Position numbers and translations under genes: made by a program
From: Methanobacteriota archaeon
GTDB lineage: Archaea > Methanobacteriota > Methanobacteria > Methanobacteriales > Methanobacteriaceae
Direction: 5' to 3'
NCBI GenBank assembly: GCA_963787255.1
Contig: CAWBCJ010000025.1
Span: 1 to 64,000 of the forward strand
DNA: 64,000 nucleotides
Shown: positions 1-64,000 of the stretch, piece by piece
How positions within the stretch are numbered: the stretch's first letter is position 1
Layout of the letters: the number at the start of each line of letters is the position of its first letter
Notes under the pieces: model-generated
The model's input: the letters and a program-made list of their open reading frames with translations, nothing else
The model's database searches: none
What the model was told of the DNA's origin: nothing

Positions 1-1168
1 TTTCCATTTTCTTTATATGGCTTCATTGTTTTCAAATATTCCTTAAATATCCTATCACGAAGCTGATATTTACCTCTAAATCTTTTTACAATAGTATTCT
101 TTTTTTCCATATTTCTTAACCATGATGAAGGTTCTGATTTCGAATCTAAGCCTTCTTTAATTTCATTATAAGAAAGAATATCTTCATGACTTTCTGCCAT
201 TAATCCAAGGATTTTTCTTTCTTCATTAGTTGATTTTTCATACATTCCCCTAAATTCTCTTTGAGCCAACAAATCTAATGAACGTGGGAAAGATTTTTCG
301 AATTCCTCAATCCCTATTTTACTTTCAGAAGCTTCAGCAAAACAATTGTATGCTATAACTTGCATATAATATGGTATTCCATCCGAAATATCATATATTC
401 TTTCTACAACTTCCCCAGTAACTTCAACACCTTCATATTGGGCCGGTATAATTATAGCATCCCTTAATTCATCTTTAGACAGTGGTTTAAGTTCATACGG
501 TTCAAATATCCTTACTGCAGAATCTAAATGATTTTGTATTGTGAAATATCATGAGCCCCAGTTGCTACAAACATAATATTCATACCTTTATGGTTAAGTT
601 CAACTAGTGCATTCTGCAATATACTTAAAACCTTAGTAGGACCATTATCCGAAATAATTCTTTGAGGATCATCAAATAAAAGAACCAAAACAGGATCTTC
701 CCCTTCTAATTCTCCATAAATAGTCTTCAGTATCTTTTCAAGAGCCACCGAAGGGCTTGTTGTAGGTGTTTGTTTTGATACGGTCATTCCACCTACTAAT
801 GGAATATTAACACCTAATGATGTAATTTTATCCCAAAAATGACTTACTTTAATTCCAAGAGCATCAGAACATTTATCAACAATTAAACTATAAATATCAT
901 CAAAGTTGCCTTCTGTAAGTGAAATACGTACTGGATAAACATCTTTTGTATCTTTTAGCTCTCCTTCAAATTTCATTAGCAAGCAAGTTTTACCAATACC
1001 TTTAGGTCCATAGATAATTATATGTCCTGCTGCTCCTGCCCTCGTAGATTCATAAATTTCTCTTAATTCATTAAGTTCATCTTCTCTACCTGTAAAATAC
1101 GAAGGAAAAATACCTGTTCTCTTTCTAAAGGGGTTCATTATTTTCACCATAAATTTCATAACAAACAT
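1..1168 (-). CDS. Archaeal AAA/ATPase_2-type P-loop ATPase; frameshifted near 530 and running off the window edge
   Basis: NPF...FTGREDEL N-terminus, Walker A GPKGIGKT, Walker B LVLLFDD; another frame continues below 524 (DSAVRIFEPYELKPL...SDGIPYYMQ). Confidence 0.75.
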
Positions 1169-1436
1169 AAAAATTTTTTATGATACTTATGTTTTTTATG
1201 AATCAATTATTAATGTCTAAGAAAATTAAATTACAAAAAATCAGTTACTATTATAGATTCTAAAGCATTTTACACCAGTATTTCCAATTTTGCATCGTTA
1301 ATTTTTTGCTAAATTGATTATATACATTTCACCATACACTGCTATAACAACTTAGAAACTACTCTTTTTAAACTTGTTAAGAAAATCAAAATCACAAAAA
1401 TAAATAACAAATCACATTAAATAAAATAAGGGTTTA

Positions 1437-1667
1437 ATGGCCATTTACTATTACAACACTAAATACGGCAGATTCACTTACGATACTGAGGAACAAGACC
1501 TCCAAAAAGCAATTACAACAAATTCTAAAAATAAATTAGTTAAAAAAAAATGCTTGCATCAAGCTTTAACAAAGGTAGTTTCATTGCAAATGACAGAAAA
1601 TTATATGATGTGGAGAAAGAGCCTGAATTATTCTTTATGGAAGGAATTCCCCACATACTCAAATTAA
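1437..1667 (+). CDS. Hypothetical protein, probably frameshifted
   Basis: 76-aa ORF with upstream aagggt; contains an A10 homopolymer run. Confidence 0.3.
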   Translation: MAIYYYNTKYGRFTYDTEEQDLQKAITTNSKNKLVKKKCLHQALTKVVSLQMTENYMMWRKSLNYSLWKEFPTYSN

Positions 1668-1780
1668 GAGTTCAAATAAAAGAATTAAAAGAAATAATTA
1701 AAAATAAATAATTATAATACTATTTTTTTATTCACTTCTCTACGAAGGTCTATCCGACTTTTCGTATATACCATATATTT

Positions 1781-2025
1781 TGTATATACCGTATATACAG
1801 AATTCAAGTTTCAATTGCGTGAGAATGTGCTTTTTTAATTATTTAATTAATGAATCGGATAATTAATAATAGAATTATAGGATATTGTTTAATACTTTAT
1901 AGGCTTTTTTTATATCTAAATGTGTAAATTATGTTACAAATCTCAAGGCTTTTATACTGTATATACCGATTCTATCTTTCACCTGCAGGAGACTGTGCTT
2001 TTTTTAATTATGTAACTGTTAATTA
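1781..2025. repeat. Imperfect ~70-bp direct repeat pair with a palindrome
   Basis: tgtatataccg...tttca..tgc..gaga.tgtgctttttt(t)aattat at ~1781-1845 and ~1957-2015; tgtatatac-c-gtatataca palindrome at 1781-1799. Confidence 0.55.
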
Positions 2026-2149
2026 ATGGAAAATGATATAAACATTTAAATTAATATTTATTCCGTCTTGCTTTCTATTAATACTAATATTAAATTAATT
2101 ATATCAAAAATAGCCCTTAAAGTCTACACCTTGATATTATAATATTCTC

Positions 2150-2209
2150 CATGAGTTATATGGGCTTACAGATGATGAAATAGGGATTATTGATGATAGT
2201 TTAAGTTAA
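2150..2209 (+). pseudogene. C-terminal relic of a type IIG/Eco57I-like restriction-modification gene
   Basis: Reads HELYGLTDDEIGIIDDSLS*, resembling the typical (V)YELYGLTEEEI C-terminus; lies immediately upstream of the Mrr fragment. Confidence 0.55.
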
Positions 2210-2220
2210 GATGTGATATG

Positions 2221-2312
2221 ATGGGTATTCCAGATTTTCAAAGTATAAATCTACCTTTATTGAAATTTGCATCAGATAAAAAAGAGCATTCTGTAAGGGA
2301 ATCTATAGAAGA
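2221..2312 (+). pseudogene. mrr: Mrr restriction protein N-terminal fragment (truncated)
   Basis: MGIPDFQSINLPLLKFASDKKEHSVRESIE matches the Mrr_N start; similarity ends just before the GC-rich segment. Confidence 0.7.
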
Positions 2313-2398
2313 ACGTGCATATAAATTTCTCCACCAACCATTTTGGGCTTTAAAAAGTGAGCTCTGGAAGCTGCCCCCGCAAAGAGGGACAGTATGCG

Positions 2399-2893
2399 CT
2401 ATTCGTCCGGTTCTCGAGAGAGATTCACATCCTGTGTTCGGGTCTCGGCATAGACTCGTGGTCCGTAAAGCATGTATCCGATGCCCACGAAGATCAGAAT
2501 GTACTCTCCGAGGGTAACGGCAGGTGGAGGGGGTACCGTGAAGAATACCAGTGCCTGGTCGGCGGGTGCGGTTAGGAAAAGGAGAGTTGCGTCGATTACC
2601 GCCAAGACGCCGGCGAGCCTCGCTCTTCGTAGCCACAGTGAAACCAGCCCGGCAAGTGGAAGCAACAATCCCACGGTTATGAAGAACCCTGCAAATGCCA
2701 GGGTCCGTAGTTCCGGCATACGAGTTTCGACTCCCAATGGAGTTAACAGAAAGCCCAAAATGAAGCCAAACCCAAACAAGACTGCTAATATTCTTTCTGC
2801 ACTCTTTAGGGGCGTGCGAGCACCGTGATTTTCCCGTTCGCCTTGTCCGCGCAGGGGCTGGGTTTTTGTTGATTTAGAATTGTTTTTTTTCAT
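2399..2893 (-). CDS. Membrane protein (~4 TM), GC-rich, probably horizontally acquired
   Basis: 164-aa ORF with hydrophobic helices and upstream gaggt RBS; line 2581-2640 is 38/60 G+C. Confidence 0.65.
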   Translation of the reverse strand: MKKNNSKSTKTQPLRGQGERENHGARTPLKSAERILAVLFGFGFILGFLLTPLGVETRMPELRTLAFAGFFITVGLLLPLAGLVSLWLRRARLAGVLAVIDATLLFLTAPADQALVFFTVPPPPAVTLGEYILIFVGIGYMLYGPRVYAETRTQDVNLSREPDE

Positions 2894-2970
2894 AAATTAC
2901 CTCTTAAATATTTTCCTATTTTGTATTAATATAATCTTAGAAATTAATAAATTTACCGATTTAAAGATTT

Positions 2971-3198
2971 TTACCATGAATGGAGTCTAACATCATTGAA
3001 ACTGTACAAGGGGACGTTTTTATAAGTGTAAAATTCTGCGGTCAAACATGGAGTGAGGAAATAGCATAGAATGATCACAATGGAGGACCATGATATTTTA
3101 GTTAAATCTGCAAAAATAGCCAGTATTCCTTCTGCAATATTATAGATAATAGTGAAATAGGATAATTTCAGCGCTCTTTTAGTGAGCTTAGCGTTCAT
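2971..3198 (-). pseudogene. Truncated cation-efflux (CDF-like) transporter N-terminus
   Basis: KRALKLSYFTIIYNIAEGILAIFA is a typical CDF-like start; similarity is lost after ~30 aa; ggag RBS. Confidence 0.55.
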
Positions 3199-3345
3199 AT
3201 AACTCCTTTAGATAATTATATTCAATTATTTCATTAAATTTATATTTTAATTATATTTACTAAGTCTAATATCTATTTTTTTAGCCTTCAGCCCCTCCAA
3301 ATATTGTTGGTTAGTGCTATTTTTCAAAAAAAAGTTACATTTGTA

Positions 3346-3942
3346 TTAGAATGTCTGGATTAAAATAGAAATTCCAATGAAAATTAGTACAAACGGCAGG
3401 ATTAAATGACCATATTTACGAATTCTTCCACCTAATCTACGGTTGTTTACTAATCTGTAGCTAATAAAGCACCATACTCCCACCATTATTAAAAAGATGA
3501 AAATTACAAAATACAGTTGATAAATGTTTAAAGTAGCAAAAAGAGGAGCGTAAACACCTATATTGTCTCCACCATTAACAAAAGACACAATTGCAACCGA
3601 AAGTATGGATGAATTTATAAATCTTGAACGAAAACATTTTATTTCTTTTTTATCGCTTGAATCATCACTTTCAGTTGGTTTTCTTAATTCTATCAGGTTT
3701 TTAAGACCTATAATTATGGGGAAAATACCCAATAAACCTATCCACGCTGCAGGTATAATAAATTTGAAAAAATAACCCAAAGTACTGATTAGAATTAAAG
3801 AAGAAATTCCAATATATTGACCTATGATGATCTGGGTACTTTTATAATCAGGATGTGCGAAAAATATCATTAAAACAAAAATATCATCTAAATTAGTGGC
3901 TATAAAACTCACAATGGCTAAAAAAAATAGTGTAGATTCCAT
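3346..3942 (-). CDS. cadD: Cadmium resistance transporter (CadD family)
   Basis: FIATNLDD, GQYIG, NGGDNIGVYAP motifs. Confidence 0.85.
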   Translation of the reverse strand: MESTLFFLAIVSFIATNLDDIFVLMIFFAHPDYKSTQIIIGQYIGISSLILISTLGYFFKFIIPAAWIGLLGIFPIIIGLKNLIELRKPTESDDSSDKKEIKCFRSRFINSSILSVAIVSFVNGGDNIGVYAPLFATLNIYQLYFVIFIFLIMVGVWCFISYRLVNNRRLGGRIRKYGHLILPFVLIFIGISILIQTF

Positions 3943-4302
3943 AATTCAACTTTGACTTATATAACTATCTCTACATATAAATGTTCTAATTTTATACCCA
4001 AAACTCAATAAATTCATAAATTTTTAATATCTTGCCAATTTTAAATAATTACCATTATAACGACCTTTTGGCTAAATATAGTCGAGTTTAACCCGCAGCA
4101 GCTGCAAGTGATGACAATTACAAGATCGGAACTCGATGGTGCCAAACTGGTAAGGTAGAAAGCTTTAATGATCCATGGCTCATGTTGGATGATGGAGAAT
4201 TCTGAGGTGAAATAATGGGAGATGAAATAATAAAACAATTATTTATGCATTAAATTATGTATTAAAGTTAATTTACTGCGTTATAAGAATATAGGAAGTA
4301 AA

Positions 4303-4638
4303 TCAATGATCATATGAATCTTTATGTTCATTTTCCATTTTAAGTTCTTCATTTATTCTGTTTAATTCATCTTGGATTTGTTTAATATGTGTTTTTTCCA
4401 TTTCAATATTCTTTTTAATTACATTATATCTTTCTTTATCTTTTTCAGGATCAATATTTTCTATTTGGCTTTTCCAGTATCCCATTTGTTTTTTTACTGC
4501 ATCCAAATATTCCATTTCAACTCTTTTCCTGTCTTTAATGGTTCTAATTATATTAATACGAGTTTTATTCAATTGTTCTATGATTTTTTTCTGCTTGTTG
4601 CTTTCTTCCATTATTTTTTTATAATCTTTTTGAGGCAT
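4303..4638 (-). CDS. Hypothetical coiled-coil protein
   Basis: 111-aa K/E-rich heptad ORF, divergent from cheBR. Confidence 0.6.
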   Translation of the reverse strand: MPQKDYKKIMEESNKQKKIIEQLNKTRINIIRTIKDRKRVEMEYLDAVKKQMGYWKSQIENIDPEKDKERYNVIKKNIEMEKTHIKQIQDELNRINEELKMENEHKDSYDH

Positions 4639-4940
4639 GAGTATATTTTTTGTTTTAATAATTATAAAAAAATTGTTAATATAATTTTGATGGTTAAATT
4701 TAGTAATTCAAATGGGGGTTCAGTTCTGATTAATTCTCATCTTTCATTTTTCAACTAATTTTATTAAAAAACAGTTATATCTTGTCTAGATAGTTTAAAC
4801 TTTGTTTGTAACTCTATTTTTTTTACTTAGATATCATTATTAATTAGTTGAAGTATAATATAACAATAAATCAATTAGACTTCAAATAATTTTCAATTTA
4901 CTAAAAATAATGTTAAAATTAAGCTTAAAGGGGAATTAAA

Positions 4941-7885
4941 ATGGAAAATCAGAATAAAACTCTAAATAAATCAAAAGTCAATCCAAAAGAAAAAGGAAAA
5001 TTTCCCATAGTAGGTATTGGTTCATCTGCAGGTGGACTGGAAGCTTTAAAGGATTTATTTAGTAATATGCCCTCTGATACGGGTATGGGATTTGTTTTGA
5101 TTCAACATCTGGATCCCACACATAAAAGCACTATGGCAGAATTAATTGCAAGATATACTGATATGGAAGTTCTTGAAATTCAAGATAATATGCCAGTTAA
5201 ACCAAATAAAGTGTATGTCATTCCCCCAAATAAGGACATAGGAATTATAGATGGTGTATTAAGCCTTATTAAGCCTTTAGAACCTCATGGTTTTAGAAGA
5301 CCAATTGATTTATTCTTTCAAGCTTTAGCAGAGGATCAAGAAGAAAATGCCATTGGAATAATTCTTTCAGGATTCGGATCAGATGGAACCAAGGGCTTAT
5401 CAGCCATTAAAAGCAGTGGAGGAATGGTTATGGTTCAAGATCCAACTTCTGCAACCTCAGATGGCATGCCTAACAGTGCCATAGCCACTGATCTTGTAGA
5501 TTATATAGCTCCCCCTGAAAAAATACCTGAATATTTAATCTCATATGTCCAGCGCGTGGATAAAAAGCCTCCTATTAAATTAATTGGTCAAGATGAAGAA
5601 ACATTAGAGTTCAAGGCAGAAAATACTTATTCTAGTTAAAAACCGTACGGGGCATGATTTTTCACTTTATAAAGAAAGTACAATAAACAGGAGAATGGGA
5701 AGACGAATGGCTGTTCTCCAACTGGAGAATCTATCTGATTATCTTGAGTATATACAAAAAAATCCTCATGAAGCAAACGTGCTCTTTAAAGAATTTTTAA
5801 TCAATGTTACAAGCTTTTTTAGAGATCCTGGAGCTTTTGAATCTTTTAAAAAGAACATAATATCGAAAATATTAGAAAAGAAGGTTAATGGTGACACATT
5901 ACGCATATGGGTTCCAGGATGTGCTACTGGTGAAGAAATATACTCCATTGCCATAATTATCCGAGAATATATAGATAAAGCTGAAAAAATATTTGATGTT
6001 CAACTTTTCGGTACAGATATAGATAAAGATGCTATTGAAATAGCAAGAAGCGGGATTTATCCTTCCACAATATCTTCTGAACTAAGCCCAGAGCGCCTGA
6101 AGAAATTTTTCTCAAAAAAAGAGGATACTTACATAATTAATAAAAATATAAGGAAAATGGTTATATTTGCACCTCATGATCTTCTTAAAGATCCGCCTTT
6201 TATTAATATAGATATAATATCCTGCAGAAATGTTTTAATTTATATGAATAAAGATGCTCAAAAGAAATTATTATCTTCATTTAGCTACGGATTAAAACCT
6301 GAAGGCATCCTATTCCTTGGTCCTTCAGAAAGTATTGGTTCTTTTATGGATTCATTTAGAACCCTAGACAGTAAATGGAAGATTTATAAAAATATATTAA
6401 AGCATAGATTAGGCAAAGATTTAATTAAATATCCTCATGCAGAATTACAATATGGTCAAAGCGATATTGAAATTATAGAAAAAAATATGAAATCAGAGCC
6501 CCAAATGGCCCAAATGGTTGAAAAAATCATTATAGAAAATTATACACCTTCTTTAGTAGTGATCAATAAACAAGGTATGATAGTTTTTATCTACGGGAGA
6601 GTTGGGAAGTATTTGGAGCCCGCCCCGGGAACAGCAAGTCTTAATATTTTAGATATGGCCAGAGAAGGGATTAAACCTGAATTAAGCTCCGCAATACACA
6701 ATGCAGTTTCGAAAGGAGAAGAAGTTGAGTATAAAGATTTAGACGTTAAAACTAATGGAAATTTCCAATCAATAAATTTGAAGGTTAAACCTATCAGTAA
6801 ACCTGAGTCAATGAAAGGATTGTTAATGGTTATATTTGAGGATATAAAATCCCATGAAGATGTTAAAAAGCCTGAAAATATCCCTAAAACTGCTTCAAAG
6901 AAAAATGAGCGTATTATGGGAACTGGAAACTGAATTAAAATTGACCAAAAATCGTCTTCAAGTAACAATTGAACAGCTTGAAACATCTAATGAAGAACTC
7001 AAATCAGCAAATGAAGAATTACAGTCTATGAATGAAGAATTACAAAGCACAAATGAAGAACTAGAAACTTCTAAAGAGGAATTGCAGTCGCTTAATGAAG
7101 AGTTATTGACCGTGAATTCAGAACTTCAAAATAAAGTGGAAGATATGGTAGAAATCAATGATGATATGAATAATCTTCTTAACACTACTGAAATTGCAAC
7201 AATATTTGTGGATAAAGACATTAAAATAAAGCGTTTCACAAAAGAAGCAACTAAATTAATCAATTTAATACCACATGATATTGAACGTCCTTTAAAAGAC
7301 ATTGTGTCCAATATAGAATACAATAACCTAATTAAAGATACCGAAGAAGTAATTAAAAGAGTTATTTATAAAGAAAAAGAAGTGCTTACAAAAGATGGGA
7401 AATGGTACATTGCACGGATAGTGCCATATAAAACCTATGAAAACATCATAGATGGAGCAGTAATAACTTTTATAGATATTGATCAGCAGAAAAAAGCGCA
7501 AATATGGATTCAACACTCTCTTGATTATGTTGAAGCCATTATAGAAACTACACGTGAACCATTTATAGTTTTAGATGATGAGATACGGGTTATTTCGGCA
7601 AATAAGTCTTTTTATAATGAATTTAGTGTTTCAAAGAAAGATACGGAAGGAAAATTATTATACACTCTTGGAAATAATCAATGGGACATTCCAGAATTAA
7701 GAGATCTGCTTTCTAAGGTGATTTCTAAAGATCAAATATTTGAAGATTTTGTGGTTGAACATGAATTTCCACAAATAGGATACAAAAAGATGATTCTAAA
7801 TGCCCGGAAAATCCATCAAAAAGGAATAGAAAAAGAAATGATACTTCTGGCAATAGAGGATATTACTAATTCATCTCCACAATAA
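4941..7885 (+). CDS. CheB methylesterase-CheR methyltransferase fusion with coiled coil and PAS domains (frameshifts ~5610, ~6915)
   Basis: GIGSSAGGLEAL, IQHL, ILSGFGSDG (CheB); NVTSFFRD, WVPGCATGEEIYS, GTDID, CRNVLIY (CheR); NEELQSTNEEL coil; two PAS domains. Confidence 0.9.
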
Positions 7886-8062
7886 TTATAAATTATTTTA
7901 CATTTTTTGCCAAGATTATATGATTGGATTTCAATTTAGTCTAATAATAGATTTAAAATAACCTTGCACCAATTTAGATTAGTTTTGAAGTTTAAGAGTG
8001 TATTAATTTATAAATGTTAAATTAATATAAATTAGATAAATGTCTTAAAATTGATGATTTAA

Positions 8063-8169
8063 GCATTTACGTACACTCTTGCATCTACCATATCCATTTT
8101 TAGCACCTGTAATCTACTATGTGCTGCTGTATTTAATGGTTTTAGTGCTAGAGCATCTGAAAAGTAAAA
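8063..8169. repeat. Dispersed repeat copy A
   Basis: gcatttacg...tgcatct...aatctacta.gtg...gagcatctgaaaagtaaaa shared with 12779-12906 and 45825-45962. Confidence 0.75.
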
Positions 8170-8187
8170 TTTTAAAGTATAATTTTT

Positions 8188-8215
8188 TGAAAATTAAATC
8201 ATAAACTATAATTGT
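8188..8215 (+). promoter_or_regulatory. Conserved upstream motif TGAAAATyAAATCATAAA
   Basis: Near-identical motif at 13501 and 31918, each upstream of a PAS kinase. Confidence 0.55.
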
Positions 8216-8405
8216 ATGAAATTTACATATTTAATAAGAAAATTATTCAAAGATAATGATTTTCTTTGATTATAGAAGATAAAAAAAATTTGAATCAGCA
8301 AATTTGTGAAATAATACTATGATAAACCTTTTTTAATAATGAATTCCTGTTATATAATTTGTTTTATGGATTTAATCGGCCAAATATTAGGATTTTGTGC
8401 AAACC

Positions 8406-11249
8406 ATGAAAAAAACTGATAAATTACGTGAACGTGCAGAAGAAAAACTGCAAAAAACAGACAAAAAGCCTCGTATCTTTGGGAGTGAATCTGAATTGGT
8501 GCATGAGCTTCAGGTTCATCAAACTGAGCTGGAAATGCAGAATGAAGAACTCAGAAATTCTCAAATTGAATTGTCAGACCTTTACGAGGAATACCATGAA
8601 TTGTACAATGAAGCACCTGTAGGTTACTTTTCATTGGATAATAAAGGAAACGTAAGAAATGTGAATATTAAAGGTGCTGAATTACTTGGATTAGAAAAAA
8701 ACAGGATTATTGGAATGGGTTTCATCCTATTCATACCCTCAAATTACCAGACTAAATATTATACGTCCCTTAAAAATGCGGTGGTTATGCGTAAAATTCA
8801 AGAGGTTGAATTAAAGTTAAAAAGGGAAAAATCACTATTTTATGTTCAAATGGAAATCATACCAATACATGACAAGCCTGATGAAAAATATCGTATAATT
8901 ATAACAGATATTACTGAGCGTAAGAAAGCTGAAGATGAGCTTCGTGAAAATGAGTGAGAAATTACGAAGACTTTTTAGTAATCCCTGTAGGGATTTGCGA
9001 TTCTGGATAATCACGAGAAACGGAGAACATATACTTTTGTATAATCCTACTTTAGAAAAGATTTGGAAATGTTACAGCGGACTTAATGAAGAGGAAAACA
9101 TGTTAAAAGGAAATATATAAGGTCTGAACCGGACAGAAATGCCTTTTAATGAACTTCCCACCGTTAAAACTTTATGGCAAAAGTAGCTTAAAACTGGTGA
9201 AATTGGCAATTTTAAAGAATATACATACCTTACTTTAGACAAATGTAATGAATTACTGCATTTATCTCCAGGAAAGGAAGATTTATAGCAATTTTTACTG
9301 ATATAACCCAGCGCAAACAGGCAGAAATCGCGTTAAGGGAAAGTGAAGAGAGATATCATAGTTTATTTGAAAATAATCATGCTGCGATGCTGCTTATTGA
9401 TCCAGAAACTGGAAAAATTGTTGATTCAAATCCTGCTGCCTCTTCTTTTTATGGTTACAGCAAAGAAGAATTAAAAAGAATGAAAATCACAGAAATAAAT
9501 ACCTTAGATGAAAAGCAAACATTTTTTGAGATGCAAAAAGCAGAAACAGAACAAAATACTCATTTTTTATTTGAACATCGTTTGGCCAATGGTGAAATTC
9601 GTGATGTGGATGTTTATAGTGGGCCTATAATTTTTAAGGGTAGAAAATTTCTTTATTCAATCATTCATGATATTACAAAACAGATACGGATAGAAAAAGA
9701 TTTGAAAGATAGTGAAGAAAAATTTAGAGCGCTATTTGAACAGAGTAATGATGCAATAGTCATCGCTGACTTTACCACAGGAAGATACCTTGAATGTAAC
9801 AAGAAAACGGAAGAATACACTGGATATTCAAAAGATGAACTTCTTTCTAAAGAATTGGGCCAAATTACCTCAGATAAACAAAGAAAAAGAGCACTGGAAC
9901 ATTTTAAATCATTATCTAATGGAGAAAATATCCAATTTGAATCGGAAATTCTGACTAAAAATAAAGAAATAATTCCAGCGGATATTAAAGCCTCAGTAAT
10001 GGAGATTCAAGGCTTAAAGTATATTCAAATCATTATTCGTGATATCAGTATACGTAAATATGCAGAAAAAATTAAGGAGAGATACAAAGATCATCTTGAA
10101 AAAACAGTTAAAGAGCGAACAATGGAACTTGAAGAGGCTTATGAATCTTTAAAGAGGAGTGAAGAGAAATATCGTGAATTAGTTGAAAATGCAAATAGTA
10201 GCATAATTAGGCTTGATAAAAAAGGTATTATTACCTTTTTTAATGAATTTGCAGAGAAATTTTTTGGTTTCAGTAAAGAGGAAATATTAGGGAAAAATGC
10301 TGTTGGTACAATAGTTCCTAAAATTGAGTCTTCTGGACGTGACACTCAAAAAATTATTAATAATATTTTAATAGAGCCAAGATCATACAGTCATGTTGAA
10401 AATGAGAATATAACGAAGGATGGTAAGATAGTTTGGGTTTCATGGGCAAATAAAGGAATTTATAATGAAAAAAGTGAACCTGTAGGCGTTTTATCTGTAG
10501 GCACTGATATTACTGAACGTAAAAAAGCTGAAGAGAAATTAAAAGAAACAGTAGAAGAGCTTGAACGTTCTAATGAGGAGTTGCAGCGTTTTACTTTTAT
10601 TACCAGCCATGATTTACAAGAGCCAATACGTACTATTGTCAGTTTTACTCAACTTTTACAACGGCGTTATGAAGGTCGCTTTGATAGTGATGCTGATGAG
10701 TTTATGGATTTTGTTGTAGATGCTTCAATTAGAATGAAAGATATGATTCAGGGATTACTTGGAATATTCAAGTGTAAGAACTCAGGGAGAGGAATTTAGA
10801 GTTTTTAACGCTGAAGAAGCCCTTAAAAAAGCTTTAGATAATTTAAAATTATCTATTGATGAATGTGAAGCAGAAATTACCCATGATAATCTTCCAGAAT
10901 TCATGCTAACGAAAATCAAATAACAAGAGTATTCCAAAATTTAATTAGCAACGCTCTTAAATTCTAAAAAGGAGGATGAACCTCAAGAATACATATTTCA
11001 GCGACAGAAAGGAAAAATAATGAATGGATTTTCTCTGTTGAAGATAATGGAATAGGAATGGAAACACAATACACTCATAAAATATTTGAAGTATTCCGGC
11101 GCTTACACACCATTGATGAATACAAAGGCACAGGAATTGGATTTGCAATCGTTGAAAGAATTATAATCAGTCATGGTGGACGTATTTGGGTTGAGTCAGA
11201 TTTTGGTGTTGGTTCTACTTTTTATTTTACAATTCCTACGGGGGATTGA
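8406..11249 (+). CDS. Multi-PAS sensor histidine kinase (several frameshifts)
   Basis: ELQVHQTELEMQNEEL coil, ~5 PAS/PAC modules ending DIT, H-box [11 protein letters not shown]2 GTGIG, end GSTFYFTIP. Confidence 0.85.
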
Positions 11250-11339
11250 TTAATTTCTTTTTTTTTGGGATAGAGAATAAAGTTCACACTTTTATGTATT
11301 TATATTCATTGTGTACAATATAGCATAAAGTGTGTTATT

Positions 11340-11762
11340 ATGGAAAATGTTGCACAAACTATCAATATCCTGTTAATGGAAGATAAATCAACTACAAGTG
11401 TTGTCGATTTATTTAAAAAAGAAAATAATGTCTATTTACATCTTTTTGATAATTTAGATGATGTCTTGGATGGTTTAAATCTTTGCAGTGGCCGTTCTAA
11501 GGATTCTATGCATTTTATTCTATTTTTTAATTTGAAACAAGTTAAAGAAGATGTTAAACAGTTTATTTCTATGGTTAAAGATGATCCGGTGCTTAAATCA
11601 ACTCCAGTTTTTATTTTATCTGAATCCGAGGATACAGATGTTAAGGGTTTGTATAAGAGTCATCTTACTAACTATATTTTTAAACCGAAAGATTTAAATG
11701 ATTTGAGTCGTGTTTTGGATTCTTTTAAGACTTTTTGGTTTAATTTAACTGAACTACCTTAA
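11340..11762 (+). CDS. Atypical single-domain receiver (pseudo-receiver)
   Basis: ILLMED, TPVFILS, YIFKP, C-terminal FW; the phospho-acceptor strand reads FILFFNL instead of LILLDLNL. Confidence 0.75.
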   Translation: MENVAQTINILLMEDKSTTSVVDLFKKENNVYLHLFDNLDDVLDGLNLCSGRSKDSMHFILFFNLKQVKEDVKQFISMVKDDPVLKSTPVFILSESEDTDVKGLYKSHLTNYIFKPKDLNDLSRVLDSFKTFWFNLTELP

Positions 11763-11855
11763 ATTCTTTTTAATAGTATTATATTCTTTTATAAATTGTA
11801 TAATTTTCCTTAATTTAAGATAAATTCGAATTAATTTAGGAGGGAATTATTAAAA

Positions 11856-12035
11856 ATGAATGATAATCAAGTGTCTTTAAGTTTATTAGAAGCTGCATAT
11901 AAGTGTAAACCCGCAGATTTAAAAGTTCTATTAGAAAAAATTGAATTGGCAATTAAAAATAGTGATTCATCGGATAATGTTCTTTTTAGGGCTAAAACAG
12001 TTGTAACCAGCAAATTAGCATGCCACAATAAATAG
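11856..12035 (+). CDS. Small 59-aa helical protein, paralog of 62853-63071 (not in ORF track)
   Basis: aggaggg RBS; MNDNQVSLSLLEAAYKCKPADLKVLLEKIELAIKNSDSSDNVLFRAKTVVTSKLACHNK. Confidence 0.8.
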   Translation: MNDNQVSLSLLEAAYKCKPADLKVLLEKIELAIKNSDSSDNVLFRAKTVVTSKLACHNK

Positions 12036-12288
12036 AAGAAAAAATTTGGGTTATAGTTTCATTTTTTAGTAAAAATAGTTTAACAAGAGGGCCGTGGGGA
12101 TATGATCCCCCAAGGCAGAACGTTTTTGGTATAATGTTATACTTATTCTAGTTATTTTATTACTTTTTTAATATTTAAATTTTTACAAATAATTTTAATA
12201 AATTTGTACCCATAGAATAGTTTTCACACGCTCTCCATTCAACTGCTCCAAAAAAAATGGATATTGAGGTTAAAAAAAACCTCTTAAT

Positions 12289-12663
12289 TTAAAAATTTGT
12301 GTCGCTTCTTGGTTCCTCTTTGTAACCAGGTGACCTATCGTGTGTATGGCTTACTTTTTGTGTATCTACCCATTTTCCACAAATGGGGCAATTGCCATAT
12401 CTATGATATTCTTGTACGGGGCGGGGGTGGTATTCTTGGCATTGAGCGCAATAGTATTTATTAGTCGATTTTTTGCTTGAGGAACTTTTCACTTTTTTAT
12501 CGGTTGTTGAGTTATTAACCGTTTTAGTAGTATTGTTTTAGACAGTAATGTTATCCGTGGTATTATTATGATTATTATTAACCTCTAACACGGAGTATGT
12601 CCCATAAGCTAGACCAGATACAAGAATTAGTGTAATTAATCCTAAAATAATTTTTTTGTCCAT
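12289..12663 (-). pseudogene. Exported protein with N/T-rich linker and C-terminal Cys/His zinc-ribbon; in-frame TAA at 12538-12540
   Basis: MDKKIILGLITLILVSGLAYG signal/TM segment is in frame with the CAQC...CPIC ORF. Confidence 0.6.
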
Positions 12664-12760
12664 TTTTAATCACTATTTCGTATTATTTCATTGATATCAG
12701 ACTGCAATAATACCTAACTATAAAATGATATACTTTTTCTATACTTAAATACTTTTCAAA

Positions 12761-12844
12761 TTAAATTGTCCTAGTTCTCATCTTCTTATCAACTAAAATG
12801 GATACATTCTTGCATTTACGCACTACTGCATCTGCTACTTCCAA
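12761..12844 (-). pseudogene. 27-aa stub homologous to the N-terminus of ORF 17651 (part of repeat copy B)
   Basis: ggtggt RBS, TTG start, MEVADAVVRKCKNVSILVDKKMRTRTI* vs MQVTSARVRKCKNVSILIDKKMRERRI. Confidence 0.7.
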
Positions 12845-12952
12845 TTTGACCACCAGGTATGTAGTGACTTCATGTTTTATGGTACAAGAGCATCTGAAAA
12901 GTAAAAAAGAAAATTAAATAATTATTAATAATAAAATTAATATAGTAACAAT

Positions 12953-13396
12953 ATGAACTATATAAGTGGATTTGAATTATTATTGGTTGAGGATAATCCT
13001 GCTGATGCCCGTTTAATAGTTGAAGTATTTGATGGATTTCATATAAAGAATAATATTACTTTAGTATCAGACGGTGCAGAGGCTATGGACTATTTACACA
13101 AAAAAGGAAGTTATAAAGATAGAAAATGTCCATCACTTATATTATTAGACTTAAATTTACCAAGAATGGATGGTAGAGAGGTACTACAAGAAGTTAAAAA
13201 TAATGAAAAGTTAAGAAGAGTCCCAGTTATTGTTTTAACTACTTCCAGCCATGAAGAAGATGTTATGGTTTCTTATGGTAATGGTGCAAGTGCATATCTT
13301 ACTAAGCCTGCTGATTTTGAAGATTTTGTTGAGCTTGTAAAAACATTTGAAGATTTTTGGTTCAAATGGGCTACATTGCCTAAATGCATGGACTAA
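12953..13396 (+). CDS. Single-domain response regulator (Rcp1-like)
   Basis: LLVEDNPAD, LILLDLNLP, VLTTS, KP, C-terminal FW. Confidence 0.9.
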   Translation: MNYISGFELLLVEDNPADARLIVEVFDGFHIKNNITLVSDGAEAMDYLHKKGSYKDRKCPSLILLDLNLPRMDGREVLQEVKNNEKLRRVPVIVLTTSSHEEDVMVSYGNGASAYLTKPADFEDFVELVKTFEDFWFKWATLPKCMD

Positions 13397-13562
13397 TCTT
13401 GTATTTTTTGGATTTTTTAACATTTTTAGGTAAGCGTTAAACATAAAACCCCCTCAAAGTATTAATGAAAGGAAATGGGTCATGATTTACTCTCAATGTA
13501 TGAAAATCAAATCATAAAATATAATTATAATTAAATTATAAAAACCATAAGGTGTTTTATAA

Positions 13563-16500
13563 TTGGACAGAACCAACAAAAAAAGCATAAAAGACCTTGA
13601 AAGTCAATCAGGGGATGAATTCCGGGAAATATTTAATCAATCACCTATAGGTATCCTTCTATATGATAAAGATGGAATTACAGTCAATGCTAATAATTCC
13701 GCGCTTAAAATGGTGGGAATTCCAAAGTTAGAGGGTATATTAGGGCATAGTTTGTTTGATAATCCCCGTATTGAGGAAAGGAAAGAGGAATTAATAGATA
13801 AGGGTATTATCCGGTTTCAGGCTCCTTTAAATTTAGAGAAAATTAGAGATTTTGGTTTATATATCAATAAAAAGGGAATTTTGTTTTTAGATTATACTGT
13901 TTCTGTTACTGATTCTGGCTATTTAGTTCAAATTCAAGATATTACTAAGCAAAAGGGAGCTGAAGATAAGTATCGTGCGTTATTTGAACAAAGTAATGAT
14001 GCTATTCTTATTGCAGATTTGAAGACAATGAAATATGTAGACTGTAATAAGAAAGCAAAAGAACTAACTGGATACTCAAGAGAGGAATTATTATCAAAAA
14101 AGGTTGGTGAATCAACTCATCCAGTAATTAGAGATAAAATAATGGGTTTATTTTGTAAAAAATTAAAAACTGGAGATACTGAAACCTTTGAAAATGAAAT
14201 AATAACTAAAGATGGAATAAAATATATAGAATCTACAGTTAGTATTATTGAAATTGAAGGTAAAAAACATGCCCAAATTGCTTTCAAGGATATAACAAGG
14301 AAAAAAGATGCTGAAAAGGCTTTAATAAATAGTGAAGAAAAGTATCGAAGTATTGTTGAAACAGCTAATGAAGGCATCATGATAGCTGATACATCGGGTA
14401 TTATAACATATGTTAATACTAAAATGGCGGAAATGTTGGGCTATGCAGTAGAAGAATTGATAGGGAAAGAAGGTATATCTCTTATTGAGCCAACGGAACT
14501 TGAAAAAGCGCAGGCCAAAGTTAAAAAGCGGAGAATGGGAATAAAAGAAGAATATGAAATTAAATTCCACCGTAAAGATGGTGGAATCTTGTGGACACAT
14601 GTTAATGGCACACCTCTTTACGACCAAAATGGTGAACATATAGGCAACTTGGCAATGTATACAGATATTACCGAGCGTAAAAAAGCTGAAGAAGCTTTAA
14701 GAGATACTAATGATCGGTTAGAATTGGCGCAGAAGGTTTCAAATGTCGGTACATTCGAGTGGAACATTCAAACCGGGGTAAACACATGGACACCAGAATT
14801 AGAAGCTATGTATGGACTCAAAGAAGGTGAATTTCCCGGGATACAGGAAGCATGGGAAGAATTAGTTCACCCTGAAGACATGCCTGAAGCTGTGCACCGT
14901 GTTGATATTGCATTAGAAACTGGAGAGCCAGTGGAAGGTGAATGGCGAGTTATATGGCCTGATGGCAGCGTGCATTGGTTATTCGGCCGTTGGCAGGTCT
15001 TCAAAGACAATGATGGGAAGCCTCTGAAGATGATTGGTGTCAATGTTGACATTACTGAACGTAAAAAAGCTGAAGAAGAATTAGAGAAAAGCAAGGAAAA
15101 ATATCACACTTTATTTAATTCTATTGATGAAGGTTTTTGCATTGTTGAAGTGATTTTTGATGCTAATAATAAGCCTATTGACTACTGCTTTTTGGAGATG
15201 AATCCAGCTTTCGAAAGGCAAACTGGATTGCATGAAGCTGAAGGTAAACTGATGCGTGAACTTGCTCCGAGTCATGAGGAATATTGGTTTGAAATTTACG
15301 GTAAAATTGCATTAACGGGCAAACCAATGCGCTTTGAAAACAGGGCAAAAGCATTGAACAGGTTTTATGAGGTTTATGCCTTTAAAATTGGCGGTCCTGA
15401 AAGCAGGAAAGTTGCCATTCTATTTAATGATATTAATGAACGTAAAAAAGCTGAAGAGCATATTAAAAACTTGTTAGAAGAAACACAACAATTAAATGAA
15501 AAATTAGAAGTATCCAACGAAGAGCTCAGACATCAGGGAGATGAATTATTACAGGCTAATCAGGTCCTGCGGCAAAGTCGGGAGGACATGGATCGTGCCC
15601 AGGAGGTCGGGCAAATCGGCAGTTGGCGGCTGGATGTTCGTCGTAACATCCTGACATGGTCTGACGAGAACTATCGAATTTTTGGTGTGCCTAATGGAAC
15701 ACCGATGACCTACGAAAAGTTCTTGGGGATCGTTCACCTTGATGACCGCCAGTATGTCGACACCCAATGGATGGCTGGCCTTGCTGGCGAGCTCTATGAC
15801 ATCGAACACCGCATTGTTGTTGGCGATCGGGTAAAGTGGGTGCGAGAGAAGGCTTACCTTGAATTTGACGATGAGAGCATGGTGCTGGGGGGCTTTGGGA
15901 TCACCCAAGACATTACAGACCGTAAAAATGCCGAAAAGGTGCAAAAACAGCTTGCCCAACAACGTCAACTTGCCCTGAACGCGGCACACATGGGATGGTG
16001 GCATTACGATCCATTGACTGAGATTGCTACGTACGATGAGGGGTATAAAAAAATATTTGGAGTTTCTGGTAGTAGGCGTCCAAATAAAGAAATTCTAAAG
16101 CGATTGCATCCAGATGACTTACCAAATGTCTGGGCAAAGGTAGAAGCAGCACTTGACCCGGAAGATCCGAAACCATACTTGGCAAAATACCGCATCTTCC
16201 GTGATAAAGGAGAAGTGCGATGGATTGAATCTCACGGTATAACCACTTTCGAGGGCGAAGGCGATGCTCGACGAGCGACAAGCCTTGTTGGTACAGTGGA
16301 AGATATCACTGAGCGCATGAATGCTGAAAAAGCTTTAAAAGAAGCTCATGATAATCTTGAACAAAAGGTTGAAGAGCGTACTTGTGAGATTGAAGAAGCT
16401 TATCAGCTTGTGAAGGAGAATGAATTTAAGCTTAAAGATGCCATAAAAGAGTTGGAACGTTCTAATAAGGAGTTGCAGAGTTTTGCTTATATTACCAGTC

Positions 16501-17137
16501 ATGACTTACAGGAACCTTTGCGTACTATGGGTAGTTATGCGGGTCTTTTAAAACATCGTTATGGAGGCCAATTGGATAGTGATGCTGATGAGTTCCTTGA
16601 CTATCATGGTTAGTGGAGCAGTTAGATTGCAGGATATGATTAAAGGATTGTTGGAGTATTCTCGTGTTGGAACACGGGGTGGAGTGTTTAAAGATTTTAA
16701 TGCAGGGGAGGCTTTAGATACTGCTTTAACTAATTTGAAATCTCCAATTGAAGAATGCCACGTTGAAGTATTATATGATTCTCTTCCGGTGATTCATGCT
16801 GATGAAAGCCAGATTACCCGAGTATTCCAAAATTTAATAGGAAATGCATTAAAATTCCGTAAGAAAGGTGTTCAGCCTAAGATTCATATTAAAGCACAAA
16901 AAGAAGGCCATGAATATATTTTCAGTGTACAGGATAATGGTATTGGAATAGAACCACAATATACTGACAGAATCTTTGAAGTATTCAAGCGTTTACACGC
17001 CATTGGAGAATATGAAGGAACAGGAATTGGATTAGCCATTGTTAAAAGAATTATTGAACGGCATCATGGAAGAGTTTGGGTTGAATCAGAATATGGGTGT
17101 TTTTTCTACTTTTTATTTCACAATACCCATGGCTTAA
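13563..17137 (+). CDS. Large multi-PAS (~7 modules) histidine kinase (frameshifts ~16600, ~17100)
   Basis: Repeated PAS/PAC ending [10 protein letters not shown]; [10 protein letters not shown]; FQNLIGNA; DNGIG; GTGIGL. Confidence 0.9.
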
Positions 17138-17253
17138 AAGGGAATTAAATATTTTTTTTTTGAATACTTTTCTTCTGCTCTCTTGCACAAGCGCTACCTA
17201 TATGTAGTTTCAATATAATGGATTGACATCACATATAGGGAGGTCCAAATTGT

Positions 17254-17640
17254 ATGAGATTAAGTGTAATAAAATACCAGAATGATGAAACAGTCTTCTA
17301 TAATCCTGGAGTATTCCAAAAAAGTGAAGATTTAATCATCTTCCCCTTCAAAGAATTTGATAAATTCTATAATGAAACTTTCCAAAGTTTAAATGTTGTT
17401 AAACATATAATAGAGGATTCTCTAAATCCAAGCTCAACCTCCAACCCCACAATGGATTTAGAACACATAGAAGACTGGATAAAACTCATACAAGAAGACA
17501 TGGACCTCCTTATTAAATTTGATGTGCAAACACGTTTAAGCTCATTCAATAACAGAATTCCTAAGAAAAAGAAAGCTCCAAGGAAAGCCACTGAAATATC
17601 TGTAGAGAAAGAAGAAATACAATGCTTGATAGGGCTATGA
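17254..17640 (+). CDS. Hypothetical protein, distant paralog of 17651
   Basis: gggaggt RBS; FQKSEDLIIFPFKEFDKF aligns with FGKDEHVKIILKDDFEKL. Confidence 0.65.
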   Translation: MRLSVIKYQNDETVFYNPGVFQKSEDLIIFPFKEFDKFYNETFQSLNVVKHIIEDSLNPSSTSNPTMDLEHIEDWIKLIQEDMDLLIKFDVQTRLSSFNNRIPKKKKAPRKATEISVEKEEIQCLIGL

Positions 17641-17650
17641 AGGATTAATT

Positions 17651-17995
17651 ATGCAAGTCACCAGTGCAAGGGTACGTAAATGCAAAAATGTATCCATTTT
17701 AATTGATAAGAAGATGCGGGAACGCAGAATAGAACATGACAAGTACATTATAATGCTAGATGACAACACTCCCTTTGGAAAGGATGAACACGTTAAAATA
17801 ATTCTTAAAGATGACTTTGAAAAACTAGGGTCCATCTTGAAAACATTAAAACTTGAAAGAAAACAACTTCAAGACCAGGTTAAGGAGCTGCAGGTAAGAC
17901 TTGAAGTACAGGGCGAATATATTGAAAAATTAGAATCTGGAAAAGTGAAAGGCTCTGAAAGTAAAAATAGATTTCTAAAAAGTTGGAAAATTTAG
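17651..17995 (+). CDS. Hypothetical protein, basic beta-rich N-terminus plus coiled coil (possibly AbrB-like)
   Basis: 114-aa ORF; its N-terminus recurs as degenerate stubs elsewhere in the window. Confidence 0.7.
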   Translation: MQVTSARVRKCKNVSILIDKKMRERRIEHDKYIIMLDDNTPFGKDEHVKIILKDDFEKLGSILKTLKLERKQLQDQVKELQVRLEVQGEYIEKLESGKVKGSESKNRFLKSWKI

Positions 17996-18140
17996 AATTA
18001 CACTATTTTGAAGAAAATTAAAGTGATTTCTAAATAATTAAAATTTATTATATTATAATAAGCCTAAAAAAATTTACAGTATAAAGGATTATATTTCATT
18101 AATCAGATTAAAGCTGCAGAGATTAGTATTATTTGGGAAT

Positions 18141-18407
18141 TTATATTATTTTAGGTTTATTTAGTAATTCCTTTTTAAATTTTGAATAATCCCTTTTAAA
18201 AGCTTCATCACTAATTGCATTGTATTTAGTTAAAAGCACTATAATTAGTTCTCCAGGCTTACTTAATATCCTATCTACAAATGCAGGATAACCATATTCC
18301 TTCAATTTTTCATCAATAGAATCTAAATCCTCTATGGGATTATTCCTATCTCGAAATAGCTTTTTAGTAGTTACTGCTCCCATCAGTTCAATCACTTTTA
18401 CCACCAT
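18141..18407 (-). CDS. Hypothetical protein
   Basis: 88-aa ORF with plausible composition. Confidence 0.5.
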   Translation of the reverse strand: MVVKVIELMGAVTTKKLFRDRNNPIEDLDSIDEKLKEYGYPAFVDRILSKPGELIIVLLTKYNAISDEAFKRDYSKFKKELLNKPKII

Positions 18408-18619
18408 CTTAATAATATTGGTATTATCTCATTTAAAAATATCATTTTTAAAATTTTTTTTGAACAAAAATCTTTTGGTTATGAGCGTTTTTTTCATTAA
18501 TTTTTTTTGGGATTGGTGTAAAAAAATTAATATTATTCAAATTTTTTTTTAAGTATTTATAGTGATATGAACAATTATAACACAAGAATTGTTATTATAA
18601 CATAAATGATTGTCATATT

Positions 18620-19044
18620 ATGGGAAACGGAACGCATACTATAAATATCCTGTTAATGGAAGATAAATCAACTGTGAGTGTTGTTGATTTCTTTAAAAAC
18701 GAAAATAATGTTAGGTACATCTTTTTGATAATTTAGATGATATTTTAGATGGTTTAAATCTTTGTAGTGACCGTTCTAGGGGTTGTATGCATTTTATTCT
18801 TTTTTTTAATTTGAAACAAGTTAAAGAAGATGTTAAACAGTTTATTTTTATGGTTAAGAAGGATCCGGTGCTGGGATCTACTCCGCTTTTTATTTTATCT
18901 GAATCCATAGCTGATAGAGATGTTATGGATTTGTATAGGGGTCATATTACTAATTATATCTTGAAACCGGAAGATTTGGATGATTTGAATCGTGTTTTGG
19001 ATTCTTTTAAGACTTTTTGGTTTGATTTGGCTGAATTACCTTAA
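18620..19044 (+). CDS. Pseudo-receiver, close duplicate of 11340-11762 (frameshift ~18715)
   Basis: MGNGTHTINILLMEDKSTVSVVD then HFILFFNLKQVKEDVKQF; long stretches of DNA identity with the 11340 gene. Confidence 0.75.
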
Positions 19045-19169
19045 TTATATTGTTACACTTTTTTTGTATTAATTATTTGTTAATTATTCATAAATATGAT
19101 TAAATAATATTAAATCCAAAAATAATATCATTCAAGCATTATTTTTCAAAGAAAATGGCGATATATAAA

Positions 19170-19625
19170 ATGGATACAATTCAAAGCATAATCAAACAGA
19201 ATATATTACTGGTAGAAGATAACCCCTCAGACGTACGACTAATAAAAGAGGCATTTAAAAAATATGAAATAAAAAGTAACTTATATTCTGTTAATGATGG
19301 TGTTGAAGCCCTAAAATTCCTAAACCAAACAGGACAATACAATGAAGTCCCTTGTCCAGATTTAATACTTCTTGATTTAGGTTTACCGCGTAAAGACGGT
19401 TTTGAAGTATTAAAAGAAATAAAAAATGATGAAAAACTAAAAATCACACCCATAATAGCTATAACCGTTTCAACTGACCCTGAAGCAATTTTTAAAGCTT
19501 ATCATCATCAAGCTAACTGTGTAATCATAAAACCGTTAGATATTGATAAATTCAATAATTACATTAAAATTATTAATGATTTCTGGCTTAACACAGCCCA
19601 ATTACCAGTTAAAAATCGATTATAA
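19170..19625 (+). CDS. Single-domain response regulator (Rcp1-like)
   Basis: ILLVEDNPSD, LILLDLGLP, KP, FW. Confidence 0.9.
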   Translation: MDTIQSIIKQNILLVEDNPSDVRLIKEAFKKYEIKSNLYSVNDGVEALKFLNQTGQYNEVPCPDLILLDLGLPRKDGFEVLKEIKNDEKLKITPIIAITVSTDPEAIFKAYHHQANCVIIKPLDIDKFNNYIKIINDFWLNTAQLPVKNRL

Positions 19626-19779
19626 CCCTCATTTTTTTTTATATGGGATAAAAGAAAGTATAATTTTTTACATTAAATATCACATGAAATATAATATTAT
19701 TTTTTTTGCACTGATTTTTTTTATATAAATCCAAACAATATAGCCGGAATACTATTCTTAACCTAAAAAAGTTATTTAT

Positions 19780-20193
19780 TCATGATGGTAGTGTGACCAT
19801 GGTCCAAAATTCTTCAATAGACTTAACCACTTCTAAGAAATGGTCAAAATCAATAGGCTTAACAATATAACAATTAGCATGCATATCATAAGCCCTCTTA
19901 ACCTCACCAGCCTCATCTGAAGTGCCCAAAATAATTACAGGAATCTTCTTCAAATCATCATCTTCCTTAATTAACTCTAAGATATGCATTCCCCCAACTT
20001 TGGGTAAATTCAAATCCAAAACAATAATATCAGGCAAAGAAACACCCGTATATGCTCCTTTTTGGTATAAGTAATCCAATGCTAGGGCACCATCACTAAC
20101 ATGCTCAATTTTAATATAAGATTTGGAATCTTTAAAGAAATCTTTGAAAAGGCGTGCATCACCGGGATTATCCTCAACCAACAAAACCTTCAT
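19780..20193 (-). CDS. Single-domain response regulator (Rcp1-like)
   Basis: VLLVEDNPGD, IIVLDLNLP, YIVKP, FW; directly downstream of a kinase. Confidence 0.9.
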   Translation of the reverse strand: MKVLLVEDNPGDARLFKDFFKDSKSYIKIEHVSDGALALDYLYQKGAYTGVSLPDIIVLDLNLPKVGGMHILELIKEDDDLKKIPVIILGTSDEAGEVKRAYDMHANCYIVKPIDFDHFLEVVKSIEEFWTMVTLPS

Positions 20194-20199
20194 GGTTTT

Positions 20200-22885
20200 T
20201 TACTCCTCTCCGTTCATCACGCCAATTGGAATTGTGAAATAAAAAGTAGAACCCACACCCAACGAGGACTCCACCCAAACACGACCACCATGACGATCAA
20301 TAATCCTTTTAACGATGGCTAATCCTATTCCTGTTCCTTCATATTCTCCAATGGGGTGTAATCGTTTGAATACTTCAAATATTTTGTGAGTGTATTGTTT
20401 TTCCATTCCTATCCCATTATCCTTAACTGAAAAAACCCATTCACGTTTTTCTTTATCTGTACCCGCAGAAATATGAATTCTTGGAGGTTCATCATGCCTT
20501 TTTAAACTTAATTGCATTACCAATCAAGTTCTGGAAGACCCTAACCATCTGATCAGGATCCGCAATAACATTTGGAAGATTATCATGCGTAATTTCAGCA
20601 CTAGACTCATTAATTGCATATTGCAAGTTAGAAACAGCCTTTTCAACCTTAGCATTCATATCTGTTTTAACAAACTCTATTCCCGCTCTATTAACACGTG
20701 AATAATCCAATAAACCCTGAATCATACCCTTCATCCGGGTTGCGCCACTAACCATGAAATCAATGAACTCATCAGCATCACTATCCAACTGGCCACCATA
20801 ACGCCTTTGTATAAGCTGAGCATAACTAGCAACACTCCTCAAAGGCTCCTGTAGGTCATGGCTGGTAATATGAGCAAAACTCTCTAACTCCTCGTTGGAA
20901 CGTTCTAATTCAGTTATAGCTTCTTCAAGTTCCCTTGTACGCTCCTTAACTTTAATTTCTAAATTATCATGTGCTTGTCTTAGTTCTTCTTCAGCTTTTT
21001 TACGTTCAGTAATATCGAAAAGCTGCACTACAAAGCCATTAAATTCTCCTTTTTCATCTTTTATGGGTTTTGAAGTGAATGATACCCACCATACATCTCC
21101 ATTTTTCTTCACTGACTTGAATTCTAAACTTTTAGGGCCTTCTCCTGTAGCAAATGCATTATCAAATAACTTTTGAAGTCTGGAAGTTTCATCTGAATGA
21201 ACAATCCAAATATTTTCTTGTATTTCTTCTGGAGTATAACCCGTCATTTCCGTAGCATTAGGGCTAAAATACTGAATTTTACCTTCTGCATTTAAAATGA
21301 CAAGTAAACTGGGAGAAGTATCCACAACACTCCTGAACCATTGTTCACTCTTTCTTAAGGCTTCTTCAGCTTTTTTACGCTCGGTAATATCACGATTAGT
21401 TTCAATAACAATCATTTTACCCGCGGTATCTTGAATTAACTGCATGTGGCTTTCAACAATGATCTTCTTGCCCTCTTTGGTTGTATGAACCAATTCACCA
21501 GTCCATATCCTATCATTAGCCAATTTCTCCTTGAATTCACTAAATTCCAATGGAAAATTAGTTTTAAGCAAATCATAACCGTTTAAACCAATAGCTTCCT
21601 TACTGCCATATTTATATAGTCTTTCAGCACCCTGATTCCATGATAATATTCCGTCTTCGTAATCCCATGAAAAAATAGCTTCATATGATACATCTAATAA
21701 AGCAGCCCGTTTCTTTAACTCTTCTTCTAATTTTTTACGTTCAGTAATGTCATTTGAGGTGCCAATTACTCCAATTACATTTCCATCATGATCACGAAGT
21801 GGAACTTTATTGGTGTCAAACCATGCTACATGCCCATCTACCTGGCGCAATGTCTCAATAATATTAAGTTGGGGTATTCCACTTTCTATAACTTGAAGAT
21901 CGTCAGCACGGTACAATTCTGCCTCATTTTTCCATGGCAACTCCTGATCAAAGTCACTCTTACCTATTATCTCTGATGGTTCAGCAAGTCCTGCTCCTCT
22001 TGAAAAGTTCTTGTTACATCCTAAATATACTGAATTGAGGTCCTTCCAAAATACGACCCCTGGAAAGTTTTCCAGGACATTTTCCAACATCTGTTGGGAG
22101 CTCTTCAACGCATCTTCAGTTTTTTTACGCTCGGTAATATCACGATTACTTGCTCTTCGCCCCATAAACCTTCCATCATCATCATAAACTGGCTGGCAAA
22201 TGTGTTCAATCCAATGAATATTCTTATCACGACTTATAATACGAAATTGAATTGATTCAGCGTTAGAATTTGAAAAATGTACATTTCTATGTTTTTTATA
22301 TGATTCCAAGTCATCAGGATATATAATATTAAATATTAAGTTAGAATTTTCCATGAATTCTTTTTTACTGTAACCTGTTATTCTTTTACAGCTTGGAGAA
22401 ACATATTTTAGTTTACCTTTATTATCGCGCCATTCTTCCCAGTCATAAGTAAAATCAGCTACAAGATGATAATTTTTTTCCGCTGCTATTAGTTTTTCAT
22501 CAGCTTTTTTTTGCTCGGTTATATCAACTCTAATCACTGCAAAATAATTATCGGGTATATCAAAACCTGAAAAAATGAAATACTTATCCGTAGGCGGATA
22601 ATATAGTTCTAATCGTTTAAATTTGCCTGTAGTTAGAAATTCATTAATCGATTGAAAAACAGGGTTTAAATAATCTGGACTAAATAATTCTGTAGCATTC
22701 TTACCAATAGCATCCTCAGGATTTAGATCCATAGCTTCAACAGTAGTTGGGTTCATATATTCAAGTTCAGCATCAATAGCTTCACCTATATCATTAAAAA
22801 TAAGTTTATAAACTGATACTCCTTCCAGCATATTGTCAAATGCCTTAAACTGATTTTCAATTATAGTTTTATCAGTTTTTTTCAT
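20200..22885 (-). CDS. Multi-PAS (5 modules) histidine kinase (frameshift ~20495)
   Basis: DITE-ending PAS modules; [10 protein letters not shown]; HATPase end lies in ORF 20200-20523. Confidence 0.9.
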
Positions 22886-22975
22886 TATTATCTCCGATGA
22901 GAATTTAATAATAATGTATGGTAAATAATTTAATTAATTAAAATAAATAAATTTCTATTTAATTTTTATTAGATT

Positions 22976-24691
22976 TTAGGAAATGCCACTATTTTTAACA
23001 GATTCAAATGGAATTGTAAAATAAAAAGTAGAACCCACACCTAACGAGGATTCAACCCATATTTGTCCTCCGTGGCGTTCAATGATTCTTTTAGCGATGG
23101 ACAAACCTATTCCTGTTCCTTGGTATGTTTCTCGTGTGTGTAATCGTTGGAATATATTGAAAATACGCTCAGCATACTGTGGTTCAATTCCAATTCCGTT
23201 ATCCTGTACTGAAAAGACATACTGTTTATCTTCTTTTTCAGCGGATATATGGATTCTTGGAGGGAATTGGGGCTTTTTAAACTTAATAGCATTCCCTATT
23301 AAATTCTGGAATAGTAGAATTAATTGATTTTTATCAGCCCTTATTTCAGGAAGCGGATCATGAGTAATTTCTGCATTATTTTCATCAATTGAAACTTTTA
23401 AATTAAAAAGAGCATCATCAATTACTTTTTCAAGTTGGGTTAATTCAAATTCGCCCTCTTTTGTTTCCAACCTTGTATATTCCAGTAAATCATTAATTAA
23501 ATACTGCATTCTTTTAGATCCATCCACAATATAATCCATGAATTCATCAGCATCACTATCCAACTGGCCTTTATAACGCCTTTCCAGTAGTTGTGTAAAA
23601 CTGGCAATAGTACGAAGAGGTTCTTGAAGATCATGGGACGCTACATATGCAAATTGTTGTAATTCTTCATTTGCTACTTGGAGTTCCTCAGTGGTATCCT
23701 GTAATTCTTCATTTGCTACTTGGAGTTCCTCAGTGGTAGCCTGTAGTTCTTCATTGGAAACTTCTAATTCTTCAGCAAACTGTTGAGTCTGTTCTAATAG
23801 TTTTTGTTTCTCTGCTTCGGCTTTTTGACGTTTTAAGTCTGTTTTATTTATCGAAATTATATTTATCCAAAGCAATGTAGTTATGACCATAACAGTTGCA
23901 AATACTAATAGGGCGTTTCCTAAGCCAATATCAAAAAAACCTTCATTTTGGCCTAATGTGTTCAACCATCCCAATATTATGGGGATTGTAATAACAACAG
24001 GTAATATTCTACGGCCGAATACACTTCCGGGGCTTTCACCAATTAATAATCCTATAAATCCTTTATCTGGGCGTATAAATACTATTGCAAAAAATATTAA
24101 ACCAAAAATTAATGTAGCGTAAATTGCAATTCCGGTATAATCATATACCATATACAGATCTGAAGCTTGATATATATAACCTAATGCCGCTAAGAAAGTT
24201 ATAAGTCCCTCTATAATAATTATAATTTGGAATAAAGGCCATCCTATCTTTATATTTTTATCAAGCACTAAAATTGAACTGCCAACTAAGACTAGACCAA
24301 GAGCTGCATTAAAAGCCATACGGTTGGGTGATGAAGTATTTAAAGCTTCGGGAAGTTCTTTAAACAATATTTGATCAATCAATAAATTAAAACCAGTTAA
24401 ATGTTCAATAAGAGTTAATAATCCAATTATAGTAACTATAGCTGCTAATATTTTAGCGATCTTGATATTACGTTGATTAACACGTTTGGTTTGCATTAGC
24501 CATAGTGAAATGCCTATAAAGACAAAACAAAGTGCGATATTAGATTTAATTGTTGAAAATAGGGAGCCAGGACTTTTAAGAATGGGAACATTAAATGCCC
24601 AACCAATTAAAAAAACAATACCTGAAATAATAATTATTATACTTAAAGCTTCTGAAATATTGCTTAATCGGGATAAATATGACTTTTCCAT
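22976..24691 (-). CDS. Membrane-bound histidine kinase with multi-TM sensor and heptad-repeat coil
   Basis: ~8 hydrophobic helices, EELQATTEELQVAN repeats, [10 protein letters not shown]; ATG at 24691 follows a ggaga RBS. Confidence 0.9.
   Translation of the reverse strand: MEKSYLSRLSNISEALSIIIIISGIVFLIGWAFNVPILKSPGSLFSTIKSNIALCFVFIGISLWLMQTKRVNQRNIKIAKILAAIVTIIGLLTLIEHLTGFNLLIDQILFKELPEALNTSSPNRMAFNAALGLVLVGSSILVLDKNIKIGWPLFQIIIIIEGLITFLAALGYIYQASDLYMVYDYTGIAIYATLIFGLIFFAIVFIRPDKGFIGLLIGESPGSVFGRRILPVVITIPIILGWLNTLGQNEGFFDIGLGNALLVFATVMVITTLLWINIISINKTDLKRQKAEAEKQKLLEQTQQFAEELEVSNEELQATTEELQVANEELQDTTEELQVANEELQQFAYVASHDLQEPLRTIASFTQLLERRYKGQLDSDADEFMDYIVDGSKRMQYLINDLLEYTRLETKEGEFELTQLEKVIDDALFNLKVSIDENNAEITHDPLPEIRADKNQLILLFQNLIGNAIKFKKPQFPPRIHISAEKEDKQYVFSVQDNGIGIEPQYAERIFNIFQRLHTRETYQGTGIGLSIAKRIIERHGGQIWVESSLGVGSTFYFTIPFESVKNSGIS
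23658..23772. repeat. 42-bp tandem repeat encoding EELQxTTEELQVAN
   Basis: gtaattcttcatttgctacttggagttcctcagtggta(t/g)cct x2 plus a partial third copy. Confidence 0.85.
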
Positions 24692-25227
24692 AGTATCTCC
24701 TGTATTACATTTAATTTCAAGAACGTTTTTGGGAAATATTAAAAAATTAGAAAGTGTGACCGTTACATTTTTAAACACTTTCAAAAATAGTTCCAAGTCT
24801 ATAACTAGTTTTCACAGCTATTCTTAGTATTTAAACTTCGTTAATGTTCTATCTTAGGATAAATCTAACAATATTATTATAATTTAGTTATTATTATTTT
24901 TTGCTATTTTTAGACTGCATTCATATAAGAATAAATTATTAGATGAAATAATTTATTAAAAAAATAGAGTATTTTTAACTTTAATAAAAATATTTTTCAT
25001 GCGTTATATAATGCGAGTTTTAGCGAAGCATAATTATGACCAGATCAAAACTGCTCTTTTTTTTGACATTAATTCATAAAATTATTACCTGTTTAAAAAT
25101 GAAAACTATAAAAAAAAAATATTTTTTAAAATTATAATAACGGTGTGAATAACGAAATTCAGATAAAAATTTTTTTGGGTAATTAATTAATTTTTTTTAA
25201 TAGAAAGAATTTGAGAAAAATATTAAC

Positions 25228-25416
25228 TTAAATTCTTTTTTCGCAATTGAAGCAATAATCCGTTTTTCTGTTGGTTTTGAATGTTTTGCCGCATCCTTTA
25301 CATGTAACTGTTTTAAGTGATGAATCTTTGTCTATAATGTCTAATGAACAGGAGCATTTCCAGCCCATTTTACCTTTTAACTGAGCTTCAAACTCTTTAT
25401 CAATATCCTTGGTCAT
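25228..25416 (-). CDS. Small Cys-rich (zinc-ribbon-like) protein
   Basis: CSC, CKGC, CFNC; gaggtgg RBS. Confidence 0.7.
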   Translation of the reverse strand: MTKDIDKEFEAQLKGKMGWKCSCSLDIIDKDSSLKTVTCKGCGKTFKTNRKTDYCFNCEKRI

Positions 25417-25436
25417 AAATTAACCACCTCTCCCTA

Positions 25437-25784
25437 TTAAATTATTTTTGTTGATTTTTCAGGTCTTGGAACCTTAACAATAAGAATTCGTAGATCATTT
25501 TCGGATTCATTATACCAGCAGTGTGGTATTTTTGCAGGACTTTCTATTAGCATGTCTTTTGTCGCATCTTTTTTTTCATCACCTATTTCTACAATACCAT
25601 TGCCTTCGAGAACATAGAAAAATACATCAACAGGAGTTATATGTTTTTTCAATGATTCACCAGGCTTTATTGTCATATGAACAGCTACTGCATTTTCGTT
25701 ATCATATATTTTACGTGCATCTACTCCATGTGGATTTGGAGAGGATTCAACATCTGCGATTTTAATTATTTTCATCTTTTCCAC
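25437..25784 (-). CDS. Cupin domain protein
   Basis: KPGESLKKH...FFYVLEGNG...PAKIPH. Confidence 0.85.
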   Translation of the reverse strand: MEKMKIIKIADVESSPNPHGVDARKIYDNENAVAVHMTIKPGESLKKHITPVDVFFYVLEGNGIVEIGDEKKDATKDMLIESPAKIPHCWYNESENDLRILIVKVPRPEKSTKII

Positions 25785-25793
25785 CTATAGTTT

Positions 25794-26540
25794 TTAATCT
25801 TTAGGGCTGAATGAATAGTTAATAGCTTCTTTAGGACATTTTTCTATACATTCACCACATAATATACAATTTAAGTTATCCATTGTATTATAATTCACCA
25901 TATTGCTAACATCTAATCCCATAGGGCAGGCCTTATCACATAATCTACAATCTGAACAATCGTTATGGTTTGATTTTAGATGTAGTGATGGTATTTTAAT
26001 TTTTCTACCTAATTTAGCTCCTATTGTTAGGAAAACTCCTTGAGGGCATAGATATCGGCAGAATGCCCTGCTTCCAAAAATTATGGATAAAAGACCAATA
26101 GCTATTATGGAAACTGGTATTAAAATGACCAAATTAGAACTTGCAAGACCTAAAATACTGTATGTGTCATTTGAAGCAAATAAATCCACTCCTTTAAAGC
26201 CTCCACCTTTTAAAATGAAGTATGAAGTCATTAAAAGGAAAAGCACAAAGACAAAATATCTTACTTTATCAGCTTTTTCAAATTTAGGCTTCTTCTTTAG
26301 GATACGTCCGCCTAATATTTCTTGTAATGCTCCATAGGGGCATGTATAGCCACATGATGCTGATCTACCCATAAATAATGATAGAATGAACCATGCTACA
26401 AAAATAAGGGAGCTTACTGTGATTATTCTATTTAGGATTCCCCATGCCAGTATTACAGGAGAATAAAAACTGAATAGGATGGGTAACATTATCACCAGTG
26501 CTAGTAGTATATAGCTTCTTAATCTTATTTTATGATTTTT
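25794..26540 (-). CDS. Membrane 4Fe-4S binding protein (NapH/CcoG-like)
   Basis: TM helices, CGYTCPYG, CRYLCPQG, two CxxCxxCxxxCP motifs. Confidence 0.85.
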   Translation of the reverse strand, partial: KNHKIRLRSYILLALVIMLPILFSFYSPVILAWGILNRIITVSSLIFVAWFILSLFMGRSASCGYTCPYGALQEILGGRILKKKPKFEKADKVRYFVFVLFLLMTSYFILKGGGFKGVDLFASNDTYSILGLASSNLVILIPVSIIAIGLLSIIFGSRAFCRYLCPQGVFLTIGAKLGRKIKIPSLHLKSNHNDCSDCRLCDKACPMGLDVSNMVNYNTMDNLNCILCGECIEKCPKEAINYSFSPKD

Positions 26541-26710
26541 CATTTGAATTACCTCCATTTTTTTTTAGAGCGTTCGCTAGAATAAGTCTAGAATGATGCT
26601 GAATTTCAAAAAAAATAACTGTATATTTAGTTTTATTGGGTTATTTTGTTTTCTGTATAATGGATCGATATCCGTAATATTTAAATGTTTTTTCACTAAA
26701 TCAGTATAAA

Positions 26711-27517
26711 GTGAGAAAATGGAGGGATTTTTTTATTCCAATAAAAAAAGCTACAATAAATGCATTAAAAATAATGGGACTTACAGATTATGAATCTAAA
26801 GCATATCTATCTTTAGCTTCTTTAATATCTGCTCCTGCCTTAGAAATTAGTGAATCTTCTGGCGTGCCTCTTTCTAGAACATATGATGTATTAAAGAATT
26901 TACATAAAAAAGGTTTTATTGAGGTCACACGGGGAAAACCGTTAATATATAGTGTTGTACCCCCACAAGATGTTTTTGAAAAATCGAGAGTAAAGATTAA
27001 AGAAGATCTTGATGAAGCTGAATTTGAGGTTAAAAATATTTATGAAAGTCAGATATCTAAATCTCCAGCGCCTATATGGCTGATTTATGGTACTGATAAG
27101 ATTGTAAAAAAAGAAATAGAAATCATCGGCCGTGCTAAAAGTACACTGCACATTGCAGCAGGATTTATGTTCCCGGAGGAAGTTGAAAAATTAAATGATG
27201 CTTTGAATAAATCATTAAAGAGAGGAATTCAGACTAGGATAATAGCAGCACCCTACAGTATCACTGATGAAGAAAAAATAGACATATCTGAAAGTTTAAA
27301 TAAATTAGATTGTGAAATCAAGACTTTTCAAATACCATTTATAAAGGCTATAATAAGGGATAAAAAAGAGATGTTATTAGTATTTTGTAAATTTAAGGAT
27401 GGAGTTGTAATATCACAAACAGCAATAGGTGTATGGAACCAGTACACTGAATTCGTTGAAACTATAGCTGACTTATATAATTTGGTTTGGACTATGAACC
27501 TCTTCAAACATTATTAA
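26711..27517 (+). CDS. TrmB family transcriptional regulator
   Basis: GLTDYESKAY...EISESSGVPLSRTYDVLKNL..KGFI. Confidence 0.9.
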   Translation: MRKWRDFFIPIKKATINALKIMGLTDYESKAYLSLASLISAPALEISESSGVPLSRTYDVLKNLHKKGFIEVTRGKPLIYSVVPPQDVFEKSRVKIKEDLDEAEFEVKNIYESQISKSPAPIWLIYGTDKIVKKEIEIIGRAKSTLHIAAGFMFPEEVEKLNDALNKSLKRGIQTRIIAAPYSITDEEKIDISESLNKLDCEIKTFQIPFIKAIIRDKKEMLLVFCKFKDGVVISQTAIGVWNQYTEFVETIADLYNLVWTMNLFKHY

Positions 27518-27739
27518 TTAATAGAGATTGTTATAATATAATTATAATGTAATTATGTATTTGAAGAAATAACTTTTTTTATAAAGATTTTATATTTATG
27601 GATAGATAGATTATAATGATTAAAGAGCATTTTTTTTGGGGATCCAGAACATAATATTATGCATCTTTTTTTTAAGACACATTATAATCAAGTTTAAAAA
27701 AGCGTAATCTTATAATTAAAATGGTGGGGGTTTTATTAT

Positions 27740-28162
27740 ATGAATGTTGAATTAGAATCTTTAGGTGAGATAGAAGAGGGATTAAATAATTTTGATTTTT
27801 TGGAAACGAATAATTCTAAAATTCCTATTATGGGTAGAATTATAATCGGAAATATTTCAGATGAACCATTAGAAGATCTTAATGAAAATTTGAAGATGAT
27901 AGTACTGGAAATTGGATTAGAATCTACTGATAATGCTGAGGATTATGAATGGTACTGGGAAATCACTGTAAGAGATATTTCAACCACTGAAATTGTTTCT
28001 AAAAGACATAATACGGGGTATACGGCCCAATATAAACCAAGTTGTAGAGGTTGCTCCTGCACACCTATGGAACTTCAAGGTGATATGCCTAAAGACTTCT
28101 CTAAACTTATAATAGATGATATAACTAAAAATTTTGATATTAAAAACGGATTAAATGATTAA
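27740..28162 (+). CDS. Hypothetical acidic protein
   Basis: 140-aa ORF, ggtgggg RBS, CRGCSC motif. Confidence 0.6.
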   Translation: MNVELESLGEIEEGLNNFDFLETNNSKIPIMGRIIIGNISDEPLEDLNENLKMIVLEIGLESTDNAEDYEWYWEITVRDISTTEIVSKRHNTGYTAQYKPSCRGCSCTPMELQGDMPKDFSKLIIDDITKNFDIKNGLND

Positions 28163-28255
28163 ATTCAGTTAGCTGTATATATAGTAGTTAATTTGGTAGT
28201 ATGGGGGCTTTAAATCATAAACTTTATTACTTTTTAAAGACAATAATAGTATAAT

Positions 28256-28483
28256 ATGAGCAATATAAGTGATGCATTAATTATTTTTTTAGTAATGGGT
28301 TCATTTATTTTTTTTAAGGGATTTCAAAGCAATCTGGACATTTTAAGCATATTCATGATTTATGGAATGTTTATTGGATATCTGATTGCTATAACTTTAG
28401 TATCAACATGGCTTGTTAAGCTTATGGCTTGGCTTGTTGATTATAGTAAGAGAAAACTTTATCAAGGCGCGGTTAAATCTTAA
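28256..28483 (+). CDS. Small membrane protein
   Basis: Two hydrophobic helices. Confidence 0.5.
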   Translation: MSNISDALIIFLVMGSFIFFKGFQSNLDILSIFMIYGMFIGYLIAITLVSTWLVKLMAWLVDYSKRKLYQGAVKS

Positions 28484-28778
28484 AAATTAATACATTGTTG
28501 GCAATTAGTTTATAGATTAATAGTTTATTGATTTAGATTTATCTTTTTTTTAGTATAAAGCTCGCATGAGCCTTTTATAATTATTTTTTCTATAATATAG
28601 GACTTAAAGATTTTAATAATGGCTTGATTTTTTCCCCGTTTATGGCTTTGATAATTTTTTTTTATAATCCAAAATGTTATTAATTGTTTTTAATATAGTA
28701 TGATTAGATTAATGGATGTATTCTATATATCATTCATTCTGGAATTATAACAAAATGACATGGGGAGAGTGAAAAAAG

Positions 28779-29381
28779 ATGGCAATGGAAATGATGCATG
28801 AAGGCGATTTCGATAAAAAATGGATGGGACTTTGGGAAGAACATGTTGCATGGACACGACTTGCAATAATAAGTATGGTAGACGTTAAAGATACAACAGA
28901 AACCGAAGCCACAATAAACCGGTTATTAAGAAACACTAAAGACATGGCAGAAGTATGCAAGATGTTTTACGGTGACGACGCTGCAATGAAATTCGATGAA
29001 TTGATGACCGAACACCTTACAACAGCTGCAGAGCTTGTGCAGGCAGCAGTAGCAGGTGAAAATGAAAAAGCAGAAGATGCAGAAAAAAGATGGTACAAAA
29101 ATGCAGATGAAATAGCAGCAACACTTAACATGCTAAATCCTAACTGGAAAGAAAAAGAAATGAAAGATATGTTATACGACCACCTTAGACTAACTAAAGA
29201 AGAAGCAGTGGCAAGAATAACTAAAGATTACGCTAAGGACATTTCAACCTATGACGAAATTGAAGTACAGGCAAGAATGATGGCAGACGGATTTTCCCAT
29301 GGAATAATCATGCAATTCCCTGATAAATTCCATGAAAAGAGGAAGAAGCACTTCTGGCAAAGAATGATAAAGAAACATTAG
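28779..29381 (+). CDS. Helical His/Met-rich protein (LWEEHVAWTR family), function unknown
   Basis: LWEEHVAWTR, LMTEHL, WYKNADEIA, MLYDHL motifs. Confidence 0.75.
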   Translation: MAMEMMHEGDFDKKWMGLWEEHVAWTRLAIISMVDVKDTTETEATINRLLRNTKDMAEVCKMFYGDDAAMKFDELMTEHLTTAAELVQAAVAGENEKAEDAEKRWYKNADEIAATLNMLNPNWKEKEMKDMLYDHLRLTKEEAVARITKDYAKDISTYDEIEVQARMMADGFSHGIIMQFPDKFHEKRKKHFWQRMIKKH

Positions 29382-29445
29382 ATCCATTATAATAATTCTC
29401 CATTTTTTTTTACTTTATCTTTTTTTTTTTAATGGAGCGGGGAAA

Positions 29446-30248
29446 ATGGCACTTGATGTCAATATAAACCCTTTGAGCTTAACATTAATTGTAACTCTAT
29501 TTACCTGGTTTATAATTGCTTTAGGTGCTTCTACCGTATTTCTAACTAAGAAAATTAACTCAAAATTTCTTGATATTTCACTTGGATTTGCAGCTGGAAT
29601 CCTGATATCTGTAAGTTTATTTTCACTAATTCTTCCTGCTATTGAAATATCAAATGCAGAAATAATTCCAGCATGGATCCCTGTTTTAATGGGATTTCTT
29701 TTAGGCGTATTTTCAATGTTAATAATACATAAAATAATGAACAATCTAAATCCGATTTATAAATCTGAAAGGGATCAAAATATTTGGAAACGTAACCGAT
29801 TGCTGATTATTGCATTAACCTTGCACCATATACCTGAAAGTCTTTCATTAGGCATTGCATTTGGAGCAGCATACGTAACATTGGGTGTGGTTACATTGGC
29901 AGGTGCATTTTCTTTAGCGATTGGAATTGGCATCCATAACTTCCCTGAAGGAATAGCAGCATCATTACCACTTAGATCCGAGGGAATGTCACGCCAAAAG
30001 AGCTTTTTTTATGGTCAATTAACTGGAATTGTAGAACCTATAGCCGGAGTTGCAGGCGCAATACTATGTAACAATCATACAACCCCTAGTTCCCTATGCC
30101 TTGGGATTATGCCGCAGGAGCCATGATATTTGTTACCATAAAGCACTTAATTCCAGACATCCTAAAAAGCCAAAATACAATCATATCCACTCTATTTGCA
30201 ATATTTGGCTTTGTTATAATGATAGTATTAGAACTGGTATTAGGATAA
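29446..30248 (+). CDS. ZIP family metal transporter (GufA/ZupT-like; frameshifted near 3' end)
   Basis: LGFAAG, TLHHIPE, GIHNFPEG, GIVEP. Confidence 0.85.
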
Positions 30249-30381
30249 AATTTCAATCAATATTAAATAGGATGTAAATATAAAATTTCATATCATATAG
30301 AGGATAATACTTGTAGGTATATAGATGAATGGGAATAGTCAATTTATTTCATGATAAAAAGGAATATAGTTGGGCTTATTT

Positions 30382-31896
30382 ATGTCAAAAAAAATATTGA
30401 TAGTTGAAGATGAACCAATTACGGCATTGGACCTTAAAAAAACATTGACAAATGTTGGATTTGAAGTAGTTTCTATAGAAGATAAGGGAAAAAATGCTAT
30501 TAAAAAAGCTGAAGAACTTAGACCCGATTTAGTTTTAATGGATATTGTGCTTAAAGGTGAAATAGACGGTATTGAAGCAGCTGAAAAGATAAATAATCAA
30601 TTAGATATCCCTGTAGTTTACTTAACTGCTTATTCTAATGATAAACTATTTGAAAGGGCTAAATTAACAGGGCCTTATGGATTTCTTGTTAAACCATTTG
30701 ATTTTTATGAATTAAAATGCACTTTAGAAAGTGCTCTTCATAGATATGAATTAGAACACGAATTAAAAGAGAGTGAAAAGAATTTAAAAGTATTCTTAAA
30801 TGCCATTCCAGATTCTGGCATTTTATTAGAACTCGATGGAACAATAATCATCGTAAATGAATCACTTTTAAAAAAATATGGCAAATCCGAGGATAACATC
30901 ATAGGAAAAGATGTAATGGATGTTTTACCCGAATTTATGGCTGATAAATGCCGGGAAACCTGGAAAACAGTTATTGAAACAAAAAAACCCATTACTATTG
31001 AAGTAGAACACTTCGGAGTATACATAAAATATTGTATTAACCCGGTTATTGATAATAATGGTAATGTATCTAGATTAGCGGTTATCCTTTATGATATTAC
31101 AAAATCTAAAAACATGGAAAAACAATTGAAAGAATCTTATAATAATTTAGAGTTAAAAGTAACGGAGAGAACAGCAGAACTGGATACACTTATTGATGAG
31201 CTAAAGCGTTCTAATGAGGAATTAACACAGTTTGCTTATGTTTCTAGTCATGATTTACAAGAACCGCTTCGGAGTATTGCCAGTTATGCTCAGCTTATAG
31301 AAAGGCGTTATAAAGGTCAATTGGATGAGTGATGCTGATGAATTCATTGAGTACATGGTAAGTGGAGCAAAAAGAATGCAGCAGTTAATCAACGATTTGC
31401 TTGAATATTCGAGAATTGCAACACAAGAAGAAGAATTACAGGAAGTGGATACAGAAGAAGTTTTGGATAGTGTCTTATCTAATCTTAAGTCTTCAATTGA
31501 AGAAAATAATGCAGAAATAAGGGTTACGATAAACTTCCAACTGTAACCGCTGATAAATCGCAATTAAATCAAGTATTCCAAAACCTTATTGGAAATGCTA
31601 TTAAGTTTAAAAAGGATGATGAACCTCCAAAGATTCATATTTCAGCCCAAAAAGATGAAGAAAAAGGAGAATACATTTTCAGTGTGCAGGATAATGGTAT
31701 TGGAATGGAAACACAATATGCAGAACGTATTTTTACCATATTCCAGCAGTTACATACAATAGATGAATATAAAGGAACAGGAATAGGTTTGTCCATCGCC
31801 AAAAGAATCGTGGAACAGCATGGAGGACGAATATGGGTGGAGTCCTCGTTGGGTGAAGGTTCTACTTTTTATTTCACAATTCCAATTAAAGAATAG
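30382..31896 (+). CDS. Hybrid REC-PAS histidine kinase (frameshifts ~31328, ~31525)
   Basis: KILIVEDE...PDLVLMDI; PAS; [10 protein letters not shown]; HATPase end. Confidence 0.88.
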
Positions 31897-31979
31897 CTCT
31901 TTTTTTAATAATATTTGTGAAAAATTAAATCATAAATTATTTTAATAATTAAATTATATAAGTTTCAAGGTGTTTTTAA

Positions 31980-34730
31980 TTGGATAAAACCAACAAAAAA
32001 GGCATAAAGAACTCCATATCTCCATCTGCTGATGAGTTAAAAGTTTCAAACGAAGATTTACAAGCTACAAATAAGAAGCTTCAACAGCAGGTAGATGAAC
32101 TGGTAAAAGTCAATAAAGCTCTACGGGAAAGTGAAGAGCGTACGCGCCAAGCAATGGTTAAGGAACGCGAAAACGACGCTTTGAAGAGTTCTCCGGCATC
32201 AGTCGAAGATACACGGCTTAATGAATCCCTGCAAACCATTCAGGAGCGCCCATGGTTGAATTTGGCGTTGCGCTACAGTGCAGCCATCCTAGTGGTGATA
32301 ATTGCATTCTGGCTGTACGAAGGGATGACAGCGTGGCTTGGCCCAGGGCTACCGACATACATCCTGTTCTATCCTGCAATCATAATCGTGGCTTTCCTAC
32401 TCGGCTTCGGACCAGGCTTGCTGGCCACATTTATAGCGGTAATGATAGCAGTAATCTGGATTATACCACCAATCGGACAATTTGCAATCGACTCGCCCGT
32501 AGAACGATTTGGAGTAGTAATCTTTAGCAGTATGGGAGTACTGCTGAGCAGTGTGGCAGAACTTTACCGCCGAAACCGAATTAAAGCCGCCGCATATGAC
32601 AAGGAAACAGCCCTGCGTGAAACACGACAAGAGAAGGAATTTCTGGCCAACATCCTCGAACATGCCTCCCAGCCCTTTGCTGTAGGCTACCTCGACGGAA
32701 GATTGGGACGATTCAATCATGCCTTCGAGCAACTTACTGGATACACTGTTGAAGAGCTGCACACCATCGACTGGTCAGCTACCCTCACACCCAGAGAGTG
32801 GAGGGATATGGAAACGCAAAAATTAGACGAACTCCGTCGCACCGGTCAGCCCGTCCGCTACGAAAAGGAATACATTCGCAAGGACGGCTCCCGAGTGCCC
32901 ATCGAGCTGCTGGTCCATATGGTGTCAGATGAGAAGGGCAACCCTGAATATTACTATTCCTTCATTACTAATATTACCGAGCGTAAGAGGGCTGAAGAAG
33001 CATTAAGAGAGAGTAAAGAGCGATTAGATCTGGCGCAGAAGGTGTCAAATGTAGGTATATTCGAGTGGAACATTCAAACAGGAGTAAACACATGGACACC
33101 AGAACTAGAAGCCATATATGGACTTCAAGAAGGTGAATTCCCAGGGACACAGGAAGCGTGGGAAGAACTAGTTCACCCTGAAGACATGCAGGAAGCCGTA
33201 CGCGGTGTTGACATTGCATTAGAAACTGGAGAGCCAGGTGAAGGTGAATGGCGAGTTATATGGCCTGATGGCAGCATACGTTGGTTACTTGGACGTTGGC
33301 AAGTATTCAGTGACGATGTTGGGAAGCCTCTGAAGCTAATCGGGGTCAATGTTGATATTACTGAGCATAAAAATGCAGAAGAGCAAATTAGAATCTTGTT
33401 AGAAAAAACACAACAATTAAATGAAGAATTAGAAGTATCCAATGAAGAATTGCAAGCCACTACTGAGGAACTTCATGTTTCTAATGAAGAGCTCAGAGAA
33501 CAAGGCGATGAGCTGTTAAAAATTAATCGTTCTCTTAGTGAAAGTGAGGAGCGTTTCCGTAATCTTGCTGATAATATTCCTAATTTGGCTTGGATGGCAG
33601 ATGCAGATGGATGGATATTCTGGTATAATAAACAGTGGTATGATTATACTGGTACAACATTGGAGGAGATGCAGGGTTGGGGTTGGCAGAAGGTTCATCA
33701 CCCTGATTATGTTGAGTCAGTGACAGAAGAATGGTCCACAAGTATCAAAGAGGGAAAACCATACGATAATGTATTCCCATTGAAGGGTAAGGATGGTAAC
33801 TATCGCTGGTTCCTTACAAGAGTCACACCTATTAAAGACAATCAGGGTAAAATTCAACGCTGGTTCGGAACTAATACAGACATTACAGTGCGCAAAAAGT
33901 TAGAAGAAGAGTTAAGAGAATCTCGTGATAATCTTGAAGATAAGGTTAAAGAGCGTACTGTTGAGATTGAGGAAGCGTATAGTCTTGTGAAGGAAAATGA
34001 GTTTAAGCTTAAAGAGGTTATAACTGAGTTAGAGCGTTCTAACCGGGAATTGGAGAGTTTTGCTTATATTACTAGTCATGATTTACAGGAACCGCTTCGG
34101 AGTATTGCTAGTTATGCTCAGCTTATTGAGAGACGTTATAAAGGTCAATTGGATGATGATGCTGATGAATTCATTGATTTCATGGTTATTGGTGCTAAAA
34201 GAATGAAAGATATGATTCAAGGATTATTGGAGTATTCTCGTGTGGGTACACAAGGGGAAGAATTTAAAGATTTTAGTGCTGAAGATGCCTTGAATAATGC
34301 ATTATCTAACTTAAAATCGTCAATAGAAGAATGTGATGTGGAAGTAACTCATGATTCCTTGCCGGTTGTTTTTGGGGATGAAACTCAAATTATAAGTGTA
34401 TTCCAGAATTTAATAGGGAATGCTATTAAGTTTAAAAAGCCCGATGAACCTCCAAGAATCCATATTTCAGCACGAAAAGAAGGTAATGAGCATATTTTTA
34501 GCGTACAGGATAATGGAATAGGGATGGAAGAACAATATTCTGACCGTATTTTTGAAGTTTTCAAGCGTTTACATCCCATTGGGGAATATCAAGGTACTGG
34601 AATAGGATTAGCCATTGTTAAAAGGATTGTTGAACGTCATGGTGGTCGTGTTTGGTTGGAGTCCTCGTTGGGTGAAGGTTCTACTTTTTATTTTACTATT
34701 CCTTTATTAGAAGTGAAATCTAGTTTTTAA
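31980..34730 (+). CDS. Histidine kinase with DUF4118-like 4-TM domain, 3 PAS modules and heptad coil
   Basis: PTYILFYPAIIIVAFLLGFGPGLLA; PAS modules; [10 protein letters not shown]; intact 916-aa ORF. Confidence 0.92.
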   Translation: MDKTNKKGIKNSISPSADELKVSNEDLQATNKKLQQQVDELVKVNKALRESEERTRQAMVKERENDALKSSPASVEDTRLNESLQTIQERPWLNLALRYSAAILVVIIAFWLYEGMTAWLGPGLPTYILFYPAIIIVAFLLGFGPGLLATFIAVMIAVIWIIPPIGQFAIDSPVERFGVVIFSSMGVLLSSVAELYRRNRIKAAAYDKETALRETRQEKEFLANILEHASQPFAVGYLDGRLGRFNHAFEQLTGYTVEELHTIDWSATLTPREWRDMETQKLDELRRTGQPVRYEKEYIRKDGSRVPIELLVHMVSDEKGNPEYYYSFITNITERKRAEEALRESKERLDLAQKVSNVGIFEWNIQTGVNTWTPELEAIYGLQEGEFPGTQEAWEELVHPEDMQEAVRGVDIALETGEPGEGEWRVIWPDGSIRWLLGRWQVFSDDVGKPLKLIGVNVDITEHKNAEEQIRILLEKTQQLNEELEVSNEELQATTEELHVSNEELREQGDELLKINRSLSESEERFRNLADNIPNLAWMADADGWIFWYNKQWYDYTGTTLEEMQGWGWQKVHHPDYVESVTEEWSTSIKEGKPYDNVFPLKGKDGNYRWFLTRVTPIKDNQGKIQRWFGTNTDITVRKKLEEELRESRDNLEDKVKERTVEIEEAYSLVKENEFKLKEVITELERSNRELESFAYITSHDLQEPLRSIASYAQLIERRYKGQLDDDADEFIDFMVIGAKRMKDMIQGLLEYSRVGTQGEEFKDFSAEDALNNALSNLKSSIEECDVEVTHDSLPVVFGDETQIISVFQNLIGNAIKFKKPDEPPRIHISARKEGNEHIFSVQDNGIGMEEQYSDRIFEVFKRLHPIGEYQGTGIGLAIVKRIVERHGGRVWLESSLGEGSTFYFTIPLLEVKSSF

Positions 34731-34836
34731 AATGTGTTTAATCAATATTTTTTTTATATCATGGTTGGTTTCTTTTTTTTGGTAAAGCAGTTAAATTAAA
34801 GGTGTAACTGGTTATGGGACCATAACATTTATATGG

Positions 34837-34860
34837 TCATATGCACACTATACATATGAA
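34837..34860. promoter_or_regulatory. SmtB/CzrA/CadC-type operator overlapping the start of the ArsR gene
   Basis: tCATATGcACAcTATaCATATGa inverted repeat resembling the ATGAACA-n-TATTCA box; TATA-like tttatat at ~34828. Confidence 0.7.
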
Positions 34861-35214
34861 AGCATGATGTTTGTGAAATCGAATGTACCAACGAAAAAAC
34901 AGTAAAACAAGTTAAATCCAAAATGCTGGATGAAAACAGTTCTTTTAGAAGTAGCAGATAATTTTAAAATATTCGGCGACCTTACAAGACTAAAAATCTT
35001 ACAAGCACTATACCAAAGAGAACTATGCGTATGCGATTTAGCTGCAGTGCTTGAAGCAAATCAATCCACAATATCCCACCAATTACGCGTTTTAAGAAGT
35101 AAAAACTTAGTGAAATTCCGAAAAGAGGGTAAAATGGCTTTTTATTCCCTTGCAGATGAACATGTAGTTAAAATAATTGAAATGGGAGTTGAACATGCCA
35201 CAGAAAAACGATAA
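34856..35214 (+). CDS. ArsR/SmtB (CadC-like) metalloregulator (frameshifted 5' part)
   Basis: HDVCEIEC upstream; [35 protein letters not shown]...EH. Confidence 0.85.
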
Positions 35215-37140
35215 TTACAATGAAGAGACAATGGGAACATGTAAATTCTGCGAAGCCAATCCATATGAAGAAAAGGAAAAGAAAAAAGAAAAAGTCAAGC
35301 CCATCTACATTATAATAGTATCCGCTGTAATCTTAGCAGCTGGTTTGTATCTTAACTTCTTTACAGACCAGAAATTATTAGCAGAAATTCTATTTCTTGC
35401 AGTTGCTGTAGTTTCAGGATTTGAAATAGTACCTCATGGAATAAGGTCTTTATTTAAAGGAAAATTCAGCATAAGTTTTTTAATAACCGTTGCTGCTATT
35501 GGAGCATTTTTAATAGGTGAAGGAGCCGAAGGTGCATCAGTAATATTCTTATTCTTTATTGCAGAGTATTTAGAAGACTATGCTGGAGCTAGAGCTCGAA
35601 GGTCAATGGGAGCGCTTATAAAACTCACCCCCGAAACTGCCGTTGTTAAAAGAGAAGGTGGTGAAAATATTGAATTACACGCTCATGCAGTCAATATTGA
35701 TGAAATTGTGGTTGTTAAGCCTGGAGATAAAATTCCATTAGACGGAATAGTAGATTAAACGGTACTTCATCAGTTGATCAAGCTGCAATAACTGGAGAAA
35801 GCATACCTGTAACCAAAATGGAAGGAGATATGGTTTTTGCAGGTACCATAAATGAAGAAGGATACCTTGAAGTAAAAGTAACAAGAAGATCAGATGAAAC
35901 AGTATTATCTAAGATCATAGAACTTGTTAAAGCTTCACAGCAAAAGAAGTCAAAAACAGAAGCATTTATAGACCGATTTTCCAATTATTACACTCCTGCA
36001 GTAATAGGACTTGCAGTAATTGTTGCAACAGTACCAGCATTTATTTTTGGCTTAAATTTTGACACTTGGTTTTATAGAGCTTTAGTATTGCTTGTAGTTT
36101 CCTGCCCATGCGCATTAGCTATATCAACCCCTGTTTCAATGGTTTCTGGAATAACTGCAGGTACCAAAAACGGGGTGTTAATTAAAGGGGGTGAATATGT
36201 TGAAGAGATGCAAAAAATCAAAACAATGGTATTTGATAAAACTGGAACTCTTACAGAAGGAAAATTAGAAGTAACAGATGTTATCAGGTTAAACAATTAT
36301 TCTGAAAGTGAGATTCTTCAAATAGCAGGTTCGTTGGAATTTAAATCTAAACATCCGCTTGCAGAAGCGGTTATACGATACATGGGAAAATCAGGTATGG
36401 ACTTTAAAGAAGTGTATAATTTTGAATCAGTTACCGGAAAAGGTATTAAAGGCCGGATCAATAAAAAAATGTTCTATATTGGTAAAAAAAGTCTATTTAA
36501 AGGTGATACTGAATTTCTTGATGAATTATTGCATAAACTTCAAAATGAGGGTAAAACTGTTGTTATTGTTGGTAATGATAAACATATTATTGGTTTAATC
36601 GGATTAATGGATAAAATCAGACCACTTTCAAGAAGCACCATCCGGGAACTTAAAGAAAAAGATATTAGAACTGTTATGCTTACTGGGGATAATGAAGGCA
36701 CAGCAAAAGCCGTATCCTCCAAAATAGGTATTGACGAATACTATGCTGGTCTTTTACCTGAAGATAAGGTTAAAATTATTGATGAATTACTTGGAAATGA
36801 TGTGCATGTTGCTATGGTGGGTGATGGTGTAAATGATGCTCCTGCACTTGCAAGGTCTAATGTGGGTATTGCGATGGGTACTGCAGGTTCAGATGTGGCA
36901 ATAGAAACTGCAGATGTAGCATTAATGCATGATGACATCTCTAAAGTCAATTACCTCATAGATTTAAGTAAAAAGACAATGACTGTAGTTAAACAAAATG
37001 TTTCATTATCTATTTTAGTTAAAGGTTCATTTGCATTTTTTGCAGTGCTTGGATTTGTTTCATTATGGATGGCAGTAGCATTTGGAGACATGGGATTAAC
37101 TCTTGCTGTAATATTAAATGCTCTTAGAATTGGAAAATAG
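35195..37140 (+). CDS. cadA: Heavy-metal (Cd/Zn) P1B-type ATPase (frameshift ~35755)
   Basis: [31 protein letters not shown]. Confidence 0.9.
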
Positions 37141-37362
37141 CAAATAAAAGTATTTTTAAAAAGGTAGGCATGTTTTTTACTATGATTTTTTTAGTAAGGA
37201 ATTTCACCATTTTTTTTTAGTATTAAATTATCTAATATGCAAGACTTAGGAATCCATAAAAAAAAGGGGAAAGTTTTTATTTTCAACTAACAAATAGGAG
37301 TTTAAAAGAATATTGATGAATGATGACTAAATCATAATGTATCATAAATGTAGGGGATGCAA

Positions 37363-37470
37363 ATGGAGCTAGTAATATTATATGAGGATGATTGTTTACT
37401 AGTTGCAGAAAATATTCTGCATGATTTATATTTGGCTAAAAAAGAATTATCATCATTTAAAGAGGCATAA
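37363..37470 (+). CDS. Possible 35-aa peptide abutting the kinase start
   Basis: agggg RBS; MELVILYEDDCLLVAENILHDLYLAKKELSSFKEA*; stop directly followed by ATG 37471. Confidence 0.3.
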   Translation: MELVILYEDDCLLVAENILHDLYLAKKELSSFKEA

Positions 37471-39050
37471 ATGAATAAGAATCATTCTGATAAGTATGGA
37501 CTAGAAGTTATTTCAGAATATTTAAGCATTATCCTTGTTATAGCTGGTTTATTAATTATTATTGGATGGATATTCAACATTGCTGTATTAAAAAGTTTTT
37601 CCCCACCATTAAAGCCCATTAGTCCCATAAGTGCAATTCTTTTTGTTTTATTAGGTATTTCAATATGGTTAATGCAAAATAAGAGAATAAACAAGTTAAA
37701 TACCTTAATTACAAGATTTTTATTGTTTATTGTTGCATTTACGAGTTTTATTATTCTTTTAGAATACATATTAGGCCTTAATTTAGGTGTTAATAGTATA
37801 AATAACATTAATTTTGCTCTCATGTCCTTTATTTCAGCATTAAATTTCCTACTTACCAGTATTGCTCTTTTTATTTTGGACCTAGAAATAGATGATAAAT
37901 ACCCTGCTCAGTATATAATGCTCATTGTTGCATTCCTCACTCTTTTCACGATTGCAGGTTATATATATGGTGTTTCAGAGATATATCAGCTTTATTTTTA
38001 TATTTCAATATCTGTTTTTTCAATTATATTGTTTGTTTTAACGATTGCAGCGGTTTTAGGGGCACGTCCAGATAATGGTTTGGTTAAAACTTTAACTAGT
38101 GATTTATTAGGAAGCGCTTTTGCACGTAGAATACTTCCTTCAGTAATTTTCATTCCTTTACTTTTAGGTTTATTAGCATTTATAGGTCAAAGATTTGGTT
38201 TTTATGATATAGCATATGCAACAGCTATCATGGTTATTTTAACCATCGTATTTTTGGTAATTCTAGTTTGGAGCAGTATGAAATCTATTAACGATGCCGA
38301 TTATCAACGACTAAAAACAAAAGAGGATCTCAGAAAATTGGTGGCTGAATTAAAGCACTCTAACCGGGAATTAGAGAGTTTTGCTTATATCACCAGTCAT
38401 GACTTGCAAGAACCGCTTCGGAGTATCATTAGTTATGCTCAGCTTATTGAAATGCGTTATAAAGGCCAATTAGACAGTGATGCTGATGAATTTATTGATT
38501 TTATGGTTGGTGGAGCTTTACGGATGAAGGATATGATTCAAGGACTATTGGATTATTCACGTGTGGACACGCAAGGAGGGGAATTCAAAGATTTTAGAGC
38601 TGAAGAAGTTTTAAACGTTGTTTCTTATAATTTAAAAGTTTCTATTGAGGAATGTCGTGCGGAAATAACCCATGATCCTCTTCCAGTAATTTTTGCTGAT
38701 GAAAGTCAAATTACACGCGTATTCCAAAATTTAATATGGAACGCATTAAAATTCCGTAAAGAAGGAATACCTCCCGAAATTCATGTTTCAGCACGAAAAG
38801 AGGAATAATGAATACATTTTCAGTGTTAGTGATAATGGGATAGGACTAGAAGAACAATATTTTGACCGTATATTTGAAGTATTCAAGAGGTTACATACAA
38901 TTGATGAGTATAAAGGGGCGGGAATAGGATTAGCCATTGTTAAAGAGGATTATGGATCGTCATGGTGGTCGTGTTTGGGTGGAATCCTCGTTGGGTGTGG
39001 GTTCTACTTTTTATTTTACTATTCCTGTTGGGGTTAAATTTGGGGTTTAA
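37471..39050 (+). CDS. Membrane-bound histidine kinase, paralog of 22976 (frameshifts ~38805, ~38945)
   Basis: Same TM domain ([20 protein letters not shown]); [10 protein letters not shown]. Confidence 0.88.
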
Positions 39051-39189
39051 ATATTATTTGGTGATAATAATGAGTTTTTCATTTTTTTTGCGTAAAATTT
39101 AACTTAAATGATCTACAAAAAAAGATAATTAATACTATTTTAATAATAGTTCATACTATATTGGGATTGAATCACAAAGTGAAAAATTA

Positions 39190-40617
39190 ATGAACAAAAT
39201 TCCAAGAAACAACATTAATAGGCAACGAACTAGGCTAAAAACAGGAAAAAGCTCTCTTAAAGAAGATATAGTTAATTTAAACCTTGTTGAAATCATTGAT
39301 GTGCAAGTTATTCAATCACTTATGGATAATTTTAACAATCTTACTCATATTCCCATGAGCATCAATGATAATGATGGTAACGTACTTGTGGGCATAGGAT
39401 GGCAAGACATTTGCACCAAATTCCATAGAGCACATCCTAAAACTTGCAAAAATTGCATAGAAAGCGATACACAACTTACTACCGGTATTTCGAAAGGAGA
39501 ATTTAAGTTATACAAATGTAAAAATAACATGTGGGATATTGCCACTCCAATCATTGTAGCAGGCAAAAAGTTAGGAAATCTCATTTCAGGACAATTTTTC
39601 TTTGAAGATGAGGAGCCAGATTATGAATTTTTCCGAAAACAAGCACAAAAATACGGCTTTAACGAAGAAAAATATATTAAAGCACTTGATGATACTCCAC
39701 GTCTTAACATGCAAACTGTAAATGAAAGTATGGATTTCTTTATGAAATTTGCTGATATTATCTCTCAAATGAGTTATAATAACATTAGACTCAATAAGTC
39801 ATTAACTGAAAGTGAACAGTTAATGAACTCATTACAAAAAAGTGAAAAAAAATATCGAACACTTGCAGATAACCTTGAAGAAAAAGTAAATAAACGAACA
39901 AAAGAACTTAACGAAGCAGTTATAAACTTAAAAGGGTCCAACGCTGAACTACAACATTTTGCTTATGTGGCTTCTCATGACTTACAAGAACCTTTACGTA
40001 CTATTTCAAGTTTCACACAACTATTAGAGCGCAGATACAAAGATAAACTAGATAAAGATGCTGATGAGTTTATAGGATATATAATAAATGCTTCAAGCAG
40101 AATGCAACAGTTAATTAAAGATTTACTTGAATATTCAAGGGTTACATCCCAAGGAGAAGAATTTAAATTAACAAGTACAGAAGAAATTATAGAAGAGATA
40201 ATATCTGACCTTCAAATAACTATTGAAGAGAATAATGTAGAAATAACTTATGATTCCCTACCTGAAATATGGACCGATAAAATATTATTAACCCAAGTGT
40301 TCCAGAATCTAATATTCAACCCGGTTAAATACCGGAAACCTGATGAACCTCCAAAGATTCATATCTCAGCAAGAAAAGAAGAAAACCAGTATGTCTTTTC
40401 AGTTAGTGATAATGGAATTGGGATAGAAAAGCAATATTTTGACCGTATTTTTATGATATTCCAACGATTACACACACAAGAAGCATATCAAGGAACTGGA
40501 ATTGGACTTGCCATTGTAAAAAAAATTATTGACAATCATGGCGGCCGTATTTGGGTGGAATCCAAGTTGGGTGAAGGTTCTACTTTTTATTTTACAATAC
40601 CCGTTGATGGGGATTAA
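39190..40617 (+). CDS. PocR-domain sensor histidine kinase
   Basis: GWQDICTKFHR...CIESD...YKCKNNMWDIATPI...GQF; [10 protein letters not shown]. Confidence 0.9.
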   Translation: MNKIPRNNINRQRTRLKTGKSSLKEDIVNLNLVEIIDVQVIQSLMDNFNNLTHIPMSINDNDGNVLVGIGWQDICTKFHRAHPKTCKNCIESDTQLTTGISKGEFKLYKCKNNMWDIATPIIVAGKKLGNLISGQFFFEDEEPDYEFFRKQAQKYGFNEEKYIKALDDTPRLNMQTVNESMDFFMKFADIISQMSYNNIRLNKSLTESEQLMNSLQKSEKKYRTLADNLEEKVNKRTKELNEAVINLKGSNAELQHFAYVASHDLQEPLRTISSFTQLLERRYKDKLDKDADEFIGYIINASSRMQQLIKDLLEYSRVTSQGEEFKLTSTEEIIEEIISDLQITIEENNVEITYDSLPEIWTDKILLTQVFQNLIFNPVKYRKPDEPPKIHISARKEENQYVFSVSDNGIGIEKQYFDRIFMIFQRLHTQEAYQGTGIGLAIVKKIIDNHGGRIWVESKLGEGSTFYFTIPVDGD

Positions 40618-40861
40618 AAAATTAAATTTTATTTATACTACATTTTTACGCAAAAAGATTATATCCTTTTAAAATAAATATTGTTATTATATAACAGTTT
40701 AATAGGGATATATTATTTAAGGATCATTTTTTAACAGATACTATGATTTTATGATTATAATCTTATTGCACTATTTTGATTAAATTATATTATTTTTTAT
40801 ATAATTTTTTTCATGAATTACATTGATTTAAATAATATTATAAAAGGATAAAAGTGATTAA

Positions 40862-41857
40862 ATGTTTATACCAACAGTACCAACGCCTGAAGAAATATTA
40901 GATAAAAGCTTTAGCAGGGCTAAAAAGGCGGCAAATAAAGTAAGAACCTCTAAAATACCCCGATATAAAAAGGCAAAACAAACAGAAGAGGCCAGAATAA
41001 AAACAGCATTTCAAGTTACAAGAGACACTCTAAATAATTTACTAGACAAGACACCACAAGTTGAAAGCTTGCACATGTTTCACCAAGACTATATCGATGT
41101 TATGGTGGGTGTAGATGAGCTTAAAAAGTCTCTTGGAGCTTTAAACTGGGCAGTAGGATTGATGACAAAATTAGAAAATGAATTTGTTTTTAAAGTAAGG
41201 CGTTCAAGACCAGAAAATGCAGCTAATGTCAGGAAAGCAGCATTTGGTAGAATATCATCGATAGTAAACCAGATAAGAGATGAACTTGATTTTTTAAATT
41301 ATGTAAAAGGAAAATTAAGGAACATGCCCACAATTGATTTTGAAGCTTTCACAATAGTTATTGCAGGATTTCCAAATGTGGGAAAATCCACTGTCCTTCG
41401 GCAAATTACACCAGCCGAGCCTAAAGTAGCAGACTATCCCTTTACCACCCATGGAATTCAAATAGGACATTTTGAGAAAAGATGGAAAAAATACCAGATA
41501 ATAGACACTCCCGGACTTCTAGATAGACCTATTATGGACATGAACAATATTGAATTACGTGCAATGGTTGCGCTGGAACACCTTGCAGACGTTATTTTAT
41601 ACATTTTCGACGCATCAGAAACATCAGGTTATCCGCTTGACTCTCAAATGCGCCTTCACGAAGAAATAGAACATGTTTTTAAAACTCCCATCATCAACGT
41701 TTTTAACAAAATGGATTTGGTAGAAAATAATAAGTATTTGGAAAAATATATTAGTAAAATAGATGAGCCTCTAATGATTTCAGCTTCAGAAGGTTCTGGT
41801 GTAGAATTGATAATTAAGGAACTGGAGGAATTTAATAATGGAAAAAAAGGTAATTAA
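40862..41857 (+). CDS. NOG1 family GTP-binding protein
   Basis: [26 protein letters not shown]. Confidence 0.92.
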
Positions 41858-42422
41858 GACCAAAAAAGAATTAGAAATGGAAAAAGGCGGAGAAAAAGAA
41901 GTTAAAATGGAAAAAGAGGTCAAAACGGAAGGGGAAGAAGTTCCAGTTGAAACAGAAGAAACCACTGAGACCGAACCAATGGAAAAAAGACTAGAAAAAG
42001 GTAAAAATACCGCCCAAAAAGTATTTGATGATATGATAGCCACTTTCCGTGATAAACAGGGCGATTTTGAAAAGGCAATGTCAGAATACACCACAACAAG
42101 CACTGGTAAAATTGCAATGGATGTAATTGAAACTGAAGATAATATAATAGTGAAAACAGATCTTCCCGGTGTAAAAAAAGAGGATATAGTTATAGATCTC
42201 TCTGAAGATGCACTTGAAGTAATGGCCATTTTTGAAGATGAATCTGAATTTGAAGGTGCCAATTTCATCAAAAAAGAAAGAAGATACGGCGAAGCTAAAA
42301 GAAGCGTAAGTATAACTCAACCTATTAAAATCGACGAATCAACCGCTAAATTTGATGACGGTGTTTTAACAGTTACTATTCCTAAAGAAGCGAAGAAAAG
42401 ACATCAATTATCCGTAGAATAA
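41838..42422 (+). CDS. Hsp20/alpha-crystallin small heat shock protein
   Basis: [29 protein letters not shown]. Confidence 0.92.
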
Positions 42423-42573
42423 AAAAAATTTTCTCTTAAAAAAATTACATAACTAATTCATTATATTACTTTTTTTAATCTACCCACAAAAAGAAAGGAA
42501 ATGACATTTTTTTTTTAGTGCCACTTTTTCCTTTATCTATTTTTTTTATTTAAAAAGAATTAAAGACTATTAT

Positions 42574-43600
42574 TTAATATCTTACTTTTCCTATGTGCCT
42601 TGTAGCGCCTGGATCTTCACCATTGAAGTGTGCAAGATAATAAATAAACCATTCAAGTGGAACTACCAGTGCAAATGGTGACATTAAATTATTCATATTC
42701 GAATAATCTTTTAAGTTGTAAATAATTGGTTTAACACCAATTTTTTCTCCAAATTCAATGGATTTATGAGTCATTTCATCTCCAGGATAATCGGCATTTA
42801 AAAACACTATAGGAACACCCTCTTCGGCTCTTTCAATTAAACCATGCCTGAACTCACCCAGAATACAAAGGACAGGCGTGTTTTAAGGCACCTTCCATGA
42901 ACATAGTCATAGCCAATTTGTAGGCAAGTCCATAGTTGGGCCCGCTGCCCATACAATAAAATATGTCATCATCCCGGCATTTTTCAGCTATTTCCCTGCC
43001 TTCATCTTCAGTTTTTTTAATTAAATCCTCAGTAATTGCCGGAAGTCTTTCAATATCACTTAGAACATCCATTTTAATTTTCCCAGCTTCGTTTTCATCT
43101 TCTAATCCTTGCATGCTGAATAAGATATTGTAAAGGCTCATTAGCTGGGTCATGTAGGTTTTGGTTCCGAGTATGGCGCTTTCAGTCCCGCCTCTTGTAA
43201 TTACGGTGTCATCAGCTTCTTGAATCATTGTGCATTGCCCTTCATTGGTTATTGCAACAGTATAAACGTCTTTTTCCTGGGCACGATTTAATGCAGCAAC
43301 AGTATCTGCTGTTTCACCGGATTGCGAAGTTAAAATGGCTCCGGCATTTTCATATCCCGTTTTTTTGTTGTAAAAAAACTCATAACCAGTATAAACTTCT
43401 ATATTTCTATCTGAAATAAAATCAAGGGCACTTTTAGCAGAGTAACATGTTGAAAGTGAACTGCCGCAGCCTAGAAGATAAATCTTATCAAATTCTTCAA
43501 ACTTCGCTGCAATTTCTTTCATATGCGACTTTTCTTCCTTTAAAGTATCTTTTAAAGCTTTCGGTTGCTGTAAGATTTCTTCATACATCTTATATTTCAT
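42574..43600 (-). CDS. Double SIS-domain sugar-phosphate isomerase/aminotransferase-like protein (frameshift ~42855)
   Basis: [32 protein letters not shown] across the shift. Confidence 0.85.
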
Positions 43601-43652
43601 TATTTTTTCCTCAAAAAAATTATTTTTAAGATCATAAAAACTTATAATATAT

Positions 43653-44687
43653 TTATTTTAGGATTTCAATTTTATCCATATAATCAGCTTTAGTTTGGTC
43701 TAAACTTCCTTTAATAACTCGTGTATTCGCTGTTGTTCCCATAAAGCCGGATTCAAACTTAAATCTAGGCACTAGATGCACATGCACATGTGATATACGC
43801 TGTCCAGCTACTTCACCTAGATTAATTCCAATATTTATACCATCAGGTTTTATAACTTCTTTTATAAGTTTAGTAGCACGTTGTACGGTGTTAAATAAAT
43901 TAGTAAGAGTTTCTGGATCTATATCTTCAAAAAGGGTGTAATGTTTCACTGGAACGACTAAAAGATGTCCCCGGGTAAAAGGATAAGCGTTTAGTATTAC
44001 CATGGTATCCCCATCATTGTATAAAACATTCTTTGAGATGTTTTCTTTGCCTTTTGCCATTTGGCAGAATATACATGGCATTTCAGGATTAATATAATCT
44101 TCTTTAAGAGATGGTGGAGTAAATATTACGTTATAACCGGGGATGTTGTTGTAAAGTTTTGAGATGCAAACTGCCATTTTTGCAACTTCAACTGCATTTG
44201 TACCAATTAAAGAAATTGAAGGCTCTTTTCCCCACGCTCCCATGTGGTATATAACATCTGGAACACCGTTAATCTTTTTAATTGCTGTTTCAACTCCCCA
44301 AGGTATAGTACCGCCTTCAACTTTTTGGATTAATTCTGGTTCGTCTTTTCGGTCATAAAAAGAGATTTTAAGGCCTAGTTTTTTGCAAATTTCTATTATT
44401 TGGTTGTTGTAAATGATATTCATGGCGCTTCTTTTGGTAGGGTCGTGTTTCATTATGCTTAGCACTAGACGGGCCATGTGTGATGATACGCCGTATTCAG
44501 GTTTCATAAAAGCTCGGGGTTTGCCGTGTATAGTTGTGATTCTTCCGGGAATCCCTGCTACATCTTTTACATCCCTGGCGTTTTCTTTTGCCATTACAAT
44601 GTTACTTCTTACTTCGGGAATAAATTCAGTAAATTCATCGCAGTTTTGTAGAATTTCAACGGCTTTTTCTAGATTCTCTATTTCCAT
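43653..44687 (-). CDS. thiN: ThiN thiamine-phosphate synthase fused to a C-terminal HIT hydrolase
   Basis: [29 protein letters not shown] (ThiN); [27 protein letters not shown] (HIT). Confidence 0.85.
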
Positions 44688-44755
44688 GACTATAATATGT
44701 ATTTAACTAGATATAAAGGGTTAGGATTAAAAGGAGAACATGTACTATCCTTTAA

Positions 44756-44782
44756 ATAGAATGTGTTTAAAACTCATTCTAT
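44756..44782. promoter_or_regulatory. 27-bp inverted repeat between divergent thiN-HIT and acetate transporter genes
   Basis: atagaatg-t-gttt-a-aaac-t-cattctat. Confidence 0.5.
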
Positions 44783-45146
44783 GACATTTAAATATATTTT
44801 TTTTTTGATTTAATCAAACCGTTAACAAAGATATGATAACAATTTTTTTTTATGAAAGAGATGTTATCCAAATTAAAACAACCCCCTTTTTTTAGATATA
44901 AAAAGATGAAATTAATTTATAAAGATTTAAATAATAGCTAATTAAAATTTTATTAGATAATTGTTAGTGTTTAAACACAGGGGAGCCAAATAACACTGGA
45001 AGACTAAATAATAATACTGACAATATGAATTTAAATATATAATTAATTTATACGGGTTTATAATGCAGTTAAAAAGATGCTCAAATAAAATTAATTCCAC
45101 TTTCATTTAATATGATGAAGAAAAAAAAATGGAGGTATAAAAAAAA

Positions 45147-45743
45147 ATGGTAGATGAAGTTGCAACTATAACTATAGATGGAATGAAATTATCAAAACAT
45201 ACCCCTGCAAATCCTGCACCTTTGGGATTTATAGCAGTAGGAATGACAATTGTTTTATATGGTTTTTATGCTGCGGGCTTTTATGGGCTAAACAGTATGA
45301 TATTTACTTTAGGATTAGTTTATGGAGGTATAACCCTATTAATTGTAAGCGCAATGGAATATAAAAATGGTAACACCTTTGGAACCGTCGCCTTTGGATT
45401 ATATGGGATATACTGGATTTCTGATATATTGATGTTAATATTTGCACAAATAGGTTGGGGAATAGCTCCAGACGTAAATTCAATCACAATATTTTATCTC
45501 ATGTGGGGACTATTCACAGTAGGAATATTTATAGGAACACTCAAATTAAGCCGAATTATACAATTCTTTTTCCTAACCCTCGCCATACTATTCTTCCTAT
45601 TAACCGCCGCTACATACACTGGAAACCCTACACTAACATTAATAGCAGGTTATGAAGCAATATTATGCGGTGCAAGCGGCATATACATAGGCCTAGCAGA
45701 GATACTAAACGACTTATACGAAAGTAAAGTTTTACCAGTCTAG
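45147..45743 (+). CDS. Acetate uptake transporter (GPR1/FUN34/YaaH-SatP family)
   Basis: ANPAPLG, YGG, GNTFG motifs; 6 TM. Confidence 0.9.
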   Translation: MVDEVATITIDGMKLSKHTPANPAPLGFIAVGMTIVLYGFYAAGFYGLNSMIFTLGLVYGGITLLIVSAMEYKNGNTFGTVAFGLYGIYWISDILMLIFAQIGWGIAPDVNSITIFYLMWGLFTVGIFIGTLKLSRIIQFFFLTLAILFFLLTAATYTGNPTLTLIAGYEAILCGASGIYIGLAEILNDLYESKVLPV

Positions 45744-45824
45744 CTATAAAGAAAAGGAAAAATAATATTCTTATTTTCTTTTACCAATTTTTTTTTAGAA
45801 ACTAATTTTTATTTTTATCTTCGA

Positions 45825-45962
45825 ATCTTCTTATCAACTAATATCAATTATATTTCTATAAATTTACGTCCCCTTGTATTTATCACATCTAGTTTTTTTA
45901 ACACTGTTAATCTACTAAGTGGTATTACTTTTAATGGGTTTAATGCAAGAGCATTTAAAAAC
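45825..45962. repeat. Dispersed repeat copy C
   Basis: atcttcttatcaactaa...atttacg...aatctactaagtg...tgcaagagcatttaaaa. Confidence 0.7.
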
Positions 45963-46043
45963 TAATAATTAAGTATTTCTATTTATATTAGATAGTAAAT
46001 AATAAACTTAGATAAAATAAACATAAATTTTTATAGAAGGGAG

Positions 46044-49000
46044 GTGAATAAAATCAGAAAACGATTAATAATGCTAATTTCTTTCATATTTCTTTTAATT
46101 ATTTTCACTAATACTGTTTCTGCTGATCAATCAATTATCTATGTAAATGATTCAGGGGGAAACGATAGCTGGACTGGTGAAACAGCAATATGGGATGGAT
46201 CAACCCTACTTGGACCTAAAAAGTCTATTAAAAATGCCACAGGAACTGTAACTGATGGTGGGACAGTAAACATTGCAAACGGCCAATATACAGGAACAGA
46301 CAACACTAACATCACCATAGATAAAAATATGGCTATTATTGGGCAAAGCAGGGAAAATACCATAATAAATGGAACTAATAATACTGGAATATTCCTGATT
46401 CAAAATGGTGTAAATGTTTTAATCCAGAATTTAACACTTGCAAATGGAAATGCGGATTCCGGCGGTGCAATCCTAAATTCTGGAAATCTAACTGTTTTTG
46501 ACAGTAATTTCATAAATAACACTGCAACTGCTGGTGGTGCTATCCGAAGTATTGGGGGTACTTTGAATGTTAGTCAGTTGTAATTTAACAGATAACGTGG
46601 CATCAGATGGTGGTGCTATCAGTAGTTTAGGAAATTTAAACATTATTAATAGTATTTTCACCAAGAATGGTGCTAGTGAAATATTATATTACAATGATGC
46701 ATTAGGTGGTGCTATTTATTGTGCAGGAATCTAACCGTTCTTAACAGTACTTTCATAAATAACCGTGTTACCAATTGTGGTGGTGCAATTGTAAATGGTG
46801 GAAATTCCATCATTCTTAATAGTACTTTTATAAATACTTCAACTTTTAATAGTGGTGCTATTTGCAATTATGGTAGATTTAACTGTTGGAAATAGCACTT
46901 TCATTAATAACACTGCAGACAGTGGTGGTGCGATTTATAATGGGGGTATTTCAACTGATTTGGGCACTTTTAATAATGGGGGTACGTTAATAGTTGAGGC
47001 TTGTGATTTCATAAGTAGTACTTCAGGATTTAAAGGTGGTTATATTACCAATACAGGTACTTGTTTTATAACTAACAGTAATTTTAGTAATAGTACGGCA
47101 ACAAATGGTGGGGCTATTTGGAATTCTGGAGGTGATTTAACTATTACTGATGTTACTTTCACAAATAACACTGCTTGGGAGGGAGGAGGTGTTATTTTGA
47201 ATGATGGTATTTTGAGTGTCAATAACGTTATTTTCAATGGTAACACTGCACTTGGTGGTGGAGCAATTAGTAATGCTGGTAGTTGATTATTAGTGATAGT
47301 ATTTTCATTGATAACACTTCAGGAGCGGGTGCAATTTCCAGTAATTGCAGGGTGATTTAACTGTTTTTAACAGTAATTTCACAGGTAACACTGCAACTTC
47401 TGGTGGTGGCGCTATCTGCTAATAATGGAGGTACTTTGAATGTAATAATTGTAATTTCACAGATAACTCTGCAACCAATAAAGGGTGGTGCTATTTATAG
47501 TAGTAGTGATCCTCCAGATGTAGCCGTAAACATTATATTTGGCAGTACTTTCACTGGTAACACTGCAACTATGAATGGTGGTGCTATTTACAATGAGTGG
47601 TGAATATTGGGTATGGTACTGGTCAACTTGTCAGTGGAGATAGCTTATTAATTATGAATTTCTGTCAGATTGTAGGATAACAGTCCTGAAGATATATACA
47701 ATCACTAATAGAATTTCAGCAGATCTTAAATATAATTGGTGGGGTTCAAATAATGGTCCAGCATCTGGAAGAGTTACAGGTAGTGCAATTGTCACTCCTT
47801 GGCTTGTTTTAACTGTAACTGCAAATCCTAGCAGTATTGGTGTTAATGGGACATCAACTATAACAGCAGACTTAACACATGACCAGAATGGTGTTTATTA
47901 TGATCCTGCAGATGGTTATGTTCCCGATGGAATTCCAGTGAATTTTACCACAACTTTAGGAAATATAACTAATCCAGTATCTACAGTTAATGGGACCGCA
48001 CAATCAACTTTAAATGGCGGATCAGTGGATGGTGTTGCTAATGTTTCAGTTAAAGTTGACAGTCAAACTGTACAAAAATCAATTCCCGTACAAATAACTT
48101 TCACTATAACTCAAATAAAACAAGCAGCATCAACAGTAAGAAATCACATTGAAACTTATCACCAACTACCTAGTACCGTGGATATCAATGGAACTAATGT
48201 TACTATGTCCCAGTTCTTGGAATTGTTAACCAGTGCTTTACTGCAAATTAACAGTGGAAAAAATAATCCTATACTTTAAGAAATTTCACTGCCCCTACAA
48301 ATCCAAAGGACAATATTCGTGCAGGAAATATTCCTAAAGCAGAATACATGAAACTAGCAGGAGATATTAAAAACTACATGGACAGTAGCGGTAAAACACC
48401 AGACTACGCGTACGGAACAAGTCTGGGAACATGTCTAGGATTTGAAAACCTGGTTTACATGTACACTATGATCCTGGATTACTACAACACCAGCGGTAGG
48501 GTGGCTGATTGGGCAGGGATGGAGCCTTGGAGTGTTATAGTTTCTAAACCTTTTGTGGATCCCAATGCACCAAAATTTAGTGTGGAGCAGATTGAAGATG
48601 CAGCATCTACACTGAGGGCTTATGTTGAGTCTAGTCATAAGTTAATGAGTAAAGTCACAATTAATGGAACAGATGTAACAATGTCACAGTTCCTTGAATT
48701 ACTAACTACAGCATTACTTCAAATAAACAAGGGAAACAGTAATTTAATACCATTAAGAAACATTACAGCACCTACCAAACCATTAGAAAACATACATGCC
48801 GGCAATATTCCCCGAGCAGAATACATGAAACTAGCAAGTGAAATCAAAAACTACATGGACAGTAGCGGTAAAGCACCTGACTACGCTTACGGAACATGTC
48901 TGGGAAATTATATGTGTTTCCAAAACCTGGTTTACATGTACACTATGATCCTAGATTACCATAATTCAAGCGGGAAAATGGCTGACTGGGCAGGGATGGA

Positions 49001-50265
49001 ACCGTGGAGCGTTATAGTATCTAGACCTGTTTTGGATCCAAATGCACCTAAATTCAGTATAGATCAGATTAAAGCTGCTGCATCAATTGTAAGATTATCT
49101 ATAGAAACAAATGGTAAACTGCCGGATTATGTGGAAATAGGATCCAGTCAAGTTACAATGCCCCAATTCCTGGAATTATTAACCAGTGCTTTACTACAAA
49201 TTAACAGTGGAAAAGATAGTCCTATACCTTTAATGAATTTCACTGCCCCAACATGCCCAAAGGATAATATTCGTGCAGGAAATATCCTTAAAGCAGAGTA
49301 TTTAAAGATTGCAAGTGAAATCAAAAACTACATGGACAATACAGGTAAAACGCCAGACTACGCTTATGGGACAAGCTTGGGAACATGTCTTGGATTTGAG
49401 AACCTGGTTTATATGTACACTATGATTTTGGATTACTATAATAGTAGTGGTAAGGTGGCTGATTGGGCAGAAATGAAACCGTGGGGAGTGCGTGGTTACT
49501 GGATGTTGGCATCAAGTGCGCATAGCTTCAATCCATGGACTTTAAAAAATTCGGGAATTACAGATATATTCCTTCTAACTAGATCTGTAACTGGAAACGT
49601 ATACCTTAATGAATTACAATACGTAATAGATGTTTGTAAAGATCCAGGAATACGTGTTCACGCGTGGATTGTATGTTTTAAGGATAATAATGCATTTGTT
49701 AACCCTATTACGCCCGGATACAAAGAAAGTTTACTTAATCTAATTAGTAACATTGCAAATAATTATGCTGTAAATGGAATTCACTTAGATTATGTAAGAT
49801 ACTCTGGTGTTGGGAATAATGCGGCTTCAGCACAGCTGGGAGGTACTTCTGCAGCAGTTGCTACCATAACTGGTTTTGTACACAGTGTTTATGATTTAGT
49901 GAAGGGAATCAATACAAAAAATAGCAGTTTCAGCAGCAGTGATGCCTGAAGGAGCAAACAATCCAGGTCTTTATGGGCAGGATTACAGTCAACTTGCAGA
50001 CTATGTTGACTTCTTTTTACCTATGACCTATGAAGGAAACTACAATGCAAATAATGCATGGATAACAAGCGCTACACAGTATATAGTTGATCATGCCAAA
50101 GGTAAACCGGTATATGCTGGTTTAACAACCTATTGGTCTGACAGTAACACAAGAGCATTAACTCAATCTGAATTAAATGAAGATGCAAACTCAGCTAGAC
50201 TTGGTGGTGCATCAGGTTATGTATTATTCAGATTTGGCTATGGAAGTTCCGCAATACCATGTTAA
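46044..50265 (+). CDS. Adhesin-like surface protein: beta-helix repeats, Ig-like domain, pseudomurein-binding repeats, C-terminal putative glycoside hydrolase (many frameshifts)
   Basis: Signal peptide; FxNNTA..GGAI repeats; NWWGSN; VPDGIPV; repeated QFLELL/GKTPDY/ENLVYMY; GIHLDYVRY, PMTY. Confidence 0.8.
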
Positions 50266-50581
50266 ACATGGAAATTAGTCTGTAAATTACCAAAAAAGTT
50301 TTACTCTCCACTATATATATTTTTGGAGAGTCACTTCCTTCTTTCTTTTTTAGTGAATTAAAGTTTATTTCAATACACCCCTGGAGAAGTTAAATGTTAA
50401 TAGGGAGATTATCACATTTTTATTCTGTTTTTGAAGGTTTTAAATCCAAAAAGGAGCATTATTTTACGTTGTTTTTAAATATTTAAATCAAAAAATTTAT
50501 ATGCTTCAAACGACCATAATTCTATGTCAATAACTCCAAATCGGTGTAAATGACATCTGGAAAAACTGGGAGGCTATATTA

Positions 50582-53568
50582 ATGAAGCGACTATTGTTGC
50601 TAGTAATGCTTCTACTTTTAGGTGGAGCATTGCTTAATGTAACAGATATATATGCCACCACAGAAAATTCACAGACTCCAGATAACACCATTAAACAAAC
50701 AATAGCTCTAAATAATACAACAGAACTTGAAAACAACTTGAATATTCAAAATTCGGCAGGAAATGCAGCGAATGAATCTGCAAACCCTGCAAGTGATTCA
50801 GTAACAAATAACCTACAAATTACAGAAAATACATCCAATTCAAGCGTTAACAATGGATTAAACAATTCTATCAGTAACATAACTAACGTTCAAAATTCTA
50901 CTGACGCCGCCGGAGATGATAACTATCAAAATGTTCGTGGCATTTGGCTAAAAGCTGAAGACGTGGGCATTTTAAATTTAGATGAAATTGAAAAAGCAGG
51001 AATTACAGATATATTCATTAAATCAAATTTAATAAACACTCCTACATATCAAAACGTGCTAACAGCACTTTTAAACAAACTCAAAGACACGGACATACGA
51101 ATTCACGCATGGATAACATGCTTCAAGGATTCCAACGGTAACTGGGTTGACCCCGCAAATACCACACAACGTGCATTTCTGCTTGATGAAATAAACAACA
51201 TAGTGAGGAATTATAATATAGATGGAATACATTTAGATTACGTCAGATACTCTGGCGTAGGAAATAATGCAGCATATAACCATCCAAATGCAACAGCTAC
51301 AATAACATCATTTGTAAAAGATGTTTATAACCTTGTAAAATCAATTAATGCAAAAACAGCAGTTTCTGCAGCTATAATGCCCGAAGGACCTGTTAATGGG
51401 TACTACTACGGACAGGATTACAGTCAACTAGCAGATTATCTTGATTTCCTTGTTCCAATGATTTACAAAGGAAATTATGGAAAAGATACAGCCTGGATCG
51501 GCACAACAACCAAATACATAGTAGAGCAATCAAAAGGAAAACCAGTTATAAGTGGACTTCAAACCTATCGATCTGATAATGATATGACCGAAGTACCTGC
51601 TGCTGAATTAAAAAACGATATACAATCCGCAATAGATAACGGAGCATCAGGCTATGCTTTGTTTAGATATGGATTAATCGATAATGACTTCTTCAATGTC
51701 CAAAACTTAGAACCAGCAAATTTCAGTATAAATCAAATTAAAGATGCAGCATCAAGAATTAGAACTTATATTGAAAACAATCACAAATTACCTAATTACG
51801 TAGAAATCGCATCAAACCAGGTTAGCATGTCACAATTCCTGGAATTATTAACCAGTGCTTTACTACAAATTAACAATGGAAACAGCAAATACAATAGCTT
51901 TAGAAATCTTCAGCGCACCTACAAATCCACAAGACAATATACATGCAGGAAATATTCCTAAAGCAGAATACTTAAAAATTGCAAGTGATGTGAAGAATTA
52001 CATGGACACTAGTGGTAAAACACCAGACTATGCTTATGGCACAAGTCTGGGAACATGTCTAGGATTTGAAAACCTCGTTTACATGTACAGTATGATCTTG
52101 GATTATCATAATGCGAGTGGTAAGATGGCAGATTTCGCAATGATGAAACCATGGTCTGTAATATCCAATGGAAATACAGATCCTAATACCAATACTTTCA
52201 GTATAAATCAAATTAAGGATGCAGCATCAAGAGTAAGAGATTATGTTGAAAACAATCACAAATTACCAAGCTACGTACAAATATCAACATATCAAATTAA
52301 CATGCCTCAATTCTTGGAAATGTTAACTACAGCATTATTACAGATTAAAAGTGGAAACACAAATGCAGTGACTTTGAAATCGTTCAGCGCGCCTATAAGT
52401 CCAAAGGACAATATTCGTGCAGGAAATATTCCTAAATCAGAATATTTAAAAATTGCAAGTGATGTCAAAAACTATATGGACACTAATGGAAAAACACCAG
52501 ACTACGCATACAAAACAAGCCTAGGAACATACCTAGGATTTGAAAACCTAGTCTACATGTACACCATGATCCTAGATTACCACCAAACCAGTGGAAAAAT
52601 GGCAGATTTCGCAATGATGAAACCATGGTCTACCATATATGATCCTAATGCAGTGAATTTCAGTATAAGTCAAATTAACGATGCAGCATCAAGAGTCAAA
52701 TCTTATGTAGACAACAATCAAGATCTGCCCAACTACGTACAAATATCAACATATCAAATCAAAATGTCACAATTCCTAGAACTATTAACCACAACATTAC
52801 TACAAATTAACAGCGGAAACACAAACACAATAGCTTTAGAAATCGTTCAGCGCACCAACAAACCCACAAGACAACATACATGCAGGAAACATTCCTAAAA
52901 CAGAATACCTAAAAATAGCAAACGACATCAAAAACTACATGGACACTACCGGTAAAACACCAGACTACGCATACCAAACAAGCCTAGGAACATGCCTCGG
53001 ATTCCAAAACCTAGTTTACATGTATTCAAAAATATTGATCTTTCAAAATACAAATGATGCACTACCTCTCTATGTTACACTAAGTCCTTGGAATGAAAAC
53101 CCAATACCTTCAGACATGCAACAGTACCTTCAACCGACAGCAAATTGCCAATCTAATGATTACCGCATTAAAGCACTTGAGTCCTCACTAACTAATGGTG
53201 TAAGTTCAACCTATGATAAAGGTGTGAAAATCTTTAACTGGGTAAGGGATAACTTAATCTATTCCTTTTACTACAATACCGAAAACGGGGCGGTAAACAC
53301 TTACCTAAATAAAGAAGGAAATTGTGTTGACCACTCACATTTGTTGATAGCACTAGCAAGAGCAGCGAAAATTCCAGCAAGATACATGCATGGAACTTGT
53401 ACCTTTACAAGTGGCAACGTGTACGGACACGTCTGGGCACAGCTTTATATAAACGGAAAATGGTATGACGCAGACGCAATAAGTTCTAGAAATACATTTG
53501 GCACAATAAACAATTGGGACGAGAATACAGTGATTATGAAGGGAATCTATTCTGAATTACCCTTCTAA
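50582..53568 (+). CDS. Secreted putative glycoside hydrolase + pseudomurein-binding repeats + transglutaminase-like peptidase (frameshifts ~51885, ~52845)
   Basis: RIHAWITCF, GIHLDYVRY, VPMIY; PMB repeats; GNCVDHSH, GHVWAQ, WYDADA catalytic triad. Confidence 0.85.
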
Positions 53569-53629
53569 TACCCTCTTTTTTTTAAAGTTCATCTAACTTT
53601 TTTTTTGATATTAATAAAAATTATGCATA

Positions 53630-53706
53630 TATGGTCACGTGAAGGCTCAAATAGGAACAGATGGTACATAGTTCTATGAACAGCTTTGGTGCTGCTATAA
53701 ATTGGG
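53630..53706 (+). pseudogene. Degenerate relic of a transglutaminase-domain C-terminus
   Basis: YGHVKAQIG / RWY / SSMNSFGAAINW vs YGHVWAQ..KWY..SSRNTFGTINNW in the neighbours. Confidence 0.55.
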
Positions 53707-54332
53707 AATTTGGCTACAATTTGGGGGTATTTATAAGTTTTTACTGTTTTAATTATCTTAAATTTTTTATTTTTTTAAATATTTTTTTTGGCAGTATTAC
53801 TTGAAATAAATTATTATTTTTGATTATTTTATTACTTAATTGGTTTTTTGCTTATTTTAATACAAATTATTACACGTTTATGACATAAATCGAGTTTTAT
53901 GGTTAAAATTAGCTTATTTTAGATAATAGACTTTAACTTATTGTCTAATTAATTTTAAAAAGTATTTAAGGAATATGAAATTAAAATAGGTGAATGTAGT
54001 CACAATAGAGCTAAATCATAAAGCAATTTTCTGTCTTAAATATTTTAAATAGCTAATAATTTTCATTATTTTAAATTTAAAGCCTAAACCATTTGAGAAA
54101 TCATTCTAATCTCTTAAATAAAAGGATAAATATTAAGAAATAGCATTATTTATTATAATTGAGTTTAAGATTATTTTAGATATAACGAAGAGTTGAGCGT
54201 GACCATCATCACCTATTCAAGTTATTGAAAAGCATTTAAAATGTTTTAAATCCTAAAAAAAGCTAAATAAGCTCTTTATTTTTGATTTTAGACCAAAAGA
54301 TTTATAAGCTATAGATCACTATCCCCAATTGT

Positions 54333-54369
54333 AATAACCTCAAATTGAGGTTATTTTTACACAATTTGG
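54333..54369 (+). promoter_or_regulatory. 5'-UTR hairpin downstream of a BRE/TATA-like element
   Basis: aataacctca-aat-tgaggttatt stem with outer aattgt/acaatt; related hairpin at 50524-50556. Confidence 0.6.
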
Positions 54370-54389
54370 ATTAAATAGGAGGCGGTATA

Positions 54390-56996
54390 ATCAAGCGACA
54401 CTCGTTGCTTGTAATGCTACTAATTTGTTTAATGGCAATGTCTACCATCGGCAGCTCATTCGCATTAACAAATAGTCAGCAAACAGCGGAAAACATCGTA
54501 AATCCCGCATTAGTTGATCAAAACACAGTAAACAGCCAAAACTCGACTGAAACTGTAAAAAGTAGCACAACAGAAACACAAAATCCAGTACAAAATACTG
54601 AGAGTACGACTCAAACAACAGAGAGTACAACAATTAAAAATAATACAACTCAAACTACAGATGATACAACCACTAATAAACAGGAAAACACACAAAACTC
54701 CGCTCCAACTGCAGATGTTAACAATCAAAATTCAGCAAACACATCTTCAACAAATACTGTAAATTCGAACATTCAAAATACAGTTAATACTCAAGAAGAA
54801 CCACAAGCTGCAGCAGGAGACAATTACACAAATATTAACGGTATCTGGCTAAAAGCCGAAGATGCAGGTAATATTACAGTTAGTGAACTTAAGAATGCAA
54901 ATATCACAGACATATTCGTAAAAACAAACTTAATTTCAGCCCCAACTTATCAAACTGTACTGGGAAGTATAATTACTAAATTCCAGAATTCAGGAATACG
55001 AATCCACGCATGGATTACATGCTTTAAAGATGCTAATGGTAACTGGATTGACCCAGCAAACACCACACAACGTACTTTATTGCTTAATTCAATCACAAAC
55101 ATTGTGAAAAATTATAATATAAATGGTATATTCCTGGATTATGTTAGATACTCTGGAGTTGGAAACAACGCAGCTTACAACACACCCAACGCAACAGCTA
55201 CAATAACATCATTTGTAAGTGATGTAAAAAAAGCAATACAAGCAAATAAACCAAAAACAGCCCTTTCAGCCGCTTTAATGCCCGAAGGAACAAACAATGC
55301 ATACTACTACGGACAAGACTATGGACAACTAGCAAACTATCTTGATTTCCTTGTTCCAATGATATATAAAGGAAATTATGGAAAAGATACAGCCTGGATC
55401 GGTACAACAACTAAATACATTGTTGATCATGCAGGTGGAAAACCAGTAATAGCAGGACTCCAAACATACATCTCAGACTACGACACAACAAAAATAAGTG
55501 CAAATGAACTAAACCAAGACATAAAATCAGCAACAAACAATGGAGCATCTGGATATGTATTATTCAGATATGGAATGATCAGTCAAGAATTTTTAAAGCC
55601 ACCAAGCTTTACTCTAAGTGAAATCAAGGATGCATCAGCAAGAATCAAAGCATACATAGAAACCAATAAAATAGTGCCAAGCTTTGTAACCATAGGTACT
55701 ACTCAAGTAAAAATGTCTGATTTCCTTAAATTAATGACAACCAGCTTACTACAGTTAAACAGCGGAAAAACTACCCCATTAACACTTAAAAATGTTAATG
55801 CTCCACAAGATTCCATAGAATCATATACAAGTGGAAACATCGACAAAGCAGGATACTTAGATATTGCAAACAGAATCAATGCATTTATTGATGCTAATGG
55901 TAAAGCACCAGGCTCTGCTACAACAACACTAGGAAAAATTTCCTATGAATCTTTAGTTTACATGTACGCAAAGATCCTGAACTTCAGTAACACAAACAAC
56001 GCACTACCAACCTATGTTTCAATGAATCCAACAATGAAAATCGCACCACCAAAAGTAAGCACACCTACAACAACCACATTCAGTTTGGATCAAATTAAAA
56101 AAGCAGCATCCAATGTCAAAACATACATTGAAACCAATAAAGCACTACCCAACTTTGTAACCGTAGGTACCGTACAAGTCAAAATGACTGACTTCTTAAG
56201 ATTAGTACTTATAGGTACAATTGAAGCAAAAGACGGTGTAAAAGCACCAGTATCACTTAAAACAGTAAAAGGACCAGCGACACCAAGTGAAAGCATTAAA
56301 AGCGGAACTATCAATCAAGCAGATTACATGGACCTTGCAAAAAGAGTCAAAGCATTCATAGATGCCAACGATGCAATACCAAATCATGCAACAACTACGC
56401 TAGGTGAAATCAAATTAGAATCTTTAATTTACATGTATTCAAAGATTCTTGGCTTCTACAACACAAACAACGCACTACCAACCTATGTTTCAATGAAACC
56501 ATGGAGCGAAGTCGCACCATCAGCAGCACCAGTACCAGCAGAACTACAGCAATACCTTGCAGCAACAGCGAACTGTCAGGTAAACAACGCACAAATCCAA
56601 GCACTTGCATACTCATTAACCAAAGGTAAAACATCAGCATACGATAAGGCAGTAGCAATTTTCAACTATGTTAGAGATAATATAGGATATTCCTTCTATT
56701 ACAACACCAAATATGGTGCAGTAGGAACTATAAATGCAGATACTGGTAACTGTGTAGATACAGCTCACCTCGTAATAGCTCTTTCTAGAGCAGCGGGATT
56801 ACCAGCAAAATACGTGCACGGTACTTGTCAGTTTACAAGCGGAAACTGGTACGGACACGTCTGGGCCCGAATATGGGTGGACGGTAAATGGTACGCAGCA
56901 GATGCAACAAGTTCTAGAAACACATTTGGTGTAGTAAATAACTGGAATACAGGGACTTACACATTAAGAGGCATATATACTTCATTACCGTTCTAA
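54390..56996 (+). CDS. Secreted putative glycoside hydrolase + pseudomurein-binding repeats + transglutaminase-like peptidase
   Basis: Intact ORF (track start 54405; start homologous to the paralog is ATC at 54390); GIFLDYVRY; GNCVDTAH, GHVWA, WYAADA. Confidence 0.88.
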   Translation: MKRHSLLVMLLICLMAMSTIGSSFALTNSQQTAENIVNPALVDQNTVNSQNSTETVKSSTTETQNPVQNTESTTQTTESTTIKNNTTQTTDDTTTNKQENTQNSAPTADVNNQNSANTSSTNTVNSNIQNTVNTQEEPQAAAGDNYTNINGIWLKAEDAGNITVSELKNANITDIFVKTNLISAPTYQTVLGSIITKFQNSGIRIHAWITCFKDANGNWIDPANTTQRTLLLNSITNIVKNYNINGIFLDYVRYSGVGNNAAYNTPNATATITSFVSDVKKAIQANKPKTALSAALMPEGTNNAYYYGQDYGQLANYLDFLVPMIYKGNYGKDTAWIGTTTKYIVDHAGGKPVIAGLQTYISDYDTTKISANELNQDIKSATNNGASGYVLFRYGMISQEFLKPPSFTLSEIKDASARIKAYIETNKIVPSFVTIGTTQVKMSDFLKLMTTSLLQLNSGKTTPLTLKNVNAPQDSIESYTSGNIDKAGYLDIANRINAFIDANGKAPGSATTTLGKISYESLVYMYAKILNFSNTNNALPTYVSMNPTMKIAPPKVSTPTTTTFSLDQIKKAASNVKTYIETNKALPNFVTVGTVQVKMTDFLRLVLIGTIEAKDGVKAPVSLKTVKGPATPSESIKSGTINQADYMDLAKRVKAFIDANDAIPNHATTTLGEIKLESLIYMYSKILGFYNTNNALPTYVSMKPWSEVAPSAAPVPAELQQYLAATANCQVNNAQIQALAYSLTKGKTSAYDKAVAIFNYVRDNIGYSFYYNTKYGAVGTINADTGNCVDTAHLVIALSRAAGLPAKYVHGTCQFTSGNWYGHVWARIWVDGKWYAADATSSRNTFGVVNNWNTGTYTLRGIYTSLPF

Positions 56997-57063
56997 AGGT
57001 AGATAAGTATATAAACTTTTTTTTCTTTTTTTTAGGATTATAATTATATATAAATTTGAATTA

Positions 57064-59133
57064 TTAAAAATCAGTATCTAATTCTTTATTTTGGAATTTA
57101 ATTATAAATTGTGTCCCATTATTTCTAGTAATTTCCATAGCACCTTCAAGCTGATTTACCAGCGCATTAACCAGCTTTAACCCAAGTGAATCTATATTTT
57201 CAATATCTATATTTGAGGGTAAGCCAATTCCATCGTCTTTAACCGACAAAATATAATTATTACCTCTTCTAGAAAATTTTACATTAATATTTCCTTTTTC
57301 ACTTTCATTAAAGGCATGTTTAATGATATTAGATATAAGTTCATTTATAATCAAACCGCAAGGAATTGCAGTGTTAATATCTAAATAAACATCCTCAACA
57401 TTAATGTTGGTTTTAATAAGCGTTTTATCCATATGATAGGAGCCTTCAAGTTGCTTCATTAAACTTTTAATGTAATCTTCAAAATTGATATTATCAAAGT
57501 TTTTAGACTGATATAATTGCTCATGAACCATTGCCATAGCTTTGATACGCCCCTGACTTTCATTTAAAACATTTAAAGTTTTTTCTTCGTCAATATGTCT
57601 TGATTGAAGGCTTAAAAGACTGGAAATTATCTGCATGTTATTTTTAACTCTGTGGTGGATTTCCTGCAAAAGAACATTTTTTTCCTCTAATGATTTCTTT
57701 ATTTTTTCTTCAGCTTCTTTTGTATCAGTTATATCTGTTATAAACCCTTCCAAAGCCATTAAATCGCCTTTTTTAGAGAAAATACCTCTTCCTTGCTCCC
57801 ATACATACTTTTCTTTTGAATCTGCCGTGTTTATTCTATAAACTAGTTTAAAAGCTTTATTTTCTTTTAAAGCTTCCTGAATACAGTCCCATACTTGTTC
57901 ACGATCATCTTGATGTATTATATCGCTATATGAAATTTTATTATTCATTATCAAGTCCTCAGGCATATATCCAGTTAGTTCCATGCAACCCTCACTTACA
58001 AATTCCATTGTCCATTTAGGATTATTAAGGCACTTGTAAGCAACCCCTGGTAAATTACTTATTAGAGTTTTTAAAGTCCTTTCTTTTTCTTTTAAGGCAA
58101 ATTCAGACTTTTTACGTTTATCAACATCCGTAATTATGATTAGCTGCCCACATAACTTGTTTTCATTACAGTATAACGGTGTTCTTTGAACTTCCACCCA
58201 TTTTTCCACGGGATTATTTAAAATAATTTCTTCCTTATTAGAATCTAGATCATAATAAAATGATTTAAATTCATCCCATTTACCGAATATATCCCTAAAA
58301 TTTCCCCCTACACTTTTTGAATCTGTTTTAAGCATCTTTTGGGCAGCAATATTTATTTCCAATAAATGATCATTTTTATCAAATATTAAAAATCCGTTAT
58401 TCATATTCTTAAAGAGTTTATTATATGCAACAGGTATTATATCCAGTAACTGAAACTTAAACACACCTAATGCAGCTAATAATCCAGTTATAGCAAATGC
58501 AAGGGGTGTTAAATCAACAGGGTTATCTGAAAGTCCAAATAAGTAGATTATATTGAAAACAAATGGAAAAGCAATGGCTATTAATAAAATTGTTAACTGT
58601 AATCTATATATTTTAGAAGAATTGATAAAGTGATATGCTAGCAGTACTATTCCTAGGGATAATAACGAATAAGCATAAAAAAGGTTGATCCAGACAGCTA
58701 ATCCATGATCATAGACCGGAATTACCAAACCACTGGTAAAAATTAGGTTAATATTTTCCCATATTAAACCGTTCCACTCATTTGTAAATGCTAAAAATGT
58801 AATGATAATAGGCAATATCATTAAAAAGATCACATATATGTTTTTTAATTGTTTTTCATTTCTTATGTAACTAATAACAAATAAAAATAAAAATGGGGCG
58901 ATAGTTGTAATTCCAATATAACTAATTTTAGCCCAAAAGATTTTTAATCCAATTTCAGGCGATATAAATTCCATTAAAGAACAAAATGACCATATTGCTA
59001 TGGAAAACATGGAAAGAATAAAATAGGTATGTAATCTGCTGGATCGCTTTTTTAGACCATATAACATTAGAAAAAATGCTATTAAGAACGTTGTTGTAAA
59101 TCCTGCAGCATAAAAAAAGTATGCTTCATTCAT
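57064..59133 (-). CDS. HisKA_7TM-PAS-PAS HisKA_2-type histidine kinase
   Basis: 7-TM N-terminus, [35 protein letters not shown]. Confidence 0.9.
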
Positions 59134-59217
59134 AGAATAACCCGCCAGTGTTTTACTAACATCACTAATAAATATCATTGCTGTTATTAATTATTATCTA
59201 TTATCATAAAAATTAAG

Positions 59218-59679
59218 CTATTTTAAACATTTTTTAAATATTTTTTCATCAAATTCCATATTCTTAATCTTATATATTATTTTACATGAACTATCAAGGG
59301 GCGAATTTTTGTATTCAGTAACCTTGATAACGTCTGCATCAATATTTCTTATTTTAAGGTCTGCCTTAAGCTTAGGAATGTCAAATTTTTGATCGGGACC
59401 AATTGCAATTATATCAGGATTTATTTCTTTAACGATCTGGAACATATCTCCTTCATATCCTAAATAAGCTTCATTTACAGGTTTTAACATCTTCACAACT
59501 TCAAGACGCTGTTTTTCATTTATTACGGGAACTCTTTTTCTAGCTTTTACTGTGGAATCTCTTGCAATCACTACGATAAGTCTTGCATCTTCTCCACCGA
59601 GTTTTTTTGCCTCTTCAAGATATAATCCATGCCCGGGATGTATAATGTCAAATGTTCCTGTAGCCATCACTGTTTTCAT
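59218..59679 (-). CDS. ribL: Archaeal FAD synthase
   Basis: [29 protein letters not shown]. Confidence 0.88.
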
Positions 59680-59822
59680 TTGTTCACCTTGTTTTAAAAA
59701 TATAATAAAATAGAAAAAATGGATTAAACTATTTAGTTTACTATTATTTATCTGTGTATTATGATTCTCTTTTTTTATAAAAGTAAATATATTTCTTTAA
59801 TAAATTAGATAAAAGTATTATT

Positions 59823-61062
59823 ATGAAATTGTTGAAGGGAATTGGAACCAGTTCTTACATCGGTGTGGGAAAAGTTAGAAAAATAGAAAATGATGAGGAT
59901 ATTTTTAAAATTAAAGAAGGAGAAATAGTAGTAGTTTCCAGAGGCATCAAGAGACATGCTTTTACACCTTCAAAAGGCGGGCGGTGTTGTAACAGATTAT
60001 GGGGGAATAACAAGCCATGTAGCTATTGTACTTAGGGAATTAAGAGTTCCCTGTATTGTTGGAACCCTAAATGGAACGGAAGTTCTAGAAAACGGTATGA
60101 TTGTCACTGTTGATGGAAGAACAGGTAATGTTTATCTGGGATTCATGGAATTTGAAGGTGAAAAAGAGCTTTTGGAAGTATACAATCCTGCAACAAAAAT
60201 AAAAGTGAATTTGAACGTTCCTGAAATTGCAGAAAGTGCAGAACCATTTTCTGACGGTGTTGGATCAATAAGAATTGAAAACATGATTGTAAGGACATTG
60301 AAACACCCTGATTTACTTTTAAAGGAAGAAATATTAACTGATACTATATCTGACGGCGTAAGAAAAATTGCAGACGCGTTTTACCCAAAACCTGTCTGGT
60401 TTAGAACATTTGATATACCTACAGATGAGCTAAAACGTTTAAAAGGGAGTGATGCTGAACCTTATGAGTCCAATCCTCTTTTGGGGCTTAGAGGAATACA
60501 TAAAGATTTGAAAAATATATCTATATTAAAAGCAGAATTCAAGGCAGTTAAATATCTTATAGAAGAGGGATATGATAATTTAGGCATTAAAATTCCATTT
60601 TCAAGAGATATTTGCGAATACATTTTATTTAAGAAAATTTTAAGGGAATGCGGATTAAAACCACATAAAGACATCGACATTGGTGTTTCTGTAGAAACTC
60701 CTTCAGTGGTTCTTACTTTTGATGAGTTTATAAAGGAAGGAATGGATTTCATGACTCTGGGAATGAGTGATCTGGCCATGTGCGCTTTAGCAATAGATAG
60801 AAGGAGTGTTAAGGTGGCTAAACATTTTAACTTATCACATCCTGCAGTTTTAAGGATGGCCGAGATTGTAATTAGAAAATGCAATCAAAATGGGATAGAA
60901 AGTTGTATCTGCGGACATGCCGGTGGAGATCCAGAAATAGTAAAAAAACTGGTTGAAATGGGAATAAGCTGTATTTCAACAAATCCCGATCAGATATTAA
61001 AAATACGAAAAACAGTTTATAATACAGAAGATAAGATCATAATGGATGGATTTACCCGTTAA
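59823..61062 (+). CDS. PEP-utilising protein: phosphohistidine swivel domain plus PEP-binding barrel, no ATP-grasp domain (frameshift ~59940)
   Basis: GGITSHVAIV.RE, ESNPLLGLRGI, VETP, GMSDL, CICG. Confidence 0.8.
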
Positions 61063-61188
61063 TATAGTAATCAATATCTTTTAAAAGATAAAAGGAATTT
61101 TAATATTATTATTTGTTTATAAATGAGAAAATTATATTCAATTATTTATTTTTAGGTAAAGGCTTTCAAAATTTCATTATAATGGCTC

Positions 61189-61938
61189 TCATTCGTATTT
61201 AAGGGCTTCTTCAAAACTTATCTTGCCTTTATATAACGCTGAACCTACTACAACTCCTGCAGCGTCTGTTTCACTGACTTTTTTAATATCTTCAATTGAA
61301 GTAATTCCTCCCGAATAAATAACAGGTATATCTACTGCATTTAATAATTCAAGAAGCGGATCAACGTCAAATCCTTTTAAAAGACCTTCATAATCAACAT
61401 TTGTAAATAATATGCCTCCAGCTCCATGTTCTTCAAATATTTTTCCATATTCCGGTGCACTTTTAGACGTTTTTTCAGTCCATCCTTTTACAACTACCAT
61501 AGAATCTTTACTATCTAGTGCAACAATGATACGTTCACTTCCAAACTCACTTGACAGTTCTTGGACAATTTCAGGGCTTTCTATGGCTATAGTGCCTAAA
61601 ATCACTTTATGAACACCCATTTCAAGTAATCTTACAGCATCTTCTTTTGTTCTTATGCCTCCCCCCATCTGCACAGGAACAGTTACTTGGCTGATTATTT
61701 TCTTTATTACCTCTACATTCTTTTTATTATCTCCAAATGCCCCATCCAAGTCAATTACGTGTAATATGCGCGCACCCCGATTTTCCCAATCCATTGCAAC
61801 TTCATGAGGATTTTCAATAACAACCTGCTCGGTACCAGGCTCCCCTTGAACTAACTGAACGCATTTACCGTTTTTAATATCGACTGCAGGAATAATTAAT
61901 GTAGATAAATTTGAATGTGGATTTTTAATGCTTGTCAT
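61189..61938 (-). CDS. hisA: ProFAR isomerase HisA
   Basis: [37 protein letters not shown]. Confidence 0.95.
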
Positions 61939-62048
61939 GATACCATTCCATTAATACCTTTTTATAATATATAATAGTGGTTTTTATCCAAAATATAAAT
62001 ATATCATTATGAAATAATCTAAAAAAAAATTTTATAAAAAAAAGTATA

Positions 62049-62477
62049 TTATGGTAATTTTAACATATTGAACCAGTAATCTTCAAGATTTTTCATAGTT
62101 TCAATAAAACGACCAACATTAGCGGGCTTAACTATATAAGAGTTAGCATGATGAGCATAAGTTTCGTGGATATCCTCTTCAGTGCTTGAAGTAGTTAAAA
62201 TAACTACAGGGATGTGTTTTAAATCATTGTCATTTTTAATTTCTTTTAGAACTTCCCTTCCATCTTTACGGGGTAAATTTAAGTCAAGTAAAATTAGATC
62301 AGGAACAGGAACATCTTTATAATTTTCCCCATGTTTTAAAAATTCCATGGCATCTACACCGTCTTTAACTACATTTAGTTCTGTATTTATTTCTGATTCT
62401 TTAAAAGCCTCTTCTACTAAACGGATATCAGCCGGATTATCTTCTATAAGCAAAATTATAAATGTTCTAACTAACAT
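62049..62477 (-). CDS. Single-domain response regulator (Rcp1-like)
   Basis: LLIEDNPAD, LILLDLNLP, ILTTS, YIVKP, YW. Confidence 0.9.
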   Translation of the reverse strand: MLVRTFIILLIEDNPADIRLVEEAFKESEINTELNVVKDGVDAMEFLKHGENYKDVPVPDLILLDLNLPRKDGREVLKEIKNDNDLKHIPVVILTTSSTEEDIHETYAHHANSYIVKPANVGRFIETMKNLEDYWFNMLKLP

Positions 62478-62569
62478 GATTCTATTTTATATATTTATCA
62501 ATTATTAGTTAATAAATCTTTTATTCAAAAAAAATATATATAATCGTTTAAAAAAAATCCAATAAGACT

Positions 62570-62698
62570 TATGATTTTCCATCTCTTCGGTATTTATATC
62601 CAAAATAGTTCAAGCATTGATGGATTAAAATCCTGAAATTTGTAGTCAATGAGGGTAAATAGATTGCATCAGTTAATTCTTCAAATATTAATATCCAT
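62570..62698 (-). pseudogene. Degenerate PAS-domain relic
   Basis: Minus strand reads IFEELTDAIY / DYKFQDFNPSMLELF / GY..EEM across shifts. Confidence 0.5.
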
Positions 62699-62852
62699 AT
62701 TTTTTAAAAAATAATAATTAAATGTCAGATTAATTACTGATATTAGTATAATATTTTAAAATAAGGAATCATAAATCTTAATCAATATAAAAAAAATTCA
62801 TGCGTTAAACTTTTCAAGGCTTTGTTTTTTCCTTTGAAGTGGAAATTGCTTT

Positions 62853-63071
62853 TTATTTACTATTTTTCAATGCAATTTTACTGGTAACCATGGTTTTAGC
62901 AGATAAGAGATATCTGTCTTTTCCATCATTTTTTTCAATCTTTAATTCTATTTTTTGAAGTAAAGACTCTAAATCTTCAACTTTGCAATTGTTTATTTCG
63001 TCTATTAAATCATCATATAAATTATCATTTTTCTTACTTTTTTGAGTATTTTGGTTTCTAAACAATCCCAT
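62853..63071 (-). CDS. Small helical protein, paralog of 11856-12035
   Basis: CKVEDLESLLQKIELKI...LLSAKTMVTSKIA; gaggt RBS. Confidence 0.8.
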   Translation of the reverse strand: MGLFRNQNTQKSKKNDNLYDDLIDEINNCKVEDLESLLQKIELKIEKNDGKDRYLLSAKTMVTSKIALKNSK

Positions 63072-63378
63072 TTAATTCATACCTCTAAAATTTTTTTACT
63101 ATACCCTATATTATACCATTAAGTATTTAGTTTTTTTTATTGCAGTACATAATTATTTTTTAATTAGATAATAGCAAAATATTTACAATTAAATCAAAAA
63201 AATACGGAATTTCCAAATCTTTATTTTTTTTATAATAATACATTTCTTGTTTAATGAAATTTAATAAAAAACATTATAATGTACAATATATTTTTATCAT
63301 TTTATCATCATAATATAAAATCAGAAAAAGTCATCTTCTTTTAAGAAGATATTATCTATCAATCTGTGAGGGAAAAAT

Positions 63379-63798
63379 ATGAAATCTTTAGAAATAACTG
63401 GAAATATGGATTCTAGAAGAAAATTACTAATGAGTTTATTTTGGACCAACAGGAAAAGTGTAAGAACTGAGGGCTGTTCACCCTTTTTAATAGAAAAGAT
63501 AACTACAGATGATAACACTTACACTGCAAAAAAAGATGAATTCCTTAAATTATCTGGTGATATTCTAGACGAAGTTTTAAGTAAAATAGAAAATAAAAAA
63601 TCAGTAGAATTCCAAATAAAACTTGGAGAAGAAGATATTAAGGCTTCTTTTAAAGATAACGTATTTTCTGTAGAAACAACTAAAACTAAAGAATTAGAAG
63701 ATGAAATAATTGAAAAATTGAAGCAGGAAGAAAAAAGAAAATATCCAAACATCTGCTTTTCCTTCCCCCCAAGAGTGGGAATTCGTAAATATCCTTAA
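63379..63798 (+). CDS. Hypothetical protein
   Basis: 139-aa ORF with gaggg RBS. Confidence 0.7.
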   Translation: MKSLEITGNMDSRRKLLMSLFWTNRKSVRTEGCSPFLIEKITTDDNTYTAKKDEFLKLSGDILDEVLSKIENKKSVEFQIKLGEEDIKASFKDNVFSVETTKTKELEDEIIEKLKQEEKRKYPNICFSFPPRVGIRKYP

Positions 63799-63915
63799 AA
63801 TACTACTCTATTTCTTTTTTTATATAAAGATCAAATTCAATAAATTCCTAAGTAGCGGCAAAACATATCTATTAATAACTATTTATATCCAGAACCATTT
63901 CAGGTGAACAGTAAA

Positions 63916-64000
63916 ATGAGAAAAGTGGCTTTAAAAATAGCTTACATAGGAACAGATTTTCACGGATTTCAAAGACAACCCCACCATAAAACCGTAGAAG
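63916..64000 (+). CDS. truA: tRNA pseudouridine(38-40) synthase, 5' part
   Basis: [22 protein letters not shown]...TVE; aggtga RBS. Confidence 0.88.

Follow-up and report, generated by a model that had tools for sequence, protein, structure and literature searches.

In chemotaxis, the textbook form of memory is the reversible methylation of glutamates. Methylation sites of chemoreceptors follow the consensus E-E-x-x-(A/S)-(T/S), and some of them are encoded as Gln. To our knowledge, memory based on glutamate methylation has so far been established for chemoreceptors only.

The closest described systems belong to the 'methyl-accepting coiled-coil' hypothesis of Wuichet and Zhulin (2010, Sci Signal), as related in the available text of a 2022 preprint (bioRxiv 10.1101/2022.05.07.491037) and of PMC6943060. 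According to these texts, the proposed function of MAC1 is self-methylation, and MAC2 comprises coiled-coil kinases whose associated CheB and CheR are encoded separately. The accessible part of the preprint also describes MAC proteins as including a kinase domain, as experimentally uncharacterised as of 2022, and as occurring in species of which about 80 % have other chemotaxis systems. A MAC1 profile HMM is available in MiST3 (PMC6943060, available text), and MAC1 proteins carry the JGI name 'two-component system CheB/CheR fusion protein'. As far as the text of the literature was available, no experimental paper was found on CheR acting on a kinase or showing coil methylation. The word CheR is absent from the accessible text of an archaeal two-component census (PMC5847659), and nothing relevant was found in the accessible parts of PMC13355700 and PMC8396549.

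The window analysed here is the whole stretch of 64,000 nucleotides from a genome of the Methanobacteriaceae (2.47 Mb, 29 contigs, 95 % complete). An earlier note on this DNA had proposed a receptor-free methylation system, in which an orphan CheB-CheR fusion modifies heptad coils of ordinary histidine kinases. The fusion was confirmed, though it extends over three frames. The features concerned are as follows.

4941..5639, + strand: CheB methylesterase domain, part 1 of the fusion (Pfam CheB_methylest, E 9e-58, residues 24-199)
5600..5640, + strand: frame break 1 (frame 0 to +1), separating the CheB part from CheR_N (sequence)
5608..6933, + strand: CheR_N, CheR SAM-dependent methyltransferase and an unnamed PAS-like stretch, part 2 of the fusion (Pfam CheR, E 9e-56)
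6854..7885, + strand: coil, PAS_10 and PAS, part 3 of the fusion (Pfam PAS_10, E 1.8e-30, and PAS)
6915..6922, + strand: frame break 2, an extra base at a G run (sequence)
6977..7135, + strand: Glu-pair heptad coil of the fusion with repeated N-E-E-L-Q-S-x, LETSNEELKSANEELQSMNEELQSTNEELETSKEELQSLNEELLTVNSELQNK
8397..8957, + strand: small PAS protein (Pfam)
13563..17148, + strand: multi-PAS kinase in two frames, 13563-16613 and 16561-17148 (Pfam)
22976..24796, - strand: membrane histidine kinase with membrane part, coil, HisKA and HATPase_c (Pfam)
31980..34730, + strand: DUF4118-PAS-PAS_3-coil-PAS-HisKA-HATPase_c kinase (Pfam)

The gene at 4941-7885 is a kinase-less CheB/CheR fusion of the MAC1-like class. 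Its parts follow the order receiver-less CheB, CheR, PAS-like stretch, seven Glu-pair heptads, PAS_10 and PAS. A receiver domain is absent ahead of CheB. The CheR_N match in part 2 is partial, and the frame is open from about 5608 over 441 aa, the listed ORF being 5695-6933. The CheR part corresponds to about residues 215-495 of the intact protein. Relatives have the gene unbroken, as one open frame of about 975-1000 aa, and an intact relative of 980 aa (L024) shows the Pfam order CheB-CheR_N-CheR-PAS_10-PAS. Neither 6854-7885 nor this relative contains a Pfam match to HisKA or HATPase_c. Among the 120 best homologues, most (about 975-1010 aa) likewise lack a kinase domain, and some matches of 1280-1628 aa have one. 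The fusion family is very large, as 7,981 of 8,000 scored candidates were found at E <= 1e-10. The fusion's CheR is the only one in the genome.

The CheB motifs GSSAGG, QH and GSDG align with the catalytic positions of 3sft. Across 84 full-length relatives, the columns of the CheB triad hold S in 84, H in 84 and D in 67 (E in 16, G in 1), and R292, Y432, E329/E330 and D357 of CheR (numbering of relative P0005) are invariant in all 84. Catalytic and SAM-binding residues of CheR (PF01739) and CheB (PF01339) are thus retained, as seen also in alignments to 3sft, 1af7 and 5ftw. This conservation indicates that the enzymes are under selection, and by these residues both domains look active.

Chemoreceptors are missing from the setting of these enzymes. 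The earlier note had reported that MCP, CheA and CheW are absent from the window and had suggested a search of the whole genome. No match to MCPsignal (PF00015) was found in the 16 window proteins scanned with Pfam, and the search of the 95 % complete genome returned 0 matches for MCPsignal, CheW, H-kinase_dim (the CheA dimerisation domain) and archaellin; the profiles PF02895, PF01584, PF00015 and PF01917 gave 0 matches here and did match in control genomes. The setting is therefore receptor-free, and no MCP or other known CheR/CheB substrate was found in this genome. The earlier note had called Methanobacteriales generally non-chemotactic. Across the order, MCPsignal was over the cut-off in no more than 2 of the 301 genomes. 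CheR was over the cut-off in 69 of these 301.

The heptad coils reported earlier for the fusion and for the kinases at 22976 and 31980 were all located. In kinase 22976, the coil AEELEVSNEELQATTEELQVANEELQDTTEELQVANEELQQFAY lies at 23645-23776 and is continuous with the H-box helix. Kinase 31980 has the coil NEELEVSNEELQATTEELHVSNEELREQGDELLKI at 33420-33524 and the N-terminal SNEDLQAT motif (SNEDLQATNKKL) at 32046-32081. For the two further coils that had been named, the motifs are present, but they are minimal. The short coil of kinase 13563 (NEKLEVSNEELRHQGDELLQA, 15495-15557) contains one strict NEEL heptad, and a two-sequence comparison places its coil region close to that of kinase 31980, minus about two heptads (14 residues). 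The ELEMQNEELR motif of ORF 8397-8957 (ELEMQNEELRNSQIEL, 8526-8573) has a single NEEL unit, and this ORF was rejected as a multi-heptad coil and as a member of the system. Four further coil-bearing ORFs are found on contigs C26, C1 and C9. The coil kinases of the window lie 15-24 kb from the fusion, and the rest are on other contigs. A DNA pattern for EELx4EELx4EEL has 18 matches in this genome and, read backwards as a chance control, 0 matches in each of the 301 genomes, so that the count is above chance.

The composition of both coil types is strongly constrained, and the coils contain no Lys or Arg. The coil DNA of the fusion has a period of 21/42 nt. N-E-E is invariant across six consecutive heptads in 120 of 120 homologues, the coil being matched by phmmer with filters off and not with the default filters. 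In 846 fusion heptads, E occupies position b in 831 and position c in 830, and Gln is found at the pair positions in at most 9. The coil has seven heptads in 104 of 121 runs and is the most conserved stretch of the protein. In 312 kinase heptads, E is at b in 286 and at c in 294, position f holds A/V/S and position g holds T/S/A, and Gln takes the pair positions in at most 7; the kinase heptads thus follow the pattern E-E-x-x-(A/S)-(T/S). Judged from these sequences, the Glu pairs are held far tighter than plain coiled-coil surface positions require.

We infer from these features a system in which the CheR and CheB of the fusion methylate and demethylate the fusion's own coil as well as the dispersed kinase coils; every chemical step and the effect on the kinases belong to this proposal, to which we give an even chance. 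On helices built of N-E-E-L-type heptads, CheR would add methyl groups to the glutamates and CheB would remove them, acting first on the coil of the fusion itself. A second target, reached in trans, would be the related N/T-E-E-L-Q-(A/V/S)-(T/S) linker helices of dispersed PAS/GAF histidine kinases, namely two kinases in the window and the four ORFs on the other contigs. Neutralising two negative charges per heptad may alter the stability or register of the helix, which would carry the signal from PAS to the next PAS, GAF or DHp module. The predicted outcome is a slow, reversible gain setting for two-component kinases, as chemoreceptor methylation gives, with the PAS domains of the fusion probably setting the balance between methyl addition and removal. 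More broadly, a single kinase-less CheB-CheR sensor could act as a shared trans adaptation enzyme for a set of PAS/GAF kinases in non-motile, chemoreceptor-free methanogens, by way of a portable linker helix, 3-11 Glu-pair heptads long and still growing by 14-residue duplications. This generalisation is tentative and should be regarded as rather doubtful.

The distribution of coil and enzymes in relatives bears on this proposal. NEELx3TEEL, the kinase-type pattern, was matched in 44 of 301 genomes, and these all belong to three genera. Leaving this genome aside, these genera comprise 67 genomes, of which 53 have CheR (41 with the coil, 12 without) and 14 do not (2 with the coil, 12 without). 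The co-occurrence check suggested by the earlier note was therefore positive: CheR is present in 41 of 43 relatives with the kinase-type coil (Fisher p 2.6e-5, overstated because relatives are not independent), and the coil is absent from 12 of 14 genomes without CheR. As it is confined to three related genera, this co-distribution reflects few independent events. H-box matches of the same kinase family still number 34 in the 12 genomes lacking both, and G146 accounts for 15 of these matches. The 12 CheR-positive relatives without a kinase-type coil indicate a role of the fusion that is independent of these kinases; they include the closest complete genome, G088, with 26 H-box matches. At least two coil kinases are present in G174 (95 % complete, about 150 contigs, 8 kb withheld), which has no match to CheR or CheB, and G183 has kept its coil kinases alongside a fusion that is a truncated remnant. 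In three genomes of genus g10 (G036, G155 and G106), a stand-alone CheR is convergent with a neighbouring coil kinase. The strict pattern of three EEL units failed to detect the coil of the fusion itself in G097 and genus g4, in which some units are NEES, NEEA or NEEM, and therefore all pattern counts are lower bounds.

In other prokaryotes, the coil is mostly joined to the enzymes. In a collection with one genome per species, NEELx3TEELx3NEEL was found at 118 loci in many phyla, and 66 of these have CheB and/or CheR in-frame (both at 56). At 5 more loci, CheB or CheR lies inside the 8-kb locus. For 18 of the 19 bacterial coil loci with neither, the genome has a strong CheR match, which in at least 4 cases is the same gene just beyond the coil locus. 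At the 28 Methanobacteriaceae coil loci, neither CheB nor CheR is present within the locus (up to 8 kb). The in-frame fusion of CheB-CheR and coil in bacteria implies a link between enzymes and coil here.

In a co-folding model of a possible physical contact, the CheR part and the kinase 22976 coil scored 0.62 compared to 0.02 for the best control, the controls being unrelated proteins and not other acidic helices. In the calibration, 58 of the 80 solved complexes reached that mark, as did 2 of the 110 mismatched pairs; these counts are only rough because custom alignments were used. Contact agreement between runs was at least 93 %, and partner pLDDT was at least 80. On the CheR side, the modelled interface comprises the invariant residues K242, T245 and R248 (CheR_N helix) and N428, I431, Y432 and E461 (catalytic cleft); the kinase coil contributes E27/E28 and E34/E35. 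In this model the kinase coil docks in the active-site cleft of CheR, which counts as support for binding and not as proof of it.

Several observations stand against the proposal. Gln is nearly absent at the pair positions of both coil types, the coil profile finds no solved chemoreceptor, and G174, G183 and the 12 of 53 CheR-positive relatives without the kinase-type coil are exceptions to the co-distribution. Moreover, the co-folding controls were unrelated proteins, and the fusion is broken twice in this assembly. The reading of the earlier note is partly supported, by the lack of receptors, the active look of both enzyme domains, the co-occurrence, the coil inside fusions in other prokaryotes and the docking model; G174 and the 12 relatives without the coil count against it, and the idea itself is not new.

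The most serious alternative, which we nevertheless consider unlikely, is a purely structural role. The heptads would form a parallel coiled coil, with Asn/Thr at a and Leu at d, which joins PAS, GAF and DHp modules and is copied among PAS proteins; the kinases would not be substrates, and the fusion would act on itself or on an unknown protein. A heptad (R/K/A)-(S/A)-N-(E/K/R)-E-L immediately precedes the H-box in all window kinases of this HisKA type, and the coil of kinase 22976 extends this helix in register. This kinase also contains a 42-nt tandem unit at 23658-23755 (2.3 copies, 96 % identity), showing that the coil grows by simple slippage. The flanks of the coil module are conserved and contain non-Glu motifs, LLE..QQL before and QQGDELL after. 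Since the three genera are related, the co-distribution could be due to shared descent, and G174 has coil kinases in a genome lacking CheR and CheB. However, a structural role leaves unexplained the near-invariance of both outward-facing Glu in each heptad, the pattern inside CheB-CheR fusions at 66 of 118 loci in many phyla, the lack of the coil in G146, which has no CheR despite its 15 H-box matches, and the modelled placement of the coil in the catalytic cleft. Searched against the PDB, the coil profile matched designed helical proteins only, with no chemoreceptor among the solved structures. Coil kinases as disguised chemoreceptors were rejected, as the MCPsignal domain is absent. A region search with the coil of kinase 31980 passed 46 of 373 scored candidates, and all named matches are from Methanobacterium, which is too shallow for a distribution.

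Another possibility, judged improbable, is decay in this strain, with both frameshifts being real and the fusion a pseudogene like several adjacent kinase genes. The fusion gene occupies three frames, at least four further window genes are likewise split across frames, pieces of CheB containing stops are found on contigs C8 and C29, and G183 provides a precedent for a degenerating fusion of this kind. However, the extra bases are absent from near-identical public metagenome DNA. At break 1, the base at 5607 is missing in the sole public-run contig covering the site, and at break 2, contigs from all four covering runs have one base fewer at 6917-6921. No public sequencing run contained at least half of the sampled words of the stretch, and no RNA run was among those listed. 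Short runs of a single base are found at or next to both breaks, in keeping with an assembly error, and all three parts of the fusion score as intact domains in Pfam. The split consists of two single-base insertions. In addition, decay would concern this genome alone and not the system across the genus.

Least probable is a self-contained MAC1 protein, in which CheR and CheB would modify the fusion's seven-heptad coil alone and the kinase coils would either pair with it in a mixed, state-relaying coiled coil or be unlinked: the fixed length and high conservation of the fusion coil, the 12 CheR-positive relatives without the kinase-type coil and the bacterial coils located mostly in the same polypeptide as the enzymes would fit, but two PAS domains with no output domain need some partner, kinase-type coils are nearly confined to CheR-positive genomes, a stand-alone CheR adjoins a coil kinase in the three g10 genomes, and docking on CheR in the model is seen for a kinase coil and so is not restricted to the fusion coil.

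If one fusion does act in trans on such a set of kinases, classical two-component signalling would have a methylation-based memory. Should methylation be demonstrated, this kind of adaptation would reach into classical two-component systems and non-motile archaea, and one of the largest families of uncharacterised signalling proteins would gain a function. Methanobacterium-type genomes are an unusually clean test bed for this, with MCP, CheA, CheW and the archaellum absent. The present genome offers a single CheR and few candidate substrate kinases, which form a defined set and are separate proteins.

Compared to chemoreceptors such as Tar and Tsr, the coils share heptad-spaced Glu pairs followed by small residues, and the enzymes belong to the same families with their catalytic residues kept. 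However, the window has no MCPsignal, hairpin four-helix bundle, CheW or CheA; its helix serves to link sensor modules with kinase modules, and Gln is nearly absent at the pairs. The canonical chemotaxis pathway differs further, as CheA, CheW, MCP and archaellin are unmatched in this genome. The methylation idea as such is already known as the MAC1/MAC2 hypothesis, and the arrangement differs from MAC as described in the available text of the 2022 preprint by combining a kinase-less fusion with dispersed, unlinked coil kinases. As in MAC1, a receiver-less CheB is fused to CheR, followed by a conserved Glu-pair coil and PAS domains. In contrast to the accessible description of MAC, the window fusion has no histidine-kinase domain and occurs in archaea without other chemotaxis genes, which about 80 % of MAC species have. 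As in MAC2, ordinary histidine kinases with a Glu-pair coil are predicted to be modified by a separate enzyme, and in the three g10 genomes only, a stand-alone CheR adjoins a coil kinase as well. In the window, however, the CheR and CheB genes are not adjacent to the kinases, and one fusion would serve several of them.

Matches to MCPsignal, CheW, the CheA dimerisation domain and archaellin were absent from the genome (2.47 Mb, 29 contigs, 95 % complete), while control genomes were matched. The earlier note's description of an orphan CheB-CheR fusion without MCP, CheA or CheW thus holds for the whole genome, in which CheR occurs once, within the fusion. Since MCPsignal exceeded the cut-off in 2 of the 301 Methanobacteriales genomes sampled versus 69 for CheR, the receptor-free state is a lineage trait that extends beyond this one genome. 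The strong CheR matches were mostly found in frames of 970-1030 AA, with a few stand-alone frames of about 300 AA.

Fusion gene, coils and pre-H-box heptads in the window
4941-7885: fusion gene; CheB methylesterase domain without receiver, CheR_N and CheR, PAS-like stretch, heptad coil, PAS_10 and PAS (Pfam)
6977-7135: coil of the fusion, repeated N-E-E-L-Q-S-x
23645-23776, (-): coil of kinase 22976-24796, in register into the H-box helix
33420-33524: coil of kinase 31980-34730, between two PAS domains
10554-10625: pre-H-box heptad
16446-16517: pre-H-box heptad
20843-20914: pre-H-box heptad
31195-31266: pre-H-box heptad
34023-34094: pre-H-box heptad

The Pfam scan found no kinase domain in the fusion. 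Judging by named homologues, the genome belongs to Methanobacterium; the locus of one relative encodes McrA. Some 150 conserved residues separate CheR from the coil (window 6480-6850, approximately residues 500-650 of the full-length relative P0005). No Pfam family matches them in the window ORF, yet they resemble a PAS fold; if so, the fusion coil would, as in the kinases, sit between two PAS-like domains.

The coils of kinases 22976 and 31980, the two complete kinases of the window, are related to the fusion coil, with a first position alternating between Asn and Thr. The coils were present as claimed in the fusion and in both kinases; the motif of kinase 13563 is one strict heptad, and the small PAS protein with the motif at 8526 has a lone NEEL unit. 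Four further ORFs on contigs C26 (two), C1 and C9, all PAS/GAF kinases, carry at least two overlapping EEL-x4-EEL units. A three-EEL DNA pattern gave 18 matches in the genome, and its reversed control none in any of the 301 genomes. Coil length ranges from 3 to 11 heptads in 46 homologous kinases; of 121 fusion runs, 104 comprise 7 heptads. The kinase 22976 coil includes a 42-nt tandem duplication (window 23658-23755, 2.3 copies, 96 % identical), which shows that two heptads were gained recently. All kinases of this HisKA type carry a single (R/K)-S-N-(E/K/R)-E-L heptad immediately ahead of the H-box; in kinase 22976, this heptad appears to have expanded in register into the long coil.

In the present assembly, the fusion is spread over three frames, with breaks at about 5607 and 6917-6921; in relatives, it is a single open frame of about 975-1000 AA. 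Because near-identical public metagenome DNA has one base fewer at both sites (the sole covering contig at the first, contigs of all four covering runs at the second), the breaks are either assembly errors or private to the strain. Additional copies of the fusion upstream region and CheB part terminate contigs C17 (13800-14843) and C8 (1-1200), with 88 % and 95.5 % identity to window 4189-5543, so that the genome may contain more than one fusion gene that the assembly failed to resolve. A degenerate CheB piece with stops is located at C29:698083-698437. At least four further window genes are split between frames like the fusion.

Split or truncated genes in the window
13563-17148
20200-22885, (-)
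35177-37140: ORF pair, presumably a single cation-transport ATPase gene that has been split
30370-31332
8397-10799

In two kinases, HisKA and HATPase_c lie in separate frames, and one receiver-PAS protein breaks off directly behind its H-box motif. The pattern suggests either frequent single-base assembly errors or decay of the signalling island.

The CheB motifs align with the catalytic positions of 3sft and the CheR motifs with 1af7 and 5ftw. The CheB Ser and His as well as CheR R292, Y432, E329/E330 and D357 (P0005 numbering) are present in 84 of 84 full-length relatives, and the acidic CheB residue is D in 67, E in 16 and G in 1. By sequence, both enzymes look active. In the coil, N-E-E is invariant across six consecutive heptads in 120 fusion homologues. 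Positions b and c are Glu in 831 and 830 of 846 heptads in fusion homologues, and in 286 and 294 of 312 heptads in kinase homologues; the Glu pairs are thus constrained to an unusual degree. With A/V/S/T at position f and T/S/A at g, the kinase heptads follow E-E-x-x-(A/S)-(T/S), the shape of the chemoreceptor methylation site. A misfit is that some chemoreceptor sites are encoded as Gln, whereas Gln is nearly missing at the Glu-pair positions of the fusion and kinase coils.

The kinase-type pattern NEELx3TEEL was found in 44 of the 301 genomes, all from genera g1, g9 or g10, and its reversed control in none.

Co-distribution of CheR and kinase-type coil in g1, g9 and g10 (67 genomes, this genome left out)
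CheR present (53): coil in 41, no coil in 12
CheR absent (14): coil in 2, no coil in 12

Coil kinases thus co-occur with CheR, in line with the proposed link, although the Fisher p value of 2.6e-5 (by genus 0.11, 0.0025 and 0.03) overstates it because relatives are not independent. The link is not simply a matter of many kinases, since the kinase family itself persists in the 12 genomes without either CheR or coil, with 34 H-box matches, 15 of them in G146 alone. One exception, G183, keeps kinase-type coils, but its fusion is reduced to a truncated and frameshifted remnant with coil and PAS_10 and without CheB or CheR; this remnant (L036 2461-3539, G183:C72) adjoins a potassium-channel-like gene. 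The other is G174, a draft genome in about 150 contigs, of which 8 kb were outside the search; it contains two or more coil kinases, but neither CheB nor CheR. Since 12 CheR-positive genomes have no kinase-type coil, including the closest complete genome (G088), the fusion has an independent role.

Beyond the order, a scan for NEELx3TEELx3NEEL in one genome per species yielded at least 118 loci from many phyla, and their six-frame ORFs were scored with profiles from the fusion alignment. Among the matches listed, CheB and/or CheR lay in the coil's own frame in 66 of 118 loci (both in 56), elsewhere within the 8-kb locus in 5, and in neither in 47, where the coil ORF was cut by the locus end in 22. 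All 28 Methanobacteriaceae loci among these matches belong to the last class. Of its 19 listed bacterial loci, 18 come from genomes with a strong CheR match, which in at least four is the same gene, just beyond the locus end. Based on the same-frame loci and these 18 genomes, the bacterial coil is almost always physically joined to CheB and CheR among the matches listed; in Methanobacteriaceae, it has in addition spread to kinases that are separate and unlinked. Genes that are fused in one lineage and separate in another are a classic hint that they are functionally linked.

A near-identical 47-residue coil recurs in the CheB-CheR fusions of L052, L058, L062, L066, L070, L072 and about 20 more listed loci, from gut-derived genomes labelled Oscillospiraceae, Lachnospiraceae, Erysipelotrichaceae and Spirochaetales, which suggests recent transfer among them or wrongly binned contigs.

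In three g10 genomes, a stand-alone CheR (304-315 AA) is convergent with a DUF4118-PAS-coil-HisKA-HATPase kinase.

Loci with stand-alone CheR and coil kinase
L023 2877-7076
L029
L034 4977-8897

Just upstream of the pair, L023 has Pfam-confirmed mcrA and tetR-type genes; the corresponding ORFs of L034 are known by matching size and place alone.

For co-folding, residues 215-495 of an intact relative, its CheR part (83-row alignment), were combined with the kinase 22976 coil (10-row alignment). This gave a score of 0.62 (runs 0.62, 0.66 and 0.51) versus 0.02 for the best control, the controls being proteins other than acidic helices. By rough counts, with own alignments used, 58 of 80 solved complexes scored at least as high, as did 2 of 110 mismatched pairs. 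At least 93 % of contacts are common to the runs, with a partner pLDDT of at least 80. Modelled contacts involve invariant K242, T245 and R248 of the basic CheR_N helix and N428, I431, Y432 and E461 of the cleft, facing E27/E28 and E34/E35 of the coil. The model supports, and does not show, binding of the coil by CheR. We know of no solved complex of CheR with a methylation helix; a pass from model memory therefore seems unlikely.

Co-distribution, bacterial fusions and modelled binding give partial, indirect support to the earlier note's proposal that the fusion may methylate kinase coils. That CheR and CheB act on any NEEL-type coil is in our view slightly more likely than not; a role of the dispersed kinases as substrates in trans is a more tentative reading and somewhat less likely than not. 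No experimental study of CheR acting on a kinase was found in the literature searched. The proposal is not original in kind, as it corresponds to a hypothesis already in print: according to the passages available from two later papers, Wuichet and Zhulin defined 'methyl-accepting coiled-coil' proteins, in which CheB and CheR are either part of the protein (MAC1) or associated with it (MAC2) (bioRxiv 10.1101/2022.05.07.491037; PMC6943060), and MiST3 has profiles for both classes (PMC6943060). The preprint describes MAC proteins as experimentally uncharacterised. Relative to this definition, as conveyed by those papers, the kinase-less fusion with unlinked coil kinases in archaea without chemotaxis genes is a variant whose arrangement was not found described there, and as a clean system it lends itself to initial biochemical testing.

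Follow-up and report, generated by a model that had tools for sequence, protein, structure and literature searches.

A ThiN-HIT fusion protein from part of the Methanobacteriaceae as a candidate for ADP-thiazole cleavage

How is the adenylated product of Thi4-type thiazole synthases turned into the thiazole phosphate used by ThiN? In the literature searched, as far as its available parts go, the conversion of ADP-thiazole (ADT) to thiazole phosphate is ascribed without evidence to a NUDIX hydrolase, with no enzyme assigned; a preliminary description of the present locus had also noted this presumption. This gap concerns every organism with a Thi4/THI1-type thiazole synthase, that is, archaea, fungi, and plants. 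The stretch of DNA analyzed here (64,000 nt, termed the window) encodes a protein in which ThiN, the consumer of the thiazole, is conservedly fused to an AMP-X-cleaving domain of the HIT type, a classic “Rosetta stone” lead. A published link between ThiN and HIT was not found in the literature searched, which covered part of the ThiN literature. We therefore ask what the HIT domain may contribute to thiamine synthesis.

Architecture and conservation of ThiN-HIT

The gene is a single uninterrupted reading frame (Table 1), as previously described and as borne out by the list of open reading frames and by metagenome contigs without indels at the junction. Translation and Pfam likewise agree with the earlier claim of a ThiN domain followed by a complete HIT domain with the motifs CIFC and HVHVHLV. 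The ThiN part matches positions 1–163 of the 165 positions of PF10120 (E 7.6e-63; 211.5 bits, cut-off 25), and the HIT part matches positions 2–97 of the 98 positions of PF01230 (E 4.8e-22; 78.9 bits, cut-off 21.5). Both matches are far beyond chance, and the two-domain architecture with a predicted active HIT fold is near certain. Moreover, both Pfam domains are present in 117 of the 120 best homologues listed.

Table 1. Features of the thiN-HIT locus in the window.
Feature	Position	Strand	Remarks
thiN-HIT gene	43653..44687	(−)	single ORF, 344 aa, ATG start; Pfam ThiN + HIT; 113 full-length homologues aligned
ThiN domain, residues 5–172	44172..44675	(−)	PF10120; thiamine-phosphate synthase of ThiN type (predicted)
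Linker, residues 173–204	44076..44171	(−)	end of last ThiN helix, then weakly conserved tether
Whole HIT module incl. N- and C-terminal extensions, ~residues 186–344	43656–44132	(−)	
CIFC (C205-x-x-C208), residues 205–208	44064..44075	(−)	read in translation
HIT core, residues 215–310	43758..44045	(−)	PF01230
HVHVHLV histidine triad (H300, H302, H304), residues 300–306	43770..43790	(−)	
TATA-like TTTATAT	44711..44717	(−)	24–30 nt upstream of the thiN-HIT ATG; read from sequence
SIS-domain gene (GlmS isomerase half-like)	42574..43600	(−)	downstream of thiN-HIT; split in two (ORFs: 248 aa, 77 aa)

An artefact caused by a lost stop codon or by misassembly is ruled out by the homologues, by the genomes of relatives, and by metagenome contigs spanning the junction. 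The fusion had been expected to recur in relatives and in independent contigs if genuine, and it is present in both. In a single study, four soil-metagenome runs yielded contigs of related strains, and these have no inserted or missing base across the junction (43938–44296), and the entire comparison is free of indels between 43644 and 44693. Upstream of the gene, TTTATAT may be an archaeal promoter, giving rise to a leaderless or short-leader mRNA. An Rfam search of the whole window yielded zero matches, a TPP riboswitch included.

Both domains and the catalytic histidines are kept in 113 full-length homologues with identities of 48–92%. H300 and H302 are found in all 114 aligned sequences and H304 in 113, the exception being a glutamine, while C205 and C208 are invariant both in the 114 sequences and in all 15 stand-alone HIT relatives aligned. 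We take H302 to be the nucleophile, as expected for the middle histidine of HIT enzymes (cf. Fhit H96), and C205/C208 may form a zinc site, which we assume by analogy with other HIT proteins. Little or no variation is seen across the fusions in the ThiN motifs (27 residues not given here, plus GAWGKEP). Conservation of the HIT part nearly equals that of ThiN: the mean top-residue frequency in the alignment is 0.76, compared to 0.80 for ThiN and 0.58 for the linker. As judged from its sequence, the HIT domain is catalytically intact and related to Ap4A phosphorylases and Fhit.

The linker is a flexible, poorly conserved tether between ThiN and the intact HIT domain. Its length differs between orthologues, which comprise 340 to 430 aa, and its segment VIFTPPS aligns with an N-terminal stretch of the stand-alone HIT relatives (W-A/S-P-x-R..Y). 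Two truncated variants (P0091 and P0119) stop within it. In the AF2 model, pLDDT values are mostly 86–97 for residues 1–180 and below 50 for residues 183–199. Both domains are modeled with confidence, whereas the linker is disordered and the pTM is 0.56; thus, no fixed inter-domain geometry is predicted, which counts weakly against the ADT-cleaving role considered below.

The ThiN half, its pathway, and the SIS neighbor

The ThiN half is closely related to solved ThiN domains, as its sequence similarity to 2pb9 (E 2e-40) and 2php/MJ0236 (E 8e-32) shows. Its alignment with the ThiDN-derived 2pb9 is gap-poor, with ~45–50% identity, and its AF2 model superimposes on 2pb9 and 2php with a target-normalized TM-score of 0.87–0.90 and an rmsd of 1.4–1.6 Å. 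According to the genome profile search, thiN-HIT is the sole PF10120 match. The presence of thi4, on which the earlier proposal depends, is confirmed by two copies that score 336.5 and 232 bits with TIGR00292 (cut-off 148.3), the profile named “sulfide-dependent adenosine diphosphate thiazole synthase”. The genome further contains two copies each of ThiC and ThiL and a separate gene for ThiD, while ThiE was not found in it. From this gene content, the de novo thiamine pathway is predicted to be complete, and the ThiN domain represents the only candidate in the genome for a thiamine-phosphate synthase, which would join HMP-PP and thiazole phosphate. Because there are two Thi4 copies, a single ThiN, and no ThiE, ADT is probably made and its thiazole moiety must be consumed by ThiN-HIT.

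Fusions of ThiN to other domains provide two points of comparison. ThiDN (MJ0236 of M. jannaschii; structures 2php and 2pb9 of the C-terminal domain) contains the same ThiN catalytic-type domain and likewise joins it to a second enzyme, in its case one of the thiamine pathway. However, the partner in ThiDN is an N-terminal HMP-P kinase, whereas it is a C-terminal HIT domain in ThiN-HIT. ThiR (e.g., HVO_0662) is described in PMC4215014 as an HTH-ThiN transcriptional repressor and, like ThiN-HIT, combines ThiN with a partner other than ThiD; unlike ThiR, ThiN-HIT has no HTH detectable by Pfam. As the sole candidate for thiamine-phosphate synthesis, ThiN-HIT is unlikely to have a purely regulatory role.

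A regulatory contribution of the HIT domain alone, as a nucleotide-sensing module for ThiN, or a service to the co-transcribed SIS enzyme, would be in line with the gene order. At 18 of 23 related loci, thiN or thiN-HIT is immediately followed by an intact SIS gene (334–357 aa), as assigned by Pfam, often with an overlap of 4–17 bp; among the remaining loci, one was assigned by size only and four have no SIS gene. The SIS gene thus appears to be a conserved operon partner of thiN, and the HIT domain is placed exactly between the two. In the window itself, a GGG run of the SIS gene (~42855–42857) is longer by one G than in contigs from all four metagenome runs. Nevertheless, the invariant full triad points to catalysis rather than to binding alone, and genomes of g7 (L026 and L028) possess the fusion without a SIS neighbor. 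A sensing or SIS-directed function is therefore improbable.

Relatives of the HIT half and the proposed reaction

The best solved relatives of the HIT half are the Ap4A phosphorylases 6af2, 3wo5, and 3ano (sequence E 5e-20 to 1.5e-18), with ~27–30% identity. A fold search with the HIT model retrieves the same mycobacterial Ap4A phosphorylases as nearest, followed by Fhit. Identity to the three other HIT proteins of the genome is below 25%. End to end, the HIT half aligns with 15 members of a stand-alone family of ~150–195 aa, which are annotated as “ATP adenylyltransferase” or “Ap4A HIT family hydrolase” in their source records. In common with the Ap4A phosphorylases (Rv2613c, 3ano/3wo5; M. 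avium, 6af2), it has a C-terminal extension after the triad and an N-terminal stretch before the CxxC. In contrast to the stand-alone Rv2613c, it is fused to ThiN, and its loop aligned with G146/S147 of Rv2613c is one residue shorter, with a variable residue at position 296 (Q in 60, A in 33, and S in 16 of 114 sequences). With NF052622, the equivalog profile of the actinobacterial Ap4A phosphorylase/ATP adenylyltransferase, it reaches 85.5 bits where the cut-off is 290. Thus, by its sequence, ThiN-HIT has the actinobacterial Ap4A phosphorylase as its nearest characterized relative and is not a member of that family. Profiles of Hint-type purine nucleoside phosphoramidases also stay below their cut-offs (NF007965, 28.6 versus 206 bits; NF045834, 57.8 versus 130 bits).

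Ap4A phosphorylases and Fhit cleave AMP-O-phosphoryl bonds, and the same type of bond is present in ADT. Since the HIT domain belongs to this AMP-O-P-cleaving branch, its chemistry fits ADT cleavage. A related arrangement is seen in NitFhit (1ems), which is among the fold matches and, like ThiN-HIT, fuses a Fhit-type HIT domain to a metabolic enzyme. This worm and fly protein is itself a “Rosetta stone” fusion, from which a common pathway of its parts was deduced; it differs from ThiN-HIT in partner, domain order, and organisms and serves as an analogy only.

We tentatively propose that the HIT domain cleaves ADT, the most plausible of the readings considered here, albeit one that is more likely to prove wrong than right. 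ADT supplied by the sulfide-dependent Thi4 would be the substrate, His302 would attack its α-phosphate, and thiazole phosphate would be the leaving group. The AMP-enzyme intermediate could then be resolved by water, yielding AMP, or by phosphate, yielding ADP, while thiazole phosphate would be set free beside the ThiN site. The NUDIX hydrolase presumed so far would carry out the same step, ADT to thiazole phosphate and AMP, with a fold and a mechanism unrelated to HIT and no covalent His-AMP intermediate. The fusion makes the gap approachable by an uncomplicated assay that requires a single recombinant protein and a single point mutant. If ADT cleavage were confirmed, at least one lineage would have solved this step via a HIT enzyme, perhaps with the phosphoanhydride bond preserved, and stand-alone HIT proteins elsewhere would become worth testing.

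In a more specific variant, which we regard as improbable and which draws on analogy to the phosphorylases, the HIT domain would act not as a hydrolase but as a phosphorolytic or pyrophosphorolytic ADT adenylyltransferase. Phosphate, or else the diphosphate released by the tethered ThiN, would resolve its His302-AMP to form ADP or ATP, and thiazole phosphate would be passed on to ThiN. Such an activity would be the first of a HIT enzyme in cofactor biosynthesis and would provide an enzyme for the formation of thiazole phosphate from the product of Thi4.

What is known of the fusion and of the pathway is also compatible with a reversed order of steps, and HIT chemistry suits either substrate: ThiN might join HMP-PP to ADT, forming adenosine thiamine diphosphate, from which the HIT domain would then remove AMP to give ThMP. 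However, the 48 genomes that combine Thi4 with ThiN lacking HIT (see below) would in that case end up with an adenylated product of no further use, unless some other enzyme processed it. In work by Hayashi et al. in 2014, stand-alone ThiN domains reportedly use thiazole phosphate in vitro, which also counts against this order, and we judge it quite unlikely. A role in salvage or proofreading, in which the HIT domain would hydrolyze AThTP, AThDP, or Thi4 side-products, draws on the logic of the fusion. The dispensability of the domain counts against such a role, with nothing more specific found, and we regard it as very improbable. Both of these readings take up the preliminary description, which had named adenylated thiamine derivatives as other possible substrates.

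Distribution and repeated loss of the HIT domain

Of 151 Methanobacteriales genomes sampled, 29 carry the ThiN-HIT fusion. ThiN without HIT is found in 49 of the 78 ThiN-bearing genomes of this sample, among them G088 and G097, which belong to the same genus as the fused genome G000, as well as every genome sampled from two further families; 48 of the 49 have Thi4. In a sample of 301 genomes, the HIT type is present in 55, with an open frame of at least 343 aa in 49 of them; of the other six, G136 is confirmed as a split gene and five have frames that are short or fragmentary. A second copy of the ThiN-fused HIT type was not found elsewhere in the 55 carrier genomes, and this type occurs essentially as a ThiN fusion only. 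Fusions with intact catalytic residues span six GTDB genera.

In the ThiN tree, ThiN-only genes are nested among fused ones. Moreover, G100 retains a truncated HIT remnant, with similarity up to residue about 232–264, and G103 a remnant of the linker. The HIT domain was therefore lost repeatedly while Thi4 was retained. In the profile of the fusion against thi4 envisaged in the preliminary description, the fused source genome has Thi4, but so do nearly all ThiN-only genomes. To call the HIT domain a “candidate” is fair; to make it the hydrolase that archaeal thiamine synthesis lacks is too broad, given that ThiN-only relatives keep Thi4. None of the results, those from comparative genomics included, links the HIT domain to ADT in particular. 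Thi4 in ThiN-only genomes, repeated loss, and shared NUDIX orthogroups argue against an indispensable or general role, and HIT is not the universal ADT-cleaving enzyme. Relatives without it would have to process ADT via another enzyme. In our reading, HIT is an accessory domain that can be dispensed with and whose occurrence is restricted by lineage, namely to part of the Methanobacteriaceae. The value of the proposal is limited by this narrow distribution, part of one methanogen family, and by relatives that manage without the domain.

Repeated loss alongside constant Thi4 and ThiN is also what would be expected if the fusion were historical rather than functional. In that case, a housekeeping HIT gene, devoted to the removal of dinucleoside polyphosphates or of different AMP-X compounds and independent of thiamine synthesis, would have entered the interval separating thiN from the SIS gene and become joined to thiN by loss of a stop codon. 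The kinship with Ap4A phosphorylases and the corresponding names of the stand-alone relatives point in this direction, as do the forms split or frameshifted at the linker (G136, P0091, and P0119) and the lack of a confident inter-domain geometry in the AF2 model. This HIT group, moreover, joins many unrelated partners: related domains are fused to RNase HII, CYTH, aldolase II, NUDIX, and a ClpX zinc finger, so the fusion argument carries less weight. Thiamine-related partners were absent among the 29 longer proteins of the 150 best representatives. (The longer relatives include one CYTH-HIT fusion.) On the other hand, genomes with the fusion never have this HIT type as a separate gene at another place, and fusion and catalytic residues have stayed intact across six genera. 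A lost housekeeping function should also have been replaced, and no replacement is seen. We regard a purely historical fusion as somewhat unlikely, and as only slightly less probable than ADT cleavage. Should the ADT role be refuted, ThiN-HIT would remain a well-documented case of a dispensable, repeatedly lost domain fusion.

The surroundings of the stand-alone HIT relatives were surveyed with a 5-sequence alignment and with tblastn thiamine queries that left out ThiE and ThiM. Outside Methanobacterium, 3 of 79 loci have a thiamine gene within 5 kb, none of them in an operon, compared to ~2 expected by chance in a rough estimate; this near-chance frequency counts against the ADT proposal.

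Two correlations that might have accompanied the HIT domain are rejected. A link to the second Thi4 paralogue fails since this paralogue is present or absent in both fused and ThiN-only genomes. A complementary distribution of HIT and NUDIX fails since NUDIX genes are ubiquitous (151 of 151 genomes) and coexist with the fusion in every sampled fused genome. Moreover, fused G000 and the ThiN-only genomes G088 and G097 of the same genus share the same three NUDIX orthogroups. Orthogroup C, the one of the three (A, B, and C) covered by the order-wide survey, occurs in most fused genomes. By hand reading, and confounded by shared ancestry, fused genomes have 1–4 NUDIX matches and ThiN-only genomes 2–4. 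In genus g9, the five fused or split genomes have a single NUDIX match each.

Conservation of the thiN-HIT gene

The preliminary description had reported an uninterrupted 344-aa open reading frame (ORF) in which ThiN precedes a complete HIT domain, and the ORF list, both Pfam matches, and the CIFC and HVHVHLV motifs bear this out. The N-terminal half also matches the C-terminal part of ThiDN in NCBIfam (PRK08573, profile positions 273–446 of 450). At the level of domain composition, the ThiN-HIT architecture is shown to be bifunctional.

Coordinates of the thiN-HIT gene, its domains and motifs, and nearby features
Feature	Position	Strand	Basis
thiN-HIT gene, 344 aa, one ORF, ATG start	43653..44687	-	ORF list
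ThiN, PF10120	residues 5-172	-	Pfam, E 7.6e-63, 211.5 bits, essentially full length
HIT, PF01230	residues 215-310	-	Pfam, E 4.8e-22, 78.9 bits, essentially full length
CIFC motif	residues 205-208	-	read in translation
HVHVHLV motif	residues 300-306	-	read in translation
SIS-domain gene, broken into ORFs of 248 and 77 aa	42574-43600	-	extra G in GGG run at ~42855-42857
Adjacent ORFs in several frames, with Asn/Gly/Thr-rich repeats and repeated QFLELLT..LLQIN modules	46044-49949	+	ORF list

A search of a 5.8-billion-protein collection (E ≤ 1e-5) returned 220 homologues, the best 120 of which were examined for domains. Both Pfam domains occur in 117 of these 120, and 113 of the two-domain proteins reach 330 aa or more, with 48–92% identity to the query. 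When these 113 are aligned with the query (114 sequences), H300, H302, C205, C208, and G291 are invariant, H304 is replaced once, by Gln, and N233, P236, N285, G287, and N289 are each kept in 113 sequences; H241 shows no substitution in alignment A3 (68 sequences). All catalytic residues of the HIT domain are under selection. The commonest residue has a mean frequency of 0.80 (ThiN), 0.58 (linker), and 0.76 (HIT). Further, in four soil-metagenome runs from a single study, contigs of related strains span the junction region (43938–44296) without indels. Because homologues keep both domains and these contigs cross the junction intact, an assembly artefact is ruled out and the fusion is a conserved gene, with both halves under purifying selection. 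Its recurrence in related genomes and reads, left to be checked by the preliminary description, is seen in homologues, sampled genomes, and metagenome contigs alike.

The architecture is already present in public databases under automatic names, such as “thiamine-phosphate synthase family protein” in Methanobacterium species and, from JGI, [quoted passage not shown]. Our literature search found no paper linking ThiN with a HIT domain or assigning the ADP-thiazole (ADT) step; the two most relevant ThiN papers lay outside this search, and an earlier mention is possible.

Thiamine pathway and HIT domain relationships

In the assembly (2.47 Mb, 29 contigs, 95% complete), a profile search finds thiN-HIT as the only PF10120 match, and ThiE (PF02581) was not found. 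ThiD is encoded by a separate gene, ThiC has two matches, and ThiL has two above the cut-off. Two full-length Thi4 genes score 336.5 and 232 bits, both above the cut-off (148.3) of TIGR00292, the NCBIfam equivalog “sulfide-dependent adenosine diphosphate thiazole synthase”; the thi4 gene presupposed by the preliminary description is therefore present twice. Since ThiC, ThiD, ThiL, two Thi4 copies, and a single ThiN are found, the organism encodes a complete de novo thiamine pathway passing through ADT. No candidate for the coupling step other than ThiN-HIT was found; by gene content, it is the putative thiamine phosphate synthase of this Thi4-based pathway. The genome also encodes three NUDIX proteins and three other HIT proteins, each less than 25% identical to the fused domain. 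An AAA_18 kinase-like gene follows the first Thi4 copy. The second (contig C29, 711246–714926) is flanked by genes for ThiI and a MOSC-domain protein, which a NifU-like gene adjoins, in what looks like a sulfur-relay cluster.

The solved structures closest to the HIT domain by sequence are 6af2 and 3wo5/3ano (E 5e-20 to 1.5e-18), followed by Hint-like HIT proteins (5e-18 to 7e-16) and Fhit (~1e-11), the E-value margin between the Ap4A-phosphorylase and Hint-like groups being small. An AlphaFold2 model from 68 sequences (mean pLDDT 83.6) gives, ThiN structures aside, the Ap4A phosphorylases Rv2613c (3wo5, 3ano) and that of M. avium (6af2) as best fold matches, with ST2152 and Fhit behind them. 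The best NCBIfam match of this half is NF052622, an actinobacterial ATP adenylyltransferase model; the label Ap4A phosphorylase was withheld because the score of 85.5 bits lies below the equivalog cut-off of 290. The module is larger than the Pfam core: the linker segment VIFTPPS... aligns with the N-terminal W-A/S-P-x-R..Y of stand-alone relatives, and a C-terminal stretch of 19 residues aligns with their post-triad extension. Among 1.84 billion cluster representatives, the HIT half has 10,396 matches at E ≤ 1e-3 and only 9 at E ≤ 1e-30. Beyond the ThiN fusions, its nearest relatives are stand-alone proteins of about 150–195 aa (34–46% identical), whose hits in a species-genome scan fell mainly within Asgard archaea, other archaea, Spirochaetota, and Chloroflexota; source names seen for a few are “ATP adenylyltransferase”, “Ap4A HIT family hydrolase”, and “HIT family protein”. 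Sequence and model comparisons place the domain, as a divergent member, within the branch in which characterised enzymes cleave AMP-O-phosphoryl bonds.

ADP-thiazole as a possible substrate

In HIT enzymes, the middle histidine attacks the α-phosphate of AMP-X, X leaves, and the enzyme-AMP intermediate is resolved by water or, in phosphorylases, by phosphate. Read as AMP-X, ADT carries thiazole phosphate, the ThiN substrate, as X, and it is the sole AMP-X intermediate expected in the organism's thiamine pathway. The HIT domain would cleave ADT, its presumed substrate, and the thiazole phosphate released would feed ThiN. We hold this reading tentatively, as possible but short of probable; the same pathway with its steps in reverse order seems improbable, and salvage of adenylated thiamine by the domain very improbable. 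Known domains and known chemistry are here joined by an undescribed functional hypothesis, testable with one recombinant protein.

Three points speak against ADT cleavage: the domain is dispensable, no complementary pattern was seen, and HIT domains fuse promiscuously. Among 151 Methanobacteriales genomes, Thi4 (E ≤ 1e-30) is found in every genome with HIT (29/29) and in 48/49 with ThiN only, the remaining one (G137) being 92% complete. NUDIX matches occur in all 151, three NUDIX orthogroups are common to the fused genome of the window and two ThiN-only genomes of its genus (G088, G097), and most fused genomes have orthogroup C; no NUDIX compensation for the absence of HIT emerged from these comparisons. 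In genus g9, five genomes carrying the fusion (G040, G080, G107, G136, G143; one of them split) each show a single NUDIX match, and their only Thi4 is of the second type (E ~1e-74), whereas ThiN-only g9 genomes have 2–3 NUDIX matches and the first type, a contrast that counts as a single evolutionary event in one clade. The preliminary description had proposed the domain as the missing ADT hydrolase of archaeal thiamine synthesis. With an intact HIT domain and a Thi4 pathway it remains a candidate for this step, but many Thi4 organisms lack it; if ADT cleavage holds, it would be a local accessory solution, and the step in those organisms stays unexplained by HIT.

An unrelated housekeeping ApnA/AMP-X enzyme, fused by history, is an alternative only slightly less likely than ADT cleavage. 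The ADT reading was also tested on the surroundings of related HIT domains. Their fusion partners comprise a second HIT, RNase HII, CYTH, class II aldolase, NUDIX, a ClpX-type zinc finger, and a ligase fragment, and no other thiamine enzyme was seen among the fusions examined. Around stand-alone relatives (79 non-Methanobacterium loci of ~10 kb, tblastn with the genome's own ThiN, ThiD, ThiC, ThiL, and Thi4, by which ThiE is undetectable), thiamine genes occur in three loci, against a rough chance estimate of ~2. Two hold ThiDN in related Candidatus Helarchaeota (L062, L066), 2–3.5 kb away on the opposite strand with 2–4 genes between; the third holds ThiC in one bacterium, and the count of loci is at chance level. 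In the AlphaFold2 model, both domains are confident, pLDDT falls below 50 at the linker (183–199) and a loop (313–326), and no fixed inter-domain arrangement is predicted (pTM 0.56). In a single case (P0278), a related HIT domain is fused to CYTH, a family including thiamine triphosphatases. The remaining probability falls to readings of other kinds.

Distribution, loss, and gene neighborhood

ThiN matches occur in 78 of the 151 genomes: 24 have a single full-length match (residues 1–344), four (G002, G021, G039, G072) join both halves by a longer linker within an extended open frame, one (G136, locus L032) has ThiN and HIT on two overlapping ORFs in different frames, as confirmed by Pfam, and the remaining 49 carry only ThiN. 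Of 301 genomes in a larger sample, 55 carry the orthologous HIT, all belonging to six GTDB genera within a single family (g1, 15/20 apart from the window's own genome; g2, 5/5; g7, 3/3; g9, 8/18; g10, 22/29; g21, 1/1), 49 of the 55 in an open frame of at least 343 aa; three more have distant matches only (31–39%).

In a maximum-likelihood ThiN tree of modest resolution (24 domains, 185 columns), ThiN-only genes fall among fused congeners: G103 pairs with G072 (support 98/91), G100 with the split G136 (89/91), and G088 clusters with G141 and G057 (83/70). Remnants are visible in G100 (L033, 1983–2712), where similarity to fused relatives extends to about residue 232–264 and a deletion took the rest of HIT plus the neighboring SIS gene, and in G103 (L031, 2940–3547), where it spans the linker as far as residue 203 of the fused sister. 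The simplest history would be one fusion in an ancestor of the six genera, with HIT then being lost repeatedly. Split or shortened forms recur at the linker (window 44090–44110): besides L032, the reading frame is lost a few residues past the linker Lys codons in P0091 (199 aa, 97% identity) and P0119 (201 aa, 79%). Such forms may reflect real frameshifts or splits, homopolymer sequencing errors, or slippage-prone sites.

A SIS-domain gene (334–357 aa) directly follows thiN or thiN-HIT in 18/23 related loci, and thiN overlaps it by 4–17 bp in many, which suggests translational coupling. The HIT coding sequence occupies the point at which two genes meet or overlap in ThiN-only genomes, a position compatible with functional recruitment as well as with accidental fusion of an inserted gene. 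That HIT is regulatory or linked to SIS is improbable in our estimate; the SIS protein is similar to the isomerase half of GlmS or FrlB, with scores below family cut-offs. The extra G in the window's SIS gene is absent from the contigs of all four metagenome runs, and relatives' genes are intact; the break reflects either a true frameshift or a homopolymer error in the assembly. Three families of the order share the arrangement NOG1-type GTPase, HSP20, SIS gene, thiN[-HIT] (loci L018–L040; window 40862–45743), with DUF2124 and DUF447 next in some loci. The repeat-rich ORFs at 46044–49949 may encode a large surface protein, or several, perhaps interrupted by frameshifts.
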